Below, piece after piece: positions 1 to 38,949 of a stretch of DNA of 38,949 bases. The stretch lies in UHGV virus genome UHGV-0097970; one strand, written 5' to 3'. Source of the DNA: a virus. The position numbers were made by a program, and so were the translations under genes. The number at the start of each line of letters is the position of its first letter. Positions within the stretch are counted from its first letter, which is position 1. Below the pieces are notes generated by a model, which saw only the letters and a program-made list of their open reading frames with translations, was not told the origin of the DNA and made no database searches.

Positions 1-6
1 AACCTA

Positions 7-69
7 ATGATGAATGACGGTAAGCAACAATCTACCTTTTTGTTTCACGATTACGCGCAATACCCCTGA
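7..69 (+). pseudogene. sbcB: Displaced native 5' end of sbcB (exonuclease I), first 16 codons then phage sequence and stop
   Basis: Translation from ATG at 7 gives MMNDGKQQSTFLFHDY, matching the ExoI N-terminus as I recall it, then AQYP-stop after the att core. Confidence 0.75.
43..55. repeat. attL core
   Basis: tttcacgattacg is identical to 38871-38883; flanking 28 bp aligns with 4 mismatches (caaTctaccttTTtGttt vs caaCctaccttCCtCttt). Confidence 0.75.
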
Positions 70-110
70 GAACCGCAATGAACAAGGGTTTCATGATTTG
101 TGATTTTAGT

Positions 111-131
111 TTGGTACGCAATTTGGTACAC
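111..131 (+). promoter_or_regulatory. Putative integrase arm-type binding sites (left arm), TTGGTACGC and TTGGTACAC
   Basis: Two direct 9-mers here; three more copies of the same motif at 38666-38708 next to int. Confidence 0.45.
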
Positions 132-538
132 AACACTATTTTCACTTCAGCGGGTAGTCATCAAACTCACCATAACGAGCATCGTTGATGATGTATGTGA
201 TCACCACAAATATCACATCTGGACTAGTTCCGTCTTCATGCGCAGGTATCTGTTCACGCCTCCCTTTCTGCAAATCCTAAAGATGAGATTTTGGGGTTTT
301 GGGATATCTTTTTATCCTCAGTTCTCTATCCATTCTACAAAGCAGTAATGAACCATCACCGTGTGATAGTGAGGCATCCGCTACGTTAAGCGCAGAGAAA
401 TGATGCAGTGGTGGTCGGACTGGATTGATGAAAAGGTGTAGCAACCAACATTGCTATATCTCAGATAGCACAAAGCCTTGCAATCCAGTGCAAAGCTTTG
501 TGTGTCTCAGTTTTGTCTCATCGGTAATTATGTGTTCG

Positions 539-838
539 CTACGATGCAAGAATCCATACCAATAAGCATCCGATAATTGGGAAAGAAAAATCCAACAAAC
601 TTCCCACATCCCACACGCGTGGATCAAAACCTCCCCACCACGGCATGTTGACACGTTTCCCTTTCCCAAACTTTTCTATCCAGCGATATTCTGCCTGGGT
701 GTGTTCACGCGCAATGAAGAACGTACAACCGGCTATCGCACCGTAAGCCCAGTTTCCGGTAAAAATACCAACCAGTACCTGAGCCGCAAAAGCGCAAAGC
801 GAGTGAAGAAATGGAGTGACATCAATGCTCTTAATCAT
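539..838 (-). CDS. Small predicted membrane protein, hypothetical; possible moron
   Basis: 99-aa ORF with hydrophobic segments ([44 protein letters not shown]); its ATG overlaps the tailspike stop (ATGA at 835-838), implying co-transcription; sits between tailspike and attL. Confidence 0.5.
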
Positions 839-2892
839 GAAACTTCCCCGTTGGTTGAAAATATGGCTCCTCCAACTCCAAGTGTATTTCGTGTTGTGCT
901 CAACCTAAGAGGGCTGGAGTCAGAATTAGAATATCCTGTAGCAGAAATAAAAGATCCTCCACTAATAGTCAACTGCGGAACATCGGCTATATCTGAATAA
1001 GTTCTGTCAGCAACAGTATTATTTATAGCCACATATGATCCAAAAAAACTTCTTATTGTTTGGTTTTTAACTTTACTTCCTTCAATGGTTATCCTACTAC
1101 CACAGTCGGCAATAAATCCTGAATCTGCATCCAGCGTTGCATTCATAAAAGAAGCTTCAGATCTCTCTACATCAATCCATCTAATATCTTTTGTGGGATT
1201 TGCACCAAATACATGACAAATATTAGAGTTAAACCTTACACCATCTTGGAGGTGCATTAATTTTTTTATATCTGTACCCCATAGCCTTGGAAAATTAACA
1301 GATGCTCCTGCATGGCAATCAAATCCCAGCTCAGCCCCTGAGATATCTACAGCCTTTCCTGAAATAACAGCACCAGTGTCTGCATTAACGGCTGTTCCAC
1401 AATTGCGCATATCATTACCAGCAACATCAACACAACCCGCACCATCAATACGCACACCAAGTGCACATCCATAAAAACCTTTTTCAATATTTGGTTCAAG
1501 GACTTTACCACTTGTTTCTGCATCACTTTCTTCAACGTCATGTCGTCTTGCATCAACATATGCTGTATGAATGCAGGTTAATCCACGATATGAGCAATGT
1601 ATAGTTTTATGGTCGCGTATATTAACATTTGAACCATCTCTTACATTCCATCCTATATAACAATAGCTTGCACTTGACCCCTGAAAATCTGCTTTAACAT
1701 TATAAATACAATTAACTGACGCAACCGTACTCTCTGTGCACCGTTCAAACTTGCTTACAGGCATTGATGCCTTGACATTATTTACCAGTTGCAGGGAAGA
1801 GTATCTGCTATAAGAAAAATCACATACGTAATACCCTTCTGGCATATATGCAGCAACACTTTCCTCATCAGGAGCACATCCGGTATGATATGCACTAATT
1901 TTTGCACCAAAGCTACCATGAATTCCAACGTAGAACTTTCGAGCACCTGAATACGGATAGAAATTAAGTTCAGCTTTTTGAGTTACAATAAATGCACAAA
2001 CATCGCTATCATCTCTATTTTCTTCAATCTGAATAGCAAATACAGGACTTTTTGCTGCATCGCAAATGTAAAATAAATATTTGTATTCGTAATACGTCCT
2101 AACAGTTTTAGTAAACAAACTGGTATCAGAGAAAACCACTGAGTCTTCTGATATTATTTTAATCCATGATAAGTCACATCCTGCTGAAATTTCTATTTGC
2201 TCATTGAGCACAAAACCGGAAAGAATTTTAATTATGCAAAAATCAATGCCATTTTTCCATAGTGGACGCAGTGCAACAGCTGAGTTTAGAGCATCACTAA
2301 TAGATTTAAAATTACCATATTCCCCAACTGTTATTGTGAATGCATACCTGGAATTAAATACTGCGGCACTCTCTCCAGAGTTAATAGCTGCAGATATCAT
2401 GTCATAATTTGATATAAAATCATTTGGCGTGATTATTTCTGCGTTTTTATTGTGCTGTGTTCTAAGTTTTGAATTTACATGAACACTTTTAACTGCAATA
2501 CGGGAGTCGTCAACAAGTATTTCATTACCCTCTGTTGCTAACTCTTGTCTTAACTGATCCGGGTCATACTTCAGCACATTCGGAAAATAGAACTGCTGTG
2601 CACCATACGCATCATAAACAGCCATAGAATGGCCTTGCACAGTTACGAACTTGGCAATCTGTCCGTTATATACCGGGTAACCAGCAGTGTTAATGATGAT
2701 TGGTTGAGAAACAGGAACGTGAGAGCCGTCTTCGTTCTCCACATAAACCTGAATCTGGTTTTCAGGATTTACCGGGTCAGTGTCAATTTTACCGATATAA
2801 ATTTTGCCATTAGCTACGGCTTTAAAAGAACGCGCCATAGTGAAGAGTTGCGAAGGCATTGATACGATCACATTGGCTGTAATGTCTGTCAT
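835..2892 (-). CDS. Tailspike protein with P22 gp9-type N-terminal head-binding domain and divergent receptor-binding domain
   Basis: N-terminal ~110 aa ([13 protein letters not shown]...KYDPDQ) closely matches the P22 tailspike head-binding domain from memory; remaining ~570 aa are unrelated to P22 gp9 and AT-rich. Confidence 0.9.
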
Positions 2893-3024
2893 TTAATTTG
2901 CTCCAGATACAAGGAATGGCCGCAGCATGGCTACGGTTGGAATTTGTTACATACCTAAACGGTACGATTGTTGATTTGTACAGTGGGTTTTACGATGCCA
3001 TTCCACCCATTTGGTGAGGCATTG

Positions 3025-3282
3025 ATGATGTACAGCAAATACGATGAGGCGCAGTTCCACTTGAGGCTTACACACGAGTTGCACGCTAAGATTAAGCAGC
3101 GTGCAAAAATGAATAACAGGTCTATCAATTCCGAAATTGTGGCTACGATGGAAGAATCACTCTCCAAACCATCACCTGTAAGCGGGTATCGTGATGAAGA
3201 AGAAAGGCTGGCCTCATTAATCTCGGAACGAGTAAAAGAAGTTGCGGCTGAAATTCTAAGGAAAGAAAAAACCCGCGATTAA
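3025..3282 (+). CDS. mnt: Mnt-like ribbon-helix-helix repressor
   Basis: SKPSPVSGYRDEEERLA matches P22 Mnt SKPSPVTGYRNDAERLA; RHH N-terminus FHLRLTHELHAKIKQRAKMNNRSINSEIV; start chosen at internal ATG after GGTGAGG RBS. Confidence 0.8.
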   Translation: MMYSKYDEAQFHLRLTHELHAKIKQRAKMNNRSINSEIVATMEESLSKPSPVSGYRDEEERLASLISERVKEVAAEILRKEKTRD

Positions 3283-3297
3283 GCGGGTTTAGTTTTC
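3265..3297. terminator. Bidirectional intrinsic terminator between convergent mnt and antirepressor genes
   Basis: aaaaaaCCCGCgattaaGCGGGtttagtttt: GC stem flanked by A-run and T-run, so U-tract on either strand. Confidence 0.6.
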
Positions 3298-3308
3298 ATT
3301 ATAAAATG

Positions 3309-4037
3309 TTACGCCACATTTGAGCCATGTAGTAGGTGTTGTAGTGCTTTAACGCCTTCAGAATTGTAACGGAACGCCTCTACCTGTTTGCTGGAATGCG
3401 CCGATTTATCCAGGAAGAACTTCCCGTACTGCTCAGTTTTGAGGTTGTTTGCGTTAGCAATGCGACCAATCTTGTTGGCCGTTACTCCAAGCTGCTCTGC
3501 AACCTCCCCTGCTGAGTAGTAATGCTCTTCTATTGCCGGAAGAGGTATTGCATTAAAACCAACGAGCGGGTTGATTATACTTGCTGCCGCTGTCTGCTTT
3601 GCCTCAGGCGCAAGATTTGGCATCAGATCGAACAGATTGGTAACAGCTTCAACCGTCATTTTCAATGTTCGCGCTTGACGATACTCAACAAGTCCACTCG
3701 CTGATTTACCGCTTTTAATGTGCGCTTCTTGCATACTTTCAAGTTGGTCTACCAGTGAGCGGCGAACGGCTTTTGACTCGCGAGCGGCAACTCGCAATGC
3801 TTGCTTGATTGACATCTCAATGATAACCATCGAAGTTTTGTTCGCTTTTTGCACTACACTTTTTGTGTAGTGCTCTCCATCCAATTCATCTTCAATTTTC
3901 TCGATGAATTTGTTATTACGAACCTCCGGCTCACCGCACTGTCTACGAGCCTGATTTACCATCTCAAGAAGGCGCTGGCTGTCAATGGTTTTATCCGTGA
4001 CAACGGATCCGATGTTTGCTACATTCTTAAAAGTCAT
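3309..4037 (-). CDS. Putative antirepressor-module / phage regulatory protein
   Basis: 242-aa ORF downstream of ant; AAGGAA RBS 7 nt before MTFKNVANIG; C-terminal region looks like a DNA-binding segment (SAGEVAEQLGVTANKIGRIANANNL). Family assignment from memory only. Confidence 0.45.
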   Translation of the reverse strand: MTFKNVANIGSVVTDKTIDSQRLLEMVNQARRQCGEPEVRNNKFIEKIEDELDGEHYTKSVVQKANKTSMVIIEMSIKQALRVAARESKAVRRSLVDQLESMQEAHIKSGKSASGLVEYRQARTLKMTVEAVTNLFDLMPNLAPEAKQTAAASIINPLVGFNAIPLPAIEEHYYSAGEVAEQLGVTANKIGRIANANNLKTEQYGKFFLDKSAHSSKQVEAFRYNSEGVKALQHLLHGSNVA

Positions 4038-4075
4038 TAGGCATTCCTTATGTGGTAGTAAGGGTGTGACATAGG

Positions 4076-4106
4076 CCGCCAGCAGCACACTGGCGGTTTT
4101 CTTTTT
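4076..4106 (+). terminator. Intrinsic terminator on + strand, antisense to the ant operon
   Basis: CCGCCAG-cagcaca-CTGGCGG followed by ttttcttttt on the + strand. Confidence 0.5.
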
Positions 4107-4125
4107 GCGCCGTCCGGCGCACCAA

Positions 4126-4752
4126 TCAATGAATCCATTCCTCGCCGCGCAGTTTTGCCAGCATTGGCTGAGCGTTCTTTACGACAAAATTGTTGGTATC
4201 AAGATTCTTCATTTCACGAAGAAGTGATTTCTTGGTTTCTTCTGACATATAGCGAGTCTCATATGCGATATCGTAAATCCTTCCTGAAAGCTCAGAACAA
4301 ATTTGCTTCATTCCTGGGTAGATGTGTTTGCACATTTGTTGACTCTTCTCCATCCACAATTGTAAGTAGCAGAGATTAACCAGTTCTTCGTCAGTAAACT
4401 GTTTTGCAATCGGTGAGCATTCTGCCTGCCGATCCAAAATATCCAGCACCCAGCGGCGGAACTCTTTGGCTACCGGAGTGCGAGCAAACATCGCGATTAG
4501 GTGGGCACCGCGTAGTGAGAAAACTCGCACTTTTTTGCGATAATTTCCTGAGGTACTCACTTCGAGTACCTGAGTCATTCCAGCGCTAAACTCATCGCTA
4601 TACTTGTTATAAATCATTGTTACTGCACGACTATTTGCGTATTTAAGTGCAGATGCAATATTAGATGATGTAAACCAAACACCATGCATATCACGGGTGG
4701 GCACCAACTCAACTCCGTGGAAGTTGTATTCTGATTTTGCTACAATATTCAT
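4126..4752 (-). CDS. ant: Antirepressor Ant (Bro-N domain)
   Basis: MNIVAKSEYNFHGVELVPTRDMHGVWFTSSNIASAL...FSLRGAHLIAMFARTPVAKEFRRWVLDIL is a Bro-N-type antirepressor N-terminus; start set at internal ATG preceded by GGAAA; follows arc. Confidence 0.8.
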   Translation of the reverse strand: MNIVAKSEYNFHGVELVPTRDMHGVWFTSSNIASALKYANSRAVTMIYNKYSDEFSAGMTQVLEVSTSGNYRKKVRVFSLRGAHLIAMFARTPVAKEFRRWVLDILDRQAECSPIAKQFTDEELVNLCYLQLWMEKSQQMCKHIYPGMKQICSELSGRIYDIAYETRYMSEETKKSLLREMKNLDTNNFVVKNAQPMLAKLRGEEWIH

Positions 4753-4825
4753 GTTAGTTTCCTTGCATACGGTTACTGACATAGAGGCCCGGTTTGTGTT
4801 CGCGCACTGCCGGGCTTCACTATTT
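4743..4825 (+). ncRNA. Candidate sar-like antisense RNA covering ant RBS/start and arc 3' end
   Basis: Extended -10 TGcTACAAT at 4728-4736 (+) inside the ant start region; + strand hairpin GCCCGG...CCGGGC (4777-4805) followed by T-rich tract over the arc stop. Confidence 0.3.
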
Positions 4826-4999
4826 TTATTGGATGACAACATCGCCCTTTGCCTCAAGTTTCATCAATAACTCCATTCGATAAGCTATCTCTGCCTGAAT
4901 TGACCTATGGCATCTTTTTGCTGATTCGCGGATATGTGAATCAACCTTTTCTGTAAAACGAACCTGACGCGGCTTGATGGAAGATATCTTTTCAGTCAT
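4826..4999 (-). CDS. arc: Arc-like ribbon-helix-helix repressor (57 aa, below ORF-track cutoff)
   Basis: My translation: MTEKISSIKPRQVRFTEKVDSHIRESAKRCHRSIQAEIAYRMELLMKLEAKGDVVIQ; AGGAG RBS 6 nt upstream; RHH pattern as in P22 Arc; directly upstream of ant. Confidence 0.7.
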   Translation of the reverse strand: MTEKISSIKPRQVRFTEKVDSHIRESAKRCHRSIQAEIAYRMELLMKLEAKGDVVIQ

Positions 5000-5041
5000 T
5001 ATGCACTCCTGTTTTTAAAAAACTCATAATCTCACTTTTTG

Positions 5042-5077
5042 TAGTTTGATTATTCACTCACACTCAGTATGAGTCAA
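5042..5077 (-). promoter_or_regulatory. Pant-like promoter for arc-ant with overlapping inverted repeat
   Basis: Minus strand -35 TTGACT (comp. 5072-5077), 17-bp spacer, -10 AATAAT (comp. 5049-5054); ACTCA-N3-TGAGT inverted repeat at 5062-5074 overlaps the -35. Confidence 0.5.
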
Positions 5078-5098
5078 TGAATTTTTTATGGTGAACTA

Positions 5099-5740
5099 AT
5101 GAATTTTGACGATCAATTCCCATCAAGAGTATCTCTGGCAAGACAGTCCAGGGGTATGACGCAGGCGCAGTTGTCAAAATTAGCTGGTGTTGTTCAACGT
5201 CAAATAGCTGCATACGAGGGTGGTGAGGCTAAACCACGGCTTCGGGTATTGCAGGCATTAGCCAACGCATTAGGTACTACGGCTGAGTGGTTAGCTCTAG
5301 GTGAAGGTCAGGGTCCGGGAACAAAAAACGTCATGCCTGACGTTCTGGTAAAGCAAATACCAATCCTCAAACTAGATGAAGTTATGCATTACCTAAACAC
5401 AGGTGAACATTCATCGTCTAGATTTCATCCGGCAATATACAATGTTGGTGACTCTGCATTTGCATTGACTATTGAAGGTGAAGCTATGACTACAAGTTCA
5501 GGTATTAGCTTTCCCAGAGGATCAGTTGTCACGTTCAGCCCTCTAGTAAAAGCTAAAAGCAAAGATTATGTAATAGCATCATTGGATAAAGAGCAAATAT
5601 TGAGCTTCAAGCAGGTTTACATTGGTGAAATAGAGACAAACTTAGTATCCCTAAACCCAATGTATCCTAATATTCTTGTTAGAAATGAAGATGTTAGTAT
5701 TTTGGCAACCGCAGTTTACCTTGAAATCCCGTTGCTTTGA
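5099..5740 (+). CDS. CI/LexA-family repressor (HTH_XRE + S24 fold) with Ala at the nucleophile position
   Basis: N-terminal HTH (GMTQAQLSKLAGVVQRQIAAYEGGEAKP); C-terminal region aligns by eye to lambda CI S24 domain (DSAFALTIEGEAM vs DSAFWLEVEGNSM; LVSLNPMYPNI vs LQPLNPQYPMI); the GxSM serine is Ala. Confidence 0.8.
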   Translation: MNFDDQFPSRVSLARQSRGMTQAQLSKLAGVVQRQIAAYEGGEAKPRLRVLQALANALGTTAEWLALGEGQGPGTKNVMPDVLVKQIPILKLDEVMHYLNTGEHSSSRFHPAIYNVGDSAFALTIEGEAMTTSSGISFPRGSVVTFSPLVKAKSKDYVIASLDKEQILSFKQVYIGEIETNLVSLNPMYPNILVRNEDVSILATAVYLEIPLL

Positions 5741-5804
5741 TATCCTTTAGGAAGCGACACATTATCATCCGGTGTTCTGCTCAAAACTAAGGAGTGGCTA
5801 CTCA

Positions 5805-6443
5805 ATGAAAAAAATAGATATATATAGCGATACATCAGCCTATGTCATAGGCTCATTGGGTTTTTTAATTTTTTTTGTTTGGCAGTACCAGTCACTATCT
5901 CCAGGATGGCGATTTTTGGGGATGTCTTTGATATCACTTGGTGCAGGAATAGCAACGCAGGTGTTGATGTATCTCTTTAATGGATGGATCTCAAAAAGAG
6001 TTGAGAAAAAAAGAGCTACTTCAATATGTAGAAGCCTAGCTATTCCAGAAGACTCTACAGATCAGGATGATATTGCAAAATGTTGGCGGTATATGATTGC
6101 AAGATACTCAAATGAGTTACTGGCAAACAGACTGTCCGACTTAATCGGGATCGTAGTTACCTCTGTTGGAACAATCATCAGTATAGGGATATCAATTTGG
6201 TATGTCGGGATGATTGTCTATTTTGTTTGGAATAGAGACTTCAATGAACCTTCCATTCTTTTTATACCTTTATTTTTCAGGGTATTAGCATTCATATGTG
6301 AGTTATTGCTCTCTTTTTTCTGCAATGTTTTGTTCAACAGATACCCAGGTGAAGCAAGAAAGTTTAATAAAAACTATGATGAGTTAAGGAGAACAGATCC
6401 TTTTCTATCAAGCAAAGAGTTCCGCGATTCCATTCGCAATTAA
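5805..6443 (+). CDS. Multi-pass inner-membrane protein, hypothetical (SieA position)
   Basis: Four or more hydrophobic helices; very AT-rich relative to neighbours; TAAGGAG RBS before ATG at 5805 (track ORF starts 5772); lies between gp16 and immI module like P22 sieA; no sequence similarity recognised. Confidence 0.6.
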   Translation: MKKIDIYSDTSAYVIGSLGFLIFFVWQYQSLSPGWRFLGMSLISLGAGIATQVLMYLFNGWISKRVEKKRATSICRSLAIPEDSTDQDDIAKCWRYMIARYSNELLANRLSDLIGIVVTSVGTIISIGISIWYVGMIVYFVWNRDFNEPSILFIPLFFRVLAFICELLLSFFCNVLFNRYPGEARKFNKNYDELRRTDPFLSSKEFRDSIRN

Positions 6444-6464
6444 CAACATCCATGACATCAACCC

Positions 6465-8306
6465 TTAGCGATCAGTTGCATCATTGGCAAGTATTGGTCT
6501 GATGGCATTTGCGGCGTTATTCAGCGCTCTTTCATAGGCTGGCGTTCCAGCTTTAGTGTTTGCCAGACGTAAGAGCGCATTCCTTGCTGCTTTGGACTCA
6601 TACAAGCGCATCATTGCACCAAAACCAGCCTCAAGCCCCATTGATACGCCAAGAGTCGCAGTTGCGCCAATCGTCCTTATCCTGTTGGCTTGCGATTGCC
6701 CCGTCTGAGTTACTACATTTGCGGTGTCTGACCTTGCTGTTTGCTGTAGAACTTCATTAAGAGCATCAAGTTCTTTCATGTGCTTTCCAGAAAAAATAGT
6801 GTTGTAAATTTCACCGCCTGACTGAGATTTCAGCTTATTAACTTCAGTGATGAACTTGGCTGGAGAGTCACCGGCCTTTTCCGCTATTTTGCTGACGTAA
6901 GCTGCACGCATAGCATCTTTCCCTTTATCATCCAGTGCGCTCCAGATTCGTTTCACGTCAGATGGTTTTCTGCTTAATACAACGGTATTTATAAGTTCAG
7001 GACTGGCTTCACTGCTTGCCTTGTTGAGTTTGTTAGCAATGTTTTTATTAAGCACCTTATTATAAACGTTTGCATAATCGGAATTTGCTTTAAGGTATTT
7101 TGCTGCGTCTGATGCACCGAGGTTTTTAGCAACTGCGTTACGAAGGTCTTTTGACATTGCATTCTCTACCATATTGGTAGCTGCTTTTGCCTGGTTGGGG
7201 AAGACCATAGCATCTCCCTGAACATTAGATCTAAATGCTGTTCTGTGCTGACGCAAGAGATCAAACGTAACATCCAAATCAGTTGCAGGGTTTGCTAATT
7301 CTTCACGTAGGTTACGCAAGGATGTAAGCAGGCTTTGATTGGCTGAAGTCCCAAGCCGTTCCTGTCTTGCGATCGCTGTATTCAGAGCATTCATGGTATT
7401 TGTGGTATCAACTGCGGCATTACCCATTTTATTGGTGACGTCATTGATAACAGCGCCAGCGGCATCCTTCCGCCCCCTTAACGTGGTGGTCAGAGATTTC
7501 ACCACATCATCAGGGTTGTACTCACCAAAACGGTCAAAATAATTTCTTACCAGCTTACTACGCGTTGCATATTGCTCCGCTCTCTTTGAGCCTGTCCCGA
7601 GCAAAGCCCCCTCGGCATCCTGAGTAAGGCCGCGAGTGAAAGCATTTTTCGGCGGGATAACATCAGATGTCATTGGTGTCACTCCCATCGATTCTGATGT
7701 GGCAATTTTCTTCGCCACTTCTGGCGCAATATCACCTTTTATAGCCGTTATTCCACGCCCTATTCCCTTTGCTGCTGCGGAAAGAACCCCCTGAGCGGCA
7801 AGGTTAACTCCGGCATTTTTGGCTGCATTTTGTGCGAAATCGCCTTTCTGGTTTGCGGCTTCTGCCAGTGATCCAATAGCCATGCTTCCTGCCGTTCCAA
7901 CTCCTGGAACTAAATACCCGCCAATTGTTTCTCCAGCTTGCGCATAAGGGTCTGTCGGTCGATCGACAGGGCGATAAACATCATCCAAAACCTTGGGGCC
8001 ACCAAGCCCCTGGCTGATTGCATTAATCAGACTTGCGCCACCCTGCAATACGTCAAATGGTATGTTTACCAGACCACGACCAGCCTGCTCTGCAATTTGC
8101 CCTGCACTTTGACCACCTGTGAGCCAATCGCCAGCTTTTTGCATCAATGATGGTTCTTCACGTGCTGGTTCATTATTGGCCTGATTAACTGTTTGTTGCT
8201 GAACAGCCTGACCAGCAAAATACTCATCAATGGCGGTGCCAATATCTTCCGTGCTCGTACCATCAGGGAAGGTAAATGTCTTACCGTTTGCAGTTACTTT
8301 CATCAT
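6465..8306 (-). CDS. Ejection protein, P22 gp16-like
   Basis: [33 protein letters not shown] resembles P22 gp16 N-terminus; size and synteny (last of 7-20-16). Confidence 0.8.
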
Positions 8307-9778
8307 TCCACCGTAAATTGAATGCCTGATTTTGAGGTATATGATCCGGATTGACTCTGCTGCTGTTGGGTATTTGTCGGTTGTTGGCTATTGCTCTGTT
8401 GTTGACTATTTGCAGCACTTGAAACCACCAAAGCATCATAAACGCGACCAGACTGACCACGTAATGAGTTATATTGGCCCTGCATTTTTCGCATTTTTGT
8501 TTCAGTAGCAGCCTTGGAATCACCGGGCTGAGGCAGGTACATTTTGGAATACTCCTGCATCTCTGGCAGAGTAATTGCTGCACCTGTTTCTGGGCGCAAA
8601 ATTGCATACAAGGCGTCTCTCGCATTTACCATATATTGCTGCTCCGCTGGTGATAGGCTTAAATTTGCAATAGTCCCATCACCAAGAGAGCGATTTATTA
8701 ATGCAACTCGCTTAGGGTCAATGCTTTTACTAAGCTGATTCATTGAGTCCATTGAATCTTTTAATCGCAAAGCAAATCCTGCCGCCTTCTTGGAACCCTC
8801 ATTAGCCTTATCTATGATGCTTTGCGCTTGTGGCAAGCTAATTGGTTTAATGCCATCACCAGATATAGGTTGGTTTAGTTTTCCGGCTTCCTCGCAGCCA
8901 TCGGTGTAATACTTAGTTACCGAGCCATCAGGATTGGTTTCAACCTTAAGTAATTTCTTAGCATTGGGATTAATTCCCGCCGCTGCCGCAAATGCTGCTG
9001 CACCATCTGGATCCGCCTTTAACATTTGCGCGTACTGATTGTAATTCTGCATTGCGGCTGTTGGTGCATATGCTGACGTTAACGCATTTGCTCGGCTAAT
9101 ATCCTGCCCTCTCGCCTGAAGTGCTTCGCTGGCCTGATTGCTGCGGATTGTCTCTGCCAGCCTGCCTCGGTCAATTTCACGACCAGCTATCTTGTCCTGA
9201 ACAGCAAACGCCTTTTCTGGTCCAAGCGCACCGAGAGACATAGTAGTCAGCATGTGTGATAGCTGCTCTGGATTCTGAATACCTGTCTGAATCATCCAGT
9301 CAGCATTAGCGCCAACGCGATTTAACCTGTCCTTGTTGTCAGTAATGAATTTACTGTAGGCTTCCGGTCCCTGAGAAAGAGCGACGTTAGCCCTCATGGC
9401 TAAATCGCCCATATCGTTGCGTTGCTGATCATTAAGACCTGAAAACGCCTGTTGTGCCTGTGCAACAAACGCTGGATTTTCCTGGGCAAACTTAAATAGT
9501 CCCGATGGATCACCAGAAGCCCATGCATCAGCGTGAACCTTATTGAACGCACTAATCGCTTTCTGTTGCTGTTCCTGCTTATAAATATCAGCAACTCCAG
9601 CCAGACCACGTAACGCGGTCAGACCAACGTTATTTGCACCTGAGCGAGCCAGTTCATTGTTTTCGCGGATCAGACCAAGCGTTGCGTTAATGTCGCTTGC
9701 CTTTGGCGCATTCTCGTTTTGCGCACCAATGCCAGCCAGAAAACCACCAGAATTAATACCCTGTTGCCACGTAGCCAT
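8303..9778 (-). CDS. Ejection protein, P22 gp20-like
   Basis: 491 aa, Gln/Ala-rich, between gp7-like and gp16-like genes. Confidence 0.75.
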
Positions 9779-9788
9779 TGATTACCCC

Positions 9789-10481
9789 TTAAAACAACGA
9801 GCCAAGCAGACCAAGACCAGCACCGATACCAGCACCCCACGGAGTTGATAGCTCGAGAGCACTGGCTATGCCACCACCCAAAAGCGCACCGGATGCAGCA
9901 CCACTAACACCCTGCTGCAATGCTGACGGTCGGTTGGCGTTTGCAGCCGCCAGCGCCGCGCTTTGCTGTGAAATCTGGCTCATGTTGTTGGCATATGTTT
10001 GCCCGGCGTTTGCCTGCCCCTGAAGAGCGCCAAGACCGATATTTGCCAGGTTGTTGTAATTGTTCATTTGTCCAGATAGCCATTGCTGACCAAGCGTTGG
10101 TGCGATTGTTGCTAACTGATTACTGGTTGCGGTGGAACCCAATCCACCTGTTGCTTCCGCTGCCGCCAGACTCTGATAGCGAGCCTGACCTGCAAGGTCT
10201 TTATACTGCTGAGAGTTGTAATACTGGTTAAGTGCCTGACCTTGCCCCTCCAGAGACGATAAGTTCTCGAGGCTGCCGACATACTTCTCAGCCAGAGGAG
10301 TAAACGGCTTCAGGTTATTCATGATGGTGTTGAACTGCTGATTTTGCAGGTCTGCGGCATACTTCTGAGCTTCTGCTGCATACTTTGCGCTTTTATCAGA
10401 ACTGCCACCTTTCCCACCCTTTTCAGGGCAATAAGGTTCCTCGCCGCGCAGTTTTCTGCCCAGCTTAAATGCATATAACAT
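9789..10481 (-). CDS. Ejection protein, P22 gp7-like
   Basis: MLYAFKLGRKLRGEEP N-terminus as in P22 gp7; 230 aa; synteny. Confidence 0.8.
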   Translation of the reverse strand: MLYAFKLGRKLRGEEPYCPEKGGKGGSSDKSAKYAAEAQKYAADLQNQQFNTIMNNLKPFTPLAEKYVGSLENLSSLEGQGQALNQYYNSQQYKDLAGQARYQSLAAAEATGGLGSTATSNQLATIAPTLGQQWLSGQMNNYNNLANIGLGALQGQANAGQTYANNMSQISQQSAALAAANANRPSALQQGVSGAASGALLGGGIASALELSTPWGAGIGAGLGLLGSLF

Positions 10482-10483
10482 GG

Positions 10484-10939
10484 CTATCTCCCGTGATTCA
10501 GGAAGTCGATTAGTTCTTCGCGTGTTGCGCTGTAAAACGTCACGTCATCCACGCCTTTGAAGTATTTCTTGATGGTTCCTACACGCTTAAGACCAATCAT
10601 TGCGCAATACATCTGACCGTGGCGGAATTTGCGTGCGGCGAACGATGTGACGCACTGAACGGTGGTGTTAGTCAGAATATATCGCCAGAACGCCAGCCCG
10701 ATTTCCTTGCTGAATCCGCGAATCTCTGGCAGGTACATGGCGTGGCAATCGAATGTAAGCGGCTGAATCTCCTGATAGTAAACAATTCCGCCGAACTGAC
10801 CGTGCACGTTCACCTCAAAGTAACGGCATTCAGGTTTGTAGTCGTATCCATCGCCGTTGTTGCTCCCGGCGATAATGTCAGGGTGATTTCCGACTGCTTC
10901 TATCAGGTCGATGTTTCGCGTTGGTTTGAATGTAATCAT
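10484..10939 (-). CDS. P22 gp14-like protein (by synteny)
   Basis: 151-aa ORF between tail needle and gp7 genes, the position of P22 gene 14; sequence not independently recognised. Confidence 0.55.
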   Translation of the reverse strand: MITFKPTRNIDLIEAVGNHPDIIAGSNNGDGYDYKPECRYFEVNVHGQFGGIVYYQEIQPLTFDCHAMYLPEIRGFSKEIGLAFWRYILTNTTVQCVTSFAARKFRHGQMYCAMIGLKRVGTIKKYFKGVDDVTFYSATREELIDFLNHGR

Positions 10940-11640
10940 CAGTCAATCAGCCCATGTAATCTAAGTGCCGTTTCAAGCGCCAGAATACGCTGCCGCGCCT
11001 GCTGCAAACCTGTAGCGAGAGCTGCGACTTCGGATTGTGTGTACGTAGTGCCGACAGTGTATGACTGGTTAGCGTTGAATGAGCCAAGAAGTGGCGTACC
11101 TGTGGCTGTAGTCCATCCGGTATTTCTTGCTCCAACAACCTGAATTCCATCAACTGAATATGATGTTTTTACATCCAGCGGTGACGCAAGAGACTGCGAT
11201 TCGGTTACGGTTTTCGATACGTAATCACTCTTAATGTCAGATACATCGCTTTCTACGCCATCCAGTCTTTGGTCAACAGTGACCAGATGCGCCTGAATAT
11301 CGATAACCTCATCCAGCAAGTAATCAACATCGCTACGCAGTACGACTATCTTCCCTTCGGCGGTTGTTAACCTGACCTCAAGTAGATTTATCGCTTTTGT
11401 GTTTGCGGTGATTCTTGCGTCGTGATCAGCCAGTTCGACGTCCTGTTCATCGTTTTTCACCTGAGCATCGTAAGCGCCCTGACCAGCCTGATTTGCCTTC
11501 CCGGCAATTGCGCCGACATCAGCCCCCTGATTAATGACATACAACAGGTAAGACTGGCTGAATATATTGCGTGGAAGGATTGATGTATCGAGTCGTGTAG
11601 CCTGAATTGTTACCGGCTCATTGAGATTCGAATCCGCCAT
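10939..11640 (-). CDS. Tail needle protein, P22 gp26-like
   Basis: [36 protein letters not shown] and C-terminal ALRLHGLID match P22 gp26; 233 aa. Confidence 0.9.
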
Positions 11641-13058
11641 TACTCAATCCTTATCTGGCAGCCAGACAGAGTGACAGGTGACTTCGTGATAACGCGCAAT
11701 TTGAAACCAATGTTTTTCCTGATGCGCCCTACTCGTTTCCACAAAACGCGTTTGTCGTAAACGAACGGTTCATTCTGCTCAATCATCTGCTCACGCCCAT
11801 AATTTATGCCGTCAGTGGTTGCAGAGAGGAACAGGCGGTCGGCGTACTGAGCTACGCCAGTGGATGATTCCACCTCCAGATCGAAGCATCTGGCGTTATC
11901 CGCTTTGAACAGTGGAGTAAACAGCAGGTGTTCCTGTTGAAGCCCATACTGACTGCTGATATCGAACTGCAATTTCCCGGTCACCGATTCCAGCTTATCG
12001 CCGCACGTTATCTGATTTCCTTCGTAAATGAAGTCGATAGCGCGGTACACATCGTCATACAAGCCTGTTTTCAGTACACACCATTGCGGACCATTGGCGC
12101 TTGAAGATGCGTCGTACACGAGAACATGGCGAGGAAGGTGGATAATCAGCAACTCATGAGCATCAAACCGCAGCGATTCCATCACACCATCAGCCAGTTC
12201 ATCAGCAGTGTAGGAGCGGAGGATTTTCTCAATGCTCGCGCTGGCAATTGGTGACACCTGACCGGAGCCGATGATATACACAGACGGCGCACCCGTTGCC
12301 GGATTGCTGATGAACGCATAGGAATCAGCAAACGGCGTTTTGCAGTAAGTTCCGGCAATGCCTTTTTGCACCATCAGTGATGGCTGTGCGACATACAAAG
12401 CAGCACCAACGGTGGTTGCGCCAGTCAGGGAGAAATATTCAATCGTCGATGAACCAAAGCAGACGATGAAGTCTCGCCATGTTCCGATGCCGATGATACC
12501 GTCCGGCTGCGATTCTGCGCGATATTGTGCGCTGTAACGGTCAGGATGTGATTCGTCTTCAGGGTCAGTGATAAACCATGAATCAGTTCCGTCTTTTGAC
12601 CACGCATAACGCCCACGTAAGCGCGTAATGTCACGAACAGAACCTATCTCATACTGCGTAAATCCGCTGTCTGTAGGCCAGTTTGAGACGGTTTTAACCG
12701 TGCCATCATAACGATACTCGACCAGTTGACCATTAACGCCTACTGCCTGTGATGTCCTACCATGCGCCATTGATACGCGACCACTTCCGGCAACATCACC
12801 GACCTCACTTTCGCCCTTATACAGTTTGCCACCACAAACGCGATAAACAGCATTCTGCGCCATGTTGTACTCAACTCCGCGCGATACGCCGTTCACATCA
12901 GAACGTTTGGCAATGCCCGGGAATGAGCGAAGATATCCGCTGCTGTTGAGTATTTCTTTGGGTGTAGCCAACATATTCACTGGCAGATAGTCGATATAGT
13001 CGGCGTTTCGAAAGTCTTTGCCGACACCTTTCATAAGCGGAAGTTGCTGAATCGGCAT
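11640..13058 (-). CDS. Tail hub protein, P22 gp10-like
   Basis: [48 protein letters not shown] near-identical to P22 gp10 from memory; 472 aa. Confidence 0.9.
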
Positions 13059-13067
13059 TTATTCACC

Positions 13068-13529
13068 TCACGTACTCGGATCACCTTTCTCGATGTAAAA
13101 CCGATTCCACGTAAACGCGCTTTTGTTACCACTACCGCGAGGCATGTCATTTCGCCGCTCAAGTGGTGGTATTTTGGTTAAAGCGATACAGATTGTCTGA
13201 TATGCACTGTCAGCAGCGGTAAGGAGAGCGTCTGACGGCTGAATGACGTTATCCATGCACACTTGCACAGCGAGTTTCAAAGCGACGCCATCATTTGCCC
13301 ATGCAGGGATACCTGAATCATCGTCAGGTAACGGCATGATGCCGTTTTCTGTATCAGCAAACTGATATCCAAGCTCGATACCTTTAGCCTGCCATGCTGC
13401 CATCATGTCTTCGAGGTCATTAATGGCATCTTCAATTGCCTGAGGGTCAGCATCTGTCAACGTGGCATTGGAATACAGCCCGGCTTTTCGTAAAGCCTTA
13501 AGAACGAGATCACCCTTCGTTTTCGCCAT
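13068..13529 (-). CDS. Head-to-tail adaptor, P22 gp4-like
   Basis: MAKTKGDLVLKALRKAGLYSNATLTDADPQ resembles P22 gp4 N-terminus; synteny after coat gene. Confidence 0.8.
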   Translation of the reverse strand: MAKTKGDLVLKALRKAGLYSNATLTDADPQAIEDAINDLEDMMAAWQAKGIELGYQFADTENGIMPLPDDDSGIPAWANDGVALKLAVQVCMDNVIQPSDALLTAADSAYQTICIALTKIPPLERRNDMPRGSGNKSAFTWNRFYIEKGDPST

Positions 13530-13698
13530 CTTCTTCCGCCTTAGCCACTTTATGCTTCGTTGCGGTTTCTTCAGGAGTTTTCACCCAGCCTTTTTTCAGG
13601 TGAGATTTAACTTCTTCGTCATCAACAATGATGTAATCGACAGCAAACTGACCACAGGTGATCATGTTGCCAGGCTTATAGAGCATTGTTCGTGCCAT
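13510..13698 (-). CDS. Hypothetical small protein
   Basis: 62-aa ORF (MARTMLYKPGNMITCGQFAVDYIIVDDEE...) with GGGAGAAG RBS, immediately after the post-coat terminator. Confidence 0.5.
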   Translation of the reverse strand: MARTMLYKPGNMITCGQFAVDYIIVDDEEVKSHLKKGWVKTPEETATKHKVAKAEEDGENEG

Positions 13699-13708
13699 TG
13701 TCTTCTCC

Positions 13709-13734
13709 CAATAAAAATGGGGCCGAAGCCCCAC
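13709..13734 (-). terminator. Intrinsic terminator after coat gene
   Basis: Minus strand GGGGC-ttcg-GCCCC followed by ATTTTTATT, 5 nt after the coat stop. Confidence 0.65.
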
Positions 13735-13739
13735 CAAAA

Positions 13740-14993
13740 TTACTGCCCGGCAATAACGATGCCCGTATATTCAGGAACAAGTACAGAGCAACCATACAGA
13801 GTGGTGAAACGAGCAGTGGTTACGCCTTTGATGTGGTCGAAGGCGTAAGACATGATCAGCGTAGCGCCCTGCTCGGTGGTTGCCGTCATTACCTGTGGCC
13901 CCTGACCAGTTGGGAACGCCAGTTTGCCGTACATCAGTTCAACAGAACCATCAGCCCAGAACAGGTTAGCCGGTGCGGCATTTTTGTTGAGAATGGTGAT
14001 TGCTGCGCTACTTGCCGCGTTAGCATCAACGTTTGCATATGGTCGGCTGGCGACATCCGCGTTGTCAGGCGGCAGAATTTTCGGGGAGATAGTTACTGTC
14101 GTTCCGCTTACTGCCAGAACGCGGAATACCTGCGGCTGCCCGGTGGTATCTTTGGTGATCTGGTGTACGGAATTCACGCCAGCAATAGTGAACGCATCGC
14201 CAACCTGCAAACCAGATGCAGATACCGTAATGGTCCCCTGTCGGTTATCCACTGGCATATCGTTGGCATCTTTCGCTTCAACCTTGTGCGCAGGTGCTGC
14301 TGCCAGCGTAATGGGAGTTGCTGTACCCTTCGGAACACGACCAGAAATATCGGTCTTGTAGCTATCAAAGGAAGCAACCGGAGGGATCTGCGCTTTTTCG
14401 TATGCTGTCAGGGTTGCGCCCTGAGCATAGGCACGGTGACCAAGCTCGCCAGCAAGGTCTTTGTAGTTGAAGGGGTTCCAGAAAGAGCGACGGTTGATAC
14501 CCTGAGGTACACCAATCGCCGTCATGGTGGCATCAATACCTGCCGCACAGTTCCACAAATCACGGCCCTGTGAACCAGTGGTTGAGTCAGCCATTGTGAT
14601 CACGTTAGTAGCACGCTGCGTGACCATGGAAATCAGGTCAGAGTCAATCTGTGCAGCAAGGCGCATACCTGCGGCGCGACCAGCTTCAGTTTTATGTTCC
14701 GGGTCACGCATTTCACGCGCATCCAGAGTGTACAGAATGTTTTTCGGCTCCTTGAACACAGAAGGAACAAGGCGCTGAACCAGTGCTGTTGGCGTTTTTC
14801 TGCTGAGGTCGAGGCCTTCCTCAATATTCATGTGGTAATGCTGCGGACGATACAGAACATCACCTGCTCGCTGCATTGCTGTATCACCGGGACGGAATTT
14901 TTTAGCGTTACGGGAAACTACGCAGGCGGCCTCAAAGCCTTCAACGTAGTTTTCGAACATGATTTCAAGGTCTTTTGCTAATTGGTTAGCCAT
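13740..14993 (-). CDS. Major capsid (coat) protein, P22 gp5-like
   Basis: 417 aa between scaffold and gp4-like genes, followed by terminator; synteny with P22 gene 5. Confidence 0.85.
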   Translation of the reverse strand: MANQLAKDLEIMFENYVEGFEAACVVSRNAKKFRPGDTAMQRAGDVLYRPQHYHMNIEEGLDLSRKTPTALVQRLVPSVFKEPKNILYTLDAREMRDPEHKTEAGRAAGMRLAAQIDSDLISMVTQRATNVITMADSTTGSQGRDLWNCAAGIDATMTAIGVPQGINRRSFWNPFNYKDLAGELGHRAYAQGATLTAYEKAQIPPVASFDSYKTDISGRVPKGTATPITLAAAPAHKVEAKDANDMPVDNRQGTITVSASGLQVGDAFTIAGVNSVHQITKDTTGQPQVFRVLAVSGTTVTISPKILPPDNADVASRPYANVDANAASSAAITILNKNAAPANLFWADGSVELMYGKLAFPTGQGPQVMTATTEQGATLIMSYAFDHIKGVTTARFTTLYGCSVLVPEYTGIVIAGQ

Positions 14994-15011
14994 GCTTAAT
15001 GCTCCGATAGG

Positions 15012-15905
15012 TTATTTTTTTGCCTTTTTAGCGGCGAAATATGGCGTCCAGTCACCAGTTTCCAGCGCCTTGGCTTTCAGTTTGTCGAGGTTGTTGATTA
15101 CTGCGCCGTTGCTCCCCTTAACTGTCGGGGTTGTGGCTGCCGTGGTTTTTGCTTTTGGCATGATTCTGGCCTTCGATTCGATACGTTCCAGCAGACGACC
15201 AATTGCTACGGGGTTGGTAGCTTCTGCCAGTTGCTTGCGCAGTTCAGCGTTGCGACCGAGCGCCAGAACAACGATTTCCGGCTTCTCTGACTCAAACAGG
15301 ATCGCGTTTTGTGTCTCGATGGGAATTTCCTCGAGTACGGCCTGCTCAGCTTCCTGATAGCCAGGAACTTTGAGAGCCTTAACACGTTGCTGATATTTGG
15401 ATAATCGCTCTTGATAGGCAGCCTGAAGCTCCTGCTCCTTCTGCTTGCGAGCCATCTCCTGTTGCTGGTACTTGCCGTTATCCTCTGCCCACTTAGCCAT
15501 GCGTTGCTGGTAGATTTCTTCATCGAAACCGATGTCCTCATCGTCCAGTTTTGGCATTCGCGGTGGTTGAGTGATTACCGGCTGCTGCTCGACGGGTTTC
15601 TGAGACTGACGCATCAGCTCTTTCAGCTCGCGGTCTTTCTCTTTAATCGTCTTGCGCAGGTGTTTTACCAGTCCATGCTCTGCGCTATCTTCGCTGGTTG
15701 GCGAATCCAGCTTTTCGTCACCAAAGTAGAATTCCTGCTCTGATTCGTCGTCATCAGTTTCAGTAGTTTCCTCTGCATCATTGCCGGAGGACTCACTGCC
15801 ATCTTCTGTTTCGACTTCTTCAGCCAGTTCGACATCATCAGGAATCTGCTCTGACGCGTCGGTTTCGATTTCAACTTCTGGTGTGTTTTCTGCCATCTGG
15901 TCCAT
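15012..15905 (-). CDS. Scaffolding protein
   Basis: 297 aa, highly acidic N-terminus and charged helical C-terminus; between portal and coat. Confidence 0.8.
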   Translation of the reverse strand: MDQMAENTPEVEIETDASEQIPDDVELAEEVETEDGSESSGNDAEETTETDDDESEQEFYFGDEKLDSPTSEDSAEHGLVKHLRKTIKEKDRELKELMRQSQKPVEQQPVITQPPRMPKLDDEDIGFDEEIYQQRMAKWAEDNGKYQQQEMARKQKEQELQAAYQERLSKYQQRVKALKVPGYQEAEQAVLEEIPIETQNAILFESEKPEIVVLALGRNAELRKQLAEATNPVAIGRLLERIESKARIMPKAKTTAATTPTVKGSNGAVINNLDKLKAKALETGDWTPYFAAKKAKK

Positions 15906-15995
15906 TTGTTACCCCTGTTTACTCGATGTTCAGCCCATCGGAAGGCAATAGGGTGCCAGGCCTCATAAAGACAGCCATTGCACGTTATGGGTTAA

Positions 15996-18194
15996 TTACT
16001 GCTGTGGTTGTTGCTGAGTTGATTTTTGCAGGATACTGCTGATGTCCATGCGCTGCGCATGGCCCTGCGCCTGACTTTTCAGGACAAGCTCTGCATCAGC
16101 ACGGGCATTATCTCCTTGCTGTTGCTGGAACTGTCCGAGCAGTTTCAGAGCCTCGCGGATATCAGATTTCTGCTGACTATCGGCAGATGCGAGTATTTTC
16201 ACAACATTTGCCGCTGCAACCTGAGCATCAGTCTGTGCCTGGAATGCTTTAACCTGAATGGCTGCCTGTTCGTTCTGCGCTTTCTGCAATTCAGCCTGAC
16301 CAGCAAGAAGCTGACCTTGCGCTGCAACCATAGCCGGATCTGGCTGACTGGCCTGTTGTTGTTTCGCCTGTTCAACCATCTGCTGTTCTTCAGGCGTTCT
16401 CGGCTTGATAACGCCAGACAGAAGCAACTGATTGCGGTTATATTCTTTCAGGTCGTCCATCCCTTCGCCGTCCATATTGTCGAGAATCATCGACGATACA
16501 AGGTCGTGCTTCGGCGTTCCTGGTGGGATAAGTGCCAGCATGGAAAGTAACGACTTAACCGTTGCATCACGGCGAGTAGCGAACGACTGACCAACATCGA
16601 CAGTCACTTCATAGTTGCCCTGCGAAAGGTCATTAAGCGCGATAACCTGCCCTGTCTGACGGTCAACCACTTCACCGGTCATCAGCGCCACGTCATCGCT
16701 GCCGTCCTCATTAACGATACGCATCGGCGTATCACTGCCATAGACCTCACGCGCCATAGAAAGCCACACAACGCCAGCGCGACGCATGGATTTAGCCATG
16801 TTGTCCATGTAGATATATGACTGCGTGTCCATCCTGTTAAAGATGCTATCAACGGTATCGGTAGCGACGTTGCTCGGCATGTTCTCAAGCTGCGACGCAC
16901 CTGTAATTTGCTGAATAGCCGTTCCGGTGTACTGCAATAGCCCGGCAAGAGCTGGAGGCATTTGTGTCGGAGGCGTATAACTGCTGACCTGAGCCTGCGC
17001 AGTAATATCTCCGTTTTTGTTTTTCAGACTGACCATCGGCAGGAACGCCGGGCGCTTTTTGTTGCGCTCCGCCCAATGAGTGGCGAGAGGACCAGGAATC
17101 ATGTCAACATCAACTACAGGAATGCCATCACCGCCAGCCTGAGTAGCGTTATCTGCAATCATGGAAACCATCAGGTTCTCAAGACGCTGTGCATCCATCG
17201 CTTTTGCTGCGTGGCCTTCGATTCGTTCCTGATTATCAACAAATGAGCGACGTCCATATACCGGGATGAGAGGAATATGTTCGCCCGGAATACGCTTCGG
17301 TTCTTCCAGCCATTCAGCGCCAGACAGAAGGCCGCAATAAACGCGGCGTTTCTTCACCGTTCGCTCGCCAATCAGTTCGAATGCACCATCGGTCAGCTCG
17401 TCGACAATATCTTTGATTTGCTCTTCATCATAGATTGCCGTTTCTCCGCTAACAGGGTTGCGCCATGCCGTGAGCTTCACCTTCTCTATGCGAACTTCGT
17501 AGTAGCGCCCAACATAGATGGCATCTGGCGTTGACCAGTCATATTGAGTGCCAGTCTCATCACGAGAAAGGCCTGCCGCGATGGAATCAGGGTATTCAGC
17601 CTCGAACGCTTTAGGCGTCATGGAGAACATTTCCATAGCCCACATAGCATCAGAACGGTCATATTGCTTGCTGTCCTGATCGAAGAAGACGCATGTCGCT
17701 GGGTCGTAAACAGGAAGAAGGCTGATGCGTCGCTGCTCGTTACTTGGGTCCATTTCATCTTCGTAATCGGCACACATGCGGAAACAACCGAATCCGCCCG
17801 TTACAGCATCATCAAATGCGTTATCACACGCTTCTCCACCGGATGTTTCCTGATAGTCAGCGCGGAATTTGCCGTTCATCTTTTCGGCTAACGCTTCCGA
17901 TGCCTTATCGTCCTTCGGCCTGAATTTAACGCTGATGCGATTCTGTCGATACTCGCCAATGATGCGATCACATTCACGGGCAATCTTATTCAGTTCAAAG
18001 CGCGGATAATGCTCAAACCTGCCTTCATCAAATGAGTAACCAGCGTTTGTACTGCCTTCCCACTGTGCGCCGGATACCCGGACGAAACGTTGAGCCTCAA
18101 TAATCTGCTCACGCATATCCTGCGTTGCTGACCAGGCATTATCAAAGTTGCACAGCACCTTGCGATGCCAGTCAGTCATCTTTTTTTCTGCCAT
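15996..18194 (-). CDS. Portal protein, P22 gp1-like
   Basis: 732 aa; motifs shared with P22 portal (GEHIPLIPVYG, TPEEQQ, DPAMVAAQGQLLAGQAELQKAQNEQ); follows large terminase. Confidence 0.9.
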   Translation of the reverse strand: MAEKKMTDWHRKVLCNFDNAWSATQDMREQIIEAQRFVRVSGAQWEGSTNAGYSFDEGRFEHYPRFELNKIARECDRIIGEYRQNRISVKFRPKDDKASEALAEKMNGKFRADYQETSGGEACDNAFDDAVTGGFGCFRMCADYEDEMDPSNEQRRISLLPVYDPATCVFFDQDSKQYDRSDAMWAMEMFSMTPKAFEAEYPDSIAAGLSRDETGTQYDWSTPDAIYVGRYYEVRIEKVKLTAWRNPVSGETAIYDEEQIKDIVDELTDGAFELIGERTVKKRRVYCGLLSGAEWLEEPKRIPGEHIPLIPVYGRRSFVDNQERIEGHAAKAMDAQRLENLMVSMIADNATQAGGDGIPVVDVDMIPGPLATHWAERNKKRPAFLPMVSLKNKNGDITAQAQVSSYTPPTQMPPALAGLLQYTGTAIQQITGASQLENMPSNVATDTVDSIFNRMDTQSYIYMDNMAKSMRRAGVVWLSMAREVYGSDTPMRIVNEDGSDDVALMTGEVVDRQTGQVIALNDLSQGNYEVTVDVGQSFATRRDATVKSLLSMLALIPPGTPKHDLVSSMILDNMDGEGMDDLKEYNRNQLLLSGVIKPRTPEEQQMVEQAKQQQASQPDPAMVAAQGQLLAGQAELQKAQNEQAAIQVKAFQAQTDAQVAAANVVKILASADSQQKSDIREALKLLGQFQQQQGDNARADAELVLKSQAQGHAQRMDISSILQKSTQQQPQQ

Positions 18195-18195
18195 A

Positions 18196-19611
18196 TCAAC
18201 CTACACCACAAGGAATTGAGTAACTGGAATAGTCGGGTTGCGCAGCCGACTCCGGGCAATGCATACACATCATCAGCGCATCAGCCAGGTTAGGAGATGG
18301 AATACCGAGCTTCTGCTTCATTTCGACCTTAGTCATAAGCTCCAGCTTCCCGTTGTTATTGAATTTGCGCTGAATCTGCGTCAGTTCTGCAAACAGCTTC
18401 TCCAGCATCTTCTCGCCTATTGCTTCTTTGTCGAAACTCAGCATGTCGTCGGGGTCTGCATACTCACCGTGGACAACCGCCCGATATGTCAGATACAGCC
18501 TGTCAGCCAGCGCGTAATAGAATTGCGCTCGCTTATTGCGGAACACATCGCCAATAGTGCGAACGTTGTCGCCCTGCACGACTTCATCAGCCCATGCTCC
18601 GGCCTGATAAGGCGCATCCTCATCGAATGGCGATTCGCTGCCCTTGAACATCGTGGCGGTGATTTTCTTACCGGAGAACGCTTCCGTTGTCTGTCTGCGT
18701 AGACCTGCACCAACACCATCACCATCCCACAAGTAGTGGTCAGCGCCGTCTTCAATCGCCAGAGAAGTAGCCCAGTCAGCACCCTCGTTGATGTCCATCA
18801 GCAGACCTTCGGCAATGCGCTTAACTACCGAACCGTGACGCGATGCGTAACCTTTAGCATCTGGCCCTGTATCTGATGGGTCATGCGCAGAAACAACCGC
18901 GCCTTTCGCTTTCCATCCGAGTTTCTTGTGCGCATCGGTAGCAGCTTCAAGCCATTCACGTTTGATGATTGCCATATCACTTGCGCTCACTGGCTCACCC
19001 AGCCAGATGTGACGATACAGTGTCGGATTTCTGCGTTTGCACTCTTCCATCTCCAGACGGAGAACTTCAGGAAAGTGCGGGTTGTCGGTGTAGTTCACCG
19101 TCAGCAGACAAATATCATCTGGAGGATTTACGACGAACCGCTGATAGGTATCGTCGAGGATGTTCTTCGGGTTAAAGCTCACCCATATTTCGGAAAATGG
19201 CTTACGGATGGTTGGTATCAGGATATCCCATGATTCCTTCGTTACCGCTTCCGCTTCTTCCACCCAGCAGATATCAATGCCTTCGAGCGATTTAATCTTC
19301 GTCGGGTTGTTTTTTATGCCGTAGAACATGAATTCAGCATTCGTTCCGAGATGACGAATCATTGAACGCTGAATTTCAAACTCAGCCGAATACCCTTCCC
19401 GCTCGATGGTATCTTCAAGCAACCGGATTACCGAATCGCTGATACTGTTTTGCAGTTCACGAGCGCAGAGAATACGCACAGGCTGCCGGCGCGCCGCTTC
19501 AACAAGCAGCCTCGCAATTGCCCATGACTTACCGCTACCTCGACCGCCTTTGGCGACTTTGTAGCGATGCGCCTCAATGAACGGTTCAAAGATAGGATTA
19601 ATCGAGGTCAT
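18196..19611 (-). CDS. Terminase large subunit
   Basis: Walker A KVAKGGRGSGKS near N-terminus; 471 aa; between small terminase and portal. Confidence 0.9.
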   Translation of the reverse strand: MTSINPIFEPFIEAHRYKVAKGGRGSGKSWAIARLLVEAARRQPVRILCARELQNSISDSVIRLLEDTIEREGYSAEFEIQRSMIRHLGTNAEFMFYGIKNNPTKIKSLEGIDICWVEEAEAVTKESWDILIPTIRKPFSEIWVSFNPKNILDDTYQRFVVNPPDDICLLTVNYTDNPHFPEVLRLEMEECKRRNPTLYRHIWLGEPVSASDMAIIKREWLEAATDAHKKLGWKAKGAVVSAHDPSDTGPDAKGYASRHGSVVKRIAEGLLMDINEGADWATSLAIEDGADHYLWDGDGVGAGLRRQTTEAFSGKKITATMFKGSESPFDEDAPYQAGAWADEVVQGDNVRTIGDVFRNKRAQFYYALADRLYLTYRAVVHGEYADPDDMLSFDKEAIGEKMLEKLFAELTQIQRKFNNNGKLELMTKVEMKQKLGIPSPNLADALMMCMHCPESAAQPDYSSYSIPCGVG

Positions 19612-20048
19612 TTTCCGAATAGAGTACTCATCGGTGATGTTTCAATCTGGATTGCGCCGCCGTCTTTGCCGGTTAGCTCGTGATCAACCTTGTCGCGCCA
19701 TTTATCCTTCTGTCGATTCTTAAGCCAGAAGATGGCAGCGGTTGTATCAGGCGGGTAATACTTCTCAAGCGGAGTTTCGACAATTCTGTTTTCAATAACA
19801 CGAATATCGATGTCTGGAGCCACGAAGCCCATAGCGCGTTGATAAAGACGATCACTAACTTCTGCATCAGCGACGGCCTTACCCTTTTTTAGGGACTCCG
19901 AAAACTTAGGATAATCAAGCTTCCACTTGTTAATAGTTGACTCACTGACTTCGAAGAAATCAGCAAGCTCTGCATCGGTGTAGCCCAGCAAGCACAGTTT
20001 GCGTGCCTGTTCGGCGTATGCCTCTTGATACTTTGTTGGGCGCGCCAT
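19608..20048 (-). CDS. Terminase small subunit
   Basis: 146 aa immediately upstream of and overlapping large terminase; C-terminus TGKDGGAIQIETSPMSTLFGK resembles Sf6-type small terminase from memory. Confidence 0.7.
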   Translation of the reverse strand: MARPTKYQEAYAEQARKLCLLGYTDAELADFFEVSESTINKWKLDYPKFSESLKKGKAVADAEVSDRLYQRAMGFVAPDIDIRVIENRIVETPLEKYYPPDTTAAIFWLKNRQKDKWRDKVDHELTGKDGGAIQIETSPMSTLFGK

Positions 20049-20050
20049 GT

Positions 20051-20293
20051 TTATGCTCCGGTAGTGAACAGGTCTAACGCTTCCTTCGATTTACGCACCG
20101 CTTCAAATGTGCGGATCGTGATATCTGAATTAGCGCCGCCTGACTGGAAGTGAATTTTGAATAGCTCAAGCTTCAGCTCGTCAGTGCCAATGAACTGAAA
20201 TGCTTCTTCTGCGGCTGCGTTCTGGTTCATGACCAGTTTGTAAATCTCTAACTGGAATTTCTGTTCTTCAGTCATGGGAATAATCTCTGCCAT
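20051..20293 (-). CDS. Hypothetical protein
   Basis: 80-aa ORF directly upstream of small terminase. Confidence 0.5.
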   Translation of the reverse strand: MAEIIPMTEEQKFQLEIYKLVMNQNAAAEEAFQFIGTDELKLELFKIHFQSGGANSDITIRTFEAVRKSKEALDLFTTGA

Positions 20294-20741
20294 TGTTGGC
20301 TCCGTTTATCCGTTAAAAGGGATATCAGTTAAGTTATCCCGTGTAGGGTATAAGCCATTGTCGAGACCACTCATTGAATGGTCTCTGCAATAACCGATGT
20401 CTTTCCATCAGTCCGCCACCACAAAGAATCTTTTTTGCCATCAGGCAGGAGGTTCATCTTTCAGTGGCTGCCAGTGTTATTTCCCCACTTACTGGCTTTG
20501 GTTGTTTCGCTGTACTGCCGTAACTGGTTACCCAGAATAAATTCCGGTTTCATTATCAAGCCCACCAGTAGATAGGCTTTGTAATGAACTGGCTCTTATC
20601 TCAACGCAACCCCCTTACCGCGCGCCAGATGCTCAATATCAAGCATCAGCAATGAGATGTTTAATCTGGATTCACTCCAGAAGTGATCACCACCCTGTCT
20701 ACAGAGCCAGATGTGAAGGATGATGAGTAAAATTATCGCTA

Positions 20742-21179
20742 TCATCGAAGGCATTGCGTCCTGATGTATTCCTGCAGGTAGTTAACCTGCGCGGTTATCC
20801 TGTCGATTCCACTTCGGAGACGGTAATAATTGAGTTCAGCATCTGCTGTAAGTCTTGGGCTTTCTCCATCGCCCATGCTGCTGGCTCCGGTCGTTGACTT
20901 TGCACAGGTGGCGGCGACTTGCAGGCGCTTACGCCCAGCAGAAACATCAGCACGGAGGCTTTCGATAGTCGCGTTAGCATCAGCAAGCTCCTTTGTGTAT
21001 CTGGCGTCAAGTTCTGCTACATCACGTTGACGCTTCTGCATGTCAGCGATGATGGATGTGGCTTTGTCGCGCTGGGCTTTGTAGGCGATGGCGTTATCCC
21101 GGTAATGATTAACAGCCCATGACAGACAGACGATGATGCAGATAACCAGAGCGGAGATAATCGCGGTGACTCTGCTCAT
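20742..21179 (-). CDS. Rz: Spanin inner-membrane subunit Rz
   Basis: [31 protein letters not shown]... matches lambda Rz; follows R. Confidence 0.9.
20795..20980 (-). CDS. Rz1: Spanin outer-membrane lipoprotein Rz1, embedded in Rz in +1 frame
   Basis: Internal [39 protein letters not shown]... with lipobox LGVSAC and proline-rich segment; start set at the internal Met. Confidence 0.7.
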
Positions 21180-21652
21180 ACCTCAATCTCTCTGACCGTT
21201 CCGCCAGCCTCTTTGAATTTTGCAATCAGGCTGTCAGCCTTATGCTCGAACTGACCATAACCAGCCCCCGGCAGTGAAGCCCAGATATTGCTGCAACGGT
21301 CGATAGCCTGACGAATATCGCCGCGATCAATCATCGGTAAAGCGCCACGCTCTTTAATCTGTTGCAATGCCACAGCGTCCTGGCTTTTTGGAGAGAAGTC
21401 TTTCAGGCCAAGCTGCTTACGGTAGGCATCCCACCAACGGGAAAGAAGCTGGTAACGTCCGGCGGCTGTTGATTTGAGTTTGGGGTTTAGCGTGACAAGT
21501 TTGCGAGGGTGATCGGAGTAATCAGTGAATAGCTCTCCGCCTACAATGACGTCATAACCATGATTTCTGGTTTTCTGCCGTCCGTTATCAGTTCCCTCTG
21601 ACCACGCCAGCATATCGAGGAACGCCTTACGTTGATTATTGATTTCCACCAT
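21176..21652 (-). CDS. R: Endolysin R (lytic transglycosylase)
   Basis: [39 protein letters not shown]... matches lambda R. Confidence 0.95.
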
Positions 21653-21959
21653 CTTCTACTCCGGCTTTTTTAGCAGCGAAGCGTTTGATAAGCGAACCAA
21701 TCGAGTCAGTACCGATGTAGCCGATGAACACGCTCGTTATATAAGCGAGATTGCTACTTAGTCCGGCGAAGTCGAGAAGGTCACGAATGAACCAGGCGAT
21801 AATGGCGCACATCGTTGCGTCGATTACTGTTTTTGTAAACGCACCGCCATTATATCTGCCGCGAAGGTACGCCATTGCAAACGCAAGGATTGCCCCGATG
21901 CCTTGTTCCTTTGCCGCGAGAATAGCGGCTAACAGGTCATGTTTTTCTGGCATCTTCAT
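21636..21959 (-). CDS. S: Holin/antiholin S (dual start)
   Basis: [41 protein letters not shown]... matches lambda S107/S105. Confidence 0.95.
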
Positions 21960-22075
21960 GTCTCACCCCCAATAAGGGGATTTGCTCTATTTAATTAGGA
22001 ATAAGGTCGATTACTGATAGAACAAATCCAGGCTACTGTGTTTAGTAATCAGATTTGTTCGTGACCGATATGCAC

Positions 22076-22116
22076 GGGCAAAACGGCAGGAAGTTGTTAG
22101 CGCAACCTCATGCCAC
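22076..22116 (-). terminator. tR'-like intrinsic terminator (lambda-homologous)
   Basis: Minus-strand GGCATGAGGTTGCGCTAACAACTTCCTGCC followed by GTTTTG, matching lambda tR' with a few substitutions. Confidence 0.55.
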
Positions 22117-22250
22117 CCGCTTTCACGAAGCCAGCCATTGCGCTGGTTTTCTTTTATGCAAAGCACACCGCACCGTAGCCACAGCGGATAAGGTGATTAT
22201 TTTGGTCTGTCTGGTATTTGGTTTGATGCGCTTTCAGAAAGGTCGTGCTT

Positions 22251-22290
22251 AAAACGCAAAAAGCCCCGAGCTATTAACTCAGGGCTTTAT
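22251..22290 (-). terminator. Additional intrinsic terminator about 45 nt downstream of the pR' start
   Basis: Minus-strand AAGCCCTGAG-ttaatag-CTCGGGGCTT followed by TTTTGCGTTTT. Confidence 0.55.
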
Positions 22291-22314
22291 TTAACGAGTG
22301 CATTTATCCATCGT

Positions 22315-22350
22315 TGAGTCAAATTTACCCAACTTTATTCAAAAAGTCAA
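22315..22350 (-). promoter_or_regulatory. Late promoter pR' with qut-like site
   Basis: Minus-strand -35 TTGACT, 17-bp spacer tttttgaataaagttggg, -10 TAAATT, then TGACTCAACGATGG, near-identical to lambda pR'/qut from memory. Confidence 0.75.
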
Positions 22351-22392
22351 TATTATGCCGTTAATTTGTTGCCATCCGTGGCAATCATGCTG

Positions 22393-23016
22393 CTAACGTG
22401 TGACCGCATTCAAAATGTTGTCTGCGATTGACTCTTCTTTGTGGCATTGCACCACCAGAGCGTCATACAGCGGCTTAACAGTGCGTGACCAGGTGGGTTG
22501 GGTAAGATTTGGGATTAGCATCGTCACAGCGCGATATGCGGCGCTTGCTGGCATCCTTGAATAGCCGACACCTTTGCATCTTCCGCATTCTTTCTCAACA
22601 ACTCTCCCCCACTGCTCTGTTTTTGCTATATCAACCGCACGGCCTGTACCGTGACAATCTCTGCATCTTGCGCCCGGCGTCGCGGCACTACGGCAATAAT
22701 CCGCATAAGCGAATGTTGCGAGCACTTGCAGTACCTTTGCCTTAGTATTTCCTTCAAGCTTTGCCACACCACGGTATTTCCCCGATACCTTGTGTGCAAA
22801 TTGCATCAGATAGTTGATAGCCTTTTGTTTGTCGTTCTGGCTGAGTTCATGCTTACCGCAGAATGCAGCCATTCCGAATCCGGCTTGTGATTGCGCCATC
22901 CCCATAGCAGCCATCACATCAGTACCGGAAAGAGAGTCAGAAGCCGTGGCCCGTGGTGAGTCGCTCATCATCGGGCTTTTTGGCGAATGAAATTTAGCTA
23001 CGCTTTCGAGTCTCAT
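22393..23016 (-). CDS. Q: Late antiterminator Q
   Basis: MRLESVAKFHSPKSPMMSDSPRATASDSL... appears identical to lambda Q from memory. Confidence 0.95.
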   Translation of the reverse strand: MRLESVAKFHSPKSPMMSDSPRATASDSLSGTDVMAAMGMAQSQAGFGMAAFCGKHELSQNDKQKAINYLMQFAHKVSGKYRGVAKLEGNTKAKVLQVLATFAYADYCRSAATPGARCRDCHGTGRAVDIAKTEQWGRVVEKECGRCKGVGYSRMPASAAYRAVTMLIPNLTQPTWSRTVKPLYDALVVQCHKEESIADNILNAVTR

Positions 23017-23201
23017 CGTCTTCCCCTCTTGCCCTGTTTGACCATCAGGACGCCGTTAACTATTACATGACGCTCGCCTTTGCTGTCTCGGTTGTACTTG
23101 AGCACTGTTCCTCTTGCGCAGGAAAGCATCCTTGCCACTTCAGTCTGATTGCCTCGTGTCTGGATAAGAAGCTCTGGTATCGTTTGAATTGTGGCGTTCA
23201 T
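23013..23201 (-). CDS. ninH: NinH-like protein
   Basis: TIPELLIQTRGNQTEVARMLSCARGTVLKYNRD resembles lambda NinH; directly upstream of Q. Confidence 0.7.
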   Translation of the reverse strand: MNATIQTIPELLIQTRGNQTEVARMLSCARGTVLKYNRDSKGERHVIVNGVLMVKQGKRGRR

Positions 23202-23560
23202 GCGTTCTCCAGTTCGGTGATTTTTATTCCAAGCCTTCCGCCTGGTACTTTCACGCCACGAATTACGCGAATGTCATCGAATTGCTCGTCGTCTTCCGCA
23301 AATCCGGCGTGGATAAGGGAGTCGAGTAAACCTTTCAGGATGTTGTCGAGGTCGCGGCGGCGGGAGTCTGGAACGTCTGCGATGACTTTGATGCGGAGTC
23401 GTGATTTGGTGAAAATGTCTAACTTAAGTTGGCGGATGATTTGCTGAACGTCTTTTCGGTATTTCTGGCCTTTATCGCTGATGTAGTATTGGCTTCCCCG
23501 TCTTCGCCAGTAGGTGTTCACCGACGGCGGGTATGGAAGCACAAACTGATATTCGCTCAT
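23198..23560 (-). CDS. rusA: Holliday junction resolvase RusA
   Basis: 120 aa, MSEYQFVLPYPPSVNTYWRRRG... typical RusA N-terminus and acidic catalytic region. Confidence 0.85.
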   Translation of the reverse strand: MSEYQFVLPYPPSVNTYWRRRGSQYYISDKGQKYRKDVQQIIRQLKLDIFTKSRLRIKVIADVPDSRRRDLDNILKGLLDSLIHAGFAEDDEQFDDIRVIRGVKVPGGRLGIKITELENA

Positions 23561-23847
23561 GACTTAATCTTCCCCTCCTTCAGCAGTATCGCCTGCGTCC
23601 TGATCACGCCTTCGAGGTGGTAAAGTCTGGCGTCTTTGTTGTCGAGATTATGGGTGCGTCGGTCGATCTCCGCGTGGCAGTCACTACAAGCCCATGCACC
23701 GATCAGGTCGTCAGGCTTCATTCCCGTTCCGCAAATTCCAGCCATCCGGTAATGTGCCAGAACTGTAGTTTCAGGATTACCATTGCATACGCCGTAAATA
23801 CGTACCTGGCATTCTCTGTTGCGCGCTTCTTTGCGTAGGTTAGCCAT
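23557..23847 (-). CDS. DUF1364-type Cys-rich nin-region protein (YbcO-like)
   Basis: MANLRKEARNRECQVRIYGVCNGNPETTVLAHYR...CSDCHAEIDRR; Cys/His zinc-binding pattern, 96 aa. Confidence 0.6.
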   Translation of the reverse strand: MANLRKEARNRECQVRIYGVCNGNPETTVLAHYRMAGICGTGMKPDDLIGAWACSDCHAEIDRRTHNLDNKDARLYHLEGVIRTQAILLKEGKIKS

Positions 23848-24569
23848 TAAGCAGCCTCCCCGGTTACTTTCAGCATTCCGTTATCGAGCAGCTTTCTGGT
23901 CAGCCACTGTTGACCACGCCCGGTGATTTTTGTGGTGAACGATATCTGTATTCCGTGATTTGTGTTGACCGCTGTTTCTTTCACTGCGAAATAGCCGCGA
24001 TCCATATATTCCTGCATTGGCACATTGCGCCGGGAACCTGAAGCAATAAGGATTTTGTGATCGCGCATCCACGCAAACAGTTTGTTTGGACCAATTCCAA
24101 CAACCTTTGCAAAGTTTCCAATCAAAATTCCGCTGGCCTCGCCAACGCGATCGGCAAACTCAACTTTAGGTGCGGCAATTGCGAGCTGGTTTTCCAGTTG
24201 CATTTTCTGCTCAGCAAGGTCAGCAGCAAGGCGCAACGCTTCCGGTAGCGTTTTGGGGATATTAACCGCAGCTTCTTCAAGCTCTCGCCAACGGTCAACA
24301 AGGCGAGCGGTGAACTCTGGCGACAACTGGGCAACAACGACAATACTGTCTCGCTTACCTTGTTCGCCCTCGAAGACGTAATGCTCGTACTGAACATTGA
24401 ACCCTAAGTTATTGATTCTTTCGGAAACCTCAATTTGAGGAAGCCGGATAACACCATTTTTAGCCAGCGTTTCGATGGTACGTTTCACATTGTCATGACG
24501 CTTACCCACCAACTCAGCGATTTCAATGCTTGTCATTTTGATGGCATTGCCATTTATTAACTCATTCAT
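23847..24569 (-). CDS. Rha-family phage regulatory protein / antirepressor
   Basis: N-terminus [35 protein letters not shown] typical of Rha-family proteins; C-terminal antirepressor-like domain; coordinates from ORF track. Confidence 0.7.
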   Translation of the reverse strand: MNELINGNAIKMTSIEIAELVGKRHDNVKRTIETLAKNGVIRLPQIEVSERINNLGFNVQYEHYVFEGEQGKRDSIVVVAQLSPEFTARLVDRWRELEEAAVNIPKTLPEALRLAADLAEQKMQLENQLAIAAPKVEFADRVGEASGILIGNFAKVVGIGPNKLFAWMRDHKILIASGSRRNVPMQEYMDRGYFAVKETAVNTNHGIQISFTTKITGRGQQWLTRKLLDNGMLKVTGEAA

Positions 24570-24732
24570 CGTCTTCTTCCTCGTACATTGAGCTATTCGG
24601 ATCGCTCATCAGTTCTGCGCAGCAGTGCTCACACACGTGAACTTCCAGCACATGCAGCTTCTGACCGCAGTTAGCGCACGTTAAAGCCCGCTCGACGCTT
24701 TGTTGTTCGTAACTTCGATTTGGGTCAATCAC
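24563..24732 (-). CDS. ninF: NinF-like protein (GTG start; not in ORF track)
   Basis: My translation: (V)[55 protein letters not shown], resembling lambda NinF; GAGGAAAA RBS; coordinates +/-1 nt. Confidence 0.6.
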
Positions 24733-24911
24733 CTTGTTTTCCTCGCACGTTCTCTAAGCCACCGGATATCCCACAGGGGAGCCGTGTAGTTGAAGGTTTT
24801 TACGTCAGATTCTTTTGGGATTGGCTTGGATTTATTTCTGGAGCGTTTCGTTGGAAGGTATTTGCAGTTTTCGCAGATTATGTCGGCGATACTTCGTCGC
24901 TGTCTCGCCAC
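24729..24911 (-). CDS. ninE: NinE-like protein
   Basis: [60 protein letters not shown] resembles lambda NinE. Confidence 0.75.
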
Positions 24912-25051
24912 ACGTCCTCCTTTTCCTGCGGTAGTGGTAACACCCCTGTTGGTGTTCTTTCACACCGGAGACACCATCGATTCCAGTAAGGCTGTCCTGG
25001 TCGAAAGCGATCGTCTTCCTTTCGCTCTCCACATCGATAACAGTGCTTCAT
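24878..25051 (-). CDS. Small CxxC zinc-ribbon protein (NinD-like?)
   Basis: [34 protein letters not shown]... two CxxC pairs; overlaps ninE in another frame. Confidence 0.4.
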
Positions 25052-25638
25052 GCGATCACCATTTTGCATGGTTTAATCGCCATGCCGGGAGCCAGTTCAA
25101 AATCGGAGTCGCACTGATTTCCCCACATATCCCACCCGGTCACTTTGTCGCGGCTAAATAACTCACAGCGCGGCACGTCGCCAAGCAACTTAGCTAACAT
25201 GTCTCTTACGATCGGTGGTTTTGCACTGTGCTCCATTCTCGGTGCGGTAAAGTGCTGGCATATTGAAGCGTCCATTCTCTCAGGTAACCGCCCTCGAACG
25301 GCAAACAAGCAATCCTCGCTATTTGCCCGGGTCATATGCCCCATTCCGATCGCACTGTTGCCTTTGTGCTTATTGGTTTTGTGCCAAGTAAAGCCTTTCA
25401 TAGTCATCAACCTGAATCCCCACGCCTCAATTACCTTTAGCGCTTCGGCTGGCTGTGTCGGCACCCACCACATCGCTAACAAGCAAGATTCTGGATCCGC
25501 TAAATCCCATACTGGCAGTCGGCAAATGTCCTGAACATTCATAACATCGTATTTATGTCCAGCACCGCGATTGCCATCGTTGGCTTTGTCGCGATATTGC
25601 CAAGGCGGATCTGCGTAAATAAGTTGGTATTTGTTCAT
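25048..25638 (-). CDS. MT-A70 family DNA N6-adenine methyltransferase
   Basis: N-terminal [12 protein letters not shown] (DPPW catalytic motif); 196 aa; no adjacent restriction endonuclease. Confidence 0.8.
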
Positions 25639-26075
25639 TCAGTTTTATCTCCCCATCTCGCTTTCCACTCCAGAGCCAGTCGCGCTTCGTCTGACCACTT
25701 AACGCCATGTTCTGTACCGAATGCCTGTATAAGCTCTAATAGCTCCGCAAATTCGCTTACACGCATCCTGCTGGTTGACTGGCCTATTACCACAAAGCCA
25801 TTCCCGGCAAGGTTAGGAACAACATCCTGCTGCTTTAATGCTGCGGTAAACACACACTTCCAGCTTTCTGCATCCAGCCAGCGACCATGCCATTCAACCT
25901 GACGAGAGACGTCACCAAGGCAAGCCCAAAGCTTTCGATTCTGGTCTAAGCTGCGGTTGCGTTCCTGAATGGTTACTACGATTGGTTTTGTTGGGTCTGG
26001 AAGGATTTGCTGGATAGCTTGAATGGCGTTCTGCTGATGGATGGGGCTTCTTATTTCAAACGTTAGTTTCCTCAT
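25635..26075 (-). CDS. ninB: NinB recombination protein
   Basis: MRKLTFEIRSPIHQQNAIQAIQQILPDPTKPIVVTIQERNRSLDQNRKLWACLGDVSRQ... near-identical to lambda NinB from memory. Confidence 0.9.
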   Translation of the reverse strand: MRKLTFEIRSPIHQQNAIQAIQQILPDPTKPIVVTIQERNRSLDQNRKLWACLGDVSRQVEWHGRWLDAESWKCVFTAALKQQDVVPNLAGNGFVVIGQSTSRMRVSEFAELLELIQAFGTEHGVKWSDEARLALEWKARWGDKTE

Positions 26076-26310
26076 GGCTCACCTTCTGCACGCATGGATT
26101 AATTAACGCCAAAATAGCTTCTGGTTTCTCAATAACATCGAACCGCTCACCACTTGCCATTCTTACAATCGTAAATCCGGCATCAAATAGGGTTTCGATG
26201 TTGTCAGAGTTAACGTACAAGGGCTCATATGCACTTCTGGTGCTTTCTATCACGCCTGTGCTTGGTGGCTGATAGATGCTGCATTGCATGGTTAATTTTA
26301 TAAATGGCAT
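26056..26310 (-). CDS. Hypothetical nin-region protein
   Basis: 84-aa ORF in operon context. Confidence 0.4.
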   Translation of the reverse strand: MPFIKLTMQCSIYQPPSTGVIESTRSAYEPLYVNSDNIETLFDAGFTIVRMASGERFDVIEKPEAILALINPCVQKVSHEETNV

Positions 26311-26314
26311 ATAA

Positions 26315-26596
26315 TCACTCCTTCACTTTGACTCCAGCAGCGCGAATCCGTCCTTCGCATTCACTAATTGCGTTGTTATAACCAAATGTGACCCCATCCT
26401 CGAAATCGGTAGAAAATGCCTCACTCTCTCTTTCTCCAGGACACTCAATCTCGATAGCTGCTCGCGATGCCTGCCACGCTTGCCAATACATCTCAACCAT
26501 ATTGGCGTATATTTTATTTTTAGGATCACATCCGGTGTAATTTTCAAACCATTCTTCAAACTGCTTTCTTGATTCGTCCATATTCCTCTCCATCAC
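26315..26596 (-). CDS. Hypothetical nin-region protein
   Basis: 93-aa ORF. Confidence 0.4.
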   Translation of the reverse strand: MMERNMDESRKQFEEWFENYTGCDPKNKIYANMVEMYWQAWQASRAAIEIECPGERESEAFSTDFEDGVTFGYNNAISECEGRIRAAGVKVKE

Positions 26597-26844
26597 TCGT
26601 CAATGAATATCAGACCTTTGGGGCAGGAGTCCCAGAAATTACCTTTGCGGTCGGTCATCGTGTACCAGAGCCCAGGATTCATTCGCCCGGTCACTCTTTT
26701 CTGTTTCACGAAGTACGCATCACGGCGTGGATTGTCTTCACCTGCCACAAGGTTGCGCATTCTGTCGCCAAACTGAGGCTTTCGACCTGCGTTAATCGCT
26801 GCTGCTTTTTCGTGAATTTCTAAAATGTGCGGATATGTCATCAT
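26593..26844 (-). CDS. Hypothetical nin-region protein
   Basis: 83-aa ORF, start overlapping next gene stop. Confidence 0.4.
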   Translation of the reverse strand: MMTYPHILEIHEKAAAINAGRKPQFGDRMRNLVAGEDNPRRDAYFVKQKRVTGRMNPGLWYTMTDRKGNFWDSCPKGLIFIDE

Positions 26845-26869
26845 TCCTCTCCATCAGCGTGCTGGGGTG

Positions 26870-27055
26870 TTAGCGTCCACGGTTTTCCTTATAAAGCGTG
26901 TCGCAGATTTTTAGGTACTCATTCTTAAACCAGTCGCGGTTGTCGTTGTAGTTTCGACCAATGACCTTAATTTTTTCACATGCAAGATTGGTGGCAGCAT
27001 TAATCAGAGCCACCTGAACATCGACTGGTAAATCAGGAAATTTTGGTTCACTCAC
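26870..27055 (-). CDS. Hypothetical protein
   Basis: 61-aa ORF downstream of helicase. Confidence 0.35.
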   Translation of the reverse strand: MSEPKFPDLPVDVQVALINAATNLACEKIKVIGRNYNDNRDWFKNEYLKICDTLYKENRGR

Positions 27056-27136
27056 GCTCTCACCTCTCTATTCCGATCCAATAAAAAAGGGCCACTGTGT
27101 AAGTAGCCCCTGTTATTAACTCTGTGATGTAGGCAG

Positions 27137-28510
27137 TCATACATCCGCTCCTGCATAACGCCGCCCTTTCTGTTGTGGCTGGCTTGCTGCGGTGCATTTA
27201 TTCCGGGCTTCATCCTGGTCGCATGCGACAAAGTGACCGTTGTGGAATCGCTGGTATACAGTCCCTAGAGAGCCAAAGCGGTTTTTCGTTACGATGATTT
27301 CTGCATAAGGTGCGGCCTGACTGTTTTCATCGTACACAGCTTCGCGGTACAGCATGATGATTGAGTCTGCATCCTGTTCGATGCTGCCGGAGTCGCGCAG
27401 GTCTGCGTTGGTAGGGCGTTTGTTCGGTCGCTTCTCAACGTCTCGCGATAACTGACTTAGCGATACAACCGGAGTTTTAAGCTCCTTCGCCATTGCCTTC
27501 AGACTTCCTGAGATGTGCGCAATAGCCAGGTCGTTTCGTTCTGCTTTCGGCTTCTCAATCAGGCCAAGATAATCCGCCATGATGAGTGACAGGTTTGGAT
27601 TTTCCTGTTTGTGTCGTTCTGCGATTGAGCGTATTTCTTCGACCGATAACCGCGAGGCATCGACTACCCATACATCCAAATCTGCAAGCTGACTCATGCC
27701 GTTAGCAACACGCGCCCAGCCTTCGTCATCCATCGATGCAGGATTTCGCAGTACGCTAACCGACATCCTCCCGGCGTTGGCAATGCTTCGCTCTGCAATC
27801 TGCAATGCGCTCATTTCCATTGAGAAAATCAATACCCCGCGTCGGACGTCAGAACCAGGAATAACGCGGCTTGCAACGCCTTCGGCAATCTTCAGCGCCA
27901 GTTCGGTTTTCCCCATACCAGGACGAGCAGCGATTATCACCAGGTCTTCCGCGTTCATCCCTCCGGTGATGGCATCAAGTTCTTCGATTCCGGTCTTCAG
28001 GGTATCTGACTCTTCTCCGTTCCTCAGACGCCTGTCAAGCGTGTCAGTGTAGTCAGTAATGATTTCCCCTAACCGTACAGGTTTTACCTCGTCACGGGGC
28101 TTTCTGATGGCTGAGAGACGCTTTACAAGCTCGTCCATCGCCTGACTCGATGTATCGATGGTTCCGCTCTGAATTGGTTCACGCATTTCATCCATGATTT
28201 CCAGCACCAGACGGCGGTGATAGTTATCAGCGACCATTCCGGCATATCCCTTCAGGTTTGCGGCACTCGGGCAGTTCTTACTGGTCATCAGGATTGACGT
28301 GAAATGCTCCTCTCCGCACGCCTCGGCAACCATCAGCGCGTCGATTAGGTTTCTGTTTCGCGCCTGCTTGCGGATAACCTCGAAGGCTTTCCGGTAGAGC
28401 GGAATTGAAAACGCTTCCGGCTCCAGCGTTGCCAGAACGTCGCTGGCGGTTGGTGTTAATCCACCAATCAGCAGGCCACCGATAACGCTCGCTTCGATAT
28501 CCTGTCTCAT
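27137..28510 (-). CDS. Replicative DNA helicase (DnaB family)
   Basis: 457 aa; Walker A region [13 protein letters not shown]; DnaB-like N-terminus; start overlaps O-like stop. Confidence 0.9.
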
Positions 28511-29454
28511 GCAACCCCCCTGTCTGCAAACTTCCCTTCCCGTACTCCCGTTAACGAATCTTCCCTCAGCAGGTAATCAAAATCTGCCGTCCAGCCAGTG
28601 TCGTTGTCTCCGAAGTAAAACGGCTTGGCCTGATGCACAAACGCCCTGACATACGCTCTGAAACCGTCCACGTTTGGCGTTTTCAGTTGCGGGATGATTT
28701 TCTTCAGGCGGCGTTTGCGTTTCTCGTTGACTGCAACAGCGTGTGGCAGTCTGTCACCGACTTCGGTGTTGTAGGCGTTCAGGAAGGATTCGTAGTCGAT
28801 TCGTTCTGCCTTGCGACGTTCAGGTTTAACCTGCCCATCGCCTCCCCCATTGGGGGGTAGGGGGGTATTATTTATATTCTTGTTAATACCTTCTTGTTCA
28901 TGATGTGCGGTTGTTTGTGCGGCTTCATGTGCGCTTTCATGTGCGGTATGTGCGCTGAAAGCCGCGCCATTACTGGCTTCGTCATGTGCGGCATCATGTG
29001 CGGTTGTTTGTGCGGCTTCATGTGCGGGTAAATTGTCCGTTTTTTGAGCATATTCATGGTAATTTGTGATGGTGATCACACGACCTTTTTGCTTCTCTCC
29101 ATCAATGGAGATCATCCCCTCTTTCACAAAAACCTGAAGCATCCGCTCAACCTGATCACGGCTTGCCGGCTTGCCATGCCTGTCGCATAACTGAAGACCT
29201 AAATCAGCTGCTGTCACAACCAGTTGACCGGGTTGCAGATGCCATTCATGACCTTTGAAATTCGCTTTGTATGGCTTTCTGGCGGCATTCAGGAGAAGGT
29301 TTTCCCACAGGGTGCGAAGATAAACATCTTTCGCCCATGACTGTTTCAGAATGCTCCGGTACAACGGAATGTAACCAGTTTTCTGGTTCTCCATCCTGTT
29401 GCTCCTGCGCTCGTGTGCGGCGCTGAAATCGTAGATTTTTGCTGTATTGCTCAT
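28507..29454 (-). CDS. Replication initiator (O-like) with internal origin iterons
   Basis: 315 aa upstream of the helicase; central [14 protein letters not shown] repeats are encoded by the DNA iterons. Confidence 0.8.
28895..29035. repeat. Replication origin iterons inside the O-like gene
   Basis: 35-bp direct repeat at 28899-28933 and 28992-29026 (catgatgtgcggttgtttgtgcggcttcatgtgcg), about nine ATGTGCGG units at ~11-bp spacing, with AT-rich tract at 28861-28890. Confidence 0.75.
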
Positions 29455-29456
29455 AA

Positions 29457-29729
29457 CTACCTGCCTTGACGAAAGACCTTAAGAACATCGTTAAACTGAC
29501 TTACGGATATGTCTTCTTTGAGCAGCTTTTCCAGAAATGAGTTTGGAATGAACGTATATCCCTCCTCTTTTGGTAGAGACGGGAGCAACGCCCTCGCCTC
29601 AGCCTTCAAAAGCTCAGTTCTGGCAACTTTCACAAAAGAGATTTGAGTTCTTTCATCAATGGAACGAAGGAAGCGCAAACGCTTAGCTTCTTTGTGTGTA
29701 TCAGGTGGATTAAAGCCTTTGTTTCGCAT
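29457..29729 (-). CDS. Hypothetical protein between cII and O-like gene
   Basis: 90-aa ORF starting MRNKGFNPPDTHKEAKRLRF with GAGG RBS; the longer track ORF 29457-30038 overlaps cII and is unlikely to be real upstream of this Met. Confidence 0.5.
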   Translation of the reverse strand: MRNKGFNPPDTHKEAKRLRFLRSIDERTQISFVKVARTELLKAEARALLPSLPKEEGYTFIPNSFLEKLLKEDISVSQFNDVLKVFRQGR

Positions 29730-29751
29730 ATAATTACCTCGTTGGATGTTG

Positions 29752-30045
29752 TTAAAATTCCATTTGTATTTGATCAGAACGCTCGGTTGCCGCCGGGCGT
29801 TTTTTATTGGTGAGAATCGAAGCAACTTGTCGTGCCAATCGAGCCATGTCGTCGTCGACGACACCCCATTCAAGAACAGCAAGCAGCATTGAGAACTTTG
29901 GAATCCAGTCCCTCTTCCACCTGCTGATCTGCGACTTATCAACTCCCACAGCTTCCGCTGTCTTCTCAGTTCCAAGCATTGCGATTTTGTTAAGCAACGC
30001 ACTCTCGATTCGTAGAGCCTCGTTGCGTTTGTTTGCACGAACCAT
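29752..30045 (-). CDS. cII: Transcriptional activator CII
   Basis: MVRANKRNEALRIESALLNKIAMLGTEKTAEAVGVDKSQISRWKRDWIPKFSMLLAVLEWG... essentially identical to lambda CII from memory; 97 aa from the internal Met. Confidence 0.95.
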   Translation of the reverse strand: MVRANKRNEALRIESALLNKIAMLGTEKTAEAVGVDKSQISRWKRDWIPKFSMLLAVLEWGVVDDDMARLARQVASILTNKKRPAATERSDQIQMEF

Positions 30046-30102
30046 ATGTAAGTATTTCCTTAACAAATAAGAAGTTATGCGCATCAACTTATGCGCGTTG
30101 TA

Positions 30103-30147
30103 TTCCCGCATTTCGGCGGGAATGATGACCATGACTGTTAAAGAGCG
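30103..30147 (-). promoter_or_regulatory. nutR (boxA CGCTCTTTAAC + boxB hairpin CCCGCCGAAATGCGGG)
   Basis: On the minus strand between cro and cII; the same boxA/boxB pair recurs on the + strand at 31821-31862. Confidence 0.7.
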
Positions 30148-30154
30148 GTGTTAC

Positions 30155-30379
30155 TTATGCTGCCTGATTAGGTTTTGGAAACAGGTGTGGCAAATCGGGG
30201 CGAATTTCGTAAGCCTTGATCTGCCCTCCAGTGGCGTTAACGATGGCGGTAACTTTCTCTGGAGAGACCAATCCGCCTTTCAGCCATTTGTGTACTGCTG
30301 GCTGCGTTACACCACACTTGTCGGCAAGGCGCTTTTGGCTACCGACAATTTTCAAGGCTCGTTGAATTACTAAATTCAT
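30155..30379 (-). CDS. cro: Cro-like repressor
   Basis: MNLVIQRALKIVGSQKRLADKCGVTQPAVHKWLKGG... Cro-like HTH; AGAGG RBS; divergent from cI across the operator region. Confidence 0.8.
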   Translation of the reverse strand: MNLVIQRALKIVGSQKRLADKCGVTQPAVHKWLKGGLVSPEKVTAIVNATGGQIKAYEIRPDLPHLFPKPNQAA

Positions 30380-30400
30380 GAGCATACCTCTTGTGGTCAT

Positions 30401-30490
30401 TGATTATAACCAAAGATAACTCAAGTTATAAAAAATAGCAATAACCTTTGTTATTTTACTTTGGATAACCGTAGTTATAGATTTGTGGGT
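30401..30490. promoter_or_regulatory. OR operator region with pR/pRM; three ATAAC-N4-GTTAT operators
   Basis: Sites at 30415-30428, 30440-30453, 30464-30477 spaced about 24-25 bp; minus-strand -10 TATAAT (comp. 30402-30407) upstream of cro. Confidence 0.7.
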
Positions 30491-31198
30491 ATGAAAACAT
30501 TCGCAGAAAGACTAAATGCAGCCATGAGCTCAGCTGGGGTATCACAATCACAGCTTGCTGACATGGTTGGAATATCTCAGCCAGCCATACAGAAGATGTC
30601 GTCCGGTAAAACAAACGGATCTCGCAAGATGGTTGAATTAGCCAATGCTTTAAAAGTGCGCCCTGAATGGCTTAGTTCTGGTATTGGTGAAATGAGGGAT
30701 GGTGCACATGAAGAACCATCCAATGTCCGTGAGTCATCTTTAAAAGCTGTGGTATGGGAAGACATTAAAAGAAACGATGACGAGTTTGTTGCGTTGCCTC
30801 TTCTTAACGTTTCGCTTTCAGCGGGAAGCGGTAGCTGCGAGCTAGAGGAATCATCGGAGTTCTCTTTGGTTTTCAGAAAGCACTATCTGAAAAAGATGGG
30901 AGTATCTGAAAGATCAGCCAAGCTAGTTAGGGTTGTAGGGCAAAGCATGGAACCAACGCTTCACGATGGCGATGTTGTTGGTGTTAACACGCAAGATACC
31001 ACCATCAGAGATGGTAAAACCTACGCTATTTGCCAGTCTGATTTGTTACGAGTAAAAACATTAATCGCCACCCCTACATCGGTGATAATCAGATCAATAA
31101 ATCGCGAAGAGTACCCGGATGAAGTAATGGATAGAGATGAATTTCATGAAACCGTAAGGATTATTGGCAGAGTATTCTGGTCGTCTCATAGTTGGTAA
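30491..31198 (+). CDS. cI: CI-type prophage repressor (HTH + active-looking S24 peptidase)
   Basis: HTH LSQSQLADMVGISQPAIQKM; C-terminal GQSMEPT (Ser present) and LRVKTL Lys; start at MKTFAERL since upstream ATG overlaps the operators. Confidence 0.9.
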   Translation: MKTFAERLNAAMSSAGVSQSQLADMVGISQPAIQKMSSGKTNGSRKMVELANALKVRPEWLSSGIGEMRDGAHEEPSNVRESSLKAVVWEDIKRNDDEFVALPLLNVSLSAGSGSCELEESSEFSLVFRKHYLKKMGVSERSAKLVRVVGQSMEPTLHDGDVVGVNTQDTTIRDGKTYAICQSDLLRVKTLIATPTSVIIRSINREEYPDEVMDRDEFHETVRIIGRVFWSSHSW

Positions 31199-31238
31199 CC
31201 GATAATCAGAAGAAGACTTACGGAAGTGCGGAGGGATA

Positions 31239-31535
31239 ATGGAATTTCTGATAGTTTTTGTTGTTGTTTTGGTCATCATTCTTTTTGTTTTGCTAAGCAT
31301 TAGTAAAAAGCTATCTCAAGTGATTGAACATAGCTCTAATCGCGCAAAAGAAGAAGAGCATCTAATTGATATAAAAGATATTCTCTCTGATATAAAAATC
31401 ACATTAGATGAAATAAAATACACAACAGATCTAATTGAACAGTATAAAATACCAACCCCAAACGAGAGAAAAGCAATAGATCAATATCGTATTGACTTAG
31501 AAATCGACGAAATGCTAAGCAAAAGAAAAGACTAA
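31239..31535 (+). CDS. Small single-pass membrane protein co-transcribed with cI (rexAB position), hypothetical
   Basis: 98 aa: hydrophobic N-terminus EFLIVFVVVLVIILFVLLSI then charged helical region; extremely AT-rich; 40 nt after cI stop, followed by terminator. Confidence 0.6.
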   Translation: MEFLIVFVVVLVIILFVLLSISKKLSQVIEHSSNRAKEEEHLIDIKDILSDIKITLDEIKYTTDLIEQYKIPTPNERKAIDQYRIDLEIDEMLSKRKD

Positions 31536-31540
31536 AAACA

Positions 31541-31567
31541 CCCGGCCTCAGCGCCGGGTTTTCTTTT
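31541..31567 (+). terminator. Intrinsic terminator ending the cI operon
   Basis: CCCGGC-ctcagc-GCCGGG followed by TTTTCTTTT. Confidence 0.7.
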
Positions 31568-31699
31568 CCTGCCGTTCACCACCCAATCACCCATCATCAT
31601 CATAGACAAGCATCAAGCCAAAGGTAACACCTTCACCCCGCACGCAAGCCCTCAAACACCAATCAATCAGCAACATTTACAAAAATAAAATACCTTTGT

Positions 31700-31780
31700 T
31701 ATCCATTACTTATAACTTATTTACCACAAAATATAAATTAGGTTATTGACCACACCTATAACCTAAGTTATCTTTAAGCC
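31700..31780 (+). promoter_or_regulatory. OL/pL region
   Basis: -35 TTGACC (31746-31751), 17-bp spacer, -10 TATCTT; operator-like ATAAC-N4-GTTAT at 31758-31771 and ATAAA-N4-GTTAT at 31733-31746. Confidence 0.6.
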
Positions 31781-31820
31781 ATCAGCAGGACGCTGGTAGC
31801 CAAACGGAACAGATTGGCAG

Positions 31821-31862
31821 GCTCTTTAACATTGATGGGATTGTCCCGCCGAAATGCGGGAA
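31821..31862 (+). promoter_or_regulatory. nutL (boxA GCTCTTTAAC + boxB CCCGCCGAAATGCGGG)
   Basis: Same boxA/boxB pair as nutR, here on + strand between pL and N. Confidence 0.7.
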
Positions 31863-32055
31863 CCAAAGAGTAGTTGGCTTTGGGATTGGATGAATGAGCA
31901 GGCTGATGCTCGACCAATGTATAAACAGCGCTCATGGCAAGCAGTAACCAATCTGCGCCTCAAGACAGCGTCACTGGTAGTGCGGGCGCTCTAACCAGTA
32001 AGCCGGGGTTCAGCGCCGGCCATCCAATCGCCAAAGTCAATCATCGGAGGTCAAC

Positions 32056-32355
32056 ATGACAGTAGTCATTACATATCTGGCTGACGATAACGCCAGAAAT
32101 CGCCGCAGAGCACGCAGACAGGATCAACGTGAACAGGCAATGCAAGAACAGCGACTGGCGCGAAAAATTGCGCTAAAGCTCTCTGGTTGCGTCAGAGCAG
32201 ACAAAGCAGCATCACTCGGAAGCCTTCTCTGCAAGAAGACAGAAGAAGTCGAGAGTAAACAGAATCGTATTTACTACCGCAAGCCACGCAGTGAAATGGG
32301 TGTGACTTGTGTTGGTCGCCAGAAAATGAAATTAGGCAGCAAACCACTTATTTGA
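32056..32355 (+). CDS. N: N-type transcription antiterminator
   Basis: Arg-rich motif DNARNRRRARRQDQREQ near N-terminus; C-terminus YYRKPRSEMGVTCVGRQKMKLGSKPLI resembles lambda N (WYSKPGERGITCSGRQKIKGKSIPLI). Confidence 0.8.
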   Translation: MTVVITYLADDNARNRRRARRQDQREQAMQEQRLARKIALKLSGCVRADKAASLGSLLCKKTEEVESKQNRIYYRKPRSEMGVTCVGRQKMKLGSKPLI

Positions 32356-32363
32356 GGTGATAT

Positions 32364-32615
32364 ATGGAATTTCATGAAAGTGCGATTTATGATTTTCGCG
32401 CTAACGCAAATTCAGTAAAACCACAGCCAATTGCAGTTCTTTTTAAAACAATGGGTGCGTGGGCTGTTTTATGCTTCGCCGCTGATGACACTGACGCAAG
32501 AATGGCAATAGGCCAAGAGATGGAGATGGACCCGACAAACGATGAATTCATAATTTATGGCGCTCCATCTAATTACTTACTTGATACCTGCAACATTTAC
32601 AACAAGGCTGCCTGA
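32364..32615 (+). CDS. Hypothetical pL-operon protein
   Basis: 83-aa ORF 9 nt after N. Confidence 0.45.
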   Translation: MEFHESAIYDFRANANSVKPQPIAVLFKTMGAWAVLCFAADDTDARMAIGQEMEMDPTNDEFIIYGAPSNYLLDTCNIYNKAA

Positions 32616-32837
32616 TGGTGGCCTTTATTTTTAGCATAAACAACAGAATAAACACTGCACTGTGCATTCATTCCAGCGAGTGAATACACGGAGCAATGTC
32701 GCTCGTAACGAAACAGGAGCCGACTTGTTCTGATTATTGGAAATCTTCTTTGCCCTCCAGTGTGAGGGCCTTTTTATATGCATACCAATAACGCTTCACT
32801 CGAGGCGTTTTCGTTATGTATAAATAAGGAGCACACC

Positions 32838-33002
32838 ATGCAATATGCCATTGCAGGGTGGCCTGTTGCTGGCTGCCCTTCCGAATCTTTACTTGAACGA
32901 ATCACCCGTAAATTACGTGACGGATGGAAACGCCTTATCGACATACTTAATCAGCCAGGAGTCCCAAAAAATGGATCAAACACTTATGGCTATCCAGACT
33001 AA
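32838..33002 (+). CDS. cIII: CIII (FtsH inhibitor)
   Basis: MQYAIAGWPVAGCPSESLLERITRKLRDGWKRLIDILNQPGVPKNGSNTYGYPD appears identical to lambda CIII; AAGGAG RBS. Confidence 0.95.
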   Translation: MQYAIAGWPVAGCPSESLLERITRKLRDGWKRLIDILNQPGVPKNGSNTYGYPD

Positions 33003-33084
33003 ATTCACTATCGCCACTTTTATTGGCGATGAAAAGATGTTTCGTGAGGCCATCGAAGCCTACAGAAAATGGAGGTCAAAATGA
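32971..33084 (+). CDS. kil: Kil-like small protein
   Basis: MDQTLMAIQTKFTIATFIGDEKMFREAIEAYRKWRSK overlapping the cIII 3' end as lambda kil does; from memory only. Confidence 0.5.
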   Translation: MDQTLMAIQTKFTIATFIGDEKMFREAIEAYRKWRSK

Positions 33085-33269
33085 TTCCGGTAGAACTGGC
33101 GAAAACTCCAGAATTAAGTCGATTAAAAAGAGAATATCACATTGCTGAGGCTCGTTACTGGCGTAAAGCGGGAGATAAATCAAAGAAACAACTTTGTTTA
33201 TGGCAGGCTCAAAGAGAGCGCATGAATGAGCGCGAATTTCTTTCCGCCCCATCCGAATTACCATTCTGA
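33081..33269 (+). CDS. Hypothetical protein
   Basis: 62-aa ORF MIPVELAKTPELSRLKREYHIAEARYWRK, GGAGG RBS, ATGA overlap with kil-like stop. Confidence 0.4.
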   Translation: MIPVELAKTPELSRLKREYHIAEARYWRKAGDKSKKQLCLWQAQRERMNEREFLSAPSELPF

Positions 33270-33277
33270 GGCAAATT

Positions 33278-33958
33278 ATGGGAACTGCGACATTAATACT
33301 CGGTGAATCTGGCACCGGAAAATCAACCAGCATGAGAAATATCAATCCAGAGGAAGCAATACTTATAAAACCAATAGGCAAGCCGCTACCATTTAAATCA
33401 AAAGACTGGCTTGCATGGGATGCCAGAGCAAAAAAAGGAACCGTAGTTACCACTGACAAATGGGACGTAATAGTTGCCGCAATTAAGCGTGCTCACGAAT
33501 ACGGGAAAAGAATCGTTATTGTTGATGACTTCCAGTATGTGATGAGCAATGAGTTTATGCGCCGCTCAGAAGAAAAATCGTTTGATAAATTTACTGAGAT
33601 AGGCCGCCACGCATGGGAGGTGATTAAGGCTGCACAGGATGCACCTGATGACCTGAGAGTCTATTTTCTTGCACACACCGAAGAAACCCCTATGGGGCGC
33701 GTGAAAATGAAAACTATCGGCAAAATGCTGGACGAGAAAATCACTGTCGAAGGCATGTTTACTATAGTTCTTCGCACCCTTACCCGTGATGACCAGTTCT
33801 TTTTCACCACAAAAAACAACGGTGCAGACACTGTTAAATCCCCAATGGGAATGTTTGACTCCAATGAGATTGATAACGATCTCTCTTTCGTCGATGCCAC
33901 TGTTTGTGATTACTACGGCATCAATAATGTTCATCAAATTAAGGAAAACGCCGCATGA
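33278..33958 (+). CDS. P-loop ATPase, Sak4-like recombination protein
   Basis: Walker A GESGTGKST at residues 9-17; Walker B-like IVIVDDF; 226 aa; followed by SSB-like gene. Confidence 0.65.
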   Translation: MGTATLILGESGTGKSTSMRNINPEEAILIKPIGKPLPFKSKDWLAWDARAKKGTVVTTDKWDVIVAAIKRAHEYGKRIVIVDDFQYVMSNEFMRRSEEKSFDKFTEIGRHAWEVIKAAQDAPDDLRVYFLAHTEETPMGRVKMKTIGKMLDEKITVEGMFTIVLRTLTRDDQFFFTTKNNGADTVKSPMGMFDSNEIDNDLSFVDATVCDYYGINNVHQIKENAA

Positions 33959-34542
33959 GCAACGTGATTTTTACTTATAACGAAGAAGCAGCACTGACCG
34001 CAGGGCAAGGTGGTTTTATTAACGAAACTGGCGCTCATATCATTACCATTACTGAAGCAGAACTAAAGCAATCAGAAAAAGGAGCCAAATTTATTGAGTT
34101 TTCTGGCGAATCCGACGACGGACGTAAAATCCAATATCTTAGCGTCTGTGTTCAGAAAAATGACGGAACGGAAAATAAATTTGGCGCAAATGTCGTCCAC
34201 GCCATGATGGGGTGTGCCGGGATTGGACAATTAACGCAACATATGGTTTCCGCCAGTAAATTTGTTGCTCCTGAATTTCATGGAAAGAAAATCGGGTTAG
34301 TGCTCCAGAAAGTATTAACCACAAACAAAAAGACTGGCGCAGACAGCTACCAGATGGAAATACGCATCCCGTTTATTGCAAAAACAGGTCAAACCCTTAA
34401 AGAAAAGGCGGAAGGCAAGCAACCAGAAACTATCGCCAACATGGTTGCCAGCCTCAAAGATAAAGACAATCGCTCTAAAAACGTAAGCCAGAATCATGCA
34501 GATGATTATGGTTACAGCCAGAACGATTACCCTCCTTTCTGA
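33955..34542 (+). CDS. Putative phage ssDNA-binding protein
   Basis: 195 aa, start overlaps ATPase stop; acidic aromatic C-terminal tail ...DDYGYSQNDYPPF like SSB tails; family not confirmed. Confidence 0.45.
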   Translation: MSNVIFTYNEEAALTAGQGGFINETGAHIITITEAELKQSEKGAKFIEFSGESDDGRKIQYLSVCVQKNDGTENKFGANVVHAMMGCAGIGQLTQHMVSASKFVAPEFHGKKIGLVLQKVLTTNKKTGADSYQMEIRIPFIAKTGQTLKEKAEGKQPETIANMVASLKDKDNRSKNVSQNHADDYGYSQNDYPPF

Positions 34543-34565
34543 TTACTGAAAATAAGGCTCCCATT

Positions 34566-34862
34566 ATGCCAGCGCCTCTGTATGGTGCGGATGACCCGCG
34601 CCGCTGTTCCGGCAATTCCGTATCGGAGGTGCTGGATAAATTCAGAAAAAACTACGATCGGATAATGTCGCTACCGCAGGAAACGAAAGAGGAAAAGGAA
34701 TTTCGCCATTGTATATGGCTTGCAGAGAAAGAAGAACGCGAGCGAATTTACCAGACATCAATCCGACCATTCCGCAAAGCCACATATACCCACTTCCCTG
34801 AATATATCGACCCGCGCCTGCGTAATTACCGCTCACGCTATGGCGCTATCAGTAATGACTGA
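34566..34862 (+). CDS. Hypothetical protein
   Basis: 98-aa ORF. Confidence 0.4.
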
Positions 34863-34872
34863 GGAATTTACC

Positions 34873-35037
34873 ATGAGAGGACTTGCATACAATCCCGGCA
34901 TTCTTCCGGCAGAAATGATTATTCGCCAACGCGTAAAGCCAATGCCATCGAGAGAGGAATTGCTTAAGAGAAATAGTTTCGGTTCTGTTAATGACAACAA
35001 ATATCTGAATGCGATGTGGCGCAAAGGAGGCAACTAG
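34873..35037 (+). CDS. Hypothetical small protein
   Basis: 54 aa from internal ATG of track ORF 34720-35037, GAGGAA RBS. Confidence 0.4.
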
Positions 35038-35570
35038 TGAGCAAGATTGACTATCAGGCACTGCGTGAGTTAGCAAAACAGGCAACACAGGGCGAATGGG
35101 TCGCATTTATTTCGCCGGGCAAATACGGCACGTACGCCGTACACACACCAGGTGATAATCATCACGGAGATATTGTCGACTGGCCAGGATTCGACGAACA
35201 GAAAAACGCAGAGAACAACGCTCGTTATATCGCAGCTTTCAACCCTGAAGTAGTACAGGCGCTGTTGGATGAACGAGAAGCCCAAAGCAAACGCATAGCA
35301 GAACTGGAAGCACGGGAAATAAAACCAGCCAAAGGTGAAGTTCTTGTCGTTGTTTCTGGTTTTACTGGTTGCGGAAAAAGCGCCATAGCCGGGGAAATAG
35401 AAATCGCGATGAAGGCTATTGGTGTACCGGTTCAGTGGACTAATGGCGATGCGGAAAAGCGTATGACAGGAGCTGACTGGCTGACAGCGATTGAGATGTA
35501 CAAACCAACAGTGCGCATCGTGGAAGTTAATGTGCCACGCGCCGCTGGCATTCGCATCAAAGGAGAGTGA
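35037..35570 (+). CDS. Ead/Ea22-like protein
   Basis: KIDYQALRELAKQATQGEWVAF motif typical of Ea22-like proteins; GTG start after AAGGAGG. Confidence 0.65.
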   Translation: MSKIDYQALRELAKQATQGEWVAFISPGKYGTYAVHTPGDNHHGDIVDWPGFDEQKNAENNARYIAAFNPEVVQALLDEREAQSKRIAELEAREIKPAKGEVLVVVSGFTGCGKSAIAGEIEIAMKAIGVPVQWTNGDAEKRMTGADWLTAIEMYKPTVRIVEVNVPRAAGIRIKGE

Positions 35571-35575
35571 GTGAT

Positions 35576-35773
35576 ATGGATAAAAATACCCCTGCTTACT
35601 GGAGTTTATCACTTGATACCGAATGCCCAAAATGCGGTCACAATTTCGATCTGCTTTGTGATGCTGATTTTTGGGAGTTTTCGGGAGCAAAACAGGCGTG
35701 TGAAGAAATAGAAGGTTACGAAACATGCTGCCCAGAATGCAACCATGAATTTAAAACAGATTTTGTGTATTGA
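35576..35773 (+). CDS. Small zinc-ribbon protein
   Basis: CPKCGHNF...CCPECNHEF two Cys pairs; ATG 8 nt after AAAGGAGAG. Confidence 0.5.
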   Translation: MDKNTPAYWSLSLDTECPKCGHNFDLLCDADFWEFSGAKQACEEIEGYETCCPECNHEFKTDFVY

Positions 35774-35783
35774 AGCATAGCAA

Positions 35784-36743
35784 ATGACCACCTTTACCAA
35801 AGAACAGCTAATTGATCATATTAATGATCGCAAAGATGTCCGTCAGAGAATGTTGGATACCGCAACGATTTCTTCTGGATTCCGAGAATATCTTGAAAGA
35901 GAGCTTGCTACCGATCAGATTGCCCTAGCTTCGCTGGAAGCTGAACCTGTTCTGTATCAGTCCTGCACTCGCCCCACCTGGAATAGCGGTGTTCCGTGGA
36001 CGGAATGGAAAGAACGTAGTCGTGAGGGCTACGAAGACGATTTGCGCTTTACAGACACGCCTGACCATGCCGGTTGGATAAACAAATGTCGAAAACTATA
36101 TACCACTCCGCCAGCGCCGATAGCGTTAGAGGCCATTGAAAACGCAATTGAATACATCCGCAGTATCGCTTTTCACATCAATGAAGACGATTACCACGGC
36201 AAGCATATTGCGTATTTCATGCGACAAGCATTGGCCTGGCTGGAAGGGCATTCATGCAGCGACGACAGACTGGGTAAAGCCGAGAATCAAACAGTACACG
36301 GCAACCAGGCTGCCGAATCCAATCGCGGTAATGAGTGGACCGGCAATCCTGATATTGATAACGCCATCATTATGCTCGATCGCATAGATACGCTGGAAAG
36401 TTGCGATGATAACCGTATTGAGGCGGTTAAAGCTGTTTTGCGTAAACTGGCTGGCAACTCTCCGGTAACTCAGGATAGTTGGATAAGCTGTAGTGAGAGA
36501 ATGCCTGTAATCGGCGAGCTAAATTGGAGAACTAGTTTTCCTTTGCTGATTACGTGTGAGATCGGCGTTATACCAGCTTATTACGGCTTTGTGAGCGTTA
36601 ATGGGAATAAGCATTATGGTTTTATGGAGAGTCTTAAATACGGAGACGATAACGGCAACCATCCTCAAACTAATGAATATGGTCTGATTAGCAATGTCAC
36701 ACACTGGATGCCACTACCAGAACCGCCGCAGGAGGCAAAATGA
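35784..36743 (+). CDS. Hypothetical protein with DUF551-like C-terminal domain
   Basis: C-terminus WISCSERMPV...THWMPLPEPP resembles DUF551 from memory. Confidence 0.5.
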   Translation: MTTFTKEQLIDHINDRKDVRQRMLDTATISSGFREYLERELATDQIALASLEAEPVLYQSCTRPTWNSGVPWTEWKERSREGYEDDLRFTDTPDHAGWINKCRKLYTTPPAPIALEAIENAIEYIRSIAFHINEDDYHGKHIAYFMRQALAWLEGHSCSDDRLGKAENQTVHGNQAAESNRGNEWTGNPDIDNAIIMLDRIDTLESCDDNRIEAVKAVLRKLAGNSPVTQDSWISCSERMPVIGELNWRTSFPLLITCEIGVIPAYYGFVSVNGNKHYGFMESLKYGDDNGNHPQTNEYGLISNVTHWMPLPEPPQEAK

Positions 36744-37000
36744 TGGATGTAAAAGAGAAGGTTTTGCAGGTGATGCGTTCCCGTTCTGCCCTGCAAGAGA
36801 AAGCTCTCGGCGGGGAATATCCATTCACGATAGCAACCTGGAATCTGCGGTTGGCAATGGAGAAGGAATTTCCTGATGAAGAATGGCGTTCGGCAGATTT
36901 GCGCAAAATTCTTATGGAGCTGGCTAAAGACGGAGCAGTATCCAAAGATACCTATGCCAGCCGGATTGGTCAGGCGGTATGGAGACTGGAGGTGCGGTAA
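36740..37000 (+). CDS. Hypothetical protein
   Basis: 86-aa ORF with ATGA overlap to the upstream gene. Confidence 0.45.
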   Translation: MMDVKEKVLQVMRSRSALQEKALGGEYPFTIATWNLRLAMEKEFPDEEWRSADLRKILMELAKDGAVSKDTYASRIGQAVWRLEVR

Positions 37001-37038
37001 TGGCTAACCTGCAACTTGCCGTCAAATGTGAATAACAA

Positions 37039-37066
37039 TCCTCGCACTCGCGGGGATTTCTTTTAT
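37039..37066 (+). terminator. Intrinsic terminator (first of tandem pair)
   Basis: TCCTCGC-act-GCGGGGA then TTTCTTTT. Confidence 0.55.
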
Positions 37067-37069
37067 CTG

Positions 37070-37094
37070 AACTCGCTACGGCGAGTTTTGTTTT
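37070..37094 (+). terminator. Intrinsic terminator (second of tandem pair)
   Basis: AACTCGC-tacg-GCGAGTT then TTGTTTT. Confidence 0.65.
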
Positions 37095-37107
37095 ATGGAG
37101 ATGATAA

Positions 37108-37275
37108 ATGCACTTCCGAGTCACAGGTGAATGGAATGGAGAGCCATTCGACAGGGTTATCGAAGCAGAGAACATCAACGACTGCTATGACCACTGGATG
37201 ATATGGGCGCAGATAGCACATGCAGACGTAACCAATATTCGAATTGAAGAACTGAAAGAACACCAAGCCGCCTGA
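37108..37275 (+). CDS. Hypothetical small protein (55 aa; not in ORF track)
   Basis: My translation: MHFRVTGEWNGEPFDRVIEAENINDCYDHWMIWAQIAHADVTNIRIEELKEHQAA; GGAG 7 nt upstream; bracketed by terminators. Confidence 0.4.
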   Translation: MHFRVTGEWNGEPFDRVIEAENINDCYDHWMIWAQIAHADVTNIRIEELKEHQAA

Positions 37276-37290
37276 TGGCGGTTTCTTTTT
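37267..37290 (+). terminator. Intrinsic terminator
   Basis: GCCGCC-tgat-GGCGGT then TTCTTTTT. Confidence 0.6.
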
Positions 37291-37305
37291 GCCTGGAGAA
37301 TTAAG

Positions 37306-37497
37306 ATGACCGATACCAGCCTGATTCCTGAGAAAGAAGTGATGAACAAGCTCGGTGTTTCATCACGTCAGACAATCTGGAACTATACCAAACGGCATGG
37401 ATTTCCGAAGCCAGTCAGAACCCACCCCAAATCATACCTTCGCGAAGCTGTTGAAGGGTGGATTCTTAACGGTGGCGTTAATCAGAAATGCTCCTGA
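37306..37497 (+). CDS. AlpA-family excisionase / DNA-binding regulator
   Basis: EKEVMNKLGVSSRQTIWNYTKRHGFPKPVRTHPKSYLREAVEGWI fits the AlpA/Xis pattern. Confidence 0.8.
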   Translation: MTDTSLIPEKEVMNKLGVSSRQTIWNYTKRHGFPKPVRTHPKSYLREAVEGWILNGGVNQKCS

Positions 37498-38656
37498 TGT
37501 GCCAGAACAATTTATCAGCGTGAAGCTCATACGCTTTGCGCTGAGCCTCTATCCAATCGTGTTTATTGTATACGGACATTATCCCGCCAAGTTCATGACC
37601 GAGCATTCGCTCAGTAACATGAGGCTCGACATTCATCTCGGACAGACGTGTAACAAGCGTTCTTCTGAAATCATGTGTTCGCCAGTAACCTATATCCATC
37701 CCTCCCCTTATTCTATTTACGAATCGGTTGGCTGCAGCGATGCTGATCGGTTTGTTTATGTCTTCTCCAGGGAAAAGAACATCATTGTACGTTGTCATGG
37801 CCTTTTCGAGAAAAGGCTTAATTTGTTCGAAGATTGGACGACGGATAACATTACCCATCTTGCTATGCTCTTTCGGTACGGTCCATACGTTGTCCAGCAG
37901 GTCAAATTCTGTCTTTGTTGCCAGCCTAAGCTCTGAGAGCCTCGCCCCCCACAGCATAAGCATCTGATGAAGGAGCTTATTTGACGTAGACGCACGGCTT
38001 CTTTCAATAGCAAGCCAAATCTTAGCCAGTTCGTGATACGACAGTACCCGATCCCCTACCTCAGCGCGGGAGCCGAAGTCCCTTGGCTGGATGCTCATAA
38101 TTGCGCAACTATCTATCAACTGACGCCGCATGCACCAACTAATTGCTGATCTTAGTTGACTTAGCACCTGCCTTGCTCGGCGTGGATTATCTCTTTCTTC
38201 TTCGGTAAGCAGGTCAACCCATTGCTTAACCGTGATAGAAGATGCCGGACGATTAGGAAATGCGTCATGCATGCGCTTCATAACCGTTGATCGGTAAAGT
38301 GCCTGGGTCTTTTCTCTGAGAGTTGTAGAGACGTAGTTGTCGAACCAGTAGTCGAGACACTGGGCGACCGTCATGGAGTTCTCCACCTTCTCTTCAAAAT
38401 AAGTGCGTGGATCCGTTCCTGAGAAATAGAGCTTTCGCAAGTCAGCAGTGATCTGTCTGGCATCCTTCAAAGACAGGGATGGGTATCGACCAAGCCCAAG
38501 TCGATTAGGCTTGCCATGCCAGCGATAGCGGTACTGGAACTGGATGACCCCCTTCGGTGAAATTCGTACGCTGAGGCCATCGGCATCAGCCACTTCTTGT
38601 GGGCCCGAATATGGTTTACCATAAATAGTACGAAGTTTTGTGTCGCTTATAGCCAT
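37478..38656 (-). CDS. int: Tyrosine integrase
   Basis: 392 aa; N-terminal arm-binding-type region; C-terminal catalytic signature HDFRRT ... GHELGGIMSVYNKHD with Tyr; adjacent to attR. Confidence 0.95.
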   Translation of the reverse strand: MAISDTKLRTIYGKPYSGPQEVADADGLSVRISPKGVIQFQYRYRWHGKPNRLGLGRYPSLSLKDARQITADLRKLYFSGTDPRTYFEEKVENSMTVAQCLDYWFDNYVSTTLREKTQALYRSTVMKRMHDAFPNRPASSITVKQWVDLLTEEERDNPRRARQVLSQLRSAISWCMRRQLIDSCAIMSIQPRDFGSRAEVGDRVLSYHELAKIWLAIERSRASTSNKLLHQMLMLWGARLSELRLATKTEFDLLDNVWTVPKEHSKMGNVIRRPIFEQIKPFLEKAMTTYNDVLFPGEDINKPISIAAANRFVNRIRGGMDIGYWRTHDFRRTLVTRLSEMNVEPHVTERMLGHELGGIMSVYNKHDWIEAQRKAYELHADKLFWHIRSISD

Positions 38657-38665
38657 AAATAATAT

Positions 38666-38708
38666 TTGGTACGCTCAAAAATAATGGTTTGGTACACATC
38701 TGGTACAC
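38666..38708 (+). promoter_or_regulatory. Putative integrase arm-type sites (3 copies) overlapping the int promoter region
   Basis: TTGGTACGC (38666-38674), TTGGTACAC (38689-38697), TGGTACAC (38701-38708); same motif as 111-131. Confidence 0.45.
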
Positions 38709-38837
38709 AATATCACATGGACAACAGCGCACAGTAAACAACTATATTTGACGTTCGTAGACATACTCAGGTGAAAAAAGGGTTGTTTTTCGAGTTATAA
38801 CAGACAGTTAATTAACTACAGTGGACAATGCTAGACA

Positions 38838-38949
38838 ATGACAGACACAGATAAGCAACCTACCTTCCTCTTTCACGATTACGAAACCTTTGGAACGCAC
38901 CCCGCGTTAGATCGCCCTGCACAGTTCGCAGCCATTCGCACCGATAGCG
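38838..38949 (+). CDS. sbcB: sbcB (exonuclease I) 5' end, reconstituted with phage-encoded first 10 codons; partial, continues beyond window
   Basis: MTDTDKQPTFLFHDYETFGTHPALDRPAQFAAIRTDS; from the att core onward matches the ExoI N-terminus as I recall it, while the first ~10 codons differ from native MMNDGKQQST. Confidence 0.8.
   Translation, partial: MTDTDKQPTFLFHDYETFGTHPALDRPAQFAAIRTDS
38871..38883. repeat. attR core
   Basis: tttcacgattacg identical to 43-55. Confidence 0.75.

Follow-up and report, generated by a model that had tools for sequence, protein, structure and literature searches.

Attachment sites that lie within genes, tRNA genes included, carry a replacement gene end according to Campbell's rule. 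In the active-lysogeny switches Listeria phi10403S/comK and Bacillus SPbeta/spsM the prophage likewise resides within a host coding sequence. Integration disrupts comK, which becomes whole again solely upon excision, and the same has been reported for spsM with SPbeta. The prophages e14 and phage 21 in icd duplicate the displaced end of their target and regenerate an intact gene (PMC6379469, e14/icd); there, as at tRNA-gene sites, the 3' end is replaced and the host promoter is kept, whereas at the sbcB locus described here the 5' end is exchanged, and consequently promoter and translation start must also be supplied by the phage. In Rac/ttcA the att site lies in the 5' end of the host gene as well, and the N-terminus differs between lysogen and non-lysogen, with a reported phenotypic consequence (carbenicillin fitness)(PMC6379469), but integrase, target gene and phage type are different. 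Prophages that replace one end of a gene are thus already known, both for the 3' end (e14/icd) and for the 5' end (Rac/ttcA).

The closest relatives of the present integration module are found in the serotype-converting Shigella flexneri phage Sf101 (KJ832078) and the Stx2c phage 2851, which share the site in sbcB, an identical 13-bp core and the position of attP beside int. The published attP core of both phages, which integrate into sbcB, is CGTAATCGTGAAA (other strand), and Sf101 Int was reported to be 99% identical to 2851 Int. Furthermore, the Sf101 attP contains a surrogate ORF of the same type, beginning with MTGTDKQPTFLFHDY. Compared with Sf101 and 2851 only cargo and mosaic differ: the window, i.e. 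the whole stretch of 38,949 nucleotides analyzed here, contains no oacB O-acetyltransferase, no stx and another tailspike, and Sf101 covers just 44% of its first 25 kb. In the accessible parts of the Sf101 and 2851 papers sbcB is given as the site without the rebuilding of its 5' end by the phage being spelled out, and a search of the literature other than the original 2851 paper (PMC2583581) yielded no explicit statement of it.

An earlier note on this DNA had proposed, from the letters alone, a prophage inside the sbcB coding sequence with the same 13-bp core in sbcB-like reading frames at both ends. The features of the two ends are as follows.

1-42, + strand: host DNA, last 6 bases 5' of sbcB and native codons 1-12 (ATG at 7); K-12 identity 41/41
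7-69, + strand: truncated native sbcB start, a 20-codon ORF, MMNDGKQQSTFLFHDYAQYP, which stops in phage DNA (translation)
43-55, + strand: attL core copy TTTCACGATTACG, sbcB codons F13 H14 D15 Y16 and the first base of E17
56-135, + strand: P' arm with putative arm-type repeats TGGTACRC at 112-119 and 124-131 (repeat search)
37306-37497, + strand: excisionase-like HTH protein, convergent with int and overlapping its 3' end (phrog_66, E 1.9e-8)
37478-38656, - strand: tyrosine integrase with arm-DNA-binding domain (PF13356, E 8.2e-18; PF00589, E 7.5e-17)
38657-38837, + strand: P arm and int-sbcB' spacer, 181 bp, with putative arm-type repeats at 38667-38674, 38690-38697 and 38701-38708
38838-38870, + strand: phage replacement sbcB 5' end, ATG and 10 further codons (MTDTDKQPTFL), present in the Sf101/E212 attP
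38871-38883, + strand: attR core copy, an exact copy of TTTCACGATTACG
38884-38949, + strand: host sbcB resumes (codons E17 on) and is ended by the window edge; 65/66 versus K-12

The core is present in exactly two copies in the window, both on the + strand, and the extended repeat of 28 bp (28-55 versus 38856-38883) contains four mismatches, just as the note had read it. The 41 bases 5' of the left core are identical to the 5' end of K-12 MG1655 sbcB, and the 66 bases 3' of the right core follow K-12 sbcB past the core with a single exception. The flanks correspond to K-12 sbcB codons 1-12 and 17-38, which places attB within the sbcB 5' end, interrupted within codons 13-17, and the prophage measures 38,828 bp from core to core. 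The core codons (F13 to the first base of E17) encode the catalytic Asp-x-Glu exonuclease motif. When the inner arms were joined via the core, a single colinear alignment to the attP of the E212 virion genome was obtained (96.1% over 796 nt), and the same arms were colinear with the attP of the Sf101 virion genome (93.7% over 799 nt). The published core is matched exactly at both prophage ends and in the Sf101 and E212 attP, and the Stx1a phage record LC744178 annotates a 13-bp 'duplication due to insertion' at the matching place.

By itself a 13-bp repeat is within chance expectation, since 49 different 13-mers repeat on the + strand of the window, and one could suppose that the two copies arose by chance or through misassembly, with no true insertion in the window. 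The repeat becomes decisive because of its context, namely the K-12 sbcB flanks and the attP rebuilt from the inner arms. This exact reconstruction of attB and attP from the junctions refutes the chance or artefact reading; moreover, the same int-sbcB junction was found in 582 of the 5426 complete E. coli genomes surveyed, and site-specific integration at this place has been established experimentally in published work. The probability left for it is practically negligible. Both checks named in the note, agreement of an uninterrupted sbcB with the left-end codons and the right-end downstream sequence, and use of the repeats as the actual recombination junctions, were borne out.

The integrase is identical to Sf101 Int at 391 of 392 positions, and via this match it belongs with the integrases of the 2851/Sf101-type module (Sf101, 2851, HK544 and mEp234 Int). 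In strain C4 the gene beside int that is equivalent to the excisionase-like ORF is annotated as an HTH regulator, and in the present prophage both the int and the xis ORF are intact. The P' arm contains a tandem TTTGGTACRCAA repeat. The motif TGGTACRC occurs six times in the window (1.4 copies expected by chance), and five of the six copies lie in the att arms, all on the + strand (three in the P arm, two in the P' arm); GTAC-centred repeats in the spacer are conserved across genera. The predicted arm-type sites flank the core on both sides, as in a lambda/P4-like attP architecture. The int promoter, and any promoter serving the rebuilt sbcB, must likewise lie in the 181-bp spacer.

At the left end the native start is kept and runs into phage DNA and then a stop, as predicted; the equivalent of this 20-codon ORF carries no gene annotation in the related lysogen E66. 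At the right end the predicted fusion of a phage start to the rest of sbcB, one codon shorter and with several substitutions, was likewise found, except that the ORF MTDTDKQPTFLFHDYETFGTHPALDRPAQFAAIRTDS starts at 38838 and not at 38839. It is in frame with the host part and open to the window end. The core lies within the ORF, the phage arm provides an in-frame substitute and a full-length ORF results, so that the chimeric ExoI comprises 474 aa compared with 475 aa for the native protein, with changes confined to residues 2-9. The catalytic Asp/Glu codons are preserved by the phage-supplied 5' end. In lysogen C4, PGAP/RefSeq annotates an intact 1425-bp sbcB encoding a 474-aa ExoI with no pseudogene call, and this protein is collinear with crystallised ExoI, from which it differs solely at the extreme N-terminus and at a few scattered residues. 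Upon reading of the sequence the Shine-Dalgarno element before the surrogate ATG is weak, and so is that of the native gene.

We therefore favor, with a probability of roughly 85%, the insertion of a P22-like prophage into sbcB by a tyrosine integrase, with a phage-borne 5' end that rebuilds the ExoI gene. This reading is carried by the junctions, the reconstructed attP and attB, the identity of the integrase, the intact chimeric ORF and the coding-type conservation of the surrogate end described below. In mechanistic terms, the prophage would be inserted by its own integrase via conservative site-specific recombination of attP with attB inside sbcB. The attP adjoins int; putative arm-type Int sites flank its core, and its int side bears the surrogate sbcB start. 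Because of this arrangement, integration strands the native promoter and start on the 20-codon stub at attL, while at attR the phage-borne start is fused in frame with the remainder of sbcB, giving the 474-aa ExoI ORF. By rebuilding full-length sbcB the phage could thus exploit a highly conserved target and still leave the gene whole. An active-lysogeny switch of the comK/spsM type was dismissed, as a complete in-frame sbcB ORF is present at attR while the prophage is integrated.

Relatives of the integrase were surveyed as well. Int relatives with 40-99% identity from about 15 genera lie divergent to full-length sbcB at a distance of 171-243 bp (mostly 176-181 bp), and all 25 readable int-sbcB loci contain an in-frame start (ATG, TTG or GTG). 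In every lineage the start codon is located 8-12 codons 5' of the core in the correct frame and the segment is free of stops. The segment QPTF(L/Y) is conserved among the integrase relatives and varies mainly at third positions: for the phage-side Q-P-T-F codons, the per-position entropies amount to 0/0.43/1.44 (T codon) and 0/0/0.76 (F codon), and this third-position bias resembles that of the host-side codons. Since in-frame starts are always kept and variation is biased towards third positions, selection for coding seems to act on the replacement end, although the loci from other genera are not fully independent phylogenetically. Judged from this comparative survey, 5'-end replacement would be old and widespread, extending over Enterobacterales, Orbaceae, Photobacterium and Parendozoicomonas. 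The geometry of int-sbcB' recurs, with a tRNA gene as target, among Int relatives with 50-56% identity: there a divergent tRNA-Arg(CCU) has its 5' end 193-194 bp away from int. Such loci correspond to the int/tRNA-Arg/attL region of argW (tRNA-Arg CCU) Stx2a phages, for instance VT2phi_272.

The sbcB-likeness of the phage side might also originate only from the need of Int for similar attP and attB sequences at the crossover, with incidental coding potential. Indeed, the 15 bases directly left of the core are identical between attP and attB at 11 positions, as for core-type Int sites, and some of the core-adjacent similarity could be due to Int core binding instead of coding. Further out no likeness to attB is needed, yet the in-frame start is kept in every lineage, and the concentration of near-core variation at third positions is the signature of a protein and not of a DNA site. 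As a full explanation, Int binding is consequently very improbable, and coding selection on the surrogate end remains the preferred reading.

The window represents one complete P22-like (Lederbergvirus-type, lambdoid-regulated) prophage, whose gene set was complete according to Pfam and PHROG profile matches:

277-444, - strand: UmuD/HumD-like gene remnant (phrog_10470, UmuD-like, E 7.7e-8)
539-838, - strand: 99-aa protein of unknown function, 3' of the tailspike gene (phrog_1443, E 9e-54)
835-2892, - strand: tailspike with P22-type head-binding N-terminal domain (PF09008, E 1.4e-66; phrog_5662, full length)
2968-4857, mixed strands: immI-like region (PF03869 Arc; phrog_1726; phrog_245; Bro-N and P22AR_C)
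2968-3282, + strand: Arc/Mnt-like regulator of the immI-like region
3309-4088 and 4126-4857, both - strand: two antirepressors of the immI-like region
5099-5740, + strand: second repressor-like gene, HTH and S24-peptidase (PF01381, PF00717)
5772-6443, + strand: SieA-like membrane protein (phrog_7745)
within 6465-20048, - strand: ejection proteins (gp16, gp20 and gp7 analogues), gp14, tail needle, gp10 and gp4 (full-length PHROG matches)
within 6465-20048, - strand: coat, scaffold, portal, large and small terminase (full-length PHROG matches)
20742-23016, - strand: lysis cassette (holin, endolysin, Rz) and Q-like antiterminator
within 27137-31198, mixed strands: replication genes (DnaB-like helicase, O-like initiator), CII-like and Cro-like genes
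30461-31198, + strand: CI/C2-type repressor
31239-37201, + strand: early-left operon with N-like antiterminator, Sak4-like annealase, SSB and unknowns

The virion module is of the P22 type, comprising portal, scaffold, coat, gp4/gp10/gp26, ejection proteins and the P22-head-binding tailspike. The closest records are the Lederbergvirus phages JEP4, CUS-3, E212 and Sf101; in a search of the 5426 complete E. coli genomes and a phage collection, no record reached 80% coverage of either window half or of the first 7 kb. The prophage is a new mosaic of known modules. In strain E66, PGAP marks a HumD pseudogene at the place equivalent to 277-444. The + strand ORF 100-348 lies directly 3' of the stranded native sbcB promoter and could have been activated by promoter capture. 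This idea was rejected, since neither Pfam nor PHROG matched the ORF and the opposite strand carries the UmuD/HumD-like pseudogene here; the ORF is probably spurious.

If the rebuilt sbcB is transcribed, its transcript has to begin in prophage DNA. The earlier note had ExoI made with a chimeric N-terminus under a phage-derived promoter; the chimeric N-terminus is borne out by the intact ORF, but no promoter-like site in the int-sbcB' spacer outperformed shuffled sequences. A consensus scan of 38400-38949 revealed no sigma-70 promoter, and the best candidate of a weight-matrix scan (-35 TGGACA at 38718, 19-nt spacer, -10 TATATT at 38743) was equalled by 67 of 300 composition-matched shuffles. 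Candidates in the relatives were neither significant nor conserved in position, and 22 aligned int-sbcB spacers shared GTAC-type repeats and no conserved -10 element. Read-through from the early-left operon in the lysogen is unlikely because three terminator-like hairpins (37037-37284) lie at the end of this operon, before xis. With these results, and with O157 papers that write of sbcB 'disruption' or 'occupancy', the rebuilt ORF might be thought to be cut from its promoter and silent or poorly expressed, making lysogens effectively sbcB-deficient (negative lysogenic conversion). A weak promoter score does not mean silence, since in the same scan the native K-12 upstream region scored no better (best 5.96 versus 9.04 in the prophage spacer). 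Moreover, the in-frame start and open N-terminal segment are retained in all readable loci, the mostly synonymous-type variation of the phage-borne codons is not expected for a dead gene, and the C4 annotation treats sbcB as intact. Such insertional inactivation is hence quite unlikely. For the chimeric sbcB we infer transcription that starts within the prophage, with active ExoI as the presumed product.

The observation is real and its structural interpretation supported; site and integrase are already published. Its practical weight is small, as sbcB is a standard prophage and Stx-phage site and belongs to the four Stx-prophage sites for which O157 is routinely typed, and integrase and core are as published. 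Because the rebuilt sbcB depends on a spacer in which the int promoter and the arm-type sites of Int also lie, ExoI in lysogens may conceivably be rewired to the Int/Xis state and hence to induction. The whole clade of sbcB- and argW-type integrases, both with a divergent int some 180-195 bp from the target 5' end, would then be specialised in replacing 5' ends along with their promoters. We regard this as unlikely; if true, the phage would govern ExoI in about 11% of sequenced E. coli, which could bear on ExoI-dependent processes, recombination among them, and on the retron-linked essentiality of sbcB reported for some strains (bioRxiv 10.1101/2020.05.25.114553). Independently of such rewiring, 'occupied sbcB' is not to be read as 'knocked out', because the ExoI ORF is intact in the lysogen and merely has its N-terminus encoded by the phage, a caution that concerns about one in nine complete E. 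coli genomes.

Both ends of the window carry the same 13-bp core within sbcB-like reading frames, as the earlier note had claimed and as direct reading of the frames confirmed. The core TTTCACGATTACG was found exactly at 43–55 (attL) and 38871–38883 (attR) and in no further copy on either strand of the window, and comparison of the 28-bp stretches closing with it gave the proposed four differences between the left and right copies. Starting from base 7, the left end reads ATG ATG AAT GAC GGT AAG CAA CAA TCT ACC TTT TTG TTT CAC GAT TAC G, and the left ORF (7–69, MMNDGKQQSTFLFHDYAQYP followed by a stop) comprises the native sbcB start, which then runs into unrelated phage sequence and a stop, likewise as predicted. 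The right-end ORF begins with an ATG at 38838, continues with MTDTDKQPTFLFHDYETFGTHPALDRPAQFAAIRTDS and stays open to the window end; its phage-borne start (38838–38870) is referred to as the surrogate end and the rebuilt gene as sbcB'. As 49 different 13-mers recur in the window, a 13-bp repeat alone is unremarkable and the case depends on its context. The stretch 88–98 (GTTTCATGATT), located 46 bp inside the attL-side phage arm (P' arm), matches the core's left portion (GTTTCACGATT, 42–52) at 10 of 11 positions; this could be a chance similarity, or the stretch could serve as a secondary core-type site.

As attB reference we used sbcB of K-12 MG1655, which is uninterrupted. The 41 bases preceding the left core were identical to this gene (41/41), and of the 66 that follow the right core, 65 agreed with the K-12 sequence after the same 13 bases; thus, attL-left, core and attR-right together make up attB, and the left-end codons plus the right-end downstream sequence match an uninterrupted sbcB. 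The joined inner arms (attR-left, core, attL-right) gave one colinear alignment to the int-proximal region of the free phage E212 (96.1% over 796 nt) and were also colinear with that of Sf101 (93.7% over 799 nt), and this region is the attP of both phages. Since attB and attP were both rebuilt from them, the repeats are the true recombination junctions. The attP of the free phages already holds the surrogate frame, namely MTGTDKQPTFLFHDYAHPA in Sf101 and MTDTDKQPTFLFHDYAKRP in E212, each followed by a stop. The motif TGGTACRC occurs six times in the window (1.4 expected by chance), and the int-side att arm holds three of these copies and the far-side arm two, all five in a single orientation, which by motif positions would correspond to the classical arm-site layout.

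The core-to-core length is 38,828 bp, and judging from its predicted genes the element between the cores is a complete P22-like prophage.

Gene content of the element, with further features of its left part
Virion genes: tailspike with P22 head-binding domain, three ejection proteins, tail needle, gp4 and gp10 analogues, coat, scaffold, portal, terminase
Late and regulatory genes: lysis cassette, Q, replication genes, CII, Cro, CI
Early-left operon: N first, including a Sak4-like annealase and SSB
Integration genes: excisionase-like gene, tyrosine integrase with arm-binding domain
100–348 (+): ORF without family match; Sf101 counterpart annotated as hypothetical protein Sf101_0017
277–444 (−), about 142–444: UmuD/HumD-like gene remnant just inside attL (phrog_10470, E 7.7e-8)
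2968–4999: immI-like region with Arc/Mnt-like regulator, 57-aa ORF (phrog_10182) and two different antirepressor genes, 259 aa (phrog_1726) and 243 aa (Bro-N + P22AR_C)
5099–6443 (+): second LexA/CI-type repressor-like gene (HTH + S24 peptidase, 213 aa), then SieA-like membrane protein (223 aa)

The closest records were the Lederbergvirus phages JEP4, CUS-3, E212, Sf101 and HK620, covering at most 69% of either window half, and no matching complete E. coli genome was found for the left 7 kb; the prophage thus combines known modules in a new mosaic. The gene pair at 5099–6443 has the ejection genes on one side and the immI-like region on the other, lies on the strand opposite to its neighbours, and may represent a moron for superinfection exclusion or defence that brings its own regulator. 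At the place equivalent to 277–444, PGAP marks a frameshifted HumD pseudogene in the lysogen strain E66.

The sbcB site, the integrase and the core are already known. The integrase shows 391/392 identity to Sf101 Int, the published attP core of Sf101 and the Stx2c phage 2851 is the reverse complement of the window core, and a 13-bp 'duplication due to insertion' is marked at the very same position in the record of an Stx1a prophage. O157 typing uses four standard Stx-prophage sites; one of them, sbcB, was occupied in 26.9% of 346 strains (PMC8309913; also PMC3519850), and in our own survey the int-sbcB junction (at least 80% present) was detected in 582 of 5426 complete E. coli genomes. In the accessible literature, no explicit statement was found of the phage rebuilding the 5' end of sbcB.

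In the lysogen C4, RefSeq annotates the gene downstream of the junction as exodeoxyribonuclease I (ExoI), with 1425 bp compared to 1428 bp in K-12. Lysogen ExoI aligned end to end with the crystallised E. coli enzyme and, besides a few scattered substitutions, only residues 2–9 differ. The reading frames predict the chimeric N-terminus (M)TDTDKQPTFLFHDYETFGTHPALDR as against the native (M)MNDGKQQSTF...; in length, the chimeric protein equals a native one begun at the second Met. The core codes for F13-H14-D15-Y16 and the first base of E17. In the structure of ExoI (DEDDh family), D15 and E17 are catalytic; the crossover thus falls where the gene is most conserved, with every catalytic codon retained.

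An integrase search with one genome per species yielded 35 loci; in 27 of them an Int relative (40–99% identity) is arranged divergently to a full-length sbcB, the genera being Escherichia, Shigella, Buttiauxella, Klebsiella, Erwinia, Pantoea, Tatumella, Rosenbergiella, Serratia, Chimaeribacter, Rahnella, Orbus, Gilliamella, another Orbaceae member, Photobacterium and Parendozoicomonas. All 25 readable loci have an in-frame ATG, TTG or GTG 171–243 bp (mostly 176–181) from the int start, followed by 6–9 variable residues and then (Q)PTF(L/Y)(F/I)HDYETFG. Putative phage-side codons beside the core vary mainly at the third position (entropy at positions 1/2/3 of 0/0.43/1.44 for Thr and 0/0/0.76 for Phe), and the host-side codons show the same third-position-biased pattern. 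For these lineages, which are related, the in-frame starts and the third-position variation argue that the surrogate end has been preserved for what it encodes, beyond any role in Int binding.

Some loci deviated from this arrangement. In E. coli ECMA0423 (L036) and Shigella flexneri (L035) the Int match is limited to the first 107 residues. The former carries a hybrid sbcB start, MTDTDKQS-TFLF, upstream of int (about 2780–2820), in which phage-type first codons precede the native CAA TCT ACC TTT TTG beside the core, suggesting a different crossover, gene conversion or a variant attP; in the latter sbcB is apparently broken (tblastn identity 35–38%). Yersinia pekkanenii (L017) and a second copy in Rosenbergiella nectarea (L026) have an sbcB-like short ORF (e.g. 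MNTVKDKPIHKTFYIGDY...) within 260 bp upstream of int that departs after the core region with no sbcB behind, and could reflect an attP-like site, a tandem insertion or a secondary site. In Klebsiella sp. BIGb0407 (L029), about 11 tandem GTGAACA copies replace part of the arm-site region in the int-sbcB spacer.

A prophage replacing a displaced gene end is of a known kind: e14 supplies the icd 3' end, and Rac, at the 5' end of ttcA, alters the TtcA N-terminus (PMC6379469). The sbcB prophage differs from e14 in replacing a 5' end, at a published site. Its target has a complete ORF while the prophage is integrated, so it is not an active-lysogeny switch of the kind seen at comK and spsM. Four Int relatives (50–56% identity) lie beside tRNA-Arg(CCU) instead of sbcB, in Xenorhabdus, Ca. 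Erwinia dacicola, Proteus penneri and a gammaproteobacterial MAG (L021, L022, L023 and L025), with int at 3001 or 766 and the 5' end of the divergent tRNA 193–194 bp upstream. This geometry equals that of int and sbcB' in the window, and the int/tRNA-Arg/attL region of argW-integrating Stx2a phages matches these loci. The sbcB-type and argW-type integrases thus belong to a single clade that keeps a fixed distance from int to the target 5' end.

The earlier note had further predicted that ExoI is made with a chimeric N-terminus under a phage promoter. An in-frame chimeric ORF, annotated with 1425 bp in lysogen C4 and changed at residues 2–9, agrees with the predicted chimeric N-terminus; for the promoter, the scans gave no supported site. 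A consensus scan revealed no sigma-70 site in 38400–38949 or 1–900. A weight-matrix scan gave a single candidate (-35 TGGACA at 38718, 19-nt spacer, -10 TATATT at 38743) 89 nt before the ATG, which is not above chance, as 67 of 300 shuffles of the 181-bp stretch between int and sbcB' (38657–38837) score as well. The best candidates in 20 relatives were not significant and their distance was not conserved; aligning the same stretch of relatives showed conserved GTAC-type repeats and no conserved -10 element. The native K-12 upstream region scored still lower in the same scan, and weak motifs are therefore not a sign of silence. Read-through from the early-left operon into sbcB' seems unlikely in a lysogen, because three terminator-like hairpins lie at 37037–37284. 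From the geometry, transcription of sbcB', if expressed, must begin in prophage DNA, probably within 37300–38837.

Taken together, the original observation is confirmed and its reading supported apart from the unproven promoter. A wider proposal holds that in lysogens the expression of ExoI is rewired to the prophage's Int/Xis region, and that this integrase clade has specialised in exchanging 5' ends along with their promoters; we consider it improbable, with a chance of roughly one in eight. In some E. coli strains sbcB is essential through a prophage-borne retron-like system, reported without a link to the integration site (bioRxiv 10.1101/2020.05.25.114553), which shows that the ExoI level can matter in prophage-host interactions.

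Follow-up and report, generated by a model that had tools for sequence, protein, structure and literature searches.

P22, Sf6, HK620, and CUS-3 are short-tailed phages that generally cut through a glycan layer on the host. The tailspikes of the first three are O-antigen endoglycosidases, whereas that of CUS-3, a P22-like prophage of Escherichia coli RS218, is a K1-capsule endosialidase and thus a precedent for a P22-like phage acting on a group-2 capsule and not on O-antigen. A more distant receptor-binding protein, gp15 of the Staphylococcus epidermidis phage Andhra, forms a trimeric 19-layer β-helix related to alginate lyases, and in picoviruses the type of receptor-binding protein is reported to follow the type of wall teichoic acid of the host (PMC9710869). 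The tailspike analyzed here shares its anchor with the first group and, at a much greater distance, its β-helix with the second.

Genome context and modular architecture of the tailspike

The window, i.e. the whole stretch of 38,949 nucleotides analyzed (UHGV-0097970), is a complete P22-like (Lederbergvirus-type) genome of a temperate coliphage related to CUS-3 and HK620. Its first 25 kb align with JEP4, CUS-3, HK620, and relatives at ~95–96% identity over 42–69% of the length. An integrase, an Arc-like regulator, a Bro-N/P22_AR_C antirepressor, and an S24 repressor are encoded, the last three in an immI-like region between the tailspike and ejection-protein genes. At positions 5099–6443 (+) lie a repressor of 213 amino acids with HTH and S24-peptidase domains and, after it, an AT-rich ORF of 223 amino acids, by appearance a multi-pass membrane protein, at a place where the JEP4 annotation shows no gene. 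This ORF, possibly a moron or exclusion gene, gave no Pfam or PADLOC match. For JEP4 itself (MT740315), a Myoviridae morphology with a contractile tail of ~103 nm has been published (PMC8425383); its 39-kb genome is that of a P22-like podovirus with a head-binding tailspike, and the micrograph and the sequenced phage may not correspond.

The coordinates of the tailspike gene and of its parts are collected in Table 1. A GGAG motif lies 9 nt upstream of the start codon, and the product is a full-length match to phrog_5662 ("tail fiber protein," E 0). An identical protein is present at NCBI (P0001) under the name "bifunctional tail protein," and full-length near-identical genes were found only in phages HZ41 (98.8% DNA identity) and JEP4 (97.3%, "tail spike protein"), whose proteins are uncharacterized. 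The case that the initial annotation named as refuting it, close full-length identity to a characterized tailspike of known specificity, thus did not arise. The head-binding part covers the whole Pfam model PF09008 Head_binding (positions 1–113 of 113, E 1.4e-66), and matches to PDB sequences were confined to the N terminus: P22 gp9 (residues 1–116), Sf6 gp14 (residues 1–160), the head-binding domain 1lkt, and the CUS-3-type head-binding domain. This homology indicates that the tailspike is mounted on the tail by its head-binding domain. The ~570 residues past the head-binding domain gave no Pfam or PDB sequence match beyond the neck, and no curated β-helix or CAZy-type family model matched the module (Pfam: none past residue 113). 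PF13229 Beta_helix was reached by remote relatives only, mostly under the cut-off, and the only matches of a family profile were to the necks of the Sf6 and CBA120 tailspikes.

Table 1. Positions in the window of the tailspike gene, its parts, the adjoining gene, and the exchange boundaries
Feature	Position	Strand	Basis or remark
Predicted membrane protein, 99 amino acids	539–838	-	ATG overlaps the tailspike stop codon (ATGA)
Tailspike gene	835–2892	-	Uninterrupted ORF, 685 amino acids, ATG start, TGA stop
P22-type head-binding (tail-attachment) domain, residues 1–113	2554–2892	-	PF09008, PDB sequence matches
Linker and helical neck/cap with RTQHNKNAE motif, residues 114–182	2347–2553	-	Sf6 gp14 alignment to residue 160, AlphaFold model
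Right-handed β-helix receptor-binding module, AT-rich, residues 183–685	838–2346	-	
Candidate active or anion-binding site, residues 418–449	1546–1641	-	Invariant R418–D419, R426, H442, R449
Exchange boundary 1, where similarity to P22-like tailspike genes stops	2538–2554		Gene nt 339–355, megablast ends
Interval with two further exchange boundaries	2199–2464		

GC content is 43.7% in the head-binding part (GC3 44%) and 37.2% in the codons for residues 114–685 (GC3 22%), against 47.1% for the window; the receptor-binding part is the lowest-GC 1.7-kb stretch of the window, and no other is as low. Megablast alignments with 27 other P22-like phages break off at the first boundary of Table 1, whereas the downstream part recurs at 98–99% DNA identity behind three other N-terminal anchors, in phages 92CQ and HEMP4 and in a second prophage type. 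Identity with 92CQ (99.4% DNA) begins at gene nt 429 (window 2464), and identity with the 118UI-type prophage and HEMP4 (98%) at gene nt 686–694 (window 2199–2207). The 130-kb phage 92CQ carries the module in a "tail fiber protein" encoded among baseplate and other fiber genes; the second prophage type carries it in a protein of 729 amino acids and also encodes a GH19 endolysin. Because the module stands behind such varied anchors at high DNA identity, horizontal swapping with at least three exchange boundaries is well supported. These results bear out the initial annotation in its description of a modular tailspike, with a P22-type head-binding domain joined to an unrelated, AT-rich, and horizontally exchanged receptor-binding part.

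A search of 5.8 billion proteins returned only 24 homologue clusters, at 36–100% identity, with P22 head-binding, PF18668, PF12571, or PF03906 domains as anchors. Two homologues, P0014 and P0018, have an extra SGNH/GDSL esterase domain C-terminal to the β-helix, which suggests that some family members also deacylate their substrate, perhaps an O-acylated one. The membrane protein gene adjoining the tailspike was considered as a partner traveling with the module. It belongs to phrog_1443, has no Pfam match, and is identical in JEP4 and HZ41; proteins ~77% identical to it lie downstream of tail-fiber genes in many lambdoid phages, and an unrelated gene occupies its position in 92CQ. It was therefore rejected as a co-traveler, being a common lambdoid gene that stands beside unrelated tail fibers.

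Fold and invariant residues of the receptor-binding module

Structure prediction of the C-terminal part, which the initial annotation had proposed as a check, gave a parallel β-helix. The AlphaFold2 monomer model of residues 115–685, built from a 24-sequence alignment, has a pLDDT of 92.9 and a pTM of 0.88, and consists of a short helical neck (helices at residues 146–152 and 162–175) followed by an all-β helix whose first strand is at residue 186. In a Foldseek search, Andhra gp15 (PDB 8egr) was matched with an E value of 9e-14 and the next protein with 8e-5; in predicted viral structures, a Bacillus phage protein and one of 609 amino acids, as long as Andhra gp15, were among the best hits. 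A profile of 47 family members matched gp15 residues 67–215 (domain E 6e-17, no composition bias), and hhalign of the module family against gp15 gave an E value of 1.8e-4. Because of these two profile results, the resemblance is judged to be distant homology, beyond likeness of fold alone. A trimer is expected for the tailspike by analogy with the head-binding domain and with Andhra gp15.

Six residues (Gln-232, Arg-418, Asp-419, Arg-426, His-442, and Arg-449) are conserved in all of 46 homologues, 23 of them close and 23 remote, and Asp-240, Asp-250, and Cys-476 are conserved at ≥91% in the same alignment. Most of the other residues that are invariant among close homologues vary in the remote set. 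Arg-418 and His-442 are 24 residues apart and Arg-426 and Arg-449 are 23 apart, which is one helix turn, so that the members of each pair should stack on adjacent rungs. The cluster of Arg-418, Asp-419, Arg-426, His-442, and Arg-449 is a candidate site for binding, and perhaps cleavage, of an anionic polymer, and its composition, rich in Arg and with His and Asp, suits an anionic substrate. Any bond cut there could be a phosphodiester or a glycosidic one. The invariant residues could instead be structural.

O clusters and capsule loci of strains carrying the module

The initial annotation had also held that the module determines host O-antigen specificity, and this part did not stand. As the phage is temperate, lysogens carrying the module could be typed by the O cluster in their RefSeq annotation (n = 5), and the five fell into five different and unrelated clusters: O7 (PCP07083), O5 (FORC_082), O17/O44/O73/O77/O106 (CB7286), O11 (MS 198-1), and O15 (118UI). 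PCP07083 and CB7286 encode the identical tailspike protein (WP_447311267.1) in O7 and O17-group backgrounds. The module was present in only 1 of 35 O5 genomes, and searches with the O7 and O5 wzy genes showed no enrichment with the module. Insertion sequences stand at the head of the O cluster in two of the lysogens: in FORC_082 an IS1 separates galF from rfbB (L007:37763–38460), and in MS 198-1 an IS4 lies inside galF (L012:779–3110). O-antigen expression may be altered in these strains. Of 67 poultry isolates, 32 were infected by JEP4, the phage with the 97% identical tailspike, and the infected ones belong mostly to phylogroups A and D (PMC8425383); so broad a range does not fit a single O type. 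A literature search on JEP4, HZ41, HEMP4, 92CQ, and VEc3 found no receptor data. An O-antigen-specific endoglycosidase that sets host range by O serotype, as in P22, Sf6, and HK620, is thus very unlikely: the spread of O clusters led us to reject it, and the tailspike shared between O7 and O17-group strains, its rarity among O5 genomes, and the elements in or next to galF all speak against it. An activity different from that of the P22 endorhamnosidase, which the initial annotation also raised, is plausible.

Among 5426 complete E. coli genomes, 16 contain the module, 7 of them behind the P22 anchor and 9 behind another anchor. Strains of clonal group A with O11, O15, or O17 share the K52 capsule, and for this reason the group-2 kps locus of 118UI was examined. 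It lies at the end of the pheV island, and its serotype-specific genes include those for a TagF-like protein of 1248 amino acids (PF04464, E 6e-41) and a galactosyltransferase-like GT2. The TagF-like gene matched only 49 of the 5426 genomes. These 49 include 15 of the 16 strains with the module: 10 have the 118UI-type locus at ≥98.9% identity and 5 have a diverged relative, arranged in PCP07083 as kpsMT-GT-TagF-like-acyltransferase-kpsSCUDEF. A reciprocal search with the K116-type genes returned the same 49 genomes, of which 40 are K52-like (including the 10 carriers) and 9 are K116-like (including the 5). MS 198-1 is a further K52 strain and FORC_082 a further K116 strain. The supplements of PMC13171606 do not contain these genome accessions, and K types were therefore assigned by comparing gene order, protein lengths, and identities with the published tables, not with the authors' typing tool. 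Gene order and lengths in 118UI (829/1248/330 amino acids) and PCP07083 (262/1249 amino acids) fit the published K52 and K116 reference loci, and pairwise identities between the two loci were 71/47/63%, against 68.5/48.4/63.1% published for the references.

The hypergeometric probability of this co-occurrence is 3e-31, or 3.5e-27 with duplicate strains collapsed, both values ignoring shared ancestry; carriers make up only 15 of the 49 K52/K116 genomes. The single carrier of the 16 with no K52 or K116 match by megablast is EC332 (NZ_AP039429.1), whose kps region was not located by coordinate walking. EC332 holds two copies of the module. Because the prophage and the kps locus are >600 kb apart, linkage cannot explain the pattern. 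Small as well as large genomes are represented among the carriers, whose sources are seawater, humans, poultry, and pigs. They differ in K locus (two), O type (at least five), prophage backbone (two), and integration site (at least three), and the module was acquired independently among them. Each of the two tailspike variants is found with K52 and with K116, a pattern that suggests a property common to the two capsules. The sole common feature found among the carriers is the pair of a glycosyltransferase and a TagF-like polymerase, the PF04464 domain being encoded in both K loci. A conserved glycan (enterobacterial common antigen, LPS core, or colanic acid) was also considered as receptor, as a way to explain the diversity of O types, and was dropped, since the rare K52 and K116 loci account for 15 of the 16 carriers.

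The K52 repeat unit reportedly, in literature from 1985, contains galactose, fructose, phosphate, and an O-acyl group. K52 is listed among the E. coli capsules with phosphodiester bridges (PMC5566550), and TagF-like polymerases build teichoic-acid-like capsule polymers (PMC5974469). Both points fit the kinship of the module with a type of receptor-binding protein that tracks the teichoic acid of its host. The K-specific capsule genes have a GC content of 28–31% (118UI K52, L017:9962–21867; PCP07083 K116, L018:16734–22374), against 50% in kpsFEDUCS. Low-GC imports are thus found on both sides, as the genes for the capsule polymerase and as the phage module that is predicted to act on what these genes make.

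Proposed role of the module and comparison with described systems

Our preferred reading, to which we give a probability of roughly 0.6, is that the target of the module is the pair of group-2 capsules K52 and K116 of E. coli, phosphate-containing and teichoic-acid-like polymers that it would recognize and probably cleave. As in P22 and Sf6, the head-binding domain would anchor trimers of the tailspike in the tail hub, and the β-helix would serve as a mobile receptor-binding module that binds the K52/K116 polymer and probably depolymerizes it. The invariant Arg/Asp/Arg/His/Arg cluster, on two adjacent rungs, would bind the anionic polymer and catalyze its cleavage. Depolymerization would then open a path for the short tail to the outer membrane of encapsulated strains of any O type. 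More tentatively, and with the odds against it, the tailspike may be the first representative of a family of depolymerases that cut phosphodiester-linked, teichoic-acid-like capsules of Gram-negative bacteria, with an Arg/His/Asp site unlike the known glycosidase and lyase sites of tailspikes and with an ancestry shared with the receptor-binding proteins of Gram-positive picoviruses. If so, a single lineage of receptor-binding proteins has tracked teichoic-acid-type polymers from one side of the Gram divide to the other.

The association with K52 and K116 could also be a by-product of lineage or ecology, the receptor being another structure that co-varies with these lineages or a conserved glycan or protein. 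The association statistics take no account of ancestry. K52 clusters in CC69 (PMC13171598), one clonal complex may include several of the K52 carriers, EC332 is an exception, and the host range of JEP4 tracks phylogroups A and D. Set against these points, the spread of the carriers over K loci, O types, sources, prophage backbones, and several integration sites, with the glycosyltransferase and TagF-like polymerase pair as the only feature found in common, makes this explanation improbable. It is likewise unlikely that the module is an adhesin for K52 and K116 and nothing more, a pertactin-like β-helix devoid of depolymerase activity that leaves penetration of the capsule to other factors. Even in distant homologues, whose target glycans presumably differ, five charged residues do not vary, which suggests chemistry over recognition, and short-tailed virions of the P22 type must generally cut through a glycan layer.

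Capsule recognition with probable cleavage, if correct, would have practical consequences. K52 was recently ranked first among E. coli capsule types by estimated invasive potential and dominates the multidrug-resistant CC69 lineage (PMC13171598), and K116 was one of the types with the strongest links to invasive disease (PMC13171606). K52 is absent from a list of the E. coli K specificities of known phage depolymerases (PMC12488582), and our literature search found no E. coli K52 depolymerase and no phage enzyme described for K52 or K116. The tailspike and its homologues would then be a ready-made binder or depolymerase of K52 and K116 for typing, decapsulation, and phage engineering, and would provide a first starting point for studying how teichoic-acid-like capsules are handled by phages. 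For annotation, the case cautions against reading O-antigen specificity from the presence of a P22-type head-binding domain.

Compared with described systems, the tailspike is akin in its anchor to P22 gp9, Sf6 gp14, and HK620 gp9. It shares with them the PF09008 head-binding domain (88–96% DNA identity to the coliphage and Shigella-phage versions), a place in the genome behind the genes for ejection proteins and the immI-like region with Arc and antirepressor, the neck motif, and a right-handed β-helix body. Past residue ~160, however, no sequence similarity between these tailspikes and the module is detectable, and the module, unlike the O-antigen endoglycosidases, does not track O type. CUS-3 matches 62% of the first 25 kb of the window at 96.5% identity and its head-binding domain at 93.9%, but its receptor-binding part is unrelated in sequence and its target is polysialic acid, in contrast to the K52 and K116 polymers predicted here.

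Andhra gp15 has a homologous β-helix at only 15–18% identity and serves a phage of a Gram-positive host. It is anchored on the portal and stem by an N-terminal loop and coiled coil (PMC9710869), whereas here the anchor is a P22 head-binding domain; the central invariant R-D-R-H-R segment of the module did not align with gp15 in the profile search, and gp15 has no demonstrated enzymatic activity. The match to phi29 gp12, a teichoic-acid-degrading pre-neck appendage with a β-helix, is much weaker than that to gp15, and the autocleaving C-terminal chaperone domain of gp12 is absent from the tailspike. PHROGs attaches neither a function nor a receptor to phrog_5662. Within this family and the 24 homologue clusters, the β-helix is shared at 36–89% identity; the anchors are of several kinds, and an SGNH esterase follows at the C terminus in two members. 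A P22 anchor joined to an exchangeable β-helix is textbook knowledge, P22-like phages that target capsules were known already, and near-identical proteins are present in databases. What is new is the kinship of this family with Andhra-type proteins, the invariant site, and the predicted specificity for K52 and K116.

Follow-up and report, generated by a model that had tools for sequence, protein, structure and literature searches.

The window analysed here (the whole stretch of 38,949 nucleotides of UHGV virus genome UHGV-0097970) opens with the left end of a prophage integrated in sbcB. The outermost gene at this end, adjoining the left att core, is a 99-aa open reading frame on the minus strand, which starts with ATG and lies directly downstream of a tailspike gene. 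No other plausible gene is present between 55 and 539. The region contains the following features:

8..42, plus strand: 5' end of host sbcB (MMNDGKQQSTFL...), left of the att core; read from the sequence and matching the O157 flank in the Stx2-1717 record
43..55, plus strand: left att core TTTCACGATTACG, 13 bp, with an exact duplicate at 38871-38883
469..502, no strand assigned: 14-bp inverted repeat CACAAAGCCTTGCA / TGCAAAGCTTTGTG with loop ATCCAG, 37 nt downstream of the small-ORF stop
539..838, minus strand: small ORF, 99 aa (ORF listing)
821..838, minus strand: chimeric 5' end of the small ORF (context alignment, megablast against 92CQ, 92CQ sequence)
835..838, minus strand: 4-nt ATGA overlap between the tailspike stop (TGA, 837-835) and the small-ORF ATG (838-836), read from the sequence
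843..849, minus strand: Shine-Dalgarno-like GGGGAAG in the 3' end of the tailspike gene, its GGGGA 6 nt 5' of the small-ORF ATG; putative ribosome-binding role
835..2892, minus strand: P22-type tailspike, 685 aa (ORF listing), with a head-binding N-domain and an AT-rich receptor-binding body (PF09008, phrog_5662)

The original prediction, made from the sequence alone, placed the small gene next to attL, and the duplicated 13-bp core supports this placement. The core occurs exactly twice in the window (two matches in none of 100 shuffles), and the corresponding position in both mEp234 and Stx2 phage 1717 carries an annotated attP or duplication. The flank at 8-42 is presumably sbcB, as judged by its sequence and by record notes, and both copies of the core are bordered on their outer side by sbcB coding sequence. 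An integrase of the phage 2851/mEp234 type is encoded at 37478-38656. Another candidate, the 94-aa ORF gp79 that lies near the same att region in Stx2-1717, proved unrelated to the small gene, and Rfam gave no match on positions 1-3400.

Downstream of the small gene, the segment 440-545 folds with -32.2 kcal/mol (z -3.9), a stability reached in none of 200 shuffles, and the inverted repeat within it is common to JEP4, 611R6, and EC17CM6. The hairpin has no canonical sense-strand T-run and was not called by the terminator scan; it is probably an end-of-operon or bidirectional terminator. Upstream, a consensus scan (which does not extend to weak or non-sigma-70 promoters) of the window, 611R6, phage 21, and the BL21-type context detected no sigma-70-like site on the sense strand. 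The sole visible expression route is the late tail operon. Where the small gene follows an S74 fibre gene, the stem-loop that separates the two was also considered as a terminator, but its stability is not significant (z -1.3 to -1.5).

The tailspike gene itself matches PF09008 (Head_binding, E 1.4e-66) and phrog_5662 (E 0), with likeness to solved structures limited to residues 1-160 (Sf6 gp14, P22). Its similarity to the side fibre of phage 21 was considered and rejected after comparison.

Junction with the tailspike gene

On the minus strand, the junction between the tailspike gene and the small ORF reads ...CGGGGAAGTTTCATGATTAAG, which confirms the predicted ORF and its ATGA overlap with the tailspike stop. 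The context alignment indicates that the ATG and codons 2-4 of the small ORF (MIKS) derive from the flank of the spike cassette, whereas the usual start codon of the gene family corresponds to codon 5, here ATT (Ile5). The megablast match of the window to 92CQ stops at 831, and the recombination junction between the spike flank and the family gene lies between approximately 831 and 821. Downstream of the same spike gene in 92CQ, ATGATTAA is also present and opens a 9-codon mini-ORF. Among 80 viral loci, the -4 overlap was found in ten, every one of which carries the present spike body. Since the start codon and the codons that follow it (MIKS) come from the cassette flank, the ATGA overlap is a product of recombination and not an evolved feature of the small gene. 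The overlap, which had been taken to imply co-expression, is itself confirmed. A stop/start overlap can be inherited with a cassette flank and need not mean that two genes evolved for co-expression.

A comparable arrangement occurs in 92CQ itself, where a small 'membrane protein' of phrog_1322 is relayed translationally from the same spike via the same sequence. However, this protein is unrelated to that of the window (hhalign probability 0.1), has 81 aa, is followed by baseplate genes, and belongs to a 130-kb phage. The length of the small ORF is no evidence of a gene in itself, because an antisense ORF of equally 99 aa exists by chance at 701..1000 on the plus strand.

Family membership and predicted topology

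The original prediction could not place the product in a known family. We found that it clearly belongs to phrog_1443, a large uncharacterised family named 'Ybl63' in some UniProt entries: residues 5-98 align to positions 1-94 of the 97-position profile (E 9.1e-54), and no characterised virion or assembly component was among the matches of the homology search. The protein is 100% identical in phages JEP4 (JEP4_21) and HZ41 and to a protein of E. coli FORC_082, and the same protein occurs in several E. coli genomes. Homologous DNA is present in 1918 of 5426 complete E. coli genomes, in up to seven places per genome. We recovered 424 homologs and 441 clusters at 50% identity; the 150 clusters listed are all stand-alone proteins of 58-146 aa. 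Intact copies occur in gamma-, beta-, and alpha-proteobacteria, and matches in Desulfovibrio are weaker or partial.

Conservation within the family is pronounced. Alignment of 70 homologs showed 14 invariant and 27 near-invariant positions, and dN/dS was 0.13-0.30 (dS up to 0.85). The core residues H12, R44-E45-x-x-Q48-A49-E50, R62, W76, D83, and P87 are entirely present in the window protein; they are invariant or nearly so in the 70 close homologs and in 117 distant representatives with a median identity of 39%. This conservation, in both dN/dS and the invariant residues, indicates that the gene is real; the ORF is almost certainly a genuine gene and a member of phrog_1443. Compared with other members (e.g., CPT_21_24 of phage 21 and JEP4_21), the window protein is alike in length, three-helix plan, and invariant motif, but differs from the family norm in its 4-codon N-terminal extension MIKS, in the replacement of the initiator Met by Ile, and in the absence of the family's own AGGA ribosome-binding site.

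Searches beyond phrog_1443 gave no likeness to characterised proteins. The window protein had no match in Pfam (E<=1) or NCBIfam, in the PADLOC defence models, in a profile search against PDB sequences, or in fold searches. When the 70 aligned members were run against Pfam at E<=10, only scattered transmembrane-type noise was returned; the N-terminus of PhoR appeared as such a noise match in nine of the 70 members (best E 0.039). Our literature searches found no paper on phrog_1443 or Ybl63. Taken alone, the ORF is a further instance of a gene that is on record as a 'hypothetical protein'. The family, however, is among the commoner unannotated genes of E. coli prophages, has an enzyme-like motif that is invariant across Proteobacteria, and is tied to receptor-binding genes in three phage types, yet has no Pfam model and no solved or similar fold.

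The product had been described as short and hydrophobic, and two lines of evidence agree with this. Hydropathy peaks at approximately residues 9-28 and 80-99, with a weaker peak at 30-43, and AlphaFold2 models three helices at 8-27, 30-57, and 78-98 (pLDDT 91.6). The window protein thus shares the plan of the family, i.e., a stand-alone protein of approximately 95-105 aa, whose AlphaFold2 model shows a helical hairpin followed by a basic loop and a C-terminal helix. Mean K+R counts were 5.4 in the loop 44-77, 0.17 in the turn 26-31, and 0.64 in the C-terminal tail. The N-terminus and the conserved basic loop 44-77 are therefore predicted, with good probability, to face the cytoplasm and the C-terminus the periplasm. 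The invariant polar core would then lie on the predicted cytoplasmic side, its residues appearing to cluster when judged by their positions on the modelled helices.

The annotators of phage 21 give another topology, with two transmembrane domains and both termini inside (TMHMM) and a 29-aa signal sequence (SignalP). In the AlphaFold2 model, the hydrophobic stretch 8-43 forms a helical hairpin, which counts against a cleavable signal peptide. We also considered a lipoprotein or secreted protein on account of the lipobox-like I-A-G-C38, and rejected it since C38 is present in only 26% of distant members. A zinc or disulfide site at C38 and C91 was likewise discarded, as these cysteines are not conserved in distant members.

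Linkage to receptor-binding genes

A receptor-binding gene lies directly upstream of the small gene on the same strand in at least 74 of 80 viral loci. The upstream partner is an S74 fibre in 53 loci, a P22-type spike in 15, the present spike body on another adaptor in five, and a phage-21-type fibre in one. The same adjacency was observed in lambdoid prophages, in a plasmid, in HP1/P2-like myophages of Aeromonas and Leclercia, and in Comamonas, so that the partners span podo-, sipho-, and myophages. In unrelated phages, stop/start overlaps of 4-8 nt or abutting stops join the small gene to fibre genes, and in HP1/P2-like prophages the small gene sits between the fibre and baseplate genes. Outside Escherichia, where counts are at the level of families only, upstream neighbours are mostly tail or tail-fibre families; phrog_18574 is the neighbour in three members and a ligase at the edge of the element in two. 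The constant context of the gene is thus its adjacency to a receptor-binding gene, including inside myophage tail operons. A position at the prophage end, as originally proposed, holds for the window but does not define the family. Since tail-fibre cassettes are widely swapped in host-range engineering, knowledge of any effect of such a passenger on infection, exclusion, or the envelope would be of practical use.

Presence of the small gene varies among related phages. It is present in JEP4 and HZ41 but missing from the equivalent site of Kapi1, a P22-like relative, and 92CQ carries the same spike body (99.4% identity) without it. In 611R6, EC17CM6, and L044, the gene is intact beside a fibre stub of 38-55 aa, while it is a pseudogene in the virulent Kuttervirus KFSST3 and in HC6, both of which have intact spikes. 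Gene fragments remain in several phages, some prophage copies are frameshifted or contain stops, and an Aeromonas jumbo phage carries intact copies. The retention beside stubs, the decay in virulent coliphages, and the absence from 92CQ together suggest that the small protein is likely to be accessory and independent of the fibre, and not a fibre chaperone or virion part.

Base composition also marks the gene as foreign, with a GC content of approximately 49% against 31-41% in the spike body. In P22-like phages, the slot between tailspike and att is known to house accessory genes, such as gtrABC in P22 and oac in Sf6; in 611R6 it holds an O-acetylase alongside the small gene. The original designation of this end as a moron site therefore stands in position and composition, but not in respect of an own promoter, since none was found in the window or in three other arrangements. 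Like the morons of lambdoid phages (Hendrix/Juhala; lambda lom, bor, HK97 gp15), the small gene is dispensable and patchily present, differs in composition from its neighbours, and closes the late operon next to tail-fibre genes. In contrast to them, it has no detected promoter of its own, and its translation is coupled to that of the late gene upstream.

Candidate functions

The constant adjacency and frequent translational coupling to fibre genes in podo-, sipho-, and myophages raise the possibility of a membrane-associated maturation or assembly helper of the neighbouring fibre or spike, e.g., one that holds or organises nascent trimers at the inner membrane in place of a Tfa/G-type chaperone. 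The lack of a detected promoter is consistent with such a helper, as is the position in HP1/P2-like prophages, which is the slot of the fibre chaperone G in the P2 gene order. However, the partner fibres are mutually unrelated whereas the core of the small protein is invariant, and S74 fibres have their own intramolecular chaperone (Pfam PF13884). The gene also remains intact where only a fibre stub is left, is decayed in virulent phages whose spikes are intact, and is missing beside the near-identical spike body of 92CQ (99.4%). Furthermore, Tfa and P2 G-type chaperones are soluble while the small protein is predicted to be membrane-bound, and we know of no membrane-embedded fibre chaperone. 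A helper of this kind thus seems unlikely.

We also weighed a serotype-conversion or envelope-modification factor that acts on the synthesis of O-antigen or undecaprenyl-linked polysaccharide and thereby alters the phage receptor, for which the small polymerase inhibitors of phages D3 and epsilon15 provide a model. The small gene shares the tailspike-att slot with the O-antigen conversion genes of P22-like phages (gtrABC, oac/OafA), many of its partners are polysaccharide-specific spikes, and the conserved Arg/Glu/Asp/His cluster is predicted to lie on the cytoplasmic face of the membrane, where it could bind a phosphorylated lipid carrier. Unlike those genes, it shows no match to GtrA or to acyl- or glycosyltransferase families (Pfam; E<=1 for the protein, E<=10 for 70 members), and no partner genes lie between ORF 539-838 and att. 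611R6 has a separate O-acetylase in addition to the small gene, and elsewhere the gene accompanies lambdoid side fibres and the fibres of Aeromonas and Comamonas myophages, whose receptors need not be O-antigen. We regard conversion as quite improbable. Two published leads on serotype proved to concern other genes: Kapi1 'hyp24', which was deleted and overexpressed with no change in LPS, corresponds to Kapi1_068, a 34-aa ORF of the opposite strand that is not related to the small gene, and the preprint on Hf4s seroconversion deals with a standard gtrABC cluster.

A role as a holin-like protein or in the timing of lysis, with synthesis alongside the last late genes, is very unlikely. In its favour are the length of approximately 100 aa, the three hydrophobic helices, the apparently late expression, the occurrence of the holin gene after the tail-fibre genes in T4 and T7, and a weak match to Phage_holin_8 (E 0.007). 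That match, however, was obtained for only one of 70 family members, the window already contains a complete lambda-type S/R/Rz/Rz1 cassette (20742-21959), and no examined member adjoins lysis genes, including those of Comamonas and a metagenomic siphophage. The protein also has no dual start and no charged C-terminal tail, ending instead in a hydrophobic helix, and its large conserved basic loop, which the charge bias puts inside, is unlike holins, those of class I being N-out/C-in. A functionless passenger, kept only through the conserved 3' flank at which fibre cassettes recombine, would account for the movement with fibre 3' ends, the fragments in several phages, and the frameshifted or stop-containing prophage copies, but is extremely improbable given a dN/dS of 0.13-0.30 at near-saturated synonymous divergence, which contradicts hitch-hiking at the DNA level, and a motif that is invariant across Proteobacteria at approximately 39% median identity.

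The best explanation of the whole, to which we assign about an even chance, is a functional accessory inner-membrane protein that travels with fibre cassettes and has a role in the envelope or in exclusion. The small gene would ride the 3' end of receptor-binding-protein cassettes during phage recombination. In the present phage, recombination would have fused it in frame to the flank of the spike gene and so removed its own ribosome-binding site and ATG; translation would now begin at the ATG overlapping the tailspike stop, with the gene as the last cistron of a late operon that runs up to the strong hairpin. On the cytoplasmic face of the membrane, the invariant polar cluster may bind a conserved host inner-membrane component or a lipid-linked molecule, and this binding would benefit the phage by altering the envelope of its infected or lysogenic host. 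That benefit would most plausibly be the exclusion of incoming phage DNA or the protection of the cell, although we put forward either as the actual function only tentatively and consider it rather doubtful.

Several observations sit uneasily with exclusion. The expression route seen is late only, an odd fit for classical prophage-expressed exclusion; conservation far exceeds what is usual for exclusion proteins, engaged as these are in an arms race with phages; and the intact copies in the Aeromonas jumbo phage do not fit a benefit limited to lysogeny. No likeness to known exclusion or defence proteins was found, with PHROG matches to unknown-function families only and no match in PADLOC or in fold searches. 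The tight coupling to fibre genes and the position in myophage tail operons could also reflect a fibre-related role. Like P22 SieA, HK97 gp15, and T4 Imm, the small protein is a small inner-membrane protein found in temperate phages, and it decays in virulent coliphages; in contrast to them, it is much more conserved, shares no sequence, profile, or fold likeness, and is linked to a receptor-binding gene instead of an immunity region.

A more speculative and improbable variant of the inner-membrane reading is that phrog_1443 is a minimal membrane-embedded enzyme or ligand-binding module that acts, through its invariant His/Arg/Glu/Gln/Asp/Trp cluster on the cytoplasmic face, on a universally conserved inner-membrane molecule. 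If so, phages of all three tail types would carry the gene beside their receptor-binding genes to reprogram the very cell surface that their receptor-binding proteins recognise, and a new class of host-takeover function would lie hidden in approximately one-third of E. coli genomes. Candidate targets of such a module include an envelope precursor linked to undecaprenyl phosphate, or else one of the core machines of the membrane.

The small gene, its family and its prophage setting

Reading the minus strand directly across the junction of the tailspike and small ORFs (...CGGGGAAGTTTCATGATTAAGAGC...) bore out the ATGA overlap described in the original prediction, and the small ORF is, as had also been proposed from its place beside attL, the final gene before the left prophage junction. 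Matches to PF09008 (head-binding domain, E 1.4e-66) and phrog_5662 (E 0) identify the product of the upstream ORF as a P22-type tailspike, whose likeness to solved structures is confined to its first 160 residues (Sf6 gp14 and the P22 tailspike).

Features of the window
539-838, minus strand: small ORF, 99 aa, ATG start (ORF listing)
835-2892, minus strand: tailspike ORF, 685 aa, directly upstream of the small ORF
838-835, minus strand: ATGA overlap of the tailspike stop TGA (837-835) and the small-ORF ATG (838-836) (direct reading)
849-843, minus strand: Shine-Dalgarno-like GGGGAAG (direct reading)
43-55 and 38871-38883: 13-bp att core TTTCACGATTACG, exactly two occurrences in the window
37478-38656: integrase, 392 aa, phage 2851/mEp234 type

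The two cores, the sbcB coding sequence that flanks both on the outer side and the integrase identify the window as an integrated prophage. The repeat positions coincide with the annotated att core or 'duplication' of phage mEp234 and Stx2 phage 1717.

The length of the small ORF proves nothing, since an antisense ORF of 99 aa is likewise open at 701-1000 on the plus strand; conservation is what establishes it as a gene. Pairwise dN/dS among six copies was 0.13-0.30, with dS up to 0.85, and the gene is under selection. The earlier view that the product could not be placed in a known family does not hold: it matches phrog_1443, a group of unknown function, over its full length (E 9.1e-54) and carries all three of the features that define this family. 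Searches of Pfam and NCBIfam gave no match. The Lederbergvirus phages JEP4 and HZ41 encode a 100% identical protein, and the exact sequence is already public as a hypothetical protein; identity was 74-90% in about 50 other coliphage records. A word-indexed protein search returned 424 relatives, every one labelled 'hypothetical', and a profile search run against 1.84 billion cluster representatives returned 441 clusters, among which the 150 listed were all stand-alone proteins of 58-146 aa. A few UniProt entries name the family 'Ybl63'; a literature search on this name, the PHROG id and the accessions found no paper mentioning them.

Of 5426 complete E. coli genomes, 1918 contain DNA homologous to the gene, at a median of two and a maximum of seven places per genome, 65 of these places being on plasmids. 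A one-genome-per-species scan with two exact peptide patterns, which gives an underestimate, found intact copies in Escherichia, Leclercia, Silvania, Pantoea, Aeromonas and Halomonas, and also in Comamonas, Acidovorax, Pigmentiphaga, Chelativorans and Sphingomonas/Sphingomicrobium. Desulfovibrio matches to the family were weaker or partial.

Three other aspects of the prophage were recorded. Its insertion point is the sbcB 5' end (window 1-70 and 38830-38949): the left junction retains the host sbcB start (MMNDGKQQSTFLFHDY) followed by a phage-derived stop (AQYP*), while at the right junction the N-terminus and upstream region are phage-supplied. Because a phage ATG there (~38840; MTDTDKQPTFLFHDY-ETFGTHPALDRPAQFAAIRTDS) rebuilds the sbcB frame, the phage may restore expression of the interrupted gene. 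A mosaic joint spans 387-518: positions 26-518 share homology with the non-coding DNA near att in mEp234 and 2851-type Stx phages, the homology of spike and small gene with JEP4 and HZ41 starts at 387 and extends rightwards, and the overlap of the two modules by ~130 nt marks a possible recombination zone. The otherwise P22-like prophage also holds a complete lambda-type lysis cassette (20742-21959), comprising an S holin with an MKM dual start, an R transglycosylase and Rz with embedded Rz1.

Genomic neighbours and origin of the overlap

We surveyed the ORF immediately upstream on the same strand in 80 IMG/VR loci. In 53 of them it was an S74 fibre (a tail fibre whose end is a Peptidase_S74 intramolecular-chaperone domain), separated from the small gene by 10 nt in the 234/227-aa type and by 36 nt in the 346-aa type. 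Fifteen loci had a P22-type head-binding tailspike, five had the window's spike body joined to another N-terminal adaptor, and one had a phage-21-type side fibre. At L034-L036, three of the loci compared with the window, the stop of an 892-898-aa upstream ORF abuts the small-gene ATG. Nineteen of the 80 loci terminate exactly at the stop codon of the small gene.

Gene orders around family members
JEP4: spike, small gene, convergent integrase
Phage 21 and 1H12: J, side fibre, 92-aa ORF, small gene, sitABCD
BL21-type and other lambdoid prophages: J, lom, fibre, 92-aa ORF, S74 piece, small gene, tfa remnant
92-aa ORF (phrog_1361): 4710-4988 of the phage 21 locus L002 (CPT_21_23); also L006 and L100-L103

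Family members also occur with tail genes on a 106-kb plasmid and beside an S74 'pyocin knob' fibre. Outside E. coli, the HP1/P2-like myophage prophages found in Aeromonas and Leclercia carry the gene overlapping or abutting the fibre gene within the tail operon, with baseplate genes next; a siphophage-type element shows an 8-nt overlap with an S74 fibre, and in Comamonas a J-like tip protein precedes the gene. Upstream genes in 28 further non-Escherichia loci belonged mostly, if less uniformly, to tail and tail-fibre PHROGs. The constant neighbour is thus a receptor-binding gene, not the prophage end.

Other arrangements were noted alongside. The conserved acidic 92-aa ORF always follows a lambdoid side-fibre gene and precedes either the S74 piece or the small gene, and in three genomes from outside Escherichia the related phrog_18574 stands upstream of the small gene; the 92-aa ORF may be the real fibre-associated partner. 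In the Aeromonas jumbo phage ACP1 (L012 530-3907) the gene before the family member encodes not a tail protein but the large terminase subunit, into which an intein with Hint and LAGLIDADG domains is inserted, and a tailspike comes after. At L006 (E. coli BL21(RP) assembly NZ_CP084683), cat, an IS1 fragment and rRNA/tRNA genes adjoin the fibre cluster and small gene, a context more suggestive of an integrated helper plasmid or an assembly join than of a native prophage.

The usual layout of the family is a fibre stop, 10-40 nt with an AGGA ribosome-binding site, and a gene start of ATG-GAT, at the position of codon 5 in the window ORF. In the window and JEP4 codon 5 is ATT, a new ATG lies four codons upstream, and similarity to other members starts at about codons 5-6. 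Phage 92CQ (130 kb) has a spike body 99.4% nucleotide-identical to the window's; its spike gene ends in ...GGGGAAGTTTCATGATTAAAAGTAATGAGAACGCACTATGAGAAAA, and the same ATGATTAA starts a 9-codon mini-ORF, MIKSNENAL*, whose stop overlaps the ATG of an unrelated 81-aa membrane protein gene, phrog_1322 (hhalign probability 0.1 against the phrog_1443 family). With the altered codon 5 and the upstream ATG, this shared flank marks the window ORF as an in-frame fusion of spike-cassette flank (ATG plus MIKS) to the body of a family gene, with the junction between ~831 and ~821. The GC contents of the small gene (~49%) and spike body (31-41%) agree with a fusion. The -4 overlap was found in 10 viral loci, all 10 of which carry the window's spike body. 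This body occurs on at least three N-terminal adaptors, of 685 aa (P22 type), 729 aa and 614 aa (92CQ), and is a mobile spike module.

The 92CQ relay (L104, PV682554, 3237-3510) has ATGA overlaps at both ends of the mini-ORF, and phrog_1322, in the moron/host-takeover category, is a second, non-homologous small membrane protein behind the same spike. The receptor-binding body of the window's tailspike (835-2500) is strongly AT-rich (31-41% GC) and gave no sequence match to solved structures.

Predicted architecture and expression

The description of a short, hydrophobic membrane protein was supported by an AlphaFold2 model built on a 70-sequence alignment (pLDDT 91.6), in which the 99 residues form three helices (8-27, 30-57 and 78-98), consistent with the hydropathy profile. 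Helices 1 and 2 are modelled as a hairpin with G28-N29 as the joint. Mean K+R was 5.4 in the 44-77 loop, 0.17 in the hairpin turn and 0.64 past the last helix, and by the positive-inside rule this concentration of basic residues predicts a topology of N-terminus in, loop in and C-terminus out. The close family has 14 invariant positions and a further 27 conserved at 90% or more; the core of H12, R44, E45, Q48, A49, E50, R62, W76, D83 and P87 is kept in 117 distant representatives (median identity 39%), among which Y51 and R52 are kept less strictly and both cysteines are unconserved. Judged from the helix positions, every invariant polar residue would lie at or near the cytoplasmic membrane surface. 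The phage 21 annotation instead predicts two transmembrane domains plus a 29-aa signal sequence, which we consider less likely because the model folds the 36-residue hydrophobic stretch into a hairpin and distant members do not conserve the lipobox-like cysteine; for the latter reason the protein is also not assigned to the lipoproteins.

A consensus scan, which may miss weak or unconventional promoters, found no sense-strand sigma-70-like site ahead of the small gene in any of four settings: the window, 611R6, phage 21 and the BL21-type arrangement. The stability of the stem-loop between S74 fibres and the family gene was not significant. A stronger structure lies past the small-gene stop and is common to JEP4, 611R6 and EC17CM6:

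469-502: 14-bp hairpin, -32.2 kcal/mol, z -3.9

This hairpin probably terminates the late operon, and on the opposite strand it may stop transcription arriving from the host side. On present evidence, the small gene would be the distal cistron of the tail operon, translated in the window by coupling to the tailspike. The suggestion of a typical moron site therefore stands in part: the gene resembles morons in dispensability, position and composition (~49% against 31-41% GC), but differs in lacking a promoter of its own in the consensus scan.

Independence from the fibre and candidate functions

The small protein persists where its partner fibre does not. In 611R6, EC17CM6 and L044 the S74 fibre is reduced to a 38-55-aa stub (...ALEEENAELRQMLSAIEAALASK) with the O-acetylase on one side and an intact small gene on the other. 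Conversely, in the virulent Kuttervirus KFSST3 and in phage HC6 the family copy is a pseudogene (stops, frameshift, loss of a 10-residue block) directly behind intact spikes, and six more HC6-like records have the same partial match.

Fibre remnants and decayed copies
L003 3848-3961 (611R6), L008 5331-5495 (EC17CM6) and L044: S74 C-terminal stub, annotated 'tail fiber protein', actually a remnant
L011 ~4001-4150 (KFSST3) and L013 ~4001-4165 (HC6): decayed, unannotated copies between or after tailspike genes of virulent phages

The decayed copies look like footprints of spike/fibre cassettes imported from temperate phages. The partner fibres are mutually unrelated while the core of the small protein is unchanged, so it cannot be receptor- or fibre-specific; the protein is independent of the fibre. 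The stubs with an intact gene, the pseudogenes behind intact spikes and the 92CQ spike without a family gene argue against a virion or assembly role, and they make a helper of fibre maturation an unlikely function. Two observations run the other way: divergent copies are intact in phages of Aeromonas, one of them a 236-kb jumbo phage, and some prophages have broken copies. A match to a characterised virion or assembly component, sought as evidence against the original prediction, was not found; the only PHROG matches were to families of unknown function, and a defining feature of fibre chaperones is absent. A defining feature tested for each of the characterised exclusion proteins, Gtr proteins and holins was likewise absent.

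The small ORF alone is of modest interest; the family carries more weight, being abundant, with an enzyme-like conserved core and a persistent link to receptor-binding genes. Our tentative preference is for a function that serves the infected or lysogenic cell, by excluding incoming phage or changing the envelope, since intact copies are mostly in temperate elements and copies in virulent coliphages have decayed. The conserved charged cluster at the cytoplasmic face would bind an equally conserved inner-membrane component of the host.

An O-antigen or envelope conversion factor is a shade more doubtful than the fibre helper, since homology and partner genes are lacking and the family is found beside non-O-antigen fibres and together with a separate O-acetylase. 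A holin-like lysis protein is very improbable: the window already has its lambda-type S/R/Rz/Rz1 cassette (20742-21959), and none of the relatives examined adjoins lysis genes. Least credible is a functionless passenger, which the dN/dS values contradict. The remaining probability falls to functions outside these readings, among which we count a minimal enzyme or ligand-binding module in the membrane that would act on a lipid-linked precursor, a candidate about as unlikely as the fibre helper.

Follow-up and report, generated by a model that had tools for sequence, protein, structure and literature searches.

The + strand of the analysed window (the whole stretch of 38,949 nucleotides of the viral genome UHGV-0097970) very probably encodes, at 4738-4827, a diverged homologue of the sar RNA of phage P22, which lies antisense to the leader of an ant-type antirepressor gene and would hold down Ant synthesis. 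P22 sar was defined by Liao et al. 1987, Wu et al. 1987 and Schaefer & McClure 1997, as these are cited in PMC2629481 and PMC7968456. According to the descriptions of sar given in PMC7968456, PMC2629481 and PMC12111858, this RNA pairs with the ant leader, blocks the RBS and lowers Ant synthesis, and its expression was detected by small-RNA sequencing during infection (PMC13397905). The synthesis of the RNA in the window, its 3' end and its repression of ant translation are inferred from the P22 experiments.

Genome setting of the ant junction

The window is a P22-like (Lederbergvirus) genome of the E. coli P22-like prophage type, and its nearest phage record is Escherichia phage JEP4, which is 96% identical over the region of the finding. 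The site lies in the variable region between a DNA-transfer gene (6465-8306, - strand) and the tailspike gene. In P22 this place is taken by immI, the secondary immunity region, for which 'ant moron' is another name (PMC2629481). The ant moron of the prophage type seen in the window is of the 'HS-1 type'. The features of the region are listed in Table 1.

Table 1. Features around the ant junction and the second antirepressor gene of the window (feature, position, strand, details, basis)
Feature	Position	Strand	Details	Basis
Predicted sar-like antisense RNA	4753..4825	+	start G4753; predicted 3' end ~4821-4827, 69-75 nt	
Hairpin 1	4753..4780	+	GUUAGU/ACUGAC stem, 16-nt loop	fold
Hairpin 2, predicted terminator stem-loop	4784..4818	+	GAGGCCCGGU..GUGU / GCAC.GCCGGGCUUC	fold
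T-rich tail of the predicted terminator	4821..4830	+	TATTTTTATT	sequence
Psar-like extended -10	4738..4746	+	TGCTACAAT; TG 4738-4739, hexamer TACAAT 4741-4746	sequence
ant-type antirepressor gene, predicted sar target	4126..4752	-	208 aa; Bro-N and P22_AR_C domains	Pfam
57-aa ORF at the arc position, first gene of the operon	4826..4999	-	phrog_10182, unknown function	
Pant-like promoter	5049..5077	-	TTGACT-17-AATAAT, 10/12 matches	promoter scan
C2-like repressor gene, divergent from the arc-position/ant operon	5099-5740	+	213 aa; HTH_3 and Peptidase_S24	
Second antirepressor-family gene	3309-4037	-	phrog_1726	protein families
Arc-family, mnt-like gene	2968-3282	+		Pfam
Second candidate, extended -10	4017-4025	+	TGcTACATT, in codons 5-7 of the gene at 3309-4037 (-)	
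Second candidate, anti-Shine-Dalgarno	4044-4049	+	TTCCTT	sequence
Second candidate, terminator	4073-4106	+	stem 4073-4099, T run to 4106	terminator scan

The ATG of ant is the complement of 4750-4752 and its RBS, AAGGAA, that of 4759-4764. The Ant protein of the window was placed in the PHROG 'anti-repressor Ant' families. Unlike the 300-aa Ant of P22, it has a Bro-N domain at its N-terminus, and the two proteins share the C-terminal domain alone (29% identity, confined to the C-terminal 69 aa). The ORF upstream of ant ends with a stop codon at 4826-4828. The earlier note had called this gene arc. BLASTP detected no sequence similarity and returned no alignment of the 57-aa product with P22 Arc. 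The product gave a ParD_like hit in Pfam (E 8e-4, below the curated cut-off) and a match to AmrZ 3qoq (E 0.8). From these weak hints it possibly adopts a ribbon-helix-helix fold, and it is not a detectable Arc homologue. The ε34 paper describes the HS-1-type region as being without arc (PMC2629481).

Both the arc-position ORF and ant lie downstream of the Pant-like promoter, which is convergent with Psar and faces it from a distance of ~290 nt, much as in P22. The operon differs from the P22 immI module (mnt / arc-ant / sar) in that its first gene does not belong to Pfam Arc and is not recognisable as Arc, and in that the divergent repressor is C2-like (HTH + S24 peptidase) and not Mnt. The product of this repressor gene is C2/LexA-like, and the main immunity repressor, which is of the same type, is encoded at 30461-31198. 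A self-cleaving repressor beside Pant would make antirepressor expression responsive to DNA damage. The mnt-like gene is flanked by the second antirepressor gene and the tailspike gene, and is convergent with the ant operon, whereas its P22 counterpart is divergent. A 223-aa ORF at 5772-6443 (+), which shares its relative position with P22 sieA, matched the SieA-like superinfection-exclusion family phrog_7745 (E 4.7e-21). Only one Rfam family reached its gathering score in the window, namely that of the lambda cIII thermoregulator element (RF01804, 88.5 bits) at 32825-32883 (+).

A promoter, two hairpins and a terminator are predicted on the + strand

The earlier note had pointed to an extended -10, TGcTACAAT, on the + strand inside the first codons of ant. 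We confirmed it, and the element overlaps ant codons 2-5. The predicted start, G4753, is the base adjoining the ant ATG, 6 nt downstream of the -10. The -35 is poor (TGGAAG at 4718-4723, 3/6). Neither the Psar-like promoter nor the sar-like terminator was called by a simple promoter/terminator scan, since the -35 is weak, hairpin 2 is bulged and its loop exceeds the limit of the scan. The pattern TGNTAYAMT occurs once in the window against 4.2 occurrences expected, and thus the -10 motif alone is not rarer than chance. The significance of the site is in its position, homology and conservation, not in the rarity of the motif.

The segment 4753-4826 folded at -33.3 kcal/mol (z = -5.7), and none of 200 shuffled sequences was as stable. 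Loop 1 holds the anti-Shine-Dalgarno sequence UUCCUU (4759-4764), complementary to the ant RBS. Hairpin 2 is followed on the + strand by ACUAUUUUUAUU, whose T run (4823-4827) extends into the stop codon of the arc-position ORF, in agreement with the + strand hairpin and T-rich tract that had been claimed for this place. A U run follows the hairpin on the + strand only, with none on the - strand, and the predicted terminator is therefore specific to the + strand. The predicted RNA is perfectly complementary to the entire intercistronic leader of the ant mRNA, including the Shine-Dalgarno sequence. Because it starts one base beyond the ant ATG, it covers the RBS and the leader and not the start codon. 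Of the antisense transcript of ~80 nt over the ant RBS that was originally suggested, the coverage of the RBS holds, and the length is replaced by the shorter prediction in Table 1. A coding reading of the + strand, in the form of a mechanically called 57-aa ORF at 4697-4870, was rejected because, within this ORF, the lengths of the variants described below differ by non-multiples of three (79, 80 and 82 nt between the -10 and GGGCTTCA).

The element is related to P22 sar beyond the reach of the Rfam model

The Rfam model of sar (RF00262) matched 599..532 of the P22 immI record X01916 with 97.8 bits, that is, from the base adjoining the ant ATG (600) to the base beyond the arc stop codon (529-531). 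With a slash between promoter and RNA, the P22 sequence reads aaaaTTGCTATACTATTCAT / GTTGGTTTTTCTCCAAGGATTTACTGACAACCGAAGCCC...GGGGCTTCAACT and that of the window atttTTGCTACAATATTCAT / GTTAGTTTCCTTGCATACGGTTACTGACATAGAGGCCC...CGGGCTTCACT. The two have in common the block TTGCTA-A-TATTCAT / GTT-GTTT, the ACTGAC (ACUGAC) arm of hairpin 1 and GGGCTTCA as the 3' arm of hairpin 2. The distance from the -10 to the start is also equal, with 6 nt between TGcTATACT and G599 in P22 and between TGcTACAAT and G4753 in the window. The sequence comparison with P22 sar thus bore out the likeness that the earlier note had drawn, in the promoter block, the start spacing and the arms of both hairpins.

The likeness extends to the arrangement. 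In P22, sar likewise takes up the whole space from the first gene of the Pant operon to ant, is antisense to the ant RBS, and is driven by the same type of promoter in the same register, with the extended -10 in ant codons 2-5 and the start G adjoining the ATG. It is of about the same size (~69 nt) and has the same two-hairpin shape, with a terminator hairpin ending in GGGCUUCA. Both RNAs carry an anti-Shine-Dalgarno sequence in loop 1, CUCC in P22 as compared to UUCCUU in the window, although the two Shine-Dalgarno sequences differ. Hairpin 2 of the window is longer and has internal bulges, its T run is stronger, and its -10 hexamer is TACAAT where P22 has TATACT.

RF00262 gave no match in the window at its gathering threshold of 43 bits, so that the element does not belong to the Rfam family at that threshold, nor did it give one at E ≤ 10 when 251-nt and 83-nt queries were used. 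We therefore built a covariance model, R1, from ten P22-type sequences only, with the Rfam structure. When the window was searched with the filters off, R1 matched 4753-4825 (+) over its full length with 31.3 bits (E 1.3e-4). This was its single significant match in the 38.9 kb, the next having an E value of 0.4. The R1 scores were graded, with 95-104 bits for the P22 type, 47-67 bits for intermediates such as L084, L016, SPN3UB and L027, and 26-32 bits for the window type and others. At its gathering threshold, RF00262 recovered the intermediates L084, L016 and SPN3UB (48-64 bits) and missed the window-type loci L004 and L017 as well as five other variants. A second model built from all variants, R2, scored the window element at 65.5 bits. 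On this comparison of sequence and structure, homology of the window element to P22-type sar is detectable. The R1 match and the graded intermediates thus point to a sar homologue that is beyond the reach of the curated model, rather than a mere look-alike with the same promoter and start register.

Plain pairwise alignment was of no use at this distance. Global alignment to P22 gave a meaningless 0%, and a re-run with lenient gaps gave 56-62% even for unrelated flanks; these percentages were not used as evidence, since unrelated flanks score alike. SymR (RF01809) was the only family that the junction matched at permissive E values. An identity with SymR was rejected, as the score was 21.8 bits against a gathering threshold of 61 (E 0.015-0.045, on short queries), which is at the level of chance or of shared architecture. 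Both sar models also matched 22252-22315 (-) weakly (14-15 bits, E 0.3-0.4). This site has the look of a terminator hairpin (AAAGCCCUGAG...CUCGGGGCUUUUU), its likeness to sar is confined to hairpin 2, and we do not count it as a copy of sar.

Conservation and covariation favour an RNA of the + strand

A pattern scan of viral contigs returned at least 119 loci with 36 distinct promoter-to-hairpin sequences. Each of 27 representative variants, folded alone, formed the same two hairpins (27/27). A plain MAFFT alignment of these 27 variants placed the 5' hairpin out of register, and RNAalifold accordingly recovered hairpin 2 only; this alignment was replaced by model-based alignments and independent single-sequence folds. 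In A5, a model-based alignment with 41 distinct rows, pairing was present in 98.4% of the cells, 9 of the 20 pairs had changes on both sides, and the covariation score was 0.348 as compared to 0.159 for shuffled alignments and at most 0.061 with the partners slid.

Since the pattern used for the first sample included the promoter, a second sample was drawn by Ant protein homology alone (61-100% amino-acid identity, 42 distinct junctions). R2 matched all 42 junctions with 33-73 bits, and every one of them had the T run after hairpin 2. Both hairpins formed in 41 of the 42 variants folded alone; the exception was L275, whose lowest-energy fold keeps hairpin 2 and loses hairpin 1. In A6, the alignment of this sample, changes on both sides were present in 15 of the 20 pairs, with a score of 0.461 against 0.223 shuffled. 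For hairpin 1, such changes affected 4 of the 6 stem pairs in A5 and all 6 in A6, and for hairpin 2, compensatory changes were found in 5 (A5) and 9 (A6) of the 14 pairs. Two things inflate these covariation measures, the fitting of the alignments to the model structure and the relatedness of the sequences. Even so, the independent folds and the controls with slid partners speak for a genuine signal.

The promoter was conserved in the same sample. TAnnnT stood at -12 to -7 relative to the G that follows CAT in 42/42 junctions selected by Ant protein homology, the hexamer being TACAAT, TACACT, TAAACT or TATAAT, and the upstream TG was present in 38 of them. Codons 3-4 of ant are read from the strand complementary to the -10 hexamer. 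The Ant residues over the -10 are N-I-V-A (AAT ATT GTA GCA) in the window as compared to N-S-I-A (AAT AGT ATA GCA) in P22, and the TA...T and TG positions are kept although the overlapping residues differ. This is a clear case of a promoter constraining the N-terminus of a protein, with the -10 hexamer kept while the Ant residues vary.

Covariation alone is silent on the functional strand, since the complements of both hairpins can also form in the leader of the ant mRNA. This fact, together with the inclusion of the ant RBS in the segment, would fit a junction that acts only in the - strand mRNA, as a structured leader for processing, coupling or attenuation, with no antisense RNA. We consider this improbable. 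Among the conserved pairs, many are of the G-U kind on the + strand and become A-C mismatches on the - strand (GU:19 and UG:26, one pair each, in A6; UG:31 and GU:28, in two pairs, in A5), which favours the + strand as the structured RNA. Furthermore, a structured leader leaves unexplained the T run 3' of hairpin 2 on the + strand only and the -10 hexamer held at a fixed spacing in all 42 variants despite the amino-acid changes, and the homologous P22 element is, in the accounts of sar in PMC7968456 and PMC13397905, an antisense RNA shown by experiment.

A slightly less probable possibility is that the hairpin and T run mainly terminate other + strand transcription, shielding the Pant region and the C2-like gene, and that TGcTACAAT is incidental. 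The -10 motif is statistically ordinary when taken alone, and the mnt-like gene lies upstream in the required orientation, with spurious antisense promoters as an alternative source of transcripts. However, there is no + strand gene immediately upstream for the terminator to serve, and transcripts from further upstream would already end at the + strand terminator at 4073-4106. Moreover, P22 and the 42 variants share the position of the -10 and the start base with the window, and hairpin 1 and the anti-Shine-Dalgarno loop would have no role in a simple terminator, yet they covary. The coincidence by chance of a stable hairpin with a promoter-like motif in a short stretch between genes, with which the unremarkable single-motif statistics and the failure of the simple scans to call either signal would agree, is effectively refuted by the E value of 1.3e-4 obtained with R1, a model without this sequence type, by the covarying structure, by the features kept in the 42 junctions, and by the 100% conservation of the segment beside arc alleles that are only 51-53% identical (see below). 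Taken together, the conserved promoter, hairpins and T run and the covariation support a transcribed, structured + strand RNA, namely the sar homologue.

The sar segment lies at a joint between exchanged alleles

A 401-nt segment around the finding was 99-100% identical in prophages of several complete E. coli genomes, including GN02050 and HS. Of the 5,426 complete E. coli genomes, 71 had the sar junction. The junction pattern gave no match in two scans of a collection of species-representative genomes, and our statement on the host range is therefore confined to Escherichia and Salmonella records. In the prophages of E. coli E7476 and 19KM2326N, the sar segment was 100% identical to that of the window, and the body of ant was 82% and 99% identical, respectively. 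Their arc alleles were 51-53% identical to that of the window in a lenient alignment, a level that unrelated sequence also reaches; the identity is low because these prophages carry an allele of the Pfam Arc family. Many E. coli prophages matched the window at 4714-4832 only (94-100% identity). This is the exact span from promoter to terminator, and it is flanked there by a different ant body and a different arc allele. Conservation in the region is thus highest in the sar unit, and the unit sits at a recombination joint. Its place between unrelated regulator alleles illustrates the persistence of small regulatory RNAs when phages recombine.

No RNA feature was annotated at the junction in four related records, JEP4 and three RefSeq E. 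coli prophage regions, because the Rfam model misses the window subtype and several others. In Salmonella phage SPN3UB (L006, NC_019545), ant is annotated at 1901-2623 with an extended start (723 nt), so that the annotated gene spans the sar-like region and reaches into the arc-like gene. Judging from the conserved ATG and RBS, ant of SPN3UB would be the shorter gene of 639 nt. SPN3UB is a 47-kb phage that is not classified in Lederbergvirus in the taxonomy line of its record, and thus the arc-sar-ant cassette appears to occur outside P22-like phages.

A second antisense unit may precede the other antirepressor gene

A similar antisense unit appears to precede the second antirepressor gene (Table 1), and we present it as a lead. 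Its predicted RNA of ~72-76 nt would cover the RBS and the start codon of the gene. Among 33 usable variants collected by protein homology (69-100% identity), TGcTA and a -10-like hexamer (TACATT, TAAATT or TAAAGT) were found at the same offset in all 33. The terminator stem was invariant and carried seven different loops, and at least four DNA contexts followed beyond the terminator. The fold of the candidate had a z-score of -1.6. Neither R1 nor R2 detected it at E ≤ 10, and it was rejected as a sar homologue for that reason and kept as an analogous unit.

We regard as evenly balanced the proposal that two tandem antirepressor genes each carry their own cis-antisense RNA as a portable, self-silencing cassette, with sar as a joint for the exchange of alleles. 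If this is true, the unit of promoter, RBS and terminator would travel with its target gene, the sar segment would be a conserved joint for swapping unrelated arc and ant alleles, and the second sar-like RNA in an HS-1-type ant moron would be an undescribed RNA.

Proposed action and relation to known antisense RNAs

Based on the arrangement and on the P22 precedent, the sar-like RNA may act as described below. The extended -10 in the first ant codons would fire away from ant, starting at G4753, and transcription would end at the intrinsic terminator, right beside the stop codon of the small regulator gene that lies upstream of ant. The RNA made in this way, ~70 nt long, would pair with the ant leader, the Shine-Dalgarno sequence facing loop 1 of the RNA. 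This pairing would occlude the ant RBS and hold down Ant synthesis, and with less Ant the inactivation of the prophage repressor would be limited. The RNA would probably act once transcription from the Pant-like promoter that faces Psar is off, and on late transcripts that read through. Since the flanking regulator is not Arc and the divergent repressor is C2-like, the circuit differs from that of P22, and the timing or role of the RNA may differ as well.

SymR of symE and RNA-OUT of IS10 are likewise short structured antisense RNAs that arise from the 5' end of their target and lie over the RBS. They overlap the start codon, whereas the predicted RNA of the window starts just beyond it, and the score of SymR (see above) indicates no real sequence relationship. 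The c4 antisense RNA of phages P1 and P7 (immI), which controls the icd-ant operon, also blocks antirepressor synthesis in a secondary immunity region. It is processed from its target's own transcript, acts on upstream sites and through translational coupling, and is not known to be related to the window element in sequence or arrangement.

As sar is a textbook phage antisense RNA, its occurrence in a P22-like prophage is to be expected. From the model comparisons, the window element is a divergent subtype of the known sar family that is missed by standard RNA annotation, and with the variants collected here the model of the family could be re-seeded. The ε34 comparative paper viewed the HS-1-type ant moron, being without arc, as probably controlled in a manner unlike that of P22 (PMC2629481). 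A sar homologue in this type of ant moron would mean that at least the RNA layer of control is common with P22.

Follow-up and report, generated by a model that had tools for sequence, protein, structure and literature searches.

A P22-like immunity-I region with a type B sieA and, in the mnt position, a CI-family repressor gene lacking the S24 serine codon

Gene Content of the immI Region

The window analysed here is a 38,949-nucleotide stretch of viral DNA, the UHGV virus genome UHGV-0097970. Two rightwards genes, both present on the + strand as the initial annotation had them, lie between the tailspike gene (835–2892) and gp16 (6465–8306), which is the gene 16–gene 9 slot of a P22-like prophage. 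The first (5099–5740) encodes a 213-aa CI-like repressor with an N-terminal XRE-type HTH and a C-terminal Peptidase_S24 fold. The second (5805–6443) is sieA, encoding a 212-aa superinfection-exclusion protein predicted to lie in the inner membrane. Divergent from the CI-like gene, across a 99-bp intergenic region (5000–5098), is an antirepressor operon on the − strand. Its first gene, in the position of Arc, encodes a 57-aa protein (4826–4999; phrog_10182, E = 2e-37), and it continues with ant1 (4126–4752; Bro-N and P22_AR_C by Pfam; phrog_245, E = 3e-52) and ant2 (3309–4037; phrog_1726, E = 7e-101). The RHH matches of the 57-aa protein are weak and below the cut-off (Pfam ParD_like, E = 8e-4; Arc, E = 0.011), and a BLAST comparison with P22 Arc found no similarity and gave no alignment.

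A predicted homolog of sar, the small antisense RNA, is encoded on the + strand at 4753–4830, starting beside the ant1 start codon and running across the ant ribosome-binding site. It aligns with the annotated Psar/sar of P22, has an extended −10 element (TGcTACAAT) at 4738–4746, and folds into two hairpins with a U-rich run after the second (−33.3 kcal/mol, z = −6.2). An Rfam scan of 2800–6600 returned no match to a sar family, just two sub-threshold chance matches (RyhB and SymR), and the homology rests on the alignment to the annotated P22 sar.

Comparison with the P22 annotation agrees with the earlier proposal that the CI-like gene, divergent from the ant operon, occupies the P22 mnt position. 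The true mnt homolog had been placed elsewhere, and it is indeed found at 3025–3282 (+ strand; Arc family, Pfam Arc E = 3e-15), with 45% identity to P22 Mnt by BLASTP (E = 2e-23). It is on the tailspike side, convergent with ant2 and about 1.8 kb from the mnt slot. The slot itself, adjoining Pant, is held by the HTH plus S24-fold protein rather than by an RHH Mnt.

The Downstream Membrane Protein

The product of 5805–6443 had been described as an unrecognised, AT-rich membrane protein with multiple TM segments. Its composition and hydropathy agree with AT-richness and multiple TM segments, with a GC content of 0.35–0.40 versus 0.45–0.50 in the flanks, and with three clear hydrophobic blocks (residues 37–58, 110–141 and 149–175) in a 19-residue hydropathy scan, in which an N-terminal stretch at about 12–27 falls under the cut-off. 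The protein is, however, recognisable. It matches phrog_7745 (E = 4e-21) and shares 28% identity with P22 SieA (BLASTP E = 4e-25; tblastn also matched). With the HS1 SieA of E. coli HS it agrees at 211 of 212 residues, the one difference being a conservative Ile/Leu exchange. The conserved cytoplasmic motif of SieA, FxRYPxEAxxFNK (PMC10883804), is present as FNRYPGEARKFNK at residues 177–189. SieA proteins of type B have one N-terminal TM segment more than those of type A (PMC10883804), and the alignment of the window protein to P22 SieA begins at residue 44, consistent with an N-terminal extension. HS1 SieA, one residue apart, is likewise of type B and has its motif and genomic position in common with the window protein, presumably along with the extra N-terminal TM segment. 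A PADLOC search with the membrane protein gave no match. Judged from these alignments, it is the described type B SieA, and there is nothing new in it.

Leavitt et al. (2024, mBio) cloned HS1 sieA by itself, preceded by 106 bp of its upstream sequence, and found that it excluded phages P22, L, MG40, MG178 and LP7 (PMC10883804). The window protein would then block DNA injection by superinfecting P22-like phages, a function shown for the protein one residue different, and it probably does so by interfering with the gp20/gp16 ejection-protein conduit. A candidate PsieA promoter (5737–5765, + strand; TTGATA-17-CATTAT, 9/12 in a promoter scan) falls inside the 106 bp sufficient for HS1 sieA function, and the annotated PsieA of P22 is at the equivalent place. 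Transcription of sieA is probably from this promoter, possibly with read-through from upstream.

Fold and Active-Site Residues of the CI-Like Protein

The product of 5099–5740 matches Pfam HTH_3 (E = 9e-13) and Peptidase_S24 (PF00717; E = 1.3e-12), both above the gathering scores. The best Foldseek match of its AF2 model (pLDDT 82.6) is the full-length lambda repressor 3bdn (E = 4.6e-10), with the C-terminal domain 1f39 at TMt 0.76; LexA and UmuD' are matched besides lambda CI. The profile and the model thus both bear out the lambda-CI-like C-terminal fold claimed from the sequence at the outset.

The further claim, that the S24 nucleophile Ser is replaced by Ala, stands by alignment to lambda CI. 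In phmmer alignments to PDB lambda-repressor chains, LTIEGEAMT of the CI-like protein pairs with LEVEGNSMT of lambda, so that Ala129 occupies the position of the lambda CI nucleophile, Ser149. The Ala129 codon is GCT (5483–5485), which a single transversion separates from the TCN codons that specify Ser in relatives. A sequencing error is excluded, since phage JEP4 and E. coli HS each encode this protein with 100% identity. The remainder of the active site resembles lambda CI, P22 C2 and LexA, with which the protein shares its two domains and S24 fold: the Gly-x-x-Met context is kept (GEAM), and Lys171 (SFKQV; AAG at 5609–5611) pairs with the lambda general base, Lys192. Unlike those repressors, it has no Ala-Gly site. 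In the cleavage-site region, lambda HVQAGMF pairs with KLDEVMHY, a variable segment in which the alignment is less sure than at the active site, and the alignments show neither Ala-Gly nor Cys-Gly in the linker between the domains or around the cleavage site. The sole Ala-Gly of the protein is A29-G30, within the HTH domain.

A PADLOC search with the CI-like protein gave generic HTH matches only (the N-terminal regions of RmrA and CapH) and no defence system, and neither it nor the membrane protein received a curated-family or defence-system assignment from NCBIfam or PADLOC. In the literature we found no description of a CI-like repressor in an ant moron or in immI.

Loss of Residues for Self-Cleavage

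A Ser-to-Ala change at the nucleophile ends cleavage in LexA and in lambda CI, and LexA S119A and G85D are non-cleavable mutants; entries for both are among the PDB structures matched by Foldseek. Since the CI-like protein is without the S24 Ser and without an Ala-Gly site, canonical RecA-stimulated self-cleavage should not be expected of it, as the initial annotation had also supposed. The accompanying idea that insensitivity to SOS sets the locus apart from known systems did not hold up, since P22 Mnt, too, is not known to be cleaved in the SOS response. By the same residues, the phage carries a normal, presumably cleavable immC repressor (30491–31198, + strand), in contrast to its CI-like paralog: translation and alignment show the Ser (GQSM), the Lys and the Ala-Gly (LSAGSG) intact, and NCBIfam gives weak S24/LexA matches. 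This canonical repressor is separate from the CI-like gene, which, unlike the genes of lambda CI and P22 C2, is situated in a late-region ant moron rather than in immC.

Among 47 representatives of the CI-like family, 34 have the Ser and 13 lack it, 13 lack the Lys, and about 70% retain both; an Ala-Gly at the site aligned with lambda is present in one of the 47. Some members with Ser and Lys may still cleave at a non-canonical site. Close relatives of the window protein switch between the two residues, with Ser at 81% identity and Ala at 76% and 72% identity, which suggests that the position is not under selection in this family. The family shows repeated and apparently neutral loss of Ser, Lys and cleavage site, which makes it a natural case of an S24 domain retained for a purpose that is not self-cleavage.

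It is unlikely, in our estimate, that the CI-like protein is still inducible by a non-canonical route, be it cleavage using another residue, a host protease, or an antirepressor or ligand acting at the S24-fold domain, in which event the ant operon would answer some signal. Such a route would fit the retention of the domain and its Lys, the conservation of domain length across the family, the Ser in 34 of 47 members, and the Thr/Ser-rich residues 131–135 following Ala129, where the model has low confidence. It fits less well with the known effect of Ser-to-Ala changes in LexA and lambda CI, with an Ala-Gly site gone in nearly all family members, and with the Ser/Ala flips, which suggest an unselected position. 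Nor does the sequence point to any particular signal or partner.

The Control Region of the Antirepressor Operon

The equivalent of Pant is a leftward sigma-70-like promoter at 5049–5077 (− strand; TTGACT-17-AATAAT, 10/12 in a promoter scan). It serves the 57-aa gene and the antirepressor operon, and its position is kept in all eight of the aligned homologous modules. Coordinate 5042, at which the annotated segment had been started, marks nothing but, roughly, the inferred start point of this promoter.

Two conserved elements stand out in the intergenic DNA. The 11-mer ATGAGTCAATG (5069–5079) covers the −35 of the leftward promoter and is a candidate operator for the CI-like protein. Five of the eight aligned regions have it unchanged, the others differing by at most three bases or by a one-base shift; this conservation could reflect no more than a −35 element. 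A search across the window, which took in immC and the promoter of sieA, found no second exact copy, and the near-matches are at chance level. The second element, AAACTCATAATCTCAC (5020–5035), falls within the 5' leader of the antirepressor operon, and because its sequence tracks the type of the 57-aa protein and not the CI-like protein, we take it as a candidate operator for the former. No convincing dyad-symmetric operator of 14–18 bp is common to the eight regions. The palindrome CTCA-N3-TGAG is perfect in the window (5063–5073) and present in just three of the eight; since it is so restricted, and the left-hand element follows the 57-aa type, the operator of the CI-like protein stays at candidate status. 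The recognition-helix segment of the CI-like protein is invariant in a 21-member alignment and little changed in remoter relatives.

No + strand promoter for the CI-like gene passed the promoter scan. By eye, a TTGATG-17-CATTAT at 4974–5002 (8/12) can be made out that relatives also conserve; as it falls across the coding sequence and start codon of the 57-aa gene, this conservation is uninformative.

In Gifsy prophages, as Lemire et al. (2011) reportedly found, antirepressor modules are under the control of host LexA, so that ant is SOS-induced. The resemblance is that an antirepressor operon is kept off by a dedicated repressor apart from the main prophage repressor. Unlike in Gifsy, the repressor here is phage-encoded and apparently non-cleavable, and 5000–5098 has no LexA box (window-wide counts are at chance level), which rules out LexA control of that type for the ant operon.

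The Module in Other Prophages

In ten of ten contexts (the window, JEP4, PSTNGR2lys, L006, L007, L008 and L010–L013), the CI-like gene is divergent from a gene of 56–67 aa (57 aa in eight of them) about 100 bp away. The spacing is 98–101 bp in the eight that were aligned and, by annotation, 99 bp in JEP4 and about 90 bp in PSTNGR2lys. Downstream of the small gene are antirepressor genes of the Bro-N, P22_AR_N, P22_AR_C or pRha types, or, in PSTNGR2lys, two unannotated genes. The module is found in a P22-like phage, within the tail genes of lambda-like phages, or adjoining an integrase, and moves between unrelated prophage types. We give a low probability to the fuller proposal that the repressor, 57-aa protein and Ant form a widespread self-contained mobile module in which the S24 domain is now a non-catalytic sensor or interaction domain and release is by something other than RecA/SOS. 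Were it true, release of the antirepressors, and with it the induction of this prophage or the cross-induction of others resident in the same cell, would follow a signal other than RecA/SOS, and the locus would carry more weight if the S24-fold domain proved to sense one.

The distribution also bears on the role of the displaced Mnt homolog, which might itself repress Pant from its distant position, leaving the CI-like protein as an extra immunity or "moron" repressor aimed at the operators of other phages or at some other target. Extra phage-borne repressors that confer heteroimmunity are known in general, a Mnt homolog with 45% identity is present in the window, and the search for a palindromic operator of the CI-like protein turned up no clear one. 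We nonetheless think this improbable, if slightly less so than the non-canonical induction considered above. Where the module sits in lambda-like phages or next to an integrase, the Mnt-like gene is absent and the triad of CI-like, 57-aa and ant genes is still there. In E. coli O111 strain 110512, the Mnt-like gene is accompanied by a canonical mnt adjoining Pant, which means that in this strain Pant is not normally repressed by the distal copy. The invariant recognition helix and the conserved DNA adjacent to the gene also argue for a local target of the CI-like protein.

Separate Histories of the CI-Like Gene and sieA

The initial annotation read the two rightwards genes as a single cassette with a regulatory or superinfection-exclusion function. 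In such a cassette, the repressor would control the membrane protein or act together with it. Several features of the locus are compatible with this. Only 64 bp separate the two genes, which share a strand, and no terminator is predicted in the gap, so that read-through co-transcription is possible; both are expected to be expressed in the lysogen; and P22 has the same order, mnt and then sieA.

The occurrence of the genes in other genomes says otherwise. A survey of 5426 E. coli genomes gave 24 records with the CI-like side only, 17 with sieA only and four with both, which puts the genes apart in 41 of the 45 records having either. Megablast to the E. coli genomes located a mosaic joint of 36 bp at 5759–5794, common to the prophages with the CI-like side only and to those with sieA only, and also found by itself at 100% identity in nine other E. 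coli genomes. JEP4 has the identical CI-like gene without sieA, this sieA is found beside a truncated RHH-type mnt in E. coli O111 strain 110512, and the other contexts of CI-like homologs have no sieA-like neighbour. HS1 sieA with its 106 bp of upstream DNA gave full exclusion without the CI-like gene (PMC10883804). The 11-mer over the leftward −35 is not repeated near the sieA promoter, and PADLOC matched no system beyond the generic HTH. By these comparisons, the CI-like gene and sieA are separate mosaic modules that recombine independently, sieA having a promoter-like site of its own, and the single-cassette reading, already largely refuted, retains a very small probability. It had also been allowed that the membrane protein might match a SieA family with this repressor already described as its regulator; the family match was found, and the literature does not describe the repressor as a regulator of sieA.

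A Probable CI-Family Replacement for Mnt

We consider it likely that the region is a P22-like immI holding an independent sieA together with a catalytically dead CI-like protein in place of Mnt. It would be the immunity-I region, or ant moron, of an HS1-type P22-like (Lederbergvirus) E. coli prophage, with two independent lysogen-expressed functions that are neighbours by chance. Most likely, the CI-like protein replaces Mnt as the repressor that silences the antirepressor genes. We infer this role because the gene has the slot and orientation of P22 mnt, with synteny in ten of ten contexts, and because the recognition helix and the 11-mer are conserved and a sar homolog is kept. The protein would dimerise via its catalytically dead S24-fold domain and bind within the 99 bp of intergenic DNA, on or close to the 11-mer over the leftward −35. 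In the lysogen, it would thereby keep the operon of the 57-aa gene, ant1 and ant2 off, so that the antirepressors could not inactivate the immC repressor. Given the missing Ser nucleophile, the missing Ala-Gly site and a promoter without a LexA box, this lock would not be opened directly by RecA/SOS, as with Mnt. The rest of the P22 circuit appears to be kept, with Ant, a sar antisense RNA and, at the head of the operon, a small RHH-like gene.

The arrangement matches P22 immI in the slot between gene 16 and the tailspike gene, in a maintenance repressor divergent from a small RHH-like gene and ant across a control region of 90–99 bp, in a homologous sar, and in a sieA downstream on the repressor strand with a promoter of its own, a candidate one in the window. 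Unlike P22, where the maintenance repressor is the RHH protein Mnt, the window has an HTH plus S24-fold protein of the CI family; its first ant-operon gene is without detectable Arc similarity, there are two antirepressor genes, and an extra Mnt homolog adjoins the tailspike gene. In 2008, the ant moron of HS-1 was said to be without arc and to have its antirepressor controlled differently from that of P22 (PMC2629481). The CI-like gene would answer that open point: the logic of P22 is kept, with a CI-family pseudo-protease substituted for Mnt. As such, the CI-like protein is the natural equivalent of two laboratory mutants, LexA S119A and lambda S149A.

Gene Order in the immI Region

The window represents a P22-like (Lederbergvirus) phage or prophage of E. 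coli, and the minus strand carries its late genes. Positions 4800-6500 share 99.5% identity with HS1, the P22-like prophage in E. coli strain HS, and positions 4800-5794 share 98.9% identity with phage JEP4. In strain HS, an IS3-family element splits the second antirepressor gene (HS locus, 3437-5238); the window has that gene intact and so cannot be the HS copy. The gene order is tailspike (835-2892, minus), an Arc-family Mnt homolog (3025-3282, plus), antirepressor 2 or ant2 (3309-4037, minus), antirepressor 1 or ant1 (4126-4752, minus), a 57-aa gene (4826-4999, minus), a CI-like gene (5099-5740, plus), a membrane protein gene (5805-6443, plus) and a gene 16 homolog (6465-8306, minus). Annotated P22, in the same orientation, reads 9, ant, sar, arc, the Omnt, Oarc, Pant and Pmnt sites, mnt, orf59a, Tmnt, PsieA, sieA and 16. 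Hence, the CI-like gene and the membrane protein gene together occupy exactly the mnt-sieA stretch of P22. The initial annotation had put the CI-like gene at the place of P22 mnt, with an mnt homolog elsewhere, and both placements stand; the product of 3025-3282 is 45% identical to P22 Mnt.

The "ant moron" of HS-1 was drawn by Villafane et al. 2008 (PMC2629481), who noted that it apparently lacks arc and that antirepressor control must differ from that of P22. The literature we searched gave the CI-like gene no function; its database names are "repressor protein C2", "helix-turn-helix domain-containing protein" and "LexA family transcriptional regulator". What is new, and of modest interest, is an immI region whose probable maintenance repressor is a CI-type pseudo-protease.

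The Membrane Protein Is SieA

The membrane protein gene is AT-rich (GC 0.35-0.40 versus 0.45-0.50 in the flanks), and hydropathy shows three pronounced hydrophobic stretches in its product plus a weaker fourth, in agreement with its description as an AT-rich protein with multiple transmembrane segments. It had also been called unrecognized, which is incorrect: it is 211/212 identical to the strain HS protein, matches PHROG 7745 "superinfection exclusion SieA-like" (E 4e-21) and is 28% identical to P22 SieA over 148 residues (E 4e-25). Leavitt et al. 2024 (mBio, PMC10883804) distinguished three SieA sequence types with the common motif FxRYPxEAxxFNK, types B and C having an extra N-terminal transmembrane segment, and classed the HS1 protein EcHS_A0321 as type B. 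The window protein has FNRYPGEARKFNK at residues 177-189. The sieA of the window is therefore already known. In the same study, HS1 sieA with 106 bp of upstream DNA was cloned into the Salmonella chromosome, and alone it gave full exclusion of P22, L, MG40, MG178 and LP7, indistinguishable from P22 SieA; the proposed model is that inner-membrane SieA interferes with the gp20/gp16 ejection-protein conduit. A promoter scan found a promoter-like site within that 106-bp segment, TTGATA-17-CATTAT at 5737-5765, which matches the annotated PsieA of P22.

The two genes are also inherited separately. JEP4 has the identical CI-like gene and no sieA, while in E. coli O111:H- strain 110512 the same sieA adjoins a truncated Arc-family mnt, and no sieA neighbor was seen in the remaining CI-like homolog contexts examined. 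Among 5426 complete E. coli genomes, both genes occur in 4 records, 3 of them strain HS, the CI-like/57-aa side alone in 24, and the sieA/gene 16 side alone in 17. The two homologies overlap in a 36-bp joint (5759-5794), found alone at 100% identity in 9 further E. coli genomes, which looks like a recurrent recombination boundary. The joint spans the sieA promoter -10 to the sieA Shine-Dalgarno. The HS1 sieA experiment and the independent inheritance contradict the earlier proposal that the two genes form a single cassette.

A CI-like Protein without the Protease Nucleophile

The 213-aa CI-like protein scores above the Pfam gathering cut-offs for HTH_3 (E 9e-13) and for Peptidase_S24 (E 1.3e-12). 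An AlphaFold2 model built from 21 relatives (mean pLDDT 82.6) has full-length lambda repressor, 3bdn, as its best PDB match (E 4.6e-10); against the isolated lambda C-terminal domain the TM score is 0.76, followed by LexA and UmuD'. This bears out the lambda-CI-like C-terminal fold that had been read from the sequence, and a phmmer alignment to solved structures likewise upholds the alanine at the S24 nucleophile. The alignment pairs "LTIEGEAMT" with lambda repressor "LEVEGNSMT" and "SFKQV" with "TFKKL", placing Ala129 at the Ser149 nucleophile and Lys171 at the Lys192 general base, the identity of the catalytic lysine being fixed by comparison with K192A structure entries. "KLDEVMHY" aligns with the lambda cleavage site "HVQAGMF" and has no Ala-Gly. 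Since the CI-like protein is identical in JEP4 and strain HS, Ala129 is real. Its codon is GCT (5483-5485) and serine-bearing relatives have TCN there, so a single transversion separates the two versions. The window also has a normal immC repressor (the main prophage repressor, 30491-31198) with GQSM, the lysine and Ala-Gly all present.

We followed these residues through 47 representatives (the window and 46 clusters at 50% identity), the remotest of which may have a genomic context different from that described below. The serine is kept in 34/47 and replaced by Ala in 10 and by Gly, Thr and Asp in one each; the lysine is kept in 34/47, with Arg in 12 and Val in 1. Ala-Gly at the lambda-aligned site is kept in just 1/47 and changed in 46; in many members a Ser, Ala, Arg or Phe comes after a lambda-like "VQA". 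In the first set of homologs, P0016 likewise retains Ala-Gly. The nucleophile flips even among close relatives (Ala at 91% identity, Ser at 81%, Ala at 76% and 72%). These flips and the family-wide changes suggest that selection in this family maintains something other than self-cleavage. A less likely reading is that the CI-like protein is inactivated by a non-canonical route through its retained S24-fold domain. Six proteins of 640-1927 aa (P0023-P0025, P0050, P0055 and P0056), among the top library matches, have unusual arrays of 7-11 tandem HTH copies closely resembling the CI-like N-terminal domain.

The Conserved Module and Its Control Region

CI-like relatives were located on contigs in 10 contexts: the window, JEP4, Providencia phage PSTNGR2lys, a Leclercia P22-like prophage, integrase-adjacent Salmonella prophages, three lambda-like prophages and two others. 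Every one has a small divergent gene near the CI-like gene, mostly of 57 aa (56 in PSTNGR2lys, 67 in locus L013). The spacing is 98-101 bp in eight aligned regions and, by annotation, 99 in JEP4 and about 90 in PSTNGR2lys. At least one antirepressor gene (Bro-N, P22_AR_N, P22_AR_C or pRha) follows the small gene, the two downstream genes of PSTNGR2lys being unannotated. In the lambda-like prophages (L008, L011, L012), the module lies within the tail-gene cluster, between tape-measure/minor-tail and tail-tip genes, which adds another kind of late-operon moron site to that of the P22 ant moron. A 183-187-aa protein of unknown function accompanies the module in L011 (3181-3744) and L012 (5983-6534); the two are 48% identical and lie on opposite sides of the CI-like gene.

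The eight intergenic regions align over their full length. A leftward sigma-70-like promoter (TTGACT-17-AATAAT, 5077-5049, 10/12) keeps its position in them, and the 11-mer ATGAGTCAATG over its -35, single copy in the window, is nearly invariant. No LexA box was found in this promoter region. A leader element (5020-5035) differs according to which type of 57-aa protein, by sequence, is encoded. In the 21-member alignment of the CI-like protein, GVVQRQIAAYEGGEAKPR (V32, R34-E40, P46, R47), including the recognition helix, is invariant, and the segment is little changed in remoter representatives. The 57-aa protein has no BLAST similarity to P22 Arc and only sub-threshold Pfam RHH matches (ParD_like, E 8e-4; Arc, E 0.011); an Arc-like role would agree with its position and with the strand-helix-helix pattern predicted for it. 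Between the 57-aa gene and ant1, a plus-strand element (4753-4830) aligns with annotated P22 Psar and sar and, like sar in P22, starts immediately at the ant1 start codon. It has a putative promoter at 4738-4746 (plus) and a predicted stable fold of two hairpins (z -6.2), and matches no Rfam family; the predicted antisense RNA, which is sar-like, would face the ribosome-binding site of ant1.

A Proposed Immunity Circuit

What the analysis shows is homology, fold, the state of the catalytic residues, synteny and conserved DNA. The region is most likely an immI circuit with a CI-family protein in place of Mnt; DNA binding and repression by that protein, and its non-cleavability, we infer. The CI-like protein would dimerize via its S24-fold domain, bind at or beside the conserved 11-mer and, in the lysogen, keep the 57-aa gene and the two ant genes of its operon repressed. 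With neither nucleophile nor Ala-Gly site, and with a promoter lacking a LexA box, this lock should be insensitive to RecA/SOS. Mnt likewise is not known to respond to RecA/SOS, so this behavior is what is expected for the mnt slot rather than an oddity. The displaced Mnt homolog, given its identity to P22 Mnt, could instead be the true repressor of Pant, the leftward promoter of the antirepressor operon, but module copies that are not P22-like lack it, and in strain 110512 it occurs alongside the canonical, truncated mnt. The Mnt homolog is full-length and adjoins the tailspike gene; it is transcribed toward ant2 and away from the tailspike start. JEP4, a Leclercia prophage and E. coli O111 strain 110512 have the same gene, which might regulate transcription entering the tailspike gene.

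Follow-up and report, generated by a model that had tools for sequence, protein, structure and literature searches.

The stretch of DNA analysed here (hereinafter, the window) is the virus genome UHGV-0097970, whose 38,949 nucleotides represent a mosaic P22-like E. coli prophage; a tRNA scan for the prophage ends did not retrieve any tRNA. Its minus strand harbors an ORF with an ATG start (25048..25638), which encodes a full-length MT-A70 protein of 196 residues. According to the Pfam search, the neighbouring genes of the same strand code for NinB, NinD, NinE, NinF, a Roi (or Rha)/KilAC antirepressor, YbcO/DUF1364, RusA, NinH, and Q. The features relevant to the following analysis are listed below, the promoter and terminator calls being consensus matches only.

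22393..23016, minus strand: Q antiterminator, at the distal end of the nin operon (Pfam Antiterm, E 1.3e-57)
24878..25051, minus strand: ninD (Pfam NinD on residues 7-63 of a 63-aa ORF; alignment with NinC-type and empty-slot prophages)
25048..25638, minus strand: MT-A70 family SAM-dependent adenine-N6 methyltransferase gene, catalytic core only (ORF, Pfam, PHROG, PADLOC, AF2, Foldseek)
25600..25611, minus strand: codons of the catalytic motif IV DPPW, residues 10-13 (translation; the motif scan puts the D codon at 25611)
25635..26075, minus strand: ninB, recombination mediator (Pfam NinB, E 2.7e-54)
27087..27111, minus strand: tR2-like intrinsic-terminator hairpin, placed as tR2 is in lambda, directly after the helicase gene and upstream of the nin genes (scan: 10-bp stem with 5 GC pairs, T-run)
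27137..28510, minus strand: DnaB-like helicase of the PR operon, after the O-like replication gene
29752..30132, minus strand: cII, in the PR operon
30155..30400, minus strand: cro, between the PR-like promoter and cII
30403..30432, minus strand: PR-like promoter TTTATA-18-TATAAT, upstream of cro, cII, and the O-like, DnaB-like, and nin genes (promoter scan, 10/12 matches)
30461..31198, plus strand: CI-type repressor (HTH and S24 peptidase), divergent from cro (Pfam Peptidase_S24, E 1.6e-17; HTH_3)
32056..32355, plus strand: N-like antiterminator candidate with an arginine-rich N-terminus (weak Pfam N_peptide match, E 0.0023, below the cut-off)

The methyltransferase gene overlaps both of its neighbours: the TGA stop of ninB overlaps the methyltransferase ATG (ATGA at 25638..25635), and the methyltransferase TGA overlaps the canonical ninD ATG at 25051..25049 (ATGA at 25051..25048). 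These overlaps suggest that the methyltransferase is translationally coupled to ninB and ninD. A longer version of the ninD ORF begins at 25069. Small ORFs lie between the tR2-like terminator and ninB, and beyond Q there are a PR'-like promoter and then a terminator.

Family membership, conservation, and orphan status

The 196-residue protein covers the PF05063 (MT-A70) profile from position 1 to 172 out of 172, with an E value of 2.2e-25 and 90 bits, the curated Pfam cut-off being 23.9 bits. It also matches PHROG 359 'DNA methyltransferase' (E 3.8e-107) and the PADLOC Type II MTase model PDLC03262 (E 2.5e-70); none of the NCBIfam models matches it. The motifs are arranged in permuted order, with the N-terminal DPPW (residues 10-13) followed by HSAKP (137-141), ELFSR (159-163), and WGNQ (172-175). 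The full-length profile match, motif IV preceding the SAM-binding motifs, and a METTL3/MTA1-type fold place the protein among the class-beta MT-A70 enzymes. It is, therefore, an MT-A70-type SAM-dependent adenine-N6 methyltransferase encoded by an intact gene, and its predicted activity is the SAM-dependent transfer of a methyl group to N6 of adenine.

The alignment of 50 relatives, sharing 37-55% mutual identity, revealed 20 invariant columns, all of which are present in the window protein; they include D and W of DPPW, S, K, and P of HSxKP, E, F, and R of ELFxR, and W and G of the GW..WG motif. The window gene was also compared with five homologues (from Erwinia phage 59, epsilon15, Stx phage P27, a Salmonella prophage, and an Edwardsiella prophage), giving pN values of 0.14-0.26 and pS values of 0.78-0.88; these are reported in place of dN/dS because synonymous sites are saturated. 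With pN far below a saturated pS, the methyltransferase gene is under purifying selection.

In the AF2 model of the protein (pLDDT 79.5, pTM 0.81), confidence is low in the C-terminal tail and in two loops, 19-21 and 97-103. The Foldseek search with this model retrieved METTL3 (E 5e-13) and Tetrahymena MTA1 (E about 1e-11), with a TM score of about 0.67, and each of the best 50 matches was either METTL3 or MTA1. The best sequence matches in the PDB were likewise Tetrahymena MTA1 (E 6e-11) and METTL3 (E 1e-6). The model contains nothing besides the catalytic core; it shows no separate target-recognition, nucleic-acid-binding, or extra domain.

The wider MT-A70 family comprises 12,524 clusters at 50% identity (E up to 1e-3). 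In some of its members a ParB or HTH domain is found at the N-terminus, or the protein is split by HNH, LAGLIDADG, or intein elements.

No restriction endonuclease emerged when the larger ORFs of the window that had remained unassigned were scanned with Pfam and PADLOC; the two ORFs lacking any match (3309..4088 and 5772..6443) are at a distance of over 19 kb from the methyltransferase. Nor did the window yield a second amino-methyltransferase, either by tblastn with M.EcoVT2Dam, phage Dcm, and NinC or by scanning for [DNS]PP[YFWH], the DPPW being the sole such motif inside a credible gene. Seven related loci were also considered, including those of E. coli EFF60, epsilon15, Stx phage P27, Erwinia phage 59, and Salmonella and Edwardsiella prophages, and neither an endonuclease nor an endonuclease remnant was found beside the methyltransferase in any of them. 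The gene does not, then, qualify as part of a Type II restriction-modification system, no linked endonuclease of matching specificity having been found in the window or in the seven related loci. With no endonuclease nearby, a prophage location, and a PR/nin/Q operon layout, the gene has the traits of an orphan phage methyltransferase. An earlier note on this DNA had placed a DPPW-motif methyltransferase at 25048-25638, in the nin region and with no adjacent restriction endonuclease; the exact ORF, the end-to-end PF05063 match, and the neighbours, which are all nin genes, agree with that description, as do the Pfam and PADLOC scans.

Distribution and the exchangeable slot downstream of ninB

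Of 5426 complete E. coli genomes, 39 carry the gene at no less than 95% nucleotide identity (95-100%); the order is ninB, MT-A70, ninD in each of them, and the annotation reads 'MT-A70 family methyltransferase' (WP_021560741). It was thus already known, an exact copy being annotated in RefSeq. Among phages, the only match at the DNA level was Erwinia phage 59 (two accessions), and it was distant (74%). At the protein level, 517 phage records harbor relatives, many Vibrio phages included; the tblastn identity is 82.5% for Erwinia phage 59, 69-79% for epsilon15, SPN1S, and phiV10, and about 64% for Stx2a phages. The closest proteins outside E. coli belong to Cronobacter, Cedecea, Pantoea, and Erwinia (83-92%).

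Residues 86-103 overlap the least confident loop of the AF2 model and occupy the position where, according to the motif order, class-beta enzymes carry the target-recognition element. This segment matches that of epsilon15 at 100% and that of the Stx enzyme at 33%, and, because of this, the window protein is assigned on its sequence to the epsilon15-type subgroup. Prophages with a member of this subgroup number in the thousands in Salmonella, Klebsiella, Erwinia, and E. coli, and ever since the genome of epsilon15 such members have carried the annotation 'adenine methylase'. Our literature search for an activity, a motif, or a substrate of this protein or of the epsilon15-type subgroup found none, the only study that surfaced being one on an Stx phage.

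Orphan methyltransferases have been known in lambdoid nin regions since VT2-Sakai and 933W, the classical site being the slot between ninB and ninE. Prophages that share about 95-98% identity with the window in the flanks show this slot in four states, as it may contain the MT-A70 gene, a Dam-family gene, or NinC, or be empty. A 175-residue Pfam Dam (PF05869) gene, 99% identical to VT2-Sakai orf32 (M.EcoVT2Dam), fills it in 1566 genomes, and the PAPS-reductase-like NinC in 384, in 149 of which it is full length. The junction alignment revealed ATGA overlaps at the slot junctions in every state. The MT-A70 protein has no detectable similarity to M.EcoVT2Dam (BLASTP E 7.3) and no PF05869 match in the Pfam search; the exchange thus replaces one small orphan adenine methyltransferase with another, non-homologous one. 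The natural swap at a single slot (MT-A70, Dam-family, NinC, empty) represents a clean system for comparing how far MT-A70 and Dam enzymes are interchangeable. The GATC specificity of M.EcoVT2Dam is established (PMC6602927), and Stx2a phages can carry an MT-A70 gene and M.EcoVT2Dam together (PMC6602927), which argues against a simple GATC redundancy.

Expression timing and substrate of the methyltransferase

As a sequence feature, the gene is routine; its modest value lies in the contested DNA or rRNA substrate of such enzymes and in the slot exchange described above. The label 'DNA methyltransferase' is an assumption and not a given, because M.EcoPA8orf6770P, the sole relative studied biochemically, shows hardly any activity on DNA by itself and favours 16S rRNA in the complex with PNB-2. 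The latter enzyme is the MT-A70/DPPW protein gp5, encoded at the left end of the Stx2a prophage phiPA8 (Gong, Chakraborty & Koudelka 2023, PMC10810198). It raises spontaneous induction and virulence, an effect not seen with its DPPW-to-APPA mutant; purified and on its own, the enzyme uses SAM at a near-background level and without substrate specificity, be it on DNA (dam- DNA included) or on RNA, and the 1:1 combination with PNB-2 favours RNA over DNA more than 13-fold, with 16S rRNA and 30S subunits preferred (PMC10810198). The base modified in the rRNA was not mapped in that study. The enzyme is co-transcribed with PNB-2 from a stationary-phase promoter active in lysogens, its last ~27 residues are proposed to be necessary for PNB-2 binding, and the shorter isoforms of non-STEC strains lack PNB-2 (PMC10810198). 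On the other side, the very similar M.EcoGV of O104:H4 is described as methylating GATC in vivo on overproduction (PMC10810198, citing Fang et al. 2012), Table 3 of PMC6602927 gives GATC as its PacBio motif, and, as stated in PMC10810198, REBASE lists many relatives as GATC enzymes. The reports on the substrate of M.EcoPA8orf6770P and M.EcoGV are therefore in conflict (GATC DNA in vivo and 16S rRNA in vitro), and, the nearest studied relative being reported as both a GATC DNA methylase and a 16S rRNA methylase, DNA is no more than a probable substrate of the window enzyme. What MT-A70 enzymes of bacteria and phages act on is contested, and a nin-operon member without PNB-2 would offer a simple test case.

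As regards the time of expression, the promoter scan did not find any sigma-70-like promoter on the strand of the gene between 27111 and 25638. The operon layout makes expression during the lytic cycle likely, because the gene lies downstream of the tR2-like terminator in a CI-repressed PR operon. In a lysogen, repression of PR by CI, together with the tR2-like terminator upstream, would keep the methyltransferase silent; upon induction or infection, N-type antitermination past this terminator would lead to delayed-early expression of the PR/nin genes.

The reading that we favour, and to which we give somewhat better than even credence, is that of a lytic-phase N6-adenine DNA methyltransferase modifying the DNA of the progeny phage. 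The MT-A70-type enzyme would act as a stand-alone protein, probably a homodimer, because the solved class-beta relatives act as dimers. Replicating phage DNA would be methylated at a short motif, and the packaged genomes would leave the cell fully N6-methylated. The progeny might in this way be shielded from restriction systems blocked by N6 methylation, and the enzyme might offset a limiting host Dam during burst replication; the same two benefits have been ascribed to the unrelated Dam-family M.EcoVT2Dam. DNA self-methylation is favoured because the slot is shared with M.EcoVT2Dam, the gene is an orphan and lies in a lytic operon, and M.EcoGV is described, in the sources given above, as methylating GATC in vivo. 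By analogy, GATC is the leading candidate for the motif, a tentative one that we regard as rather more apt to be wrong than right. The window contains fewer GATC tetranucleotides than expected (observed/expected 0.47), but this count is uninformative on specificity because GATC depletion is usual in enterobacterial phages. The weak activity of the purified Stx enzyme on DNA, the diverged loop at residues 86-103, and the coexistence of the two enzymes in some Stx2a phages count against the favoured reading. The interpretation given in the earlier note, self-methylation of phage DNA or an epigenetic effect on the lysogen, can accordingly be retained in its first part, self-methylation by an intact orphan DPPW MT-A70 enzyme of a prophage nin region still being the most likely role, and not in its second, which is discussed below.

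In principle, the window protein might instead be an RNA methyltransferase resembling the M.EcoPA8orf6770P-PNB-2 complex, which would act on 16S rRNA or other RNA, tune translation during induction or lytic growth, and play little role, if any, on DNA. The preference of the closest biochemically studied relative (62-64% identity) for 16S rRNA and 30S subunits in the presence of PNB-2, and its near inactivity on DNA alone (PMC10810198), speak for this possibility, as do the presence of the mRNA methyltransferase METTL3 among the nearest solved structures and a modelled catalytic core devoid of any evident DNA-recognition domain. The comparison with the methyltransferase of Stx phage P27 (L006 3495-4121) points in the other direction. 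This copy matches the mutagenic primer of PMC10810198 at 35 out of 40 bases, the differences being the mutated codons only. It shares 62-64% identity with the window protein over about 187 residues, but the similarity is unevenly distributed: 74% for residues 1-85, 33% for residues 86-103, and 24% for the tail (176-196). The gene directly upstream of the P27 methyltransferase codes for 67 residues and is presumably PNB-2. The tblastn search of the window with this 67-residue protein did not retrieve any homologue of PNB-2, the source of the RNA preference (best E 0.65), and the gene upstream of the methyltransferase here is ninB. The PerC-like and DUF1317 small partners, found upstream of epsilon15-type copies, are likewise missing from the window according to tblastn; the sole match among the partner-gene queries, which also covered other genes that adjoin homologues, was a PNB-1-like ORF at 37108..37275, at the far left end. 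Moreover, the C-terminal tail linked to PNB-2 binding lacks conservation and falls 12 residues short of that of the Stx enzyme. The window thus holds a homologue of the catalytic subunit, but neither the PNB-2 subunit nor a full-length C-terminal tail. The shorter non-STEC isoforms without PNB-2, the unidentified rRNA base of the Stx study (PMC10810198), the use of the slot by a bona fide DNA enzyme (Dam) in sister prophages, and the best PDB sequence match, Tetrahymena MTA1, which is a DNA methyltransferase, also speak against it. On balance, we consider this explanation doubtful. Because the 86-103 region differs from that of the Stx enzyme, neither the GATC nor the rRNA specificity can be safely transferred to the window protein.

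A second possibility is that the enzyme methylates adenines in DNA with little or no sequence specificity, similarly in function to M.EcoGII or Hia5, and that an m6A blanket, in place of methylation at GATC, would afford a broad anti-restriction effect. It would fit a core of 196 residues with only about 18 residues where a target-recognition domain would be, the weak and non-substrate-specific activity of the purified Stx homologue (PMC10810198), and the existence in E. coli of prophage non-specific adenine methylases, silent because they are toxic (PMC5778455). Nevertheless, M.EcoGII and Hia5 belong to other families and provide an analogy only (PMC5778455), and the related M.EcoGV has a defined GATC motif in the table of PMC6602927 mentioned above; for these reasons, we regard non-specific methylation as unlikely. 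Heavy m6A modification would, in addition, expose a phage to methyl-adenine-dependent type IV restriction. When considered as relatives, M.EcoGII and Hia5/Hin1523 were rejected, M.EcoGII being a DPPY protein of 349 residues and the Hia5 group belonging to the alpha class (PMC5778455).

We deem it unlikely, too, that epsilon15-type MT-A70 enzymes are RNA m6A writers, or dual DNA/RNA enzymes, operating without PNB-2 on rRNA, tRNA, or mRNA during lytic development, or, in a related form of this idea, that the 86-103 loop confers a DNA specificity other than GATC. If they were RNA writers, RNA methylation would represent a widespread, unrecognised layer of temperate-phage control in Enterobacterales.

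An epigenetic regulator of the lysogen, altering gene expression or spontaneous induction through the methylation of host or prophage DNA, is the second part of the earlier interpretation. The Stx-phage homologue is indeed expressed in lysogens from its stationary-phase promoter and raises spontaneous induction (PMC10810198), and a leaky read-through of the nin-region terminators is possible. However, the window gene does not lie at the left end with a promoter of its own; it is ATGA-linked to ninB within the CI-repressed PR operon, behind the tR2-like terminator and with no sigma-70-like promoter on its strand from 27111 to 25638, and methylome studies of E. coli have found prophage methyltransferases to be generally silent (PMC4659465, PMC5778455). 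A role in the lysogen is therefore unlikely, and we leave it only a slight chance.

Lastly, although the gene is rare (39/5426 genomes) and its slot can be empty without obvious harm, it is highly improbable that it is a dead passenger, is decaying, or is left over as the methylase of a broken restriction-modification system, given an intact ORF with all the invariant family residues, pN/pS values indicating strong purifying selection, 95-100% nucleotide identity over 39 genomes, precise ATGA junctions at both ends, and no adjoining endonuclease remnant here or in the seven related loci.

Comparison with known methyltransferases

The eukaryotic METTL3-METTL14 (mRNA m6A) and the ciliate MTA1/AMT1 (DNA 6mA at ApT) have their fold and catalytic motifs in common with the window protein, but the identity of METTL3 and MTA1 with it is only about 22-25%. 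Both METTL3-METTL14 and MTA1/AMT1 are obligate heterodimers with an inactive paralogue and nucleic-acid-binding partners; unlike these complexes, the window has no paralogue or partner gene.

M.EcoGII and M.EcoGI resemble the window gene in being prophage-encoded orphans with the class-beta motif order, and they are silent in the lysogen (PMC5778455); they differ from it in the DPPY motif, the length of 349 residues, the central target-recognition domain, and the family, which is not MT-A70 (PMC5778455).

The Stx enzyme shares with the window protein the DPPW, HSxKP, ELFxR, and WGNQ motifs, the prophage location, the orphan status, and a length of about 200 residues; its gene lies at the left end near int, whereas that of the window lies inside the nin operon.

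The epsilon15-type enzymes (epsilon15 NP_848237, phiV10, SPN1S, and Erwinia phage vB_EhrS_59 gp65) share 69-83% identity with the window protein by tblastn and 77-81% in the alignment used for pN/pS. They are, like the window gene, orphans located in early operons of temperate phages, and in Erwinia phage 59 the methyltransferase directly follows ninB, as it does here. In epsilon15 and the Salmonella prophages, in contrast, the gene ends the early-left operon by int and is preceded by a PerC-like gene.

M.EcoVT2Dam occupies the same slot between ninB and ninD/E as the window gene, with the same ATGA coupling, and is likewise a small orphan phage adenine methyltransferase; it belongs to another Pfam family, has NPPY in place of DPPW, is 175 residues long, and is about 40 times commoner in E. 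coli genomes (1566 vs. 39).

The ninB-ninD slot and neighbouring reading frames

Besides the MT-A70 and Dam-family methyltransferases, a third occupant of the slot between ninB and ninD is represented by NinC of E. coli T28R (L003, 3049..3921), which is a member of the PAPS-reductase family; DndC-type DNA-modification enzymes share the fold of this family. The slot may represent a general site for nucleic-acid-modification cassettes. The nin region of the window also harbors the following ORF:

26056..26310, minus strand: ORF of 84 aa with a sub-threshold Pfam FlbD match

The match (E 3.2e-5) scored 23.9 bits, below the cut-off of 24.7; the ORF is kept in related prophages, where it is annotated as a hypothetical protein.

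As for ninD, both the ORF finder and the RefSeq-style annotation place its start at 25069 (ORF 24878..25069); the protein is then 63 aa long, and the gene overlaps that of the methyltransferase by 22 nt. The Pfam NinD alignment starts at residue 7 of this ORF, an ATG at 25051..25049 gives a 57-aa form with an ATGA overlap with the methyltransferase gene, and ninD of the prophages having either NinC or an empty slot consists of 56 aa plus the stop. The start at 25069 is probably an annotation artefact.

Domain organization of the methyltransferase and GATC content

The multialignment of the MT-A70 homologues (A1; P0124 and others) revealed that several of them are split by HNH, LAGLIDADG or intein/homing-endonuclease insertions, and that others have ParB_N or HTH domains at the N-terminal; the window protein has the minimal architecture.

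Among the 4-bp palindromes, CTAG, GGCC and GATC show the strongest depletion across the window (observed/expected 0.30, 0.46 and 0.47, respectively). In contrast to this window-wide depletion, the methyltransferase gene (25048..25638, 591 bp) contains five GATC sites, where the average density of the window would predict about 1.4.

An immI-like cargo island

The region 3309..6443 is a cargo island resembling immI, in which two ORFs flank an antirepressor/repressor pair:

3309..4088, minus strand: ORF of 259 aa
4126..4857: antirepressor (Bro-N and P22_AR_C)
5099..5740: second repressor, LexA-like (HTH/S24)
5772..6443, plus strand: ORF of 223 aa

Neither flanking ORF retrieved any match from Pfam or PADLOC; both are possible moron or defence genes.

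The left end of the prophage

The int/xis region is organized as follows:

37108..37275, plus strand: ORF of 55 aa
37306..37497: xis, AlpA-like excisionase
37478..38656, minus strand: int, integrase

The 55-aa ORF shares 97.5% identity over 40 residues with an ORF of the Stx phage P27 (L006, 3059-3268), which in that phage precedes PNB-2, the small partner protein, and the MT-A70 gene. Here, the 55-aa ORF is directly followed by xis and int. The left-end slot, in which Stx and epsilon15-type phages carry the methyltransferase, is therefore empty in the window prophage, whereas the nin slot is occupied.

Follow-up and report, generated by a model that had tools for sequence, protein, structure and literature searches.

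Small membrane-anchored proteins encoded next to the cI repressor are candidate defensive cargo of lambdoid prophages

We found that a 98-aa ORF directly 3' of the cI gene in a P22-like E. coli (pro)phage occupies the position of lambda rexAB, and that its family, PHROG 18389, is a fourth, unrelated occupant of this slot, very small and acting as a single gene. By analogy with the occupants already known, the gene would be repressor-linked, lysogen-expressed prophage cargo that is probably defensive. Our preferred reading, to which we give a probability of about 0.4, is that its product may protect the lysogen against heterologous superinfecting phages through binding at the cytoplasmic face of the inner membrane.

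Results

Organization of the immunity region

The window, by which we mean the whole stretch of 38,949 bases analysed here, derives from a P22-like E. coli (pro)phage, and its first 25 kb share 95-97% identity with JEP4 and CUS-3. The 98-aa ORF described in the first-pass annotation was recovered on the plus strand (Table 1). It starts 40 nt after the end of cI on the same strand, across a gap without hairpin, and is the single ORF between cI and the terminator. The stem of this terminator (31540-31559) has 7 bp, six of them G-C pairs, followed by TTTTCTTTTCC, and its folding energy is -17.1 kcal/mol (z = -2.9 vs shuffles). Six matches to the operator motif ATAACN4GTTAT occur in the window, five of them at OR and OL, and a count of six was reached in 0/100 shuffles. 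The resulting order, OR-cI-ORF-terminator-OL/pL-nutL-N, matches OR-cI-rexA-rexB-tImm-OL/pL-nutL-N of lambda. Because OR and OL bracket cI together with the ORF, with pL, nutL and N downstream, the ORF occupies the rexAB position, as had been proposed from the sequence at first reading, and the comparative data below strengthen this positional argument.

Table 1. Features of the cI-N interval and parts of the 98-aa protein (positions in the window unless residues are stated)
Feature	Position	Strand	Basis or remark
OR, three operators ATAACN4GTTAT at 30416, 30441 and 30465	30416-30478	.	between divergent cro and cI
pRM-like promoter, TATAGA, ~10 nt 5' of cI ATG	~30476-30481		inferred by analogy with lambda pRM
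cI repressor, 235 aa, HTH_3 + Peptidase_S24, first gene of the operon	30491-31198	+	phrog_4, E = 4.5e-53
Shine-Dalgarno GGAGG, 4 nt 5' of the ATG of the 98-aa ORF	31230-31234	+	sequence reading
98-aa membrane protein ORF (PHROG 18389)	31239-31535	+	ORF list, profile match
Rho-independent terminator of the cI operon (counterpart of lambda tImm)	31540-31570	+	also behind alternative cargo cassettes
OL operators at 31733 and 31758 (together 31733-31771), overlapping pL-like promoter	31733-31774	+	motif search
pL-like promoter TTGACC, 17 nt spacer, TATCTT	31746-31774	+	directed away from the ORF, towards N
nutL-like boxA GCTCTTTAACA	31821-31831	+	sequence reading; assigned by analogy with lambda nutL
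boxB-like hairpin of the nutL-like element	31845-31860	+	assigned by analogy with lambda nutL
N-like antiterminator, 99 aa, arginine-rich N-terminus	32056-32355	+	phrog_271, E = 2.5e-35
98-aa protein, predicted parts	residues: TM 4-21, variable linker ~27-44, helices 45-68 and 74-97		basic juxtamembrane SKK

The base composition of the ORF is foreign. Its GC content is 0.30 compared with 0.47 for the window, the lowest of any 297-nt stretch in it and a value reached by 0.03% of such windows, and its GC3 is 0.25 against 0.39-0.56 in the neighbouring genes; the original remark that it lies far below the flanking DNA thus holds. Apart from the 98-aa ORF, GC <= 0.33 is reached in the window solely at 1876-2366, within the ORF at 835-2892 (-) and downstream of the conserved N-terminal part of this 685-aa tailspike-like ORF, which suggests a horizontally exchanged receptor-binding domain.

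Several minor elements were noted in the same region. A promoter-like sequence with 9/12 matches (TTGGCA, 17 nt spacer, CATAGT) lies at 31164-31192 (+), inside the 3' end of cI, and could yield a cI-independent transcript of the ORF comparable to that from pLIT for rexB, its match count being at chance level and such sites being no more numerous than in shuffled sequence. Between the operon terminator and OL there is a C/A-rich non-coding spacer of ~120 nt (31568-31690), and the parts 31597-31629 and 31637-31751 are kept in a sister prophage (L049, described below) despite a cargo swap; an Rfam search of the cI-N interval, including this spacer, identified no RNA family. Directly after N, an 83-aa ORF (32364-32615, +) gave a full-length match to PHROG 2471 (unknown function; E = 1.2e-60) and none in Pfam. 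Further downstream, the lambda cIII thermoregulator element (RF01804) was identified at 32825-32883 (+; 88.5 bits, E = 1.7e-21), overlapping the start of a cIII-like ORF (ATG at 32839). The sRNA svsR of prophage NC-SV was considered and found to be unrelated, as it is embedded in the 3'-terminal part of a different cI gene.

A conserved protein family

The ORF is short and AT-rich and carries the annotation "hypothetical protein" only, as might be expected of a spurious or decaying ORF in an AT-rich spacer. This explanation is effectively refuted by the pattern of constraint. The pN/pS ratio is 0.30 (0.05 for cI and 0 for cro), none of the 15 alleles, which come from the window and 31 related loci (32 in total), contains an internal stop or is otherwise disrupted, and homologues at 24-78% identity retain the C-terminal motif IKYTTDxIEKYKLPxxxERKxIDQIRIDxEID, with Y69, P72, D81 and E88 invariant across the family alignment; a strong ribosome-binding site and a confident AlphaFold2 model (pLDDT 82-89) argue in the same direction. 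Given the low pN/pS, the lack of stop alleles and the retention of a protein-level motif down to 24% identity, we regard the ORF as a real gene under selection.

Residues 1-98 align with profile positions 1-98 of 98 of PHROG 18389 ("unknown function"; E = 6e-61), and all 17 aligned members match this PHROG and no other at E <= 1e-3. When 1.84 billion representative proteins were searched exhaustively by HMM, 14 relatives of 94-126 aa were recovered, and a word-indexed search of 5.8 billion proteins returned 11-16 clusters from E. coli, Citrobacter and one Pelagicoccus, all named "hypothetical protein". The first-pass annotation had not recognised the family, and by homology search the protein indeed belongs to no characterised one: scans of Pfam, NCBIfam and PADLOC gave sub-threshold matches only (DUF5385, MscL, ZorB3 and others), and the weak Pfam, PHROG and NCBIfam matches (E >= 0.003) all cover the TM helix or the coiled-coil. 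No significant defence model was found in PADLOC-DB v2, the sole match being ZorB3 over the TM segment (E = 0.0099, 13.4 bits), and no annotated family in PHROGs, Pfam and NCBIfam, those for superinfection exclusion included, reached its cut-off. Comparison with RexA, RexB, the Sie proteins and BstA revealed no similarity, and in structure search no solved fold matched beyond generic helices. Sequence-profile matches in the PDB were rejected, as they were to designed coiled coils only, via composition. The homology and structure searches thus returned no confident match to a characterised Rex-like or immunity protein, and literature searches by accession and by genomic position found no paper on the protein.

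Predicted protein architecture

The original description, a single-pass membrane anchor followed by a charged helical region, is borne out by the predictions. Residues 4-21 form a strong TM segment (mean Kyte-Doolittle 3.7), the sole hydrophobic one, and the remainder is charged and helical. AlphaFold2 models the full-length protein (mean pLDDT 82) as an extended, SNARE-like monomer that has three helices (2-38, 45-68 and 74-97) and, at 37-40, a linker of low confidence; when modelled by itself, the 60-residue C-terminal part gives two helices connected by a 5-residue turn (pLDDT 88.8). The two C-terminal helices are conserved, acidic and amphipathic and are joined by a Y-K-[IL]-P turn (here Y69-K-I-P72); helix 42-68 carries a heptad with L42, L49, L56 and T63 at position a, I45, I52, I59 and I66 at position d, and extra hydrophobics at position g.

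In 17/17 family members K/R is absent before the TM helix and occurs one to four times in the 15 residues that come next, and the net charge of the C-terminal part is -2 to -9. Since positive residues follow but do not precede the TM helix, the positive-inside rule predicts an N-out/C-in topology, with the conserved module at the cytoplasmic face of the inner membrane. The family alignment falls into three zones: an N-terminal TM segment that is kept in hydrophobicity only and is the least sequence-constrained part, a linker whose length differs by ~20 residues among members, and the C-terminal helices, which are the conserved part. Because conservation is concentrated in these helices, with a variable linker and an unconstrained TM sequence, the pattern points to a membrane-localised binding module rather than a pore.

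Linkage to cI across immunity types

The gene was preceded by the same cI (>= 98.7% identical) in 30/30 close IMG/VR contigs, all of them also with the same cro (100%), and the flanks in these contigs vary, with the cII module 34-99% identical and N 65-96% identical or absent. As the flanks are mosaic and cI and cro constant, the gene travels with the immunity module. More distant members, 35-47% identical to the window protein (P0013-P0018 and P0021), each immediately follow a different HTH + S24 repressor gene in the arrangement cII-cro-cI-X-N. In total, eight lambdoid immunity types carry a family member 0-54 nt downstream of cI, two of the gaps being 0-1 nt, and identity among their repressors is mostly 19-51% (one pair, 77%). 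A hairpin and T-run follow the family gene in 6/8 of these loci, and its GC content is always below that of cI and the flanks. The occurrence of homologues behind eight different cI genes at gaps of 0-54 nt strongly implies co-transcription with cI.

Linkage of the family to cI is not strict, because its four most distant members (P0020, P0022, P0023 and P0025, one of them from Pelagicoccus) adjoin no repressor. These members are 24-36% identical, and one follows a sigma-54 activator and another a SHOCT-domain protein; the family may have a non-phage origin or a second context. The repressor-less loci are L036 (Pelagicoccus sp., JARXHY010000034.1) at 4001-4351, L039 at 1376-1756, L038 at 1229-1570 and L044 at 4001-4342.

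An exchangeable cargo slot downstream of cI

The same cro, with a 97-99% identical cI, was also found with two unrelated cargos, namely DUF3024 with a 173-aa protein, and a pair of genes of 120 aa and 42 aa. The DUF3024 protein matches the PADLOC defence candidate PDC-S43 (E = 2e-41). It is soluble, has 113 aa and occurs with a second gene, and represents an alternative cargo rather than a relative of the 98-aa protein. The 120-aa and 42-aa pair, carried by L049 (NZ_CP148507.1), is unrelated to the 98-aa gene and has no match in Pfam or PADLOC. Comparison of L049 (2299-3068) with the window (31201-31539) revealed a precise cassette exchange, in which homology ends 2 nt past the cI stop and restarts at the first base of the terminator stem; the possibility that the 42-aa ORF is a remnant of the 98-aa gene was rejected, as the two are unrelated and the entire cassette is replaced.

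Because the same cI and cro occur with unrelated cargo, the slot downstream of cI is exchangeable, and the cargo forms a cassette delimited by the cI stop on one side and the terminator on the other. The first-pass annotation had credited the gene with its own terminator. The hairpin and T-run are present, but they are shared with the replacement cargo: homology with L049 resumes exactly there after the swap, and the terminator therefore belongs to the operon, as a counterpart of tImm, and not to the gene. The interval between cI and N is a published mosaic hotspot, occupied by rexAB in lambda and by bstA in BTP1 (PMC8585504), and exchange between the cI stop and a shared terminator offers a simple rule for mining it for further cargo.

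Discussion

Comparison with known occupants and exclusion proteins

Genes co-expressed with the repressor are the ones that a lysogen always makes, and the three well-studied occupants of the slot, RexAB, BstA and Stk, are all anti-phage. The 98-aa gene resembles rexAB in following cI in the same orientation, within the interval from OR to OL/pL, with the operon terminator at its end and with expression expected in the lysogen; RexB is likewise an inner-membrane protein. However, lambda has two genes, encoding a soluble RexA of 279 aa and a RexB of 144 aa with four TM helices, whereas here there is a single gene with one TM helix and no RexA-like sensor partner in the operon. A relationship between the proteins received an hhalign probability of 0.5% for RexA and 0.7% for RexB, and none of the Pfam Rex families matched within E <= 1.

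A parallel in gene organization is BstA of Salmonella prophage BTP1, an abortive infection system with aba self-immunity that is encoded by a lone gene directly 3' of cI with its own Rho-independent terminator and shows synteny with the repressor across diverse prophages (PMC8585504). The single gene directly downstream of cI, the terminator that follows and the synteny with the repressor are common to both, but BstA is much larger, soluble and DNA-associated, and the 98-aa protein is small, membrane-bound and without Pfam domain. The Stk kinase of Stx phage 933W reportedly excludes HK97, and its gene is likewise lysogen-expressed, adjoins cI and is carried by an E. coli lambdoid prophage; Stk is a eukaryote-like protein kinase, and the 98-aa protein has no kinase domain.

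P22 SieA, HK97 gp15, T4 Imm and lactococcal Sie2009 are small inner-membrane exclusion proteins that act alone, and the gene for Sie2009 also adjoins a repressor gene. The 98-aa protein resembles them as a small inner-membrane protein of a phage or prophage, but it differs from all four in that no PHROG, Pfam or PADLOC match connects it with them, and in that its bulk is predicted to be cytoplasmic, not membrane-embedded or periplasmic. A cytoplasmic domain is an unusual geometry for a classical injection blocker. In architecture only, with an N-terminal TM segment, a coiled-coil and a small C-terminal helical domain, the protein recalls the membrane-anchored replication organiser p16.7 of phi29; however, phrog_6682 is matched without significance (E = 0.12), the gene lies in another genomic context, and DNA binding by the C-terminal domain is unlikely since this domain is acidic. 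A holin or antiholin was rejected, as the gene lies in the immunity operon and related prophages have their holin and endolysin genes elsewhere.

A proposed role at the inner membrane and its alternatives

The 98-aa ORF would be an accessory ("moron") gene that a lambdoid immunity operon carries at its variable cargo position; that many repressors occur with the gene, and many cargos with one repressor, argues for an accessory gene rather than a co-adapted regulator. On the lambda analogy it would share the transcripts of cI, initiated at pRE during establishment and at pRM during maintenance, with pR and pL reading away from it. As only these repressor promoters would then read through the gene, its product is expected in lysogens and not from pL or pR in lytic growth. 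In the inner membrane, the protein would expose ~3 residues on the outside and keep its C-terminus inside, so that an acidic two-helix coiled-coil module would be held on a flexible linker at the cytoplasmic face. There it could bind a specific partner, either part of an invading phage or a host complex in the inner membrane on which phages depend for DNA entry or early development, and such binding would protect the lysogen, and hence the prophage, without killing the cell. We thus tentatively propose a new single-gene prophage defence in which the tethered coiled-coil intercepts a phage component or a host factor for entry or early development; if so, it might represent a minimal analogue of RexAB in the cI operon that works by another mechanism and can be exchanged between at least eight lambdoid immunity types. 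Defence is favoured because the systems already known from the cI-N hotspot act against phages and one alternative cargo is a PADLOC defence candidate. For exclusion or abortive infection, as suggested at first reading, position in the hotspot is a prior only, and lysogen-expressed cargo can serve other ends.

One such end would be lysogenic conversion unrelated to defence, with the protein acting on the envelope, division, transport or stress tolerance of the host. A membrane anchor with a cytoplasmic coiled-coil is frequent in bacterial division and envelope adaptors, distant members of the family occur outside phage immunity regions, and the gene is carried by many pathogenic E. coli; we nevertheless consider such a role unlikely, given that no similar host protein was found, that the family amounts to 14 relatives in the exhaustive search, and that the occupants of the slot known from experiment are anti-phage systems. 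Control of lysogeny appears rather improbable as well. Here the tethered domain would modulate a host inner-membrane factor that sets the lysis-lysogeny balance or prophage stability, for example in the turnover of cII/cIII by FtsH-HflKC or in access of the induction machinery. The gene would share the promoters of cI (by analogy pRE, then pRM), FtsH-HflKC acts, in established lambda biology, on the same side of the inner membrane where the domain is predicted to lie, and the phage encodes cII and carries the cIII thermoregulator element. On the other hand, the same cro and cI occur with unrelated replacement genes and the gene with eight unrelated repressors, which argues for an accessory function, and the gene is rare in both E. 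coli genomes and phage records (see below).

A RexB-like outcome is the remaining alternative, and we consider it quite doubtful. An abortive-infection effector would stay inert in the membrane until its cytoplasmic helices sensed a phage product; it would then oligomerise via the coiled-coil and the TM helix, permeabilise or depolarise the membrane and kill the infected cell. This would suit a gene at the position of rexAB and bstA, and the clean heptad at 42-68 with extra hydrophobics at g is consistent with oligomerisation, as are the extended SNARE-like monomer, expected if folding occurs upon assembly, and the best PDB profile matches, which are to designed 5- and 6-helix barrels (E = 1e-6) and are composition-driven. 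However, the protein has one TM helix in place of the four of RexB and its TM segment is the least constrained in sequence; neither a sensor partner nor an antitoxin-like control accompanies it despite its expected constitutive expression with cI, and the hhalign probabilities given above speak against a relationship with RexA or RexB. Interception of a partner at the cytoplasmic face of the membrane is the reading that we favour.

Distribution and significance

The combination of cI and the 98-aa gene was identified in 98/5,426 complete E. coli genomes (about 2%), chromosomal in every case, and in 1/50,697 GenBank phage records, the unannotated LC744178. No member was found among 185,579 species-representative genomes, which were scanned twice, and a metagenome scan returned known variants only. 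Carriers include many pathogenic E. coli, among them O26:H11 EHEC and ExPEC strains, and the gene is present in one Stx1a-converting phage. The copy in E. coli H19 was considered as part of Stx1 phage H-19B, and this was rejected, as its host is a P22-like prophage without stx beside Q.

A new prophage-encoded candidate anti-phage gene would not surprise a specialist. The unusually strict synteny with cI across unrelated repressors, together with the small size of the protein, makes it a clean experimental target, and any effect on phage susceptibility or membrane physiology would bear on how prophages compete in pathogenic E. coli. Two matching places each were observed in ExPEC XM (NZ_CP025328.1), strain 2313 (NZ_AP027159.1) and FXCREC035 (NZ_CM135826.1), which suggests that each of these chromosomes contains two prophages sharing at least part of the immunity region.

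Follow-up and report, generated by a model that had tools for sequence, protein, structure and literature searches.

The window analysed here, the whole 38,949-nucleotide stretch of virus genome UHGV-0097970, almost certainly carries a homologous-recombination module of the coliphage HK620 type, in which a Sak4-like ATPase and a single-strand DNA-binding protein (SSB) are encoded by adjacent genes, and the proteins of this module are 99% identical to those of HK620. No evidence contradicting this assignment was found. The window itself is a P22-like (Lederbergvirus-type)/lambdoid mosaic prophage with structural genes similar to those found in JEP4, CUS-3 and their relatives, and no single phage record spans its whole length. 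Judged by sequence identity, the module is that of HK620 and is thus already known: its sequence dates from 2001, the Sak4 assignment from 2010 and the biochemical characterization from 2018, and a 2025 lambdoid survey counts HK620 Sak4/SSB-2/Abc2 among the standard types of lambdoid Rec module. The locus therefore carries little weight as a discovery and serves instead as a clean positive control, in which a non-Red recombination module was recognisable from raw sequence. Indeed, a preliminary description made from the letters alone was right in every respect that was tested, although it left out Abc2 and the hkaM homolog and did not recognise the textbook alternative Rec module.

Gene content of the pL operon and identity to HK620

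The genes of the module, their neighbours and the motifs discussed below are gathered in Table 1. Both cIII and kil had been described as lambda-type, and their Pfam matches, on the same strand upstream of sak4, bear this out; together (32838..33084, +) they mark the slot immediately downstream of which lambda has gam-bet-exo. Among the scanned pL-operon ORFs, from the N gene to the DUF551 gene, no Pfam or PHROGs match to lambda Gam, Beta (RecT/Red-beta) or Exo (YqaJ-type) was obtained, and neither a phage exonuclease nor a second annealase was found in this operon. The slot is filled, as had been proposed, by an ATPase gene and a gene for an SSB-like protein. The stop codon of sak4 and the start codon of ssb share an ATGA at 33955-33958 (4-nt overlap), an arrangement usual for translational coupling. 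At the head of the module, the start of the hkaM-like ORF overlaps the kil stop through another ATGA (33081-33084). Abc2 matches PF11043 (Anti-RecBCD_p2, E=4.3e-62) over its full length (residues 1-98, covering all 97 profile positions) as well as phrog_656 (E=7.8e-57), and aligns with HK620 hkaJ. The genes located 3' of abc2 encode a DUF2737 protein, an Ead/Ea22-like protein and a DUF551 protein, and are followed by the integration module.

Table 1. Coordinates of the recombination module, its motifs and other features of the window
Feature	Position	Strand	Description
RusA Holliday-junction resolvase	23198..23560	-	
Putative nuclease YbcO	23557..23847	-	
MT-A70 family methyltransferase	25048..25638	-	
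NinB/Orf	25635..26075	-	PF05772 E=3e-54
N-like antiterminator	32056..32355	+	upstream of sak4
cIII	32838..33002	+	lambda-type, full length, 54 aa; PF02061 Lambda_CIII E=1.5e-30
kil	32971..33084	+	lambda-type; PF06301 Lambda_Kil E=8.2e-21
hkaM homolog	33081..33269	+	62 aa, head of module; phrog_1723 E=3.3e-33
sak4 (hkaL homolog)	33278..33958	+	core-only RecA-like ATPase, putative ATP-dependent single-strand annealing protein by analogy with HK620; 226 aa, ATG start
Walker A (P-loop) of Sak4	33302..33325	+	GESGTGKS, residues 9-16, read from translation
Walker B-like stretch of Sak4	33512..33529	+	IVIVDD, residues 79-84, read from translation
ssb (hkaK homolog)	33955..34542	+	putative atypical DUF669/N4 gp45-like ssDNA-binding protein with predicted OB-fold; 195 aa, ATG start
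Predicted OB-fold core of SSB	34030..34377	+	residues 26-141, beta1-beta2-beta3-alpha-beta4-beta5
NDYPPF tip of SSB	34522..34539	+	putative Sak4-recruiting motif, tail identical to that of HK620
abc2	34566..34862	+	P22-type anti-RecBCD, third gene of recombination module; PF11043, phrog_656
Ead/Ea22-like protein	35016..35570	+	PF13935 E=2e-24, N-terminal half
63-aa ORF	37306..37497	+	no Pfam match
Integrase	37478..38656	-	Arm-DNA-bind_3 and Phage_integrase domains

At the DNA level, a 2.1-kb stretch (32800-34900) which covers cIII, kil, hkaM, hkaL, hkaK and hkaJ is 99.1% identical to coliphages HK620 and HK629, the latter being already reported to carry the HK620 module (Hutinet et al. 2018, Front Microbiol 9:743, PMC5928155). 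At the protein level, Sak4 is identical to HkaL at 224 of 226 residues and the SSB to HkaK at 193 of 195. None of the substitutions (D43E and A68V in Sak4, K143Q and E153V in the SSB) touches an invariant or nearly invariant column, a Walker motif or the tail.

The hkaM homolog was considered as a further recombination protein, given that both phrog_1723 and the RefSeq record of HK620 label it "recombinase", and this candidate was rejected. The ORF has no Pfam or NCBIfam match and no family support outside its own PHROG, HkaM was described as an orphan unrelated to P22 Arf, and sak4 and ssb alone restored the recombineering level of the full module (Hutinet et al. 2018, PMC5928155). The "recombinase" label looks like a propagated mis-annotation.

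Elsewhere in the window, the nin region of the rightward operon (23198..26075, -) encodes further recombination or repair functions. Its NinB/Orf, RusA and YbcO proteins are accessory recombination/repair functions and do not make up a Red-like system. In the C-terminal half of the Ead/Ea22-like protein, weak sub-threshold matches to AAA_16 and APS_kinase (E about 0.02) were seen around GFTGCGKS. The integrase gene converges on the 63-aa ORF of the + strand, with an overlap of 20 nt, and a tRNA scan of the whole window, as a landmark for an att site, returned no tRNA gene.

Domain organisation of Sak4 and SSB

The Walker-A ATPase of the preliminary description lies exactly where it had been placed. 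Both nucleotide-binding motifs are strongly conserved, G9, S11, G12, G14, K15, D83 and D84 being invariant among 51 homologs (down to 54% identity), and the Walker B-like stretch forms a beta strand (E79-82) in the predicted model. The protein matches phrog_2872 ("Sak4-like ssDNA annealing protein", E=5.3e-108) almost from end to end (residues 1-220 against positions 1-218 of the 219 in the profile), and its Pfam matches are limited to the generic AAA_24 and AAA_22. Together with the match of the SSB to phrog_743 ("single strand DNA binding protein", E=3.5e-66), the phrog_2872 match indicates that the two genes are not chance ORFs. The NCBIfam search gave nothing meaningful for either protein. 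Against solved structures, the single-sequence search gave no match for Sak4 and one match for the SSB (E=0.26) that was judged spurious, and the profile search gave P-loop-only matches for Sak4 (E about 0.6) and nothing for the SSB. Because these sequence searches were uninformative for both proteins, a comparison of folds was needed, and the two structures were predicted from alignments of database homologs.

The predicted Sak4 model has a RecA/Rad51-type ATPase core, and its best fold match is the solved Sak4 of Staphylococcus phage 52A (PDB 8rc5), a 219-aa protein to which 182 residues of the model align. With 226 residues in total, 182 of them aligned and disorder confined to 218-226, the protein has no space for an extra DNA-binding domain of about 70 residues, whether C-terminal as in RecA or N-terminal as in Rad51. 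The model thus describes a core-only member of the family, without either of these domains; for HK620, Sak4 (formerly HkaL) was reported to have only the central ATPase domain in common with RecA (Hutinet et al. 2018, PMC5928155). The profile match and the near-identity to the characterized HK620 member argue for membership of the Sak4 family, and with the fold match they sustain the earlier reading of a Sak4-like ATPase with a RecA-like core.

The C-terminus of the SSB reads HADDYGYSQNDYPPF, and its terminal residue F195 is nearly invariant (44 homologs). An SSB-like acidic tail had been claimed for this protein; the SSB-like part of the claim stands, the defining feature of the tail being the terminal NDYPPF, which resembles the DDDIPF tip of E. 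coli SSB, whereas the acidity is mild, with three Asp among the last 13 residues. In the predicted model, residues 177-195 form a disordered tail (pLDDT below 50). No detectable sequence or profile homology links the protein to the canonical bacterial SSB family, and no Pfam family, DUF669 included, was matched even at E<=10 in the Pfam copy searched. Its close homologs are named "DUF669 domain-containing protein" in NCBI and UniRef, and the viral Foldseek matches of the model are DUF669 proteins. Hutinet et al. 2018 (PMC5928155) assigned HkaK to DUF669 as a distant SSB homolog, linked to N4 gp45 only via intermediate phage proteins.

The fold comparison of the predicted model gives modest support to an OB-fold in the SSB core, as the preliminary description had anticipated, on a point where two papers disagree. 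We also considered that the protein may belong to an OB-fold clade related to PrgE of the Enterococcus plasmid pCF10 (PDB 8s4s), with a different mode of DNA binding, and regard this as unlikely. PrgE is 11% identical to the window SSB; it binds DNA as monomers in a filament-like manner and accepts dsDNA besides ssDNA, whereas the HK620 SSB is apparently tetrameric and gives two discrete complexes with an 81-mer.

Proposed mode of action and alternative readings

Both HK620 proteins have been purified and characterized by Hutinet et al. 2018 (PMC5928155). In that study, HK620 Sak4 bound ssDNA, and not dsDNA, solely in the presence of ATP, and its annealing of complementary 81-mers, though weak, also depended on ATP. 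SSB-HK620 eluted as an apparent tetramer on SEC (apparent mass about 95 kDa) and gave a two-step shift of ssDNA, as E. coli SSB does; it blocked RecA-mediated annealing yet strongly stimulated annealing by Sak4. When the six terminal residues NDYPPF were removed, the SSB became a barrier: binding of Sak4 to SSB-coated ssDNA was abolished, the stimulation of annealing was lost in vitro and recombineering fell 10-fold. In a recA mutS background, sak4 alone gave oligonucleotide recombineering 15-fold over background and ssb alone gave nothing, whereas sak4 with ssb reached the level of the four-gene module (about 210-fold in both cases). Co-expression of abc2 with sak4 brought no rise, which is expected because this assay needs no resection. 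The activity of Sak4 alone was weak and, at some loci, below that of Red-beta (PMC5928155).

By analogy with these 99%-identical proteins, the window Sak4 would bind ssDNA, anneal it and promote recombineering in an ATP-dependent way, and the window SSB, expected to be a tetrameric ssDNA-binding protein, would be its cognate partner. We propose that pL drives transcription of the module under N antitermination, the gene order being hkaM - sak4 - ssb - abc2. The SSB, apparently tetrameric and made up of an OB-fold core plus a flexible tail, would coat ssDNA and, once bound, recruit Sak4 through its C-terminal NDYPPF tip; Sak4, as a RecA-core-only ATPase, would then bind ssDNA with ATP and anneal the complementary SSB-coated strands, leading to RecA-independent oligonucleotide recombineering and not to strand exchange. 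As the module has no exonuclease, the ssDNA ends are probably made by host RecBCD modified by Abc2, as described for P22; Abc2 has a published role as a RecBCD hijacker (Hutinet et al. 2018, PMC5928155; 2025 lambdoid survey). For the phage, the module probably serves the recombination-dependent repair and replication of the genome (concatemer formation), a role supported by the staphylococcal phage data cited in Hutinet et al. (PMC5928155), and probably also mosaic exchange with related phages. The identity to HK620 Sak4 and SSB thus speaks for the non-Red single-strand-annealing pathway suggested at the outset.

Other readings of the gene pair were considered. The first holds that the pair mainly serves phage DNA replication, in the switch to concatemers or rolling circle, annealing being the activity and replication the selected function. 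Indeed, Sak4 of Staphylococcus phage phi11 is essential for growth and multimer formation, ssb mutants having a milder but similar phenotype (cited in PMC5928155), and the 2025 lambdoid survey ties Rec modules to the theta-to-sigma switch. However, no replication phenotype was reported for HK620-type phages in the literature examined, and such a role would fit the same molecular mechanism and is thus not a true alternative; we consider it possible, though not the probable emphasis.

A second reading would make Sak4 a true filament-forming strand-exchange recombinase of the RecA/Rad51 kind, the SSB supplying the missing second DNA-binding site as Hutinet et al. speculated (PMC5928155). The RecA-core fold of the predicted model would suit this idea, filaments of the staphylococcal phage 52A Sak4 are seen in a cryo-EM complex, and sak4 with ssb raised post-conjugational recombination 20-fold (PMC5928155). 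Yet the crossover level in vivo was 500-fold below that of RecA, the HK620 proteins neither catalysed strand exchange in vitro nor stimulated RecA, and Sak4 is without the extra RecA/Rad51 domain required for a secondary DNA site (PMC5928155), which makes this reading quite improbable compared with annealing. As for the view that the ATPase is a member of some P-loop family unconnected with recombination (kinase, packaging ATPase or helicase loader) and that the SSB-like tail arose by chance, it is refuted by the PHROG matches, the identity to the HK620 proteins and the fold comparison of both proteins, and we give it practically no credence.

Distribution and comparison with known systems

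Among phage records, 388 contain the sak4-ssb pair, and many of these phages are Stx-converting. Of 5426 complete E. coli genomes, 195 (about 3.6%) carry it, in every case on the chromosome. In all eight RefSeq E. coli matches listed, PGAP names the two products "ATP-binding protein" and "hypothetical protein" or "DUF669 domain-containing protein". The functional work of 2018 is thus absent from the RefSeq annotation, and about 3.6% of complete E. coli genomes merit a re-annotation that takes function into account.

Farther away, in a prophage of Chitinasiproducens palmae (Burkholderiales; L002:4001-5277), a Sak4 homolog with 57% identity occupies the corresponding place, on the downstream side of a repressor/cro pair. 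The gene directly after it encodes a protein of 205 aa that has 23% identity to the window SSB (E=4e-10 in the pairwise comparison) and ends in DDDIPF, the same tip as that of E. coli SSB. These values indicate that the Sak4-SSB partnership and the tail tip are kept though the body of the SSB diverges much faster. The next gene in that prophage encodes a Sipho_Gp157 family protein and not Abc2. Up to 80% of sak4 genes adjoin an ssb (Hutinet et al. 2018, PMC5928155); an adjacent cognate ssb, common but not universal in the family, is present in the window with its 4-nt overlap. Other known Sak4 proteins include those of lactococcal phage 31, Pseudomonas PA73 and Staphylococcus phi11. Despite the fold match, the Sak4 of Staphylococcus phage 52A has just 13% sequence identity to the window protein. 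It is the target of the SaPI2 Stl repressor. To our knowledge, no Stl-type interaction is known for an E. coli phage Sak4.

The HK620 module is the nearest relative, with the same four genes in the same order (hkaM - hkaL (sak4) - hkaK (ssb) - hkaJ (abc2)), the same slot downstream of cIII/kil, and no difference in Walker A, Walker B or the NDYPPF tail; each of the two proteins differs by two substitutions that are conservative or at variable positions. Around the module the two phages part: cIII is full length in the window whereas the HK620 annotation gives a cIII cut short by an internal stop codon, and the immunity region, the integration module and the genes beyond the DUF2737 gene next to abc2 are not those of HK620, as expected for lambdoid mosaics. 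The int gene of HK620 lies on the pL strand, whereas the integrase gene of the window is on the - strand.

In P22, the arf-erf-abc1-abc2 genes occupy the same positions, also with no phage exonuclease, but Abc2 is the only true homolog (the HK620 Abc2 homolog is 94% identical to P22 Abc2; Hutinet et al. 2018, PMC5928155); Sak4 stands in place of Erf (Rad52-like), the SSB in place of Abc1 and the unrelated HkaM in place of Arf. Lambda Red occupies the same pL-operon slot downstream of cIII and kil and reaches the same outcome as the HK620 pair, RecA-independent single-strand annealing and oligonucleotide recombineering with a comparable tolerance of divergence (PMC5928155), but has no homology with the Sak4-SSB module. 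Lambda Beta is a Rad52-like, ATP-independent annealase forming rings or filaments, whereas Sak4, an ATPase with a RecA core, depends on ATP and on its own SSB; and whereas lambda encodes an exonuclease of its own and uses Gam to block RecBCD, the module of the window has no nuclease and encodes Abc2 instead.
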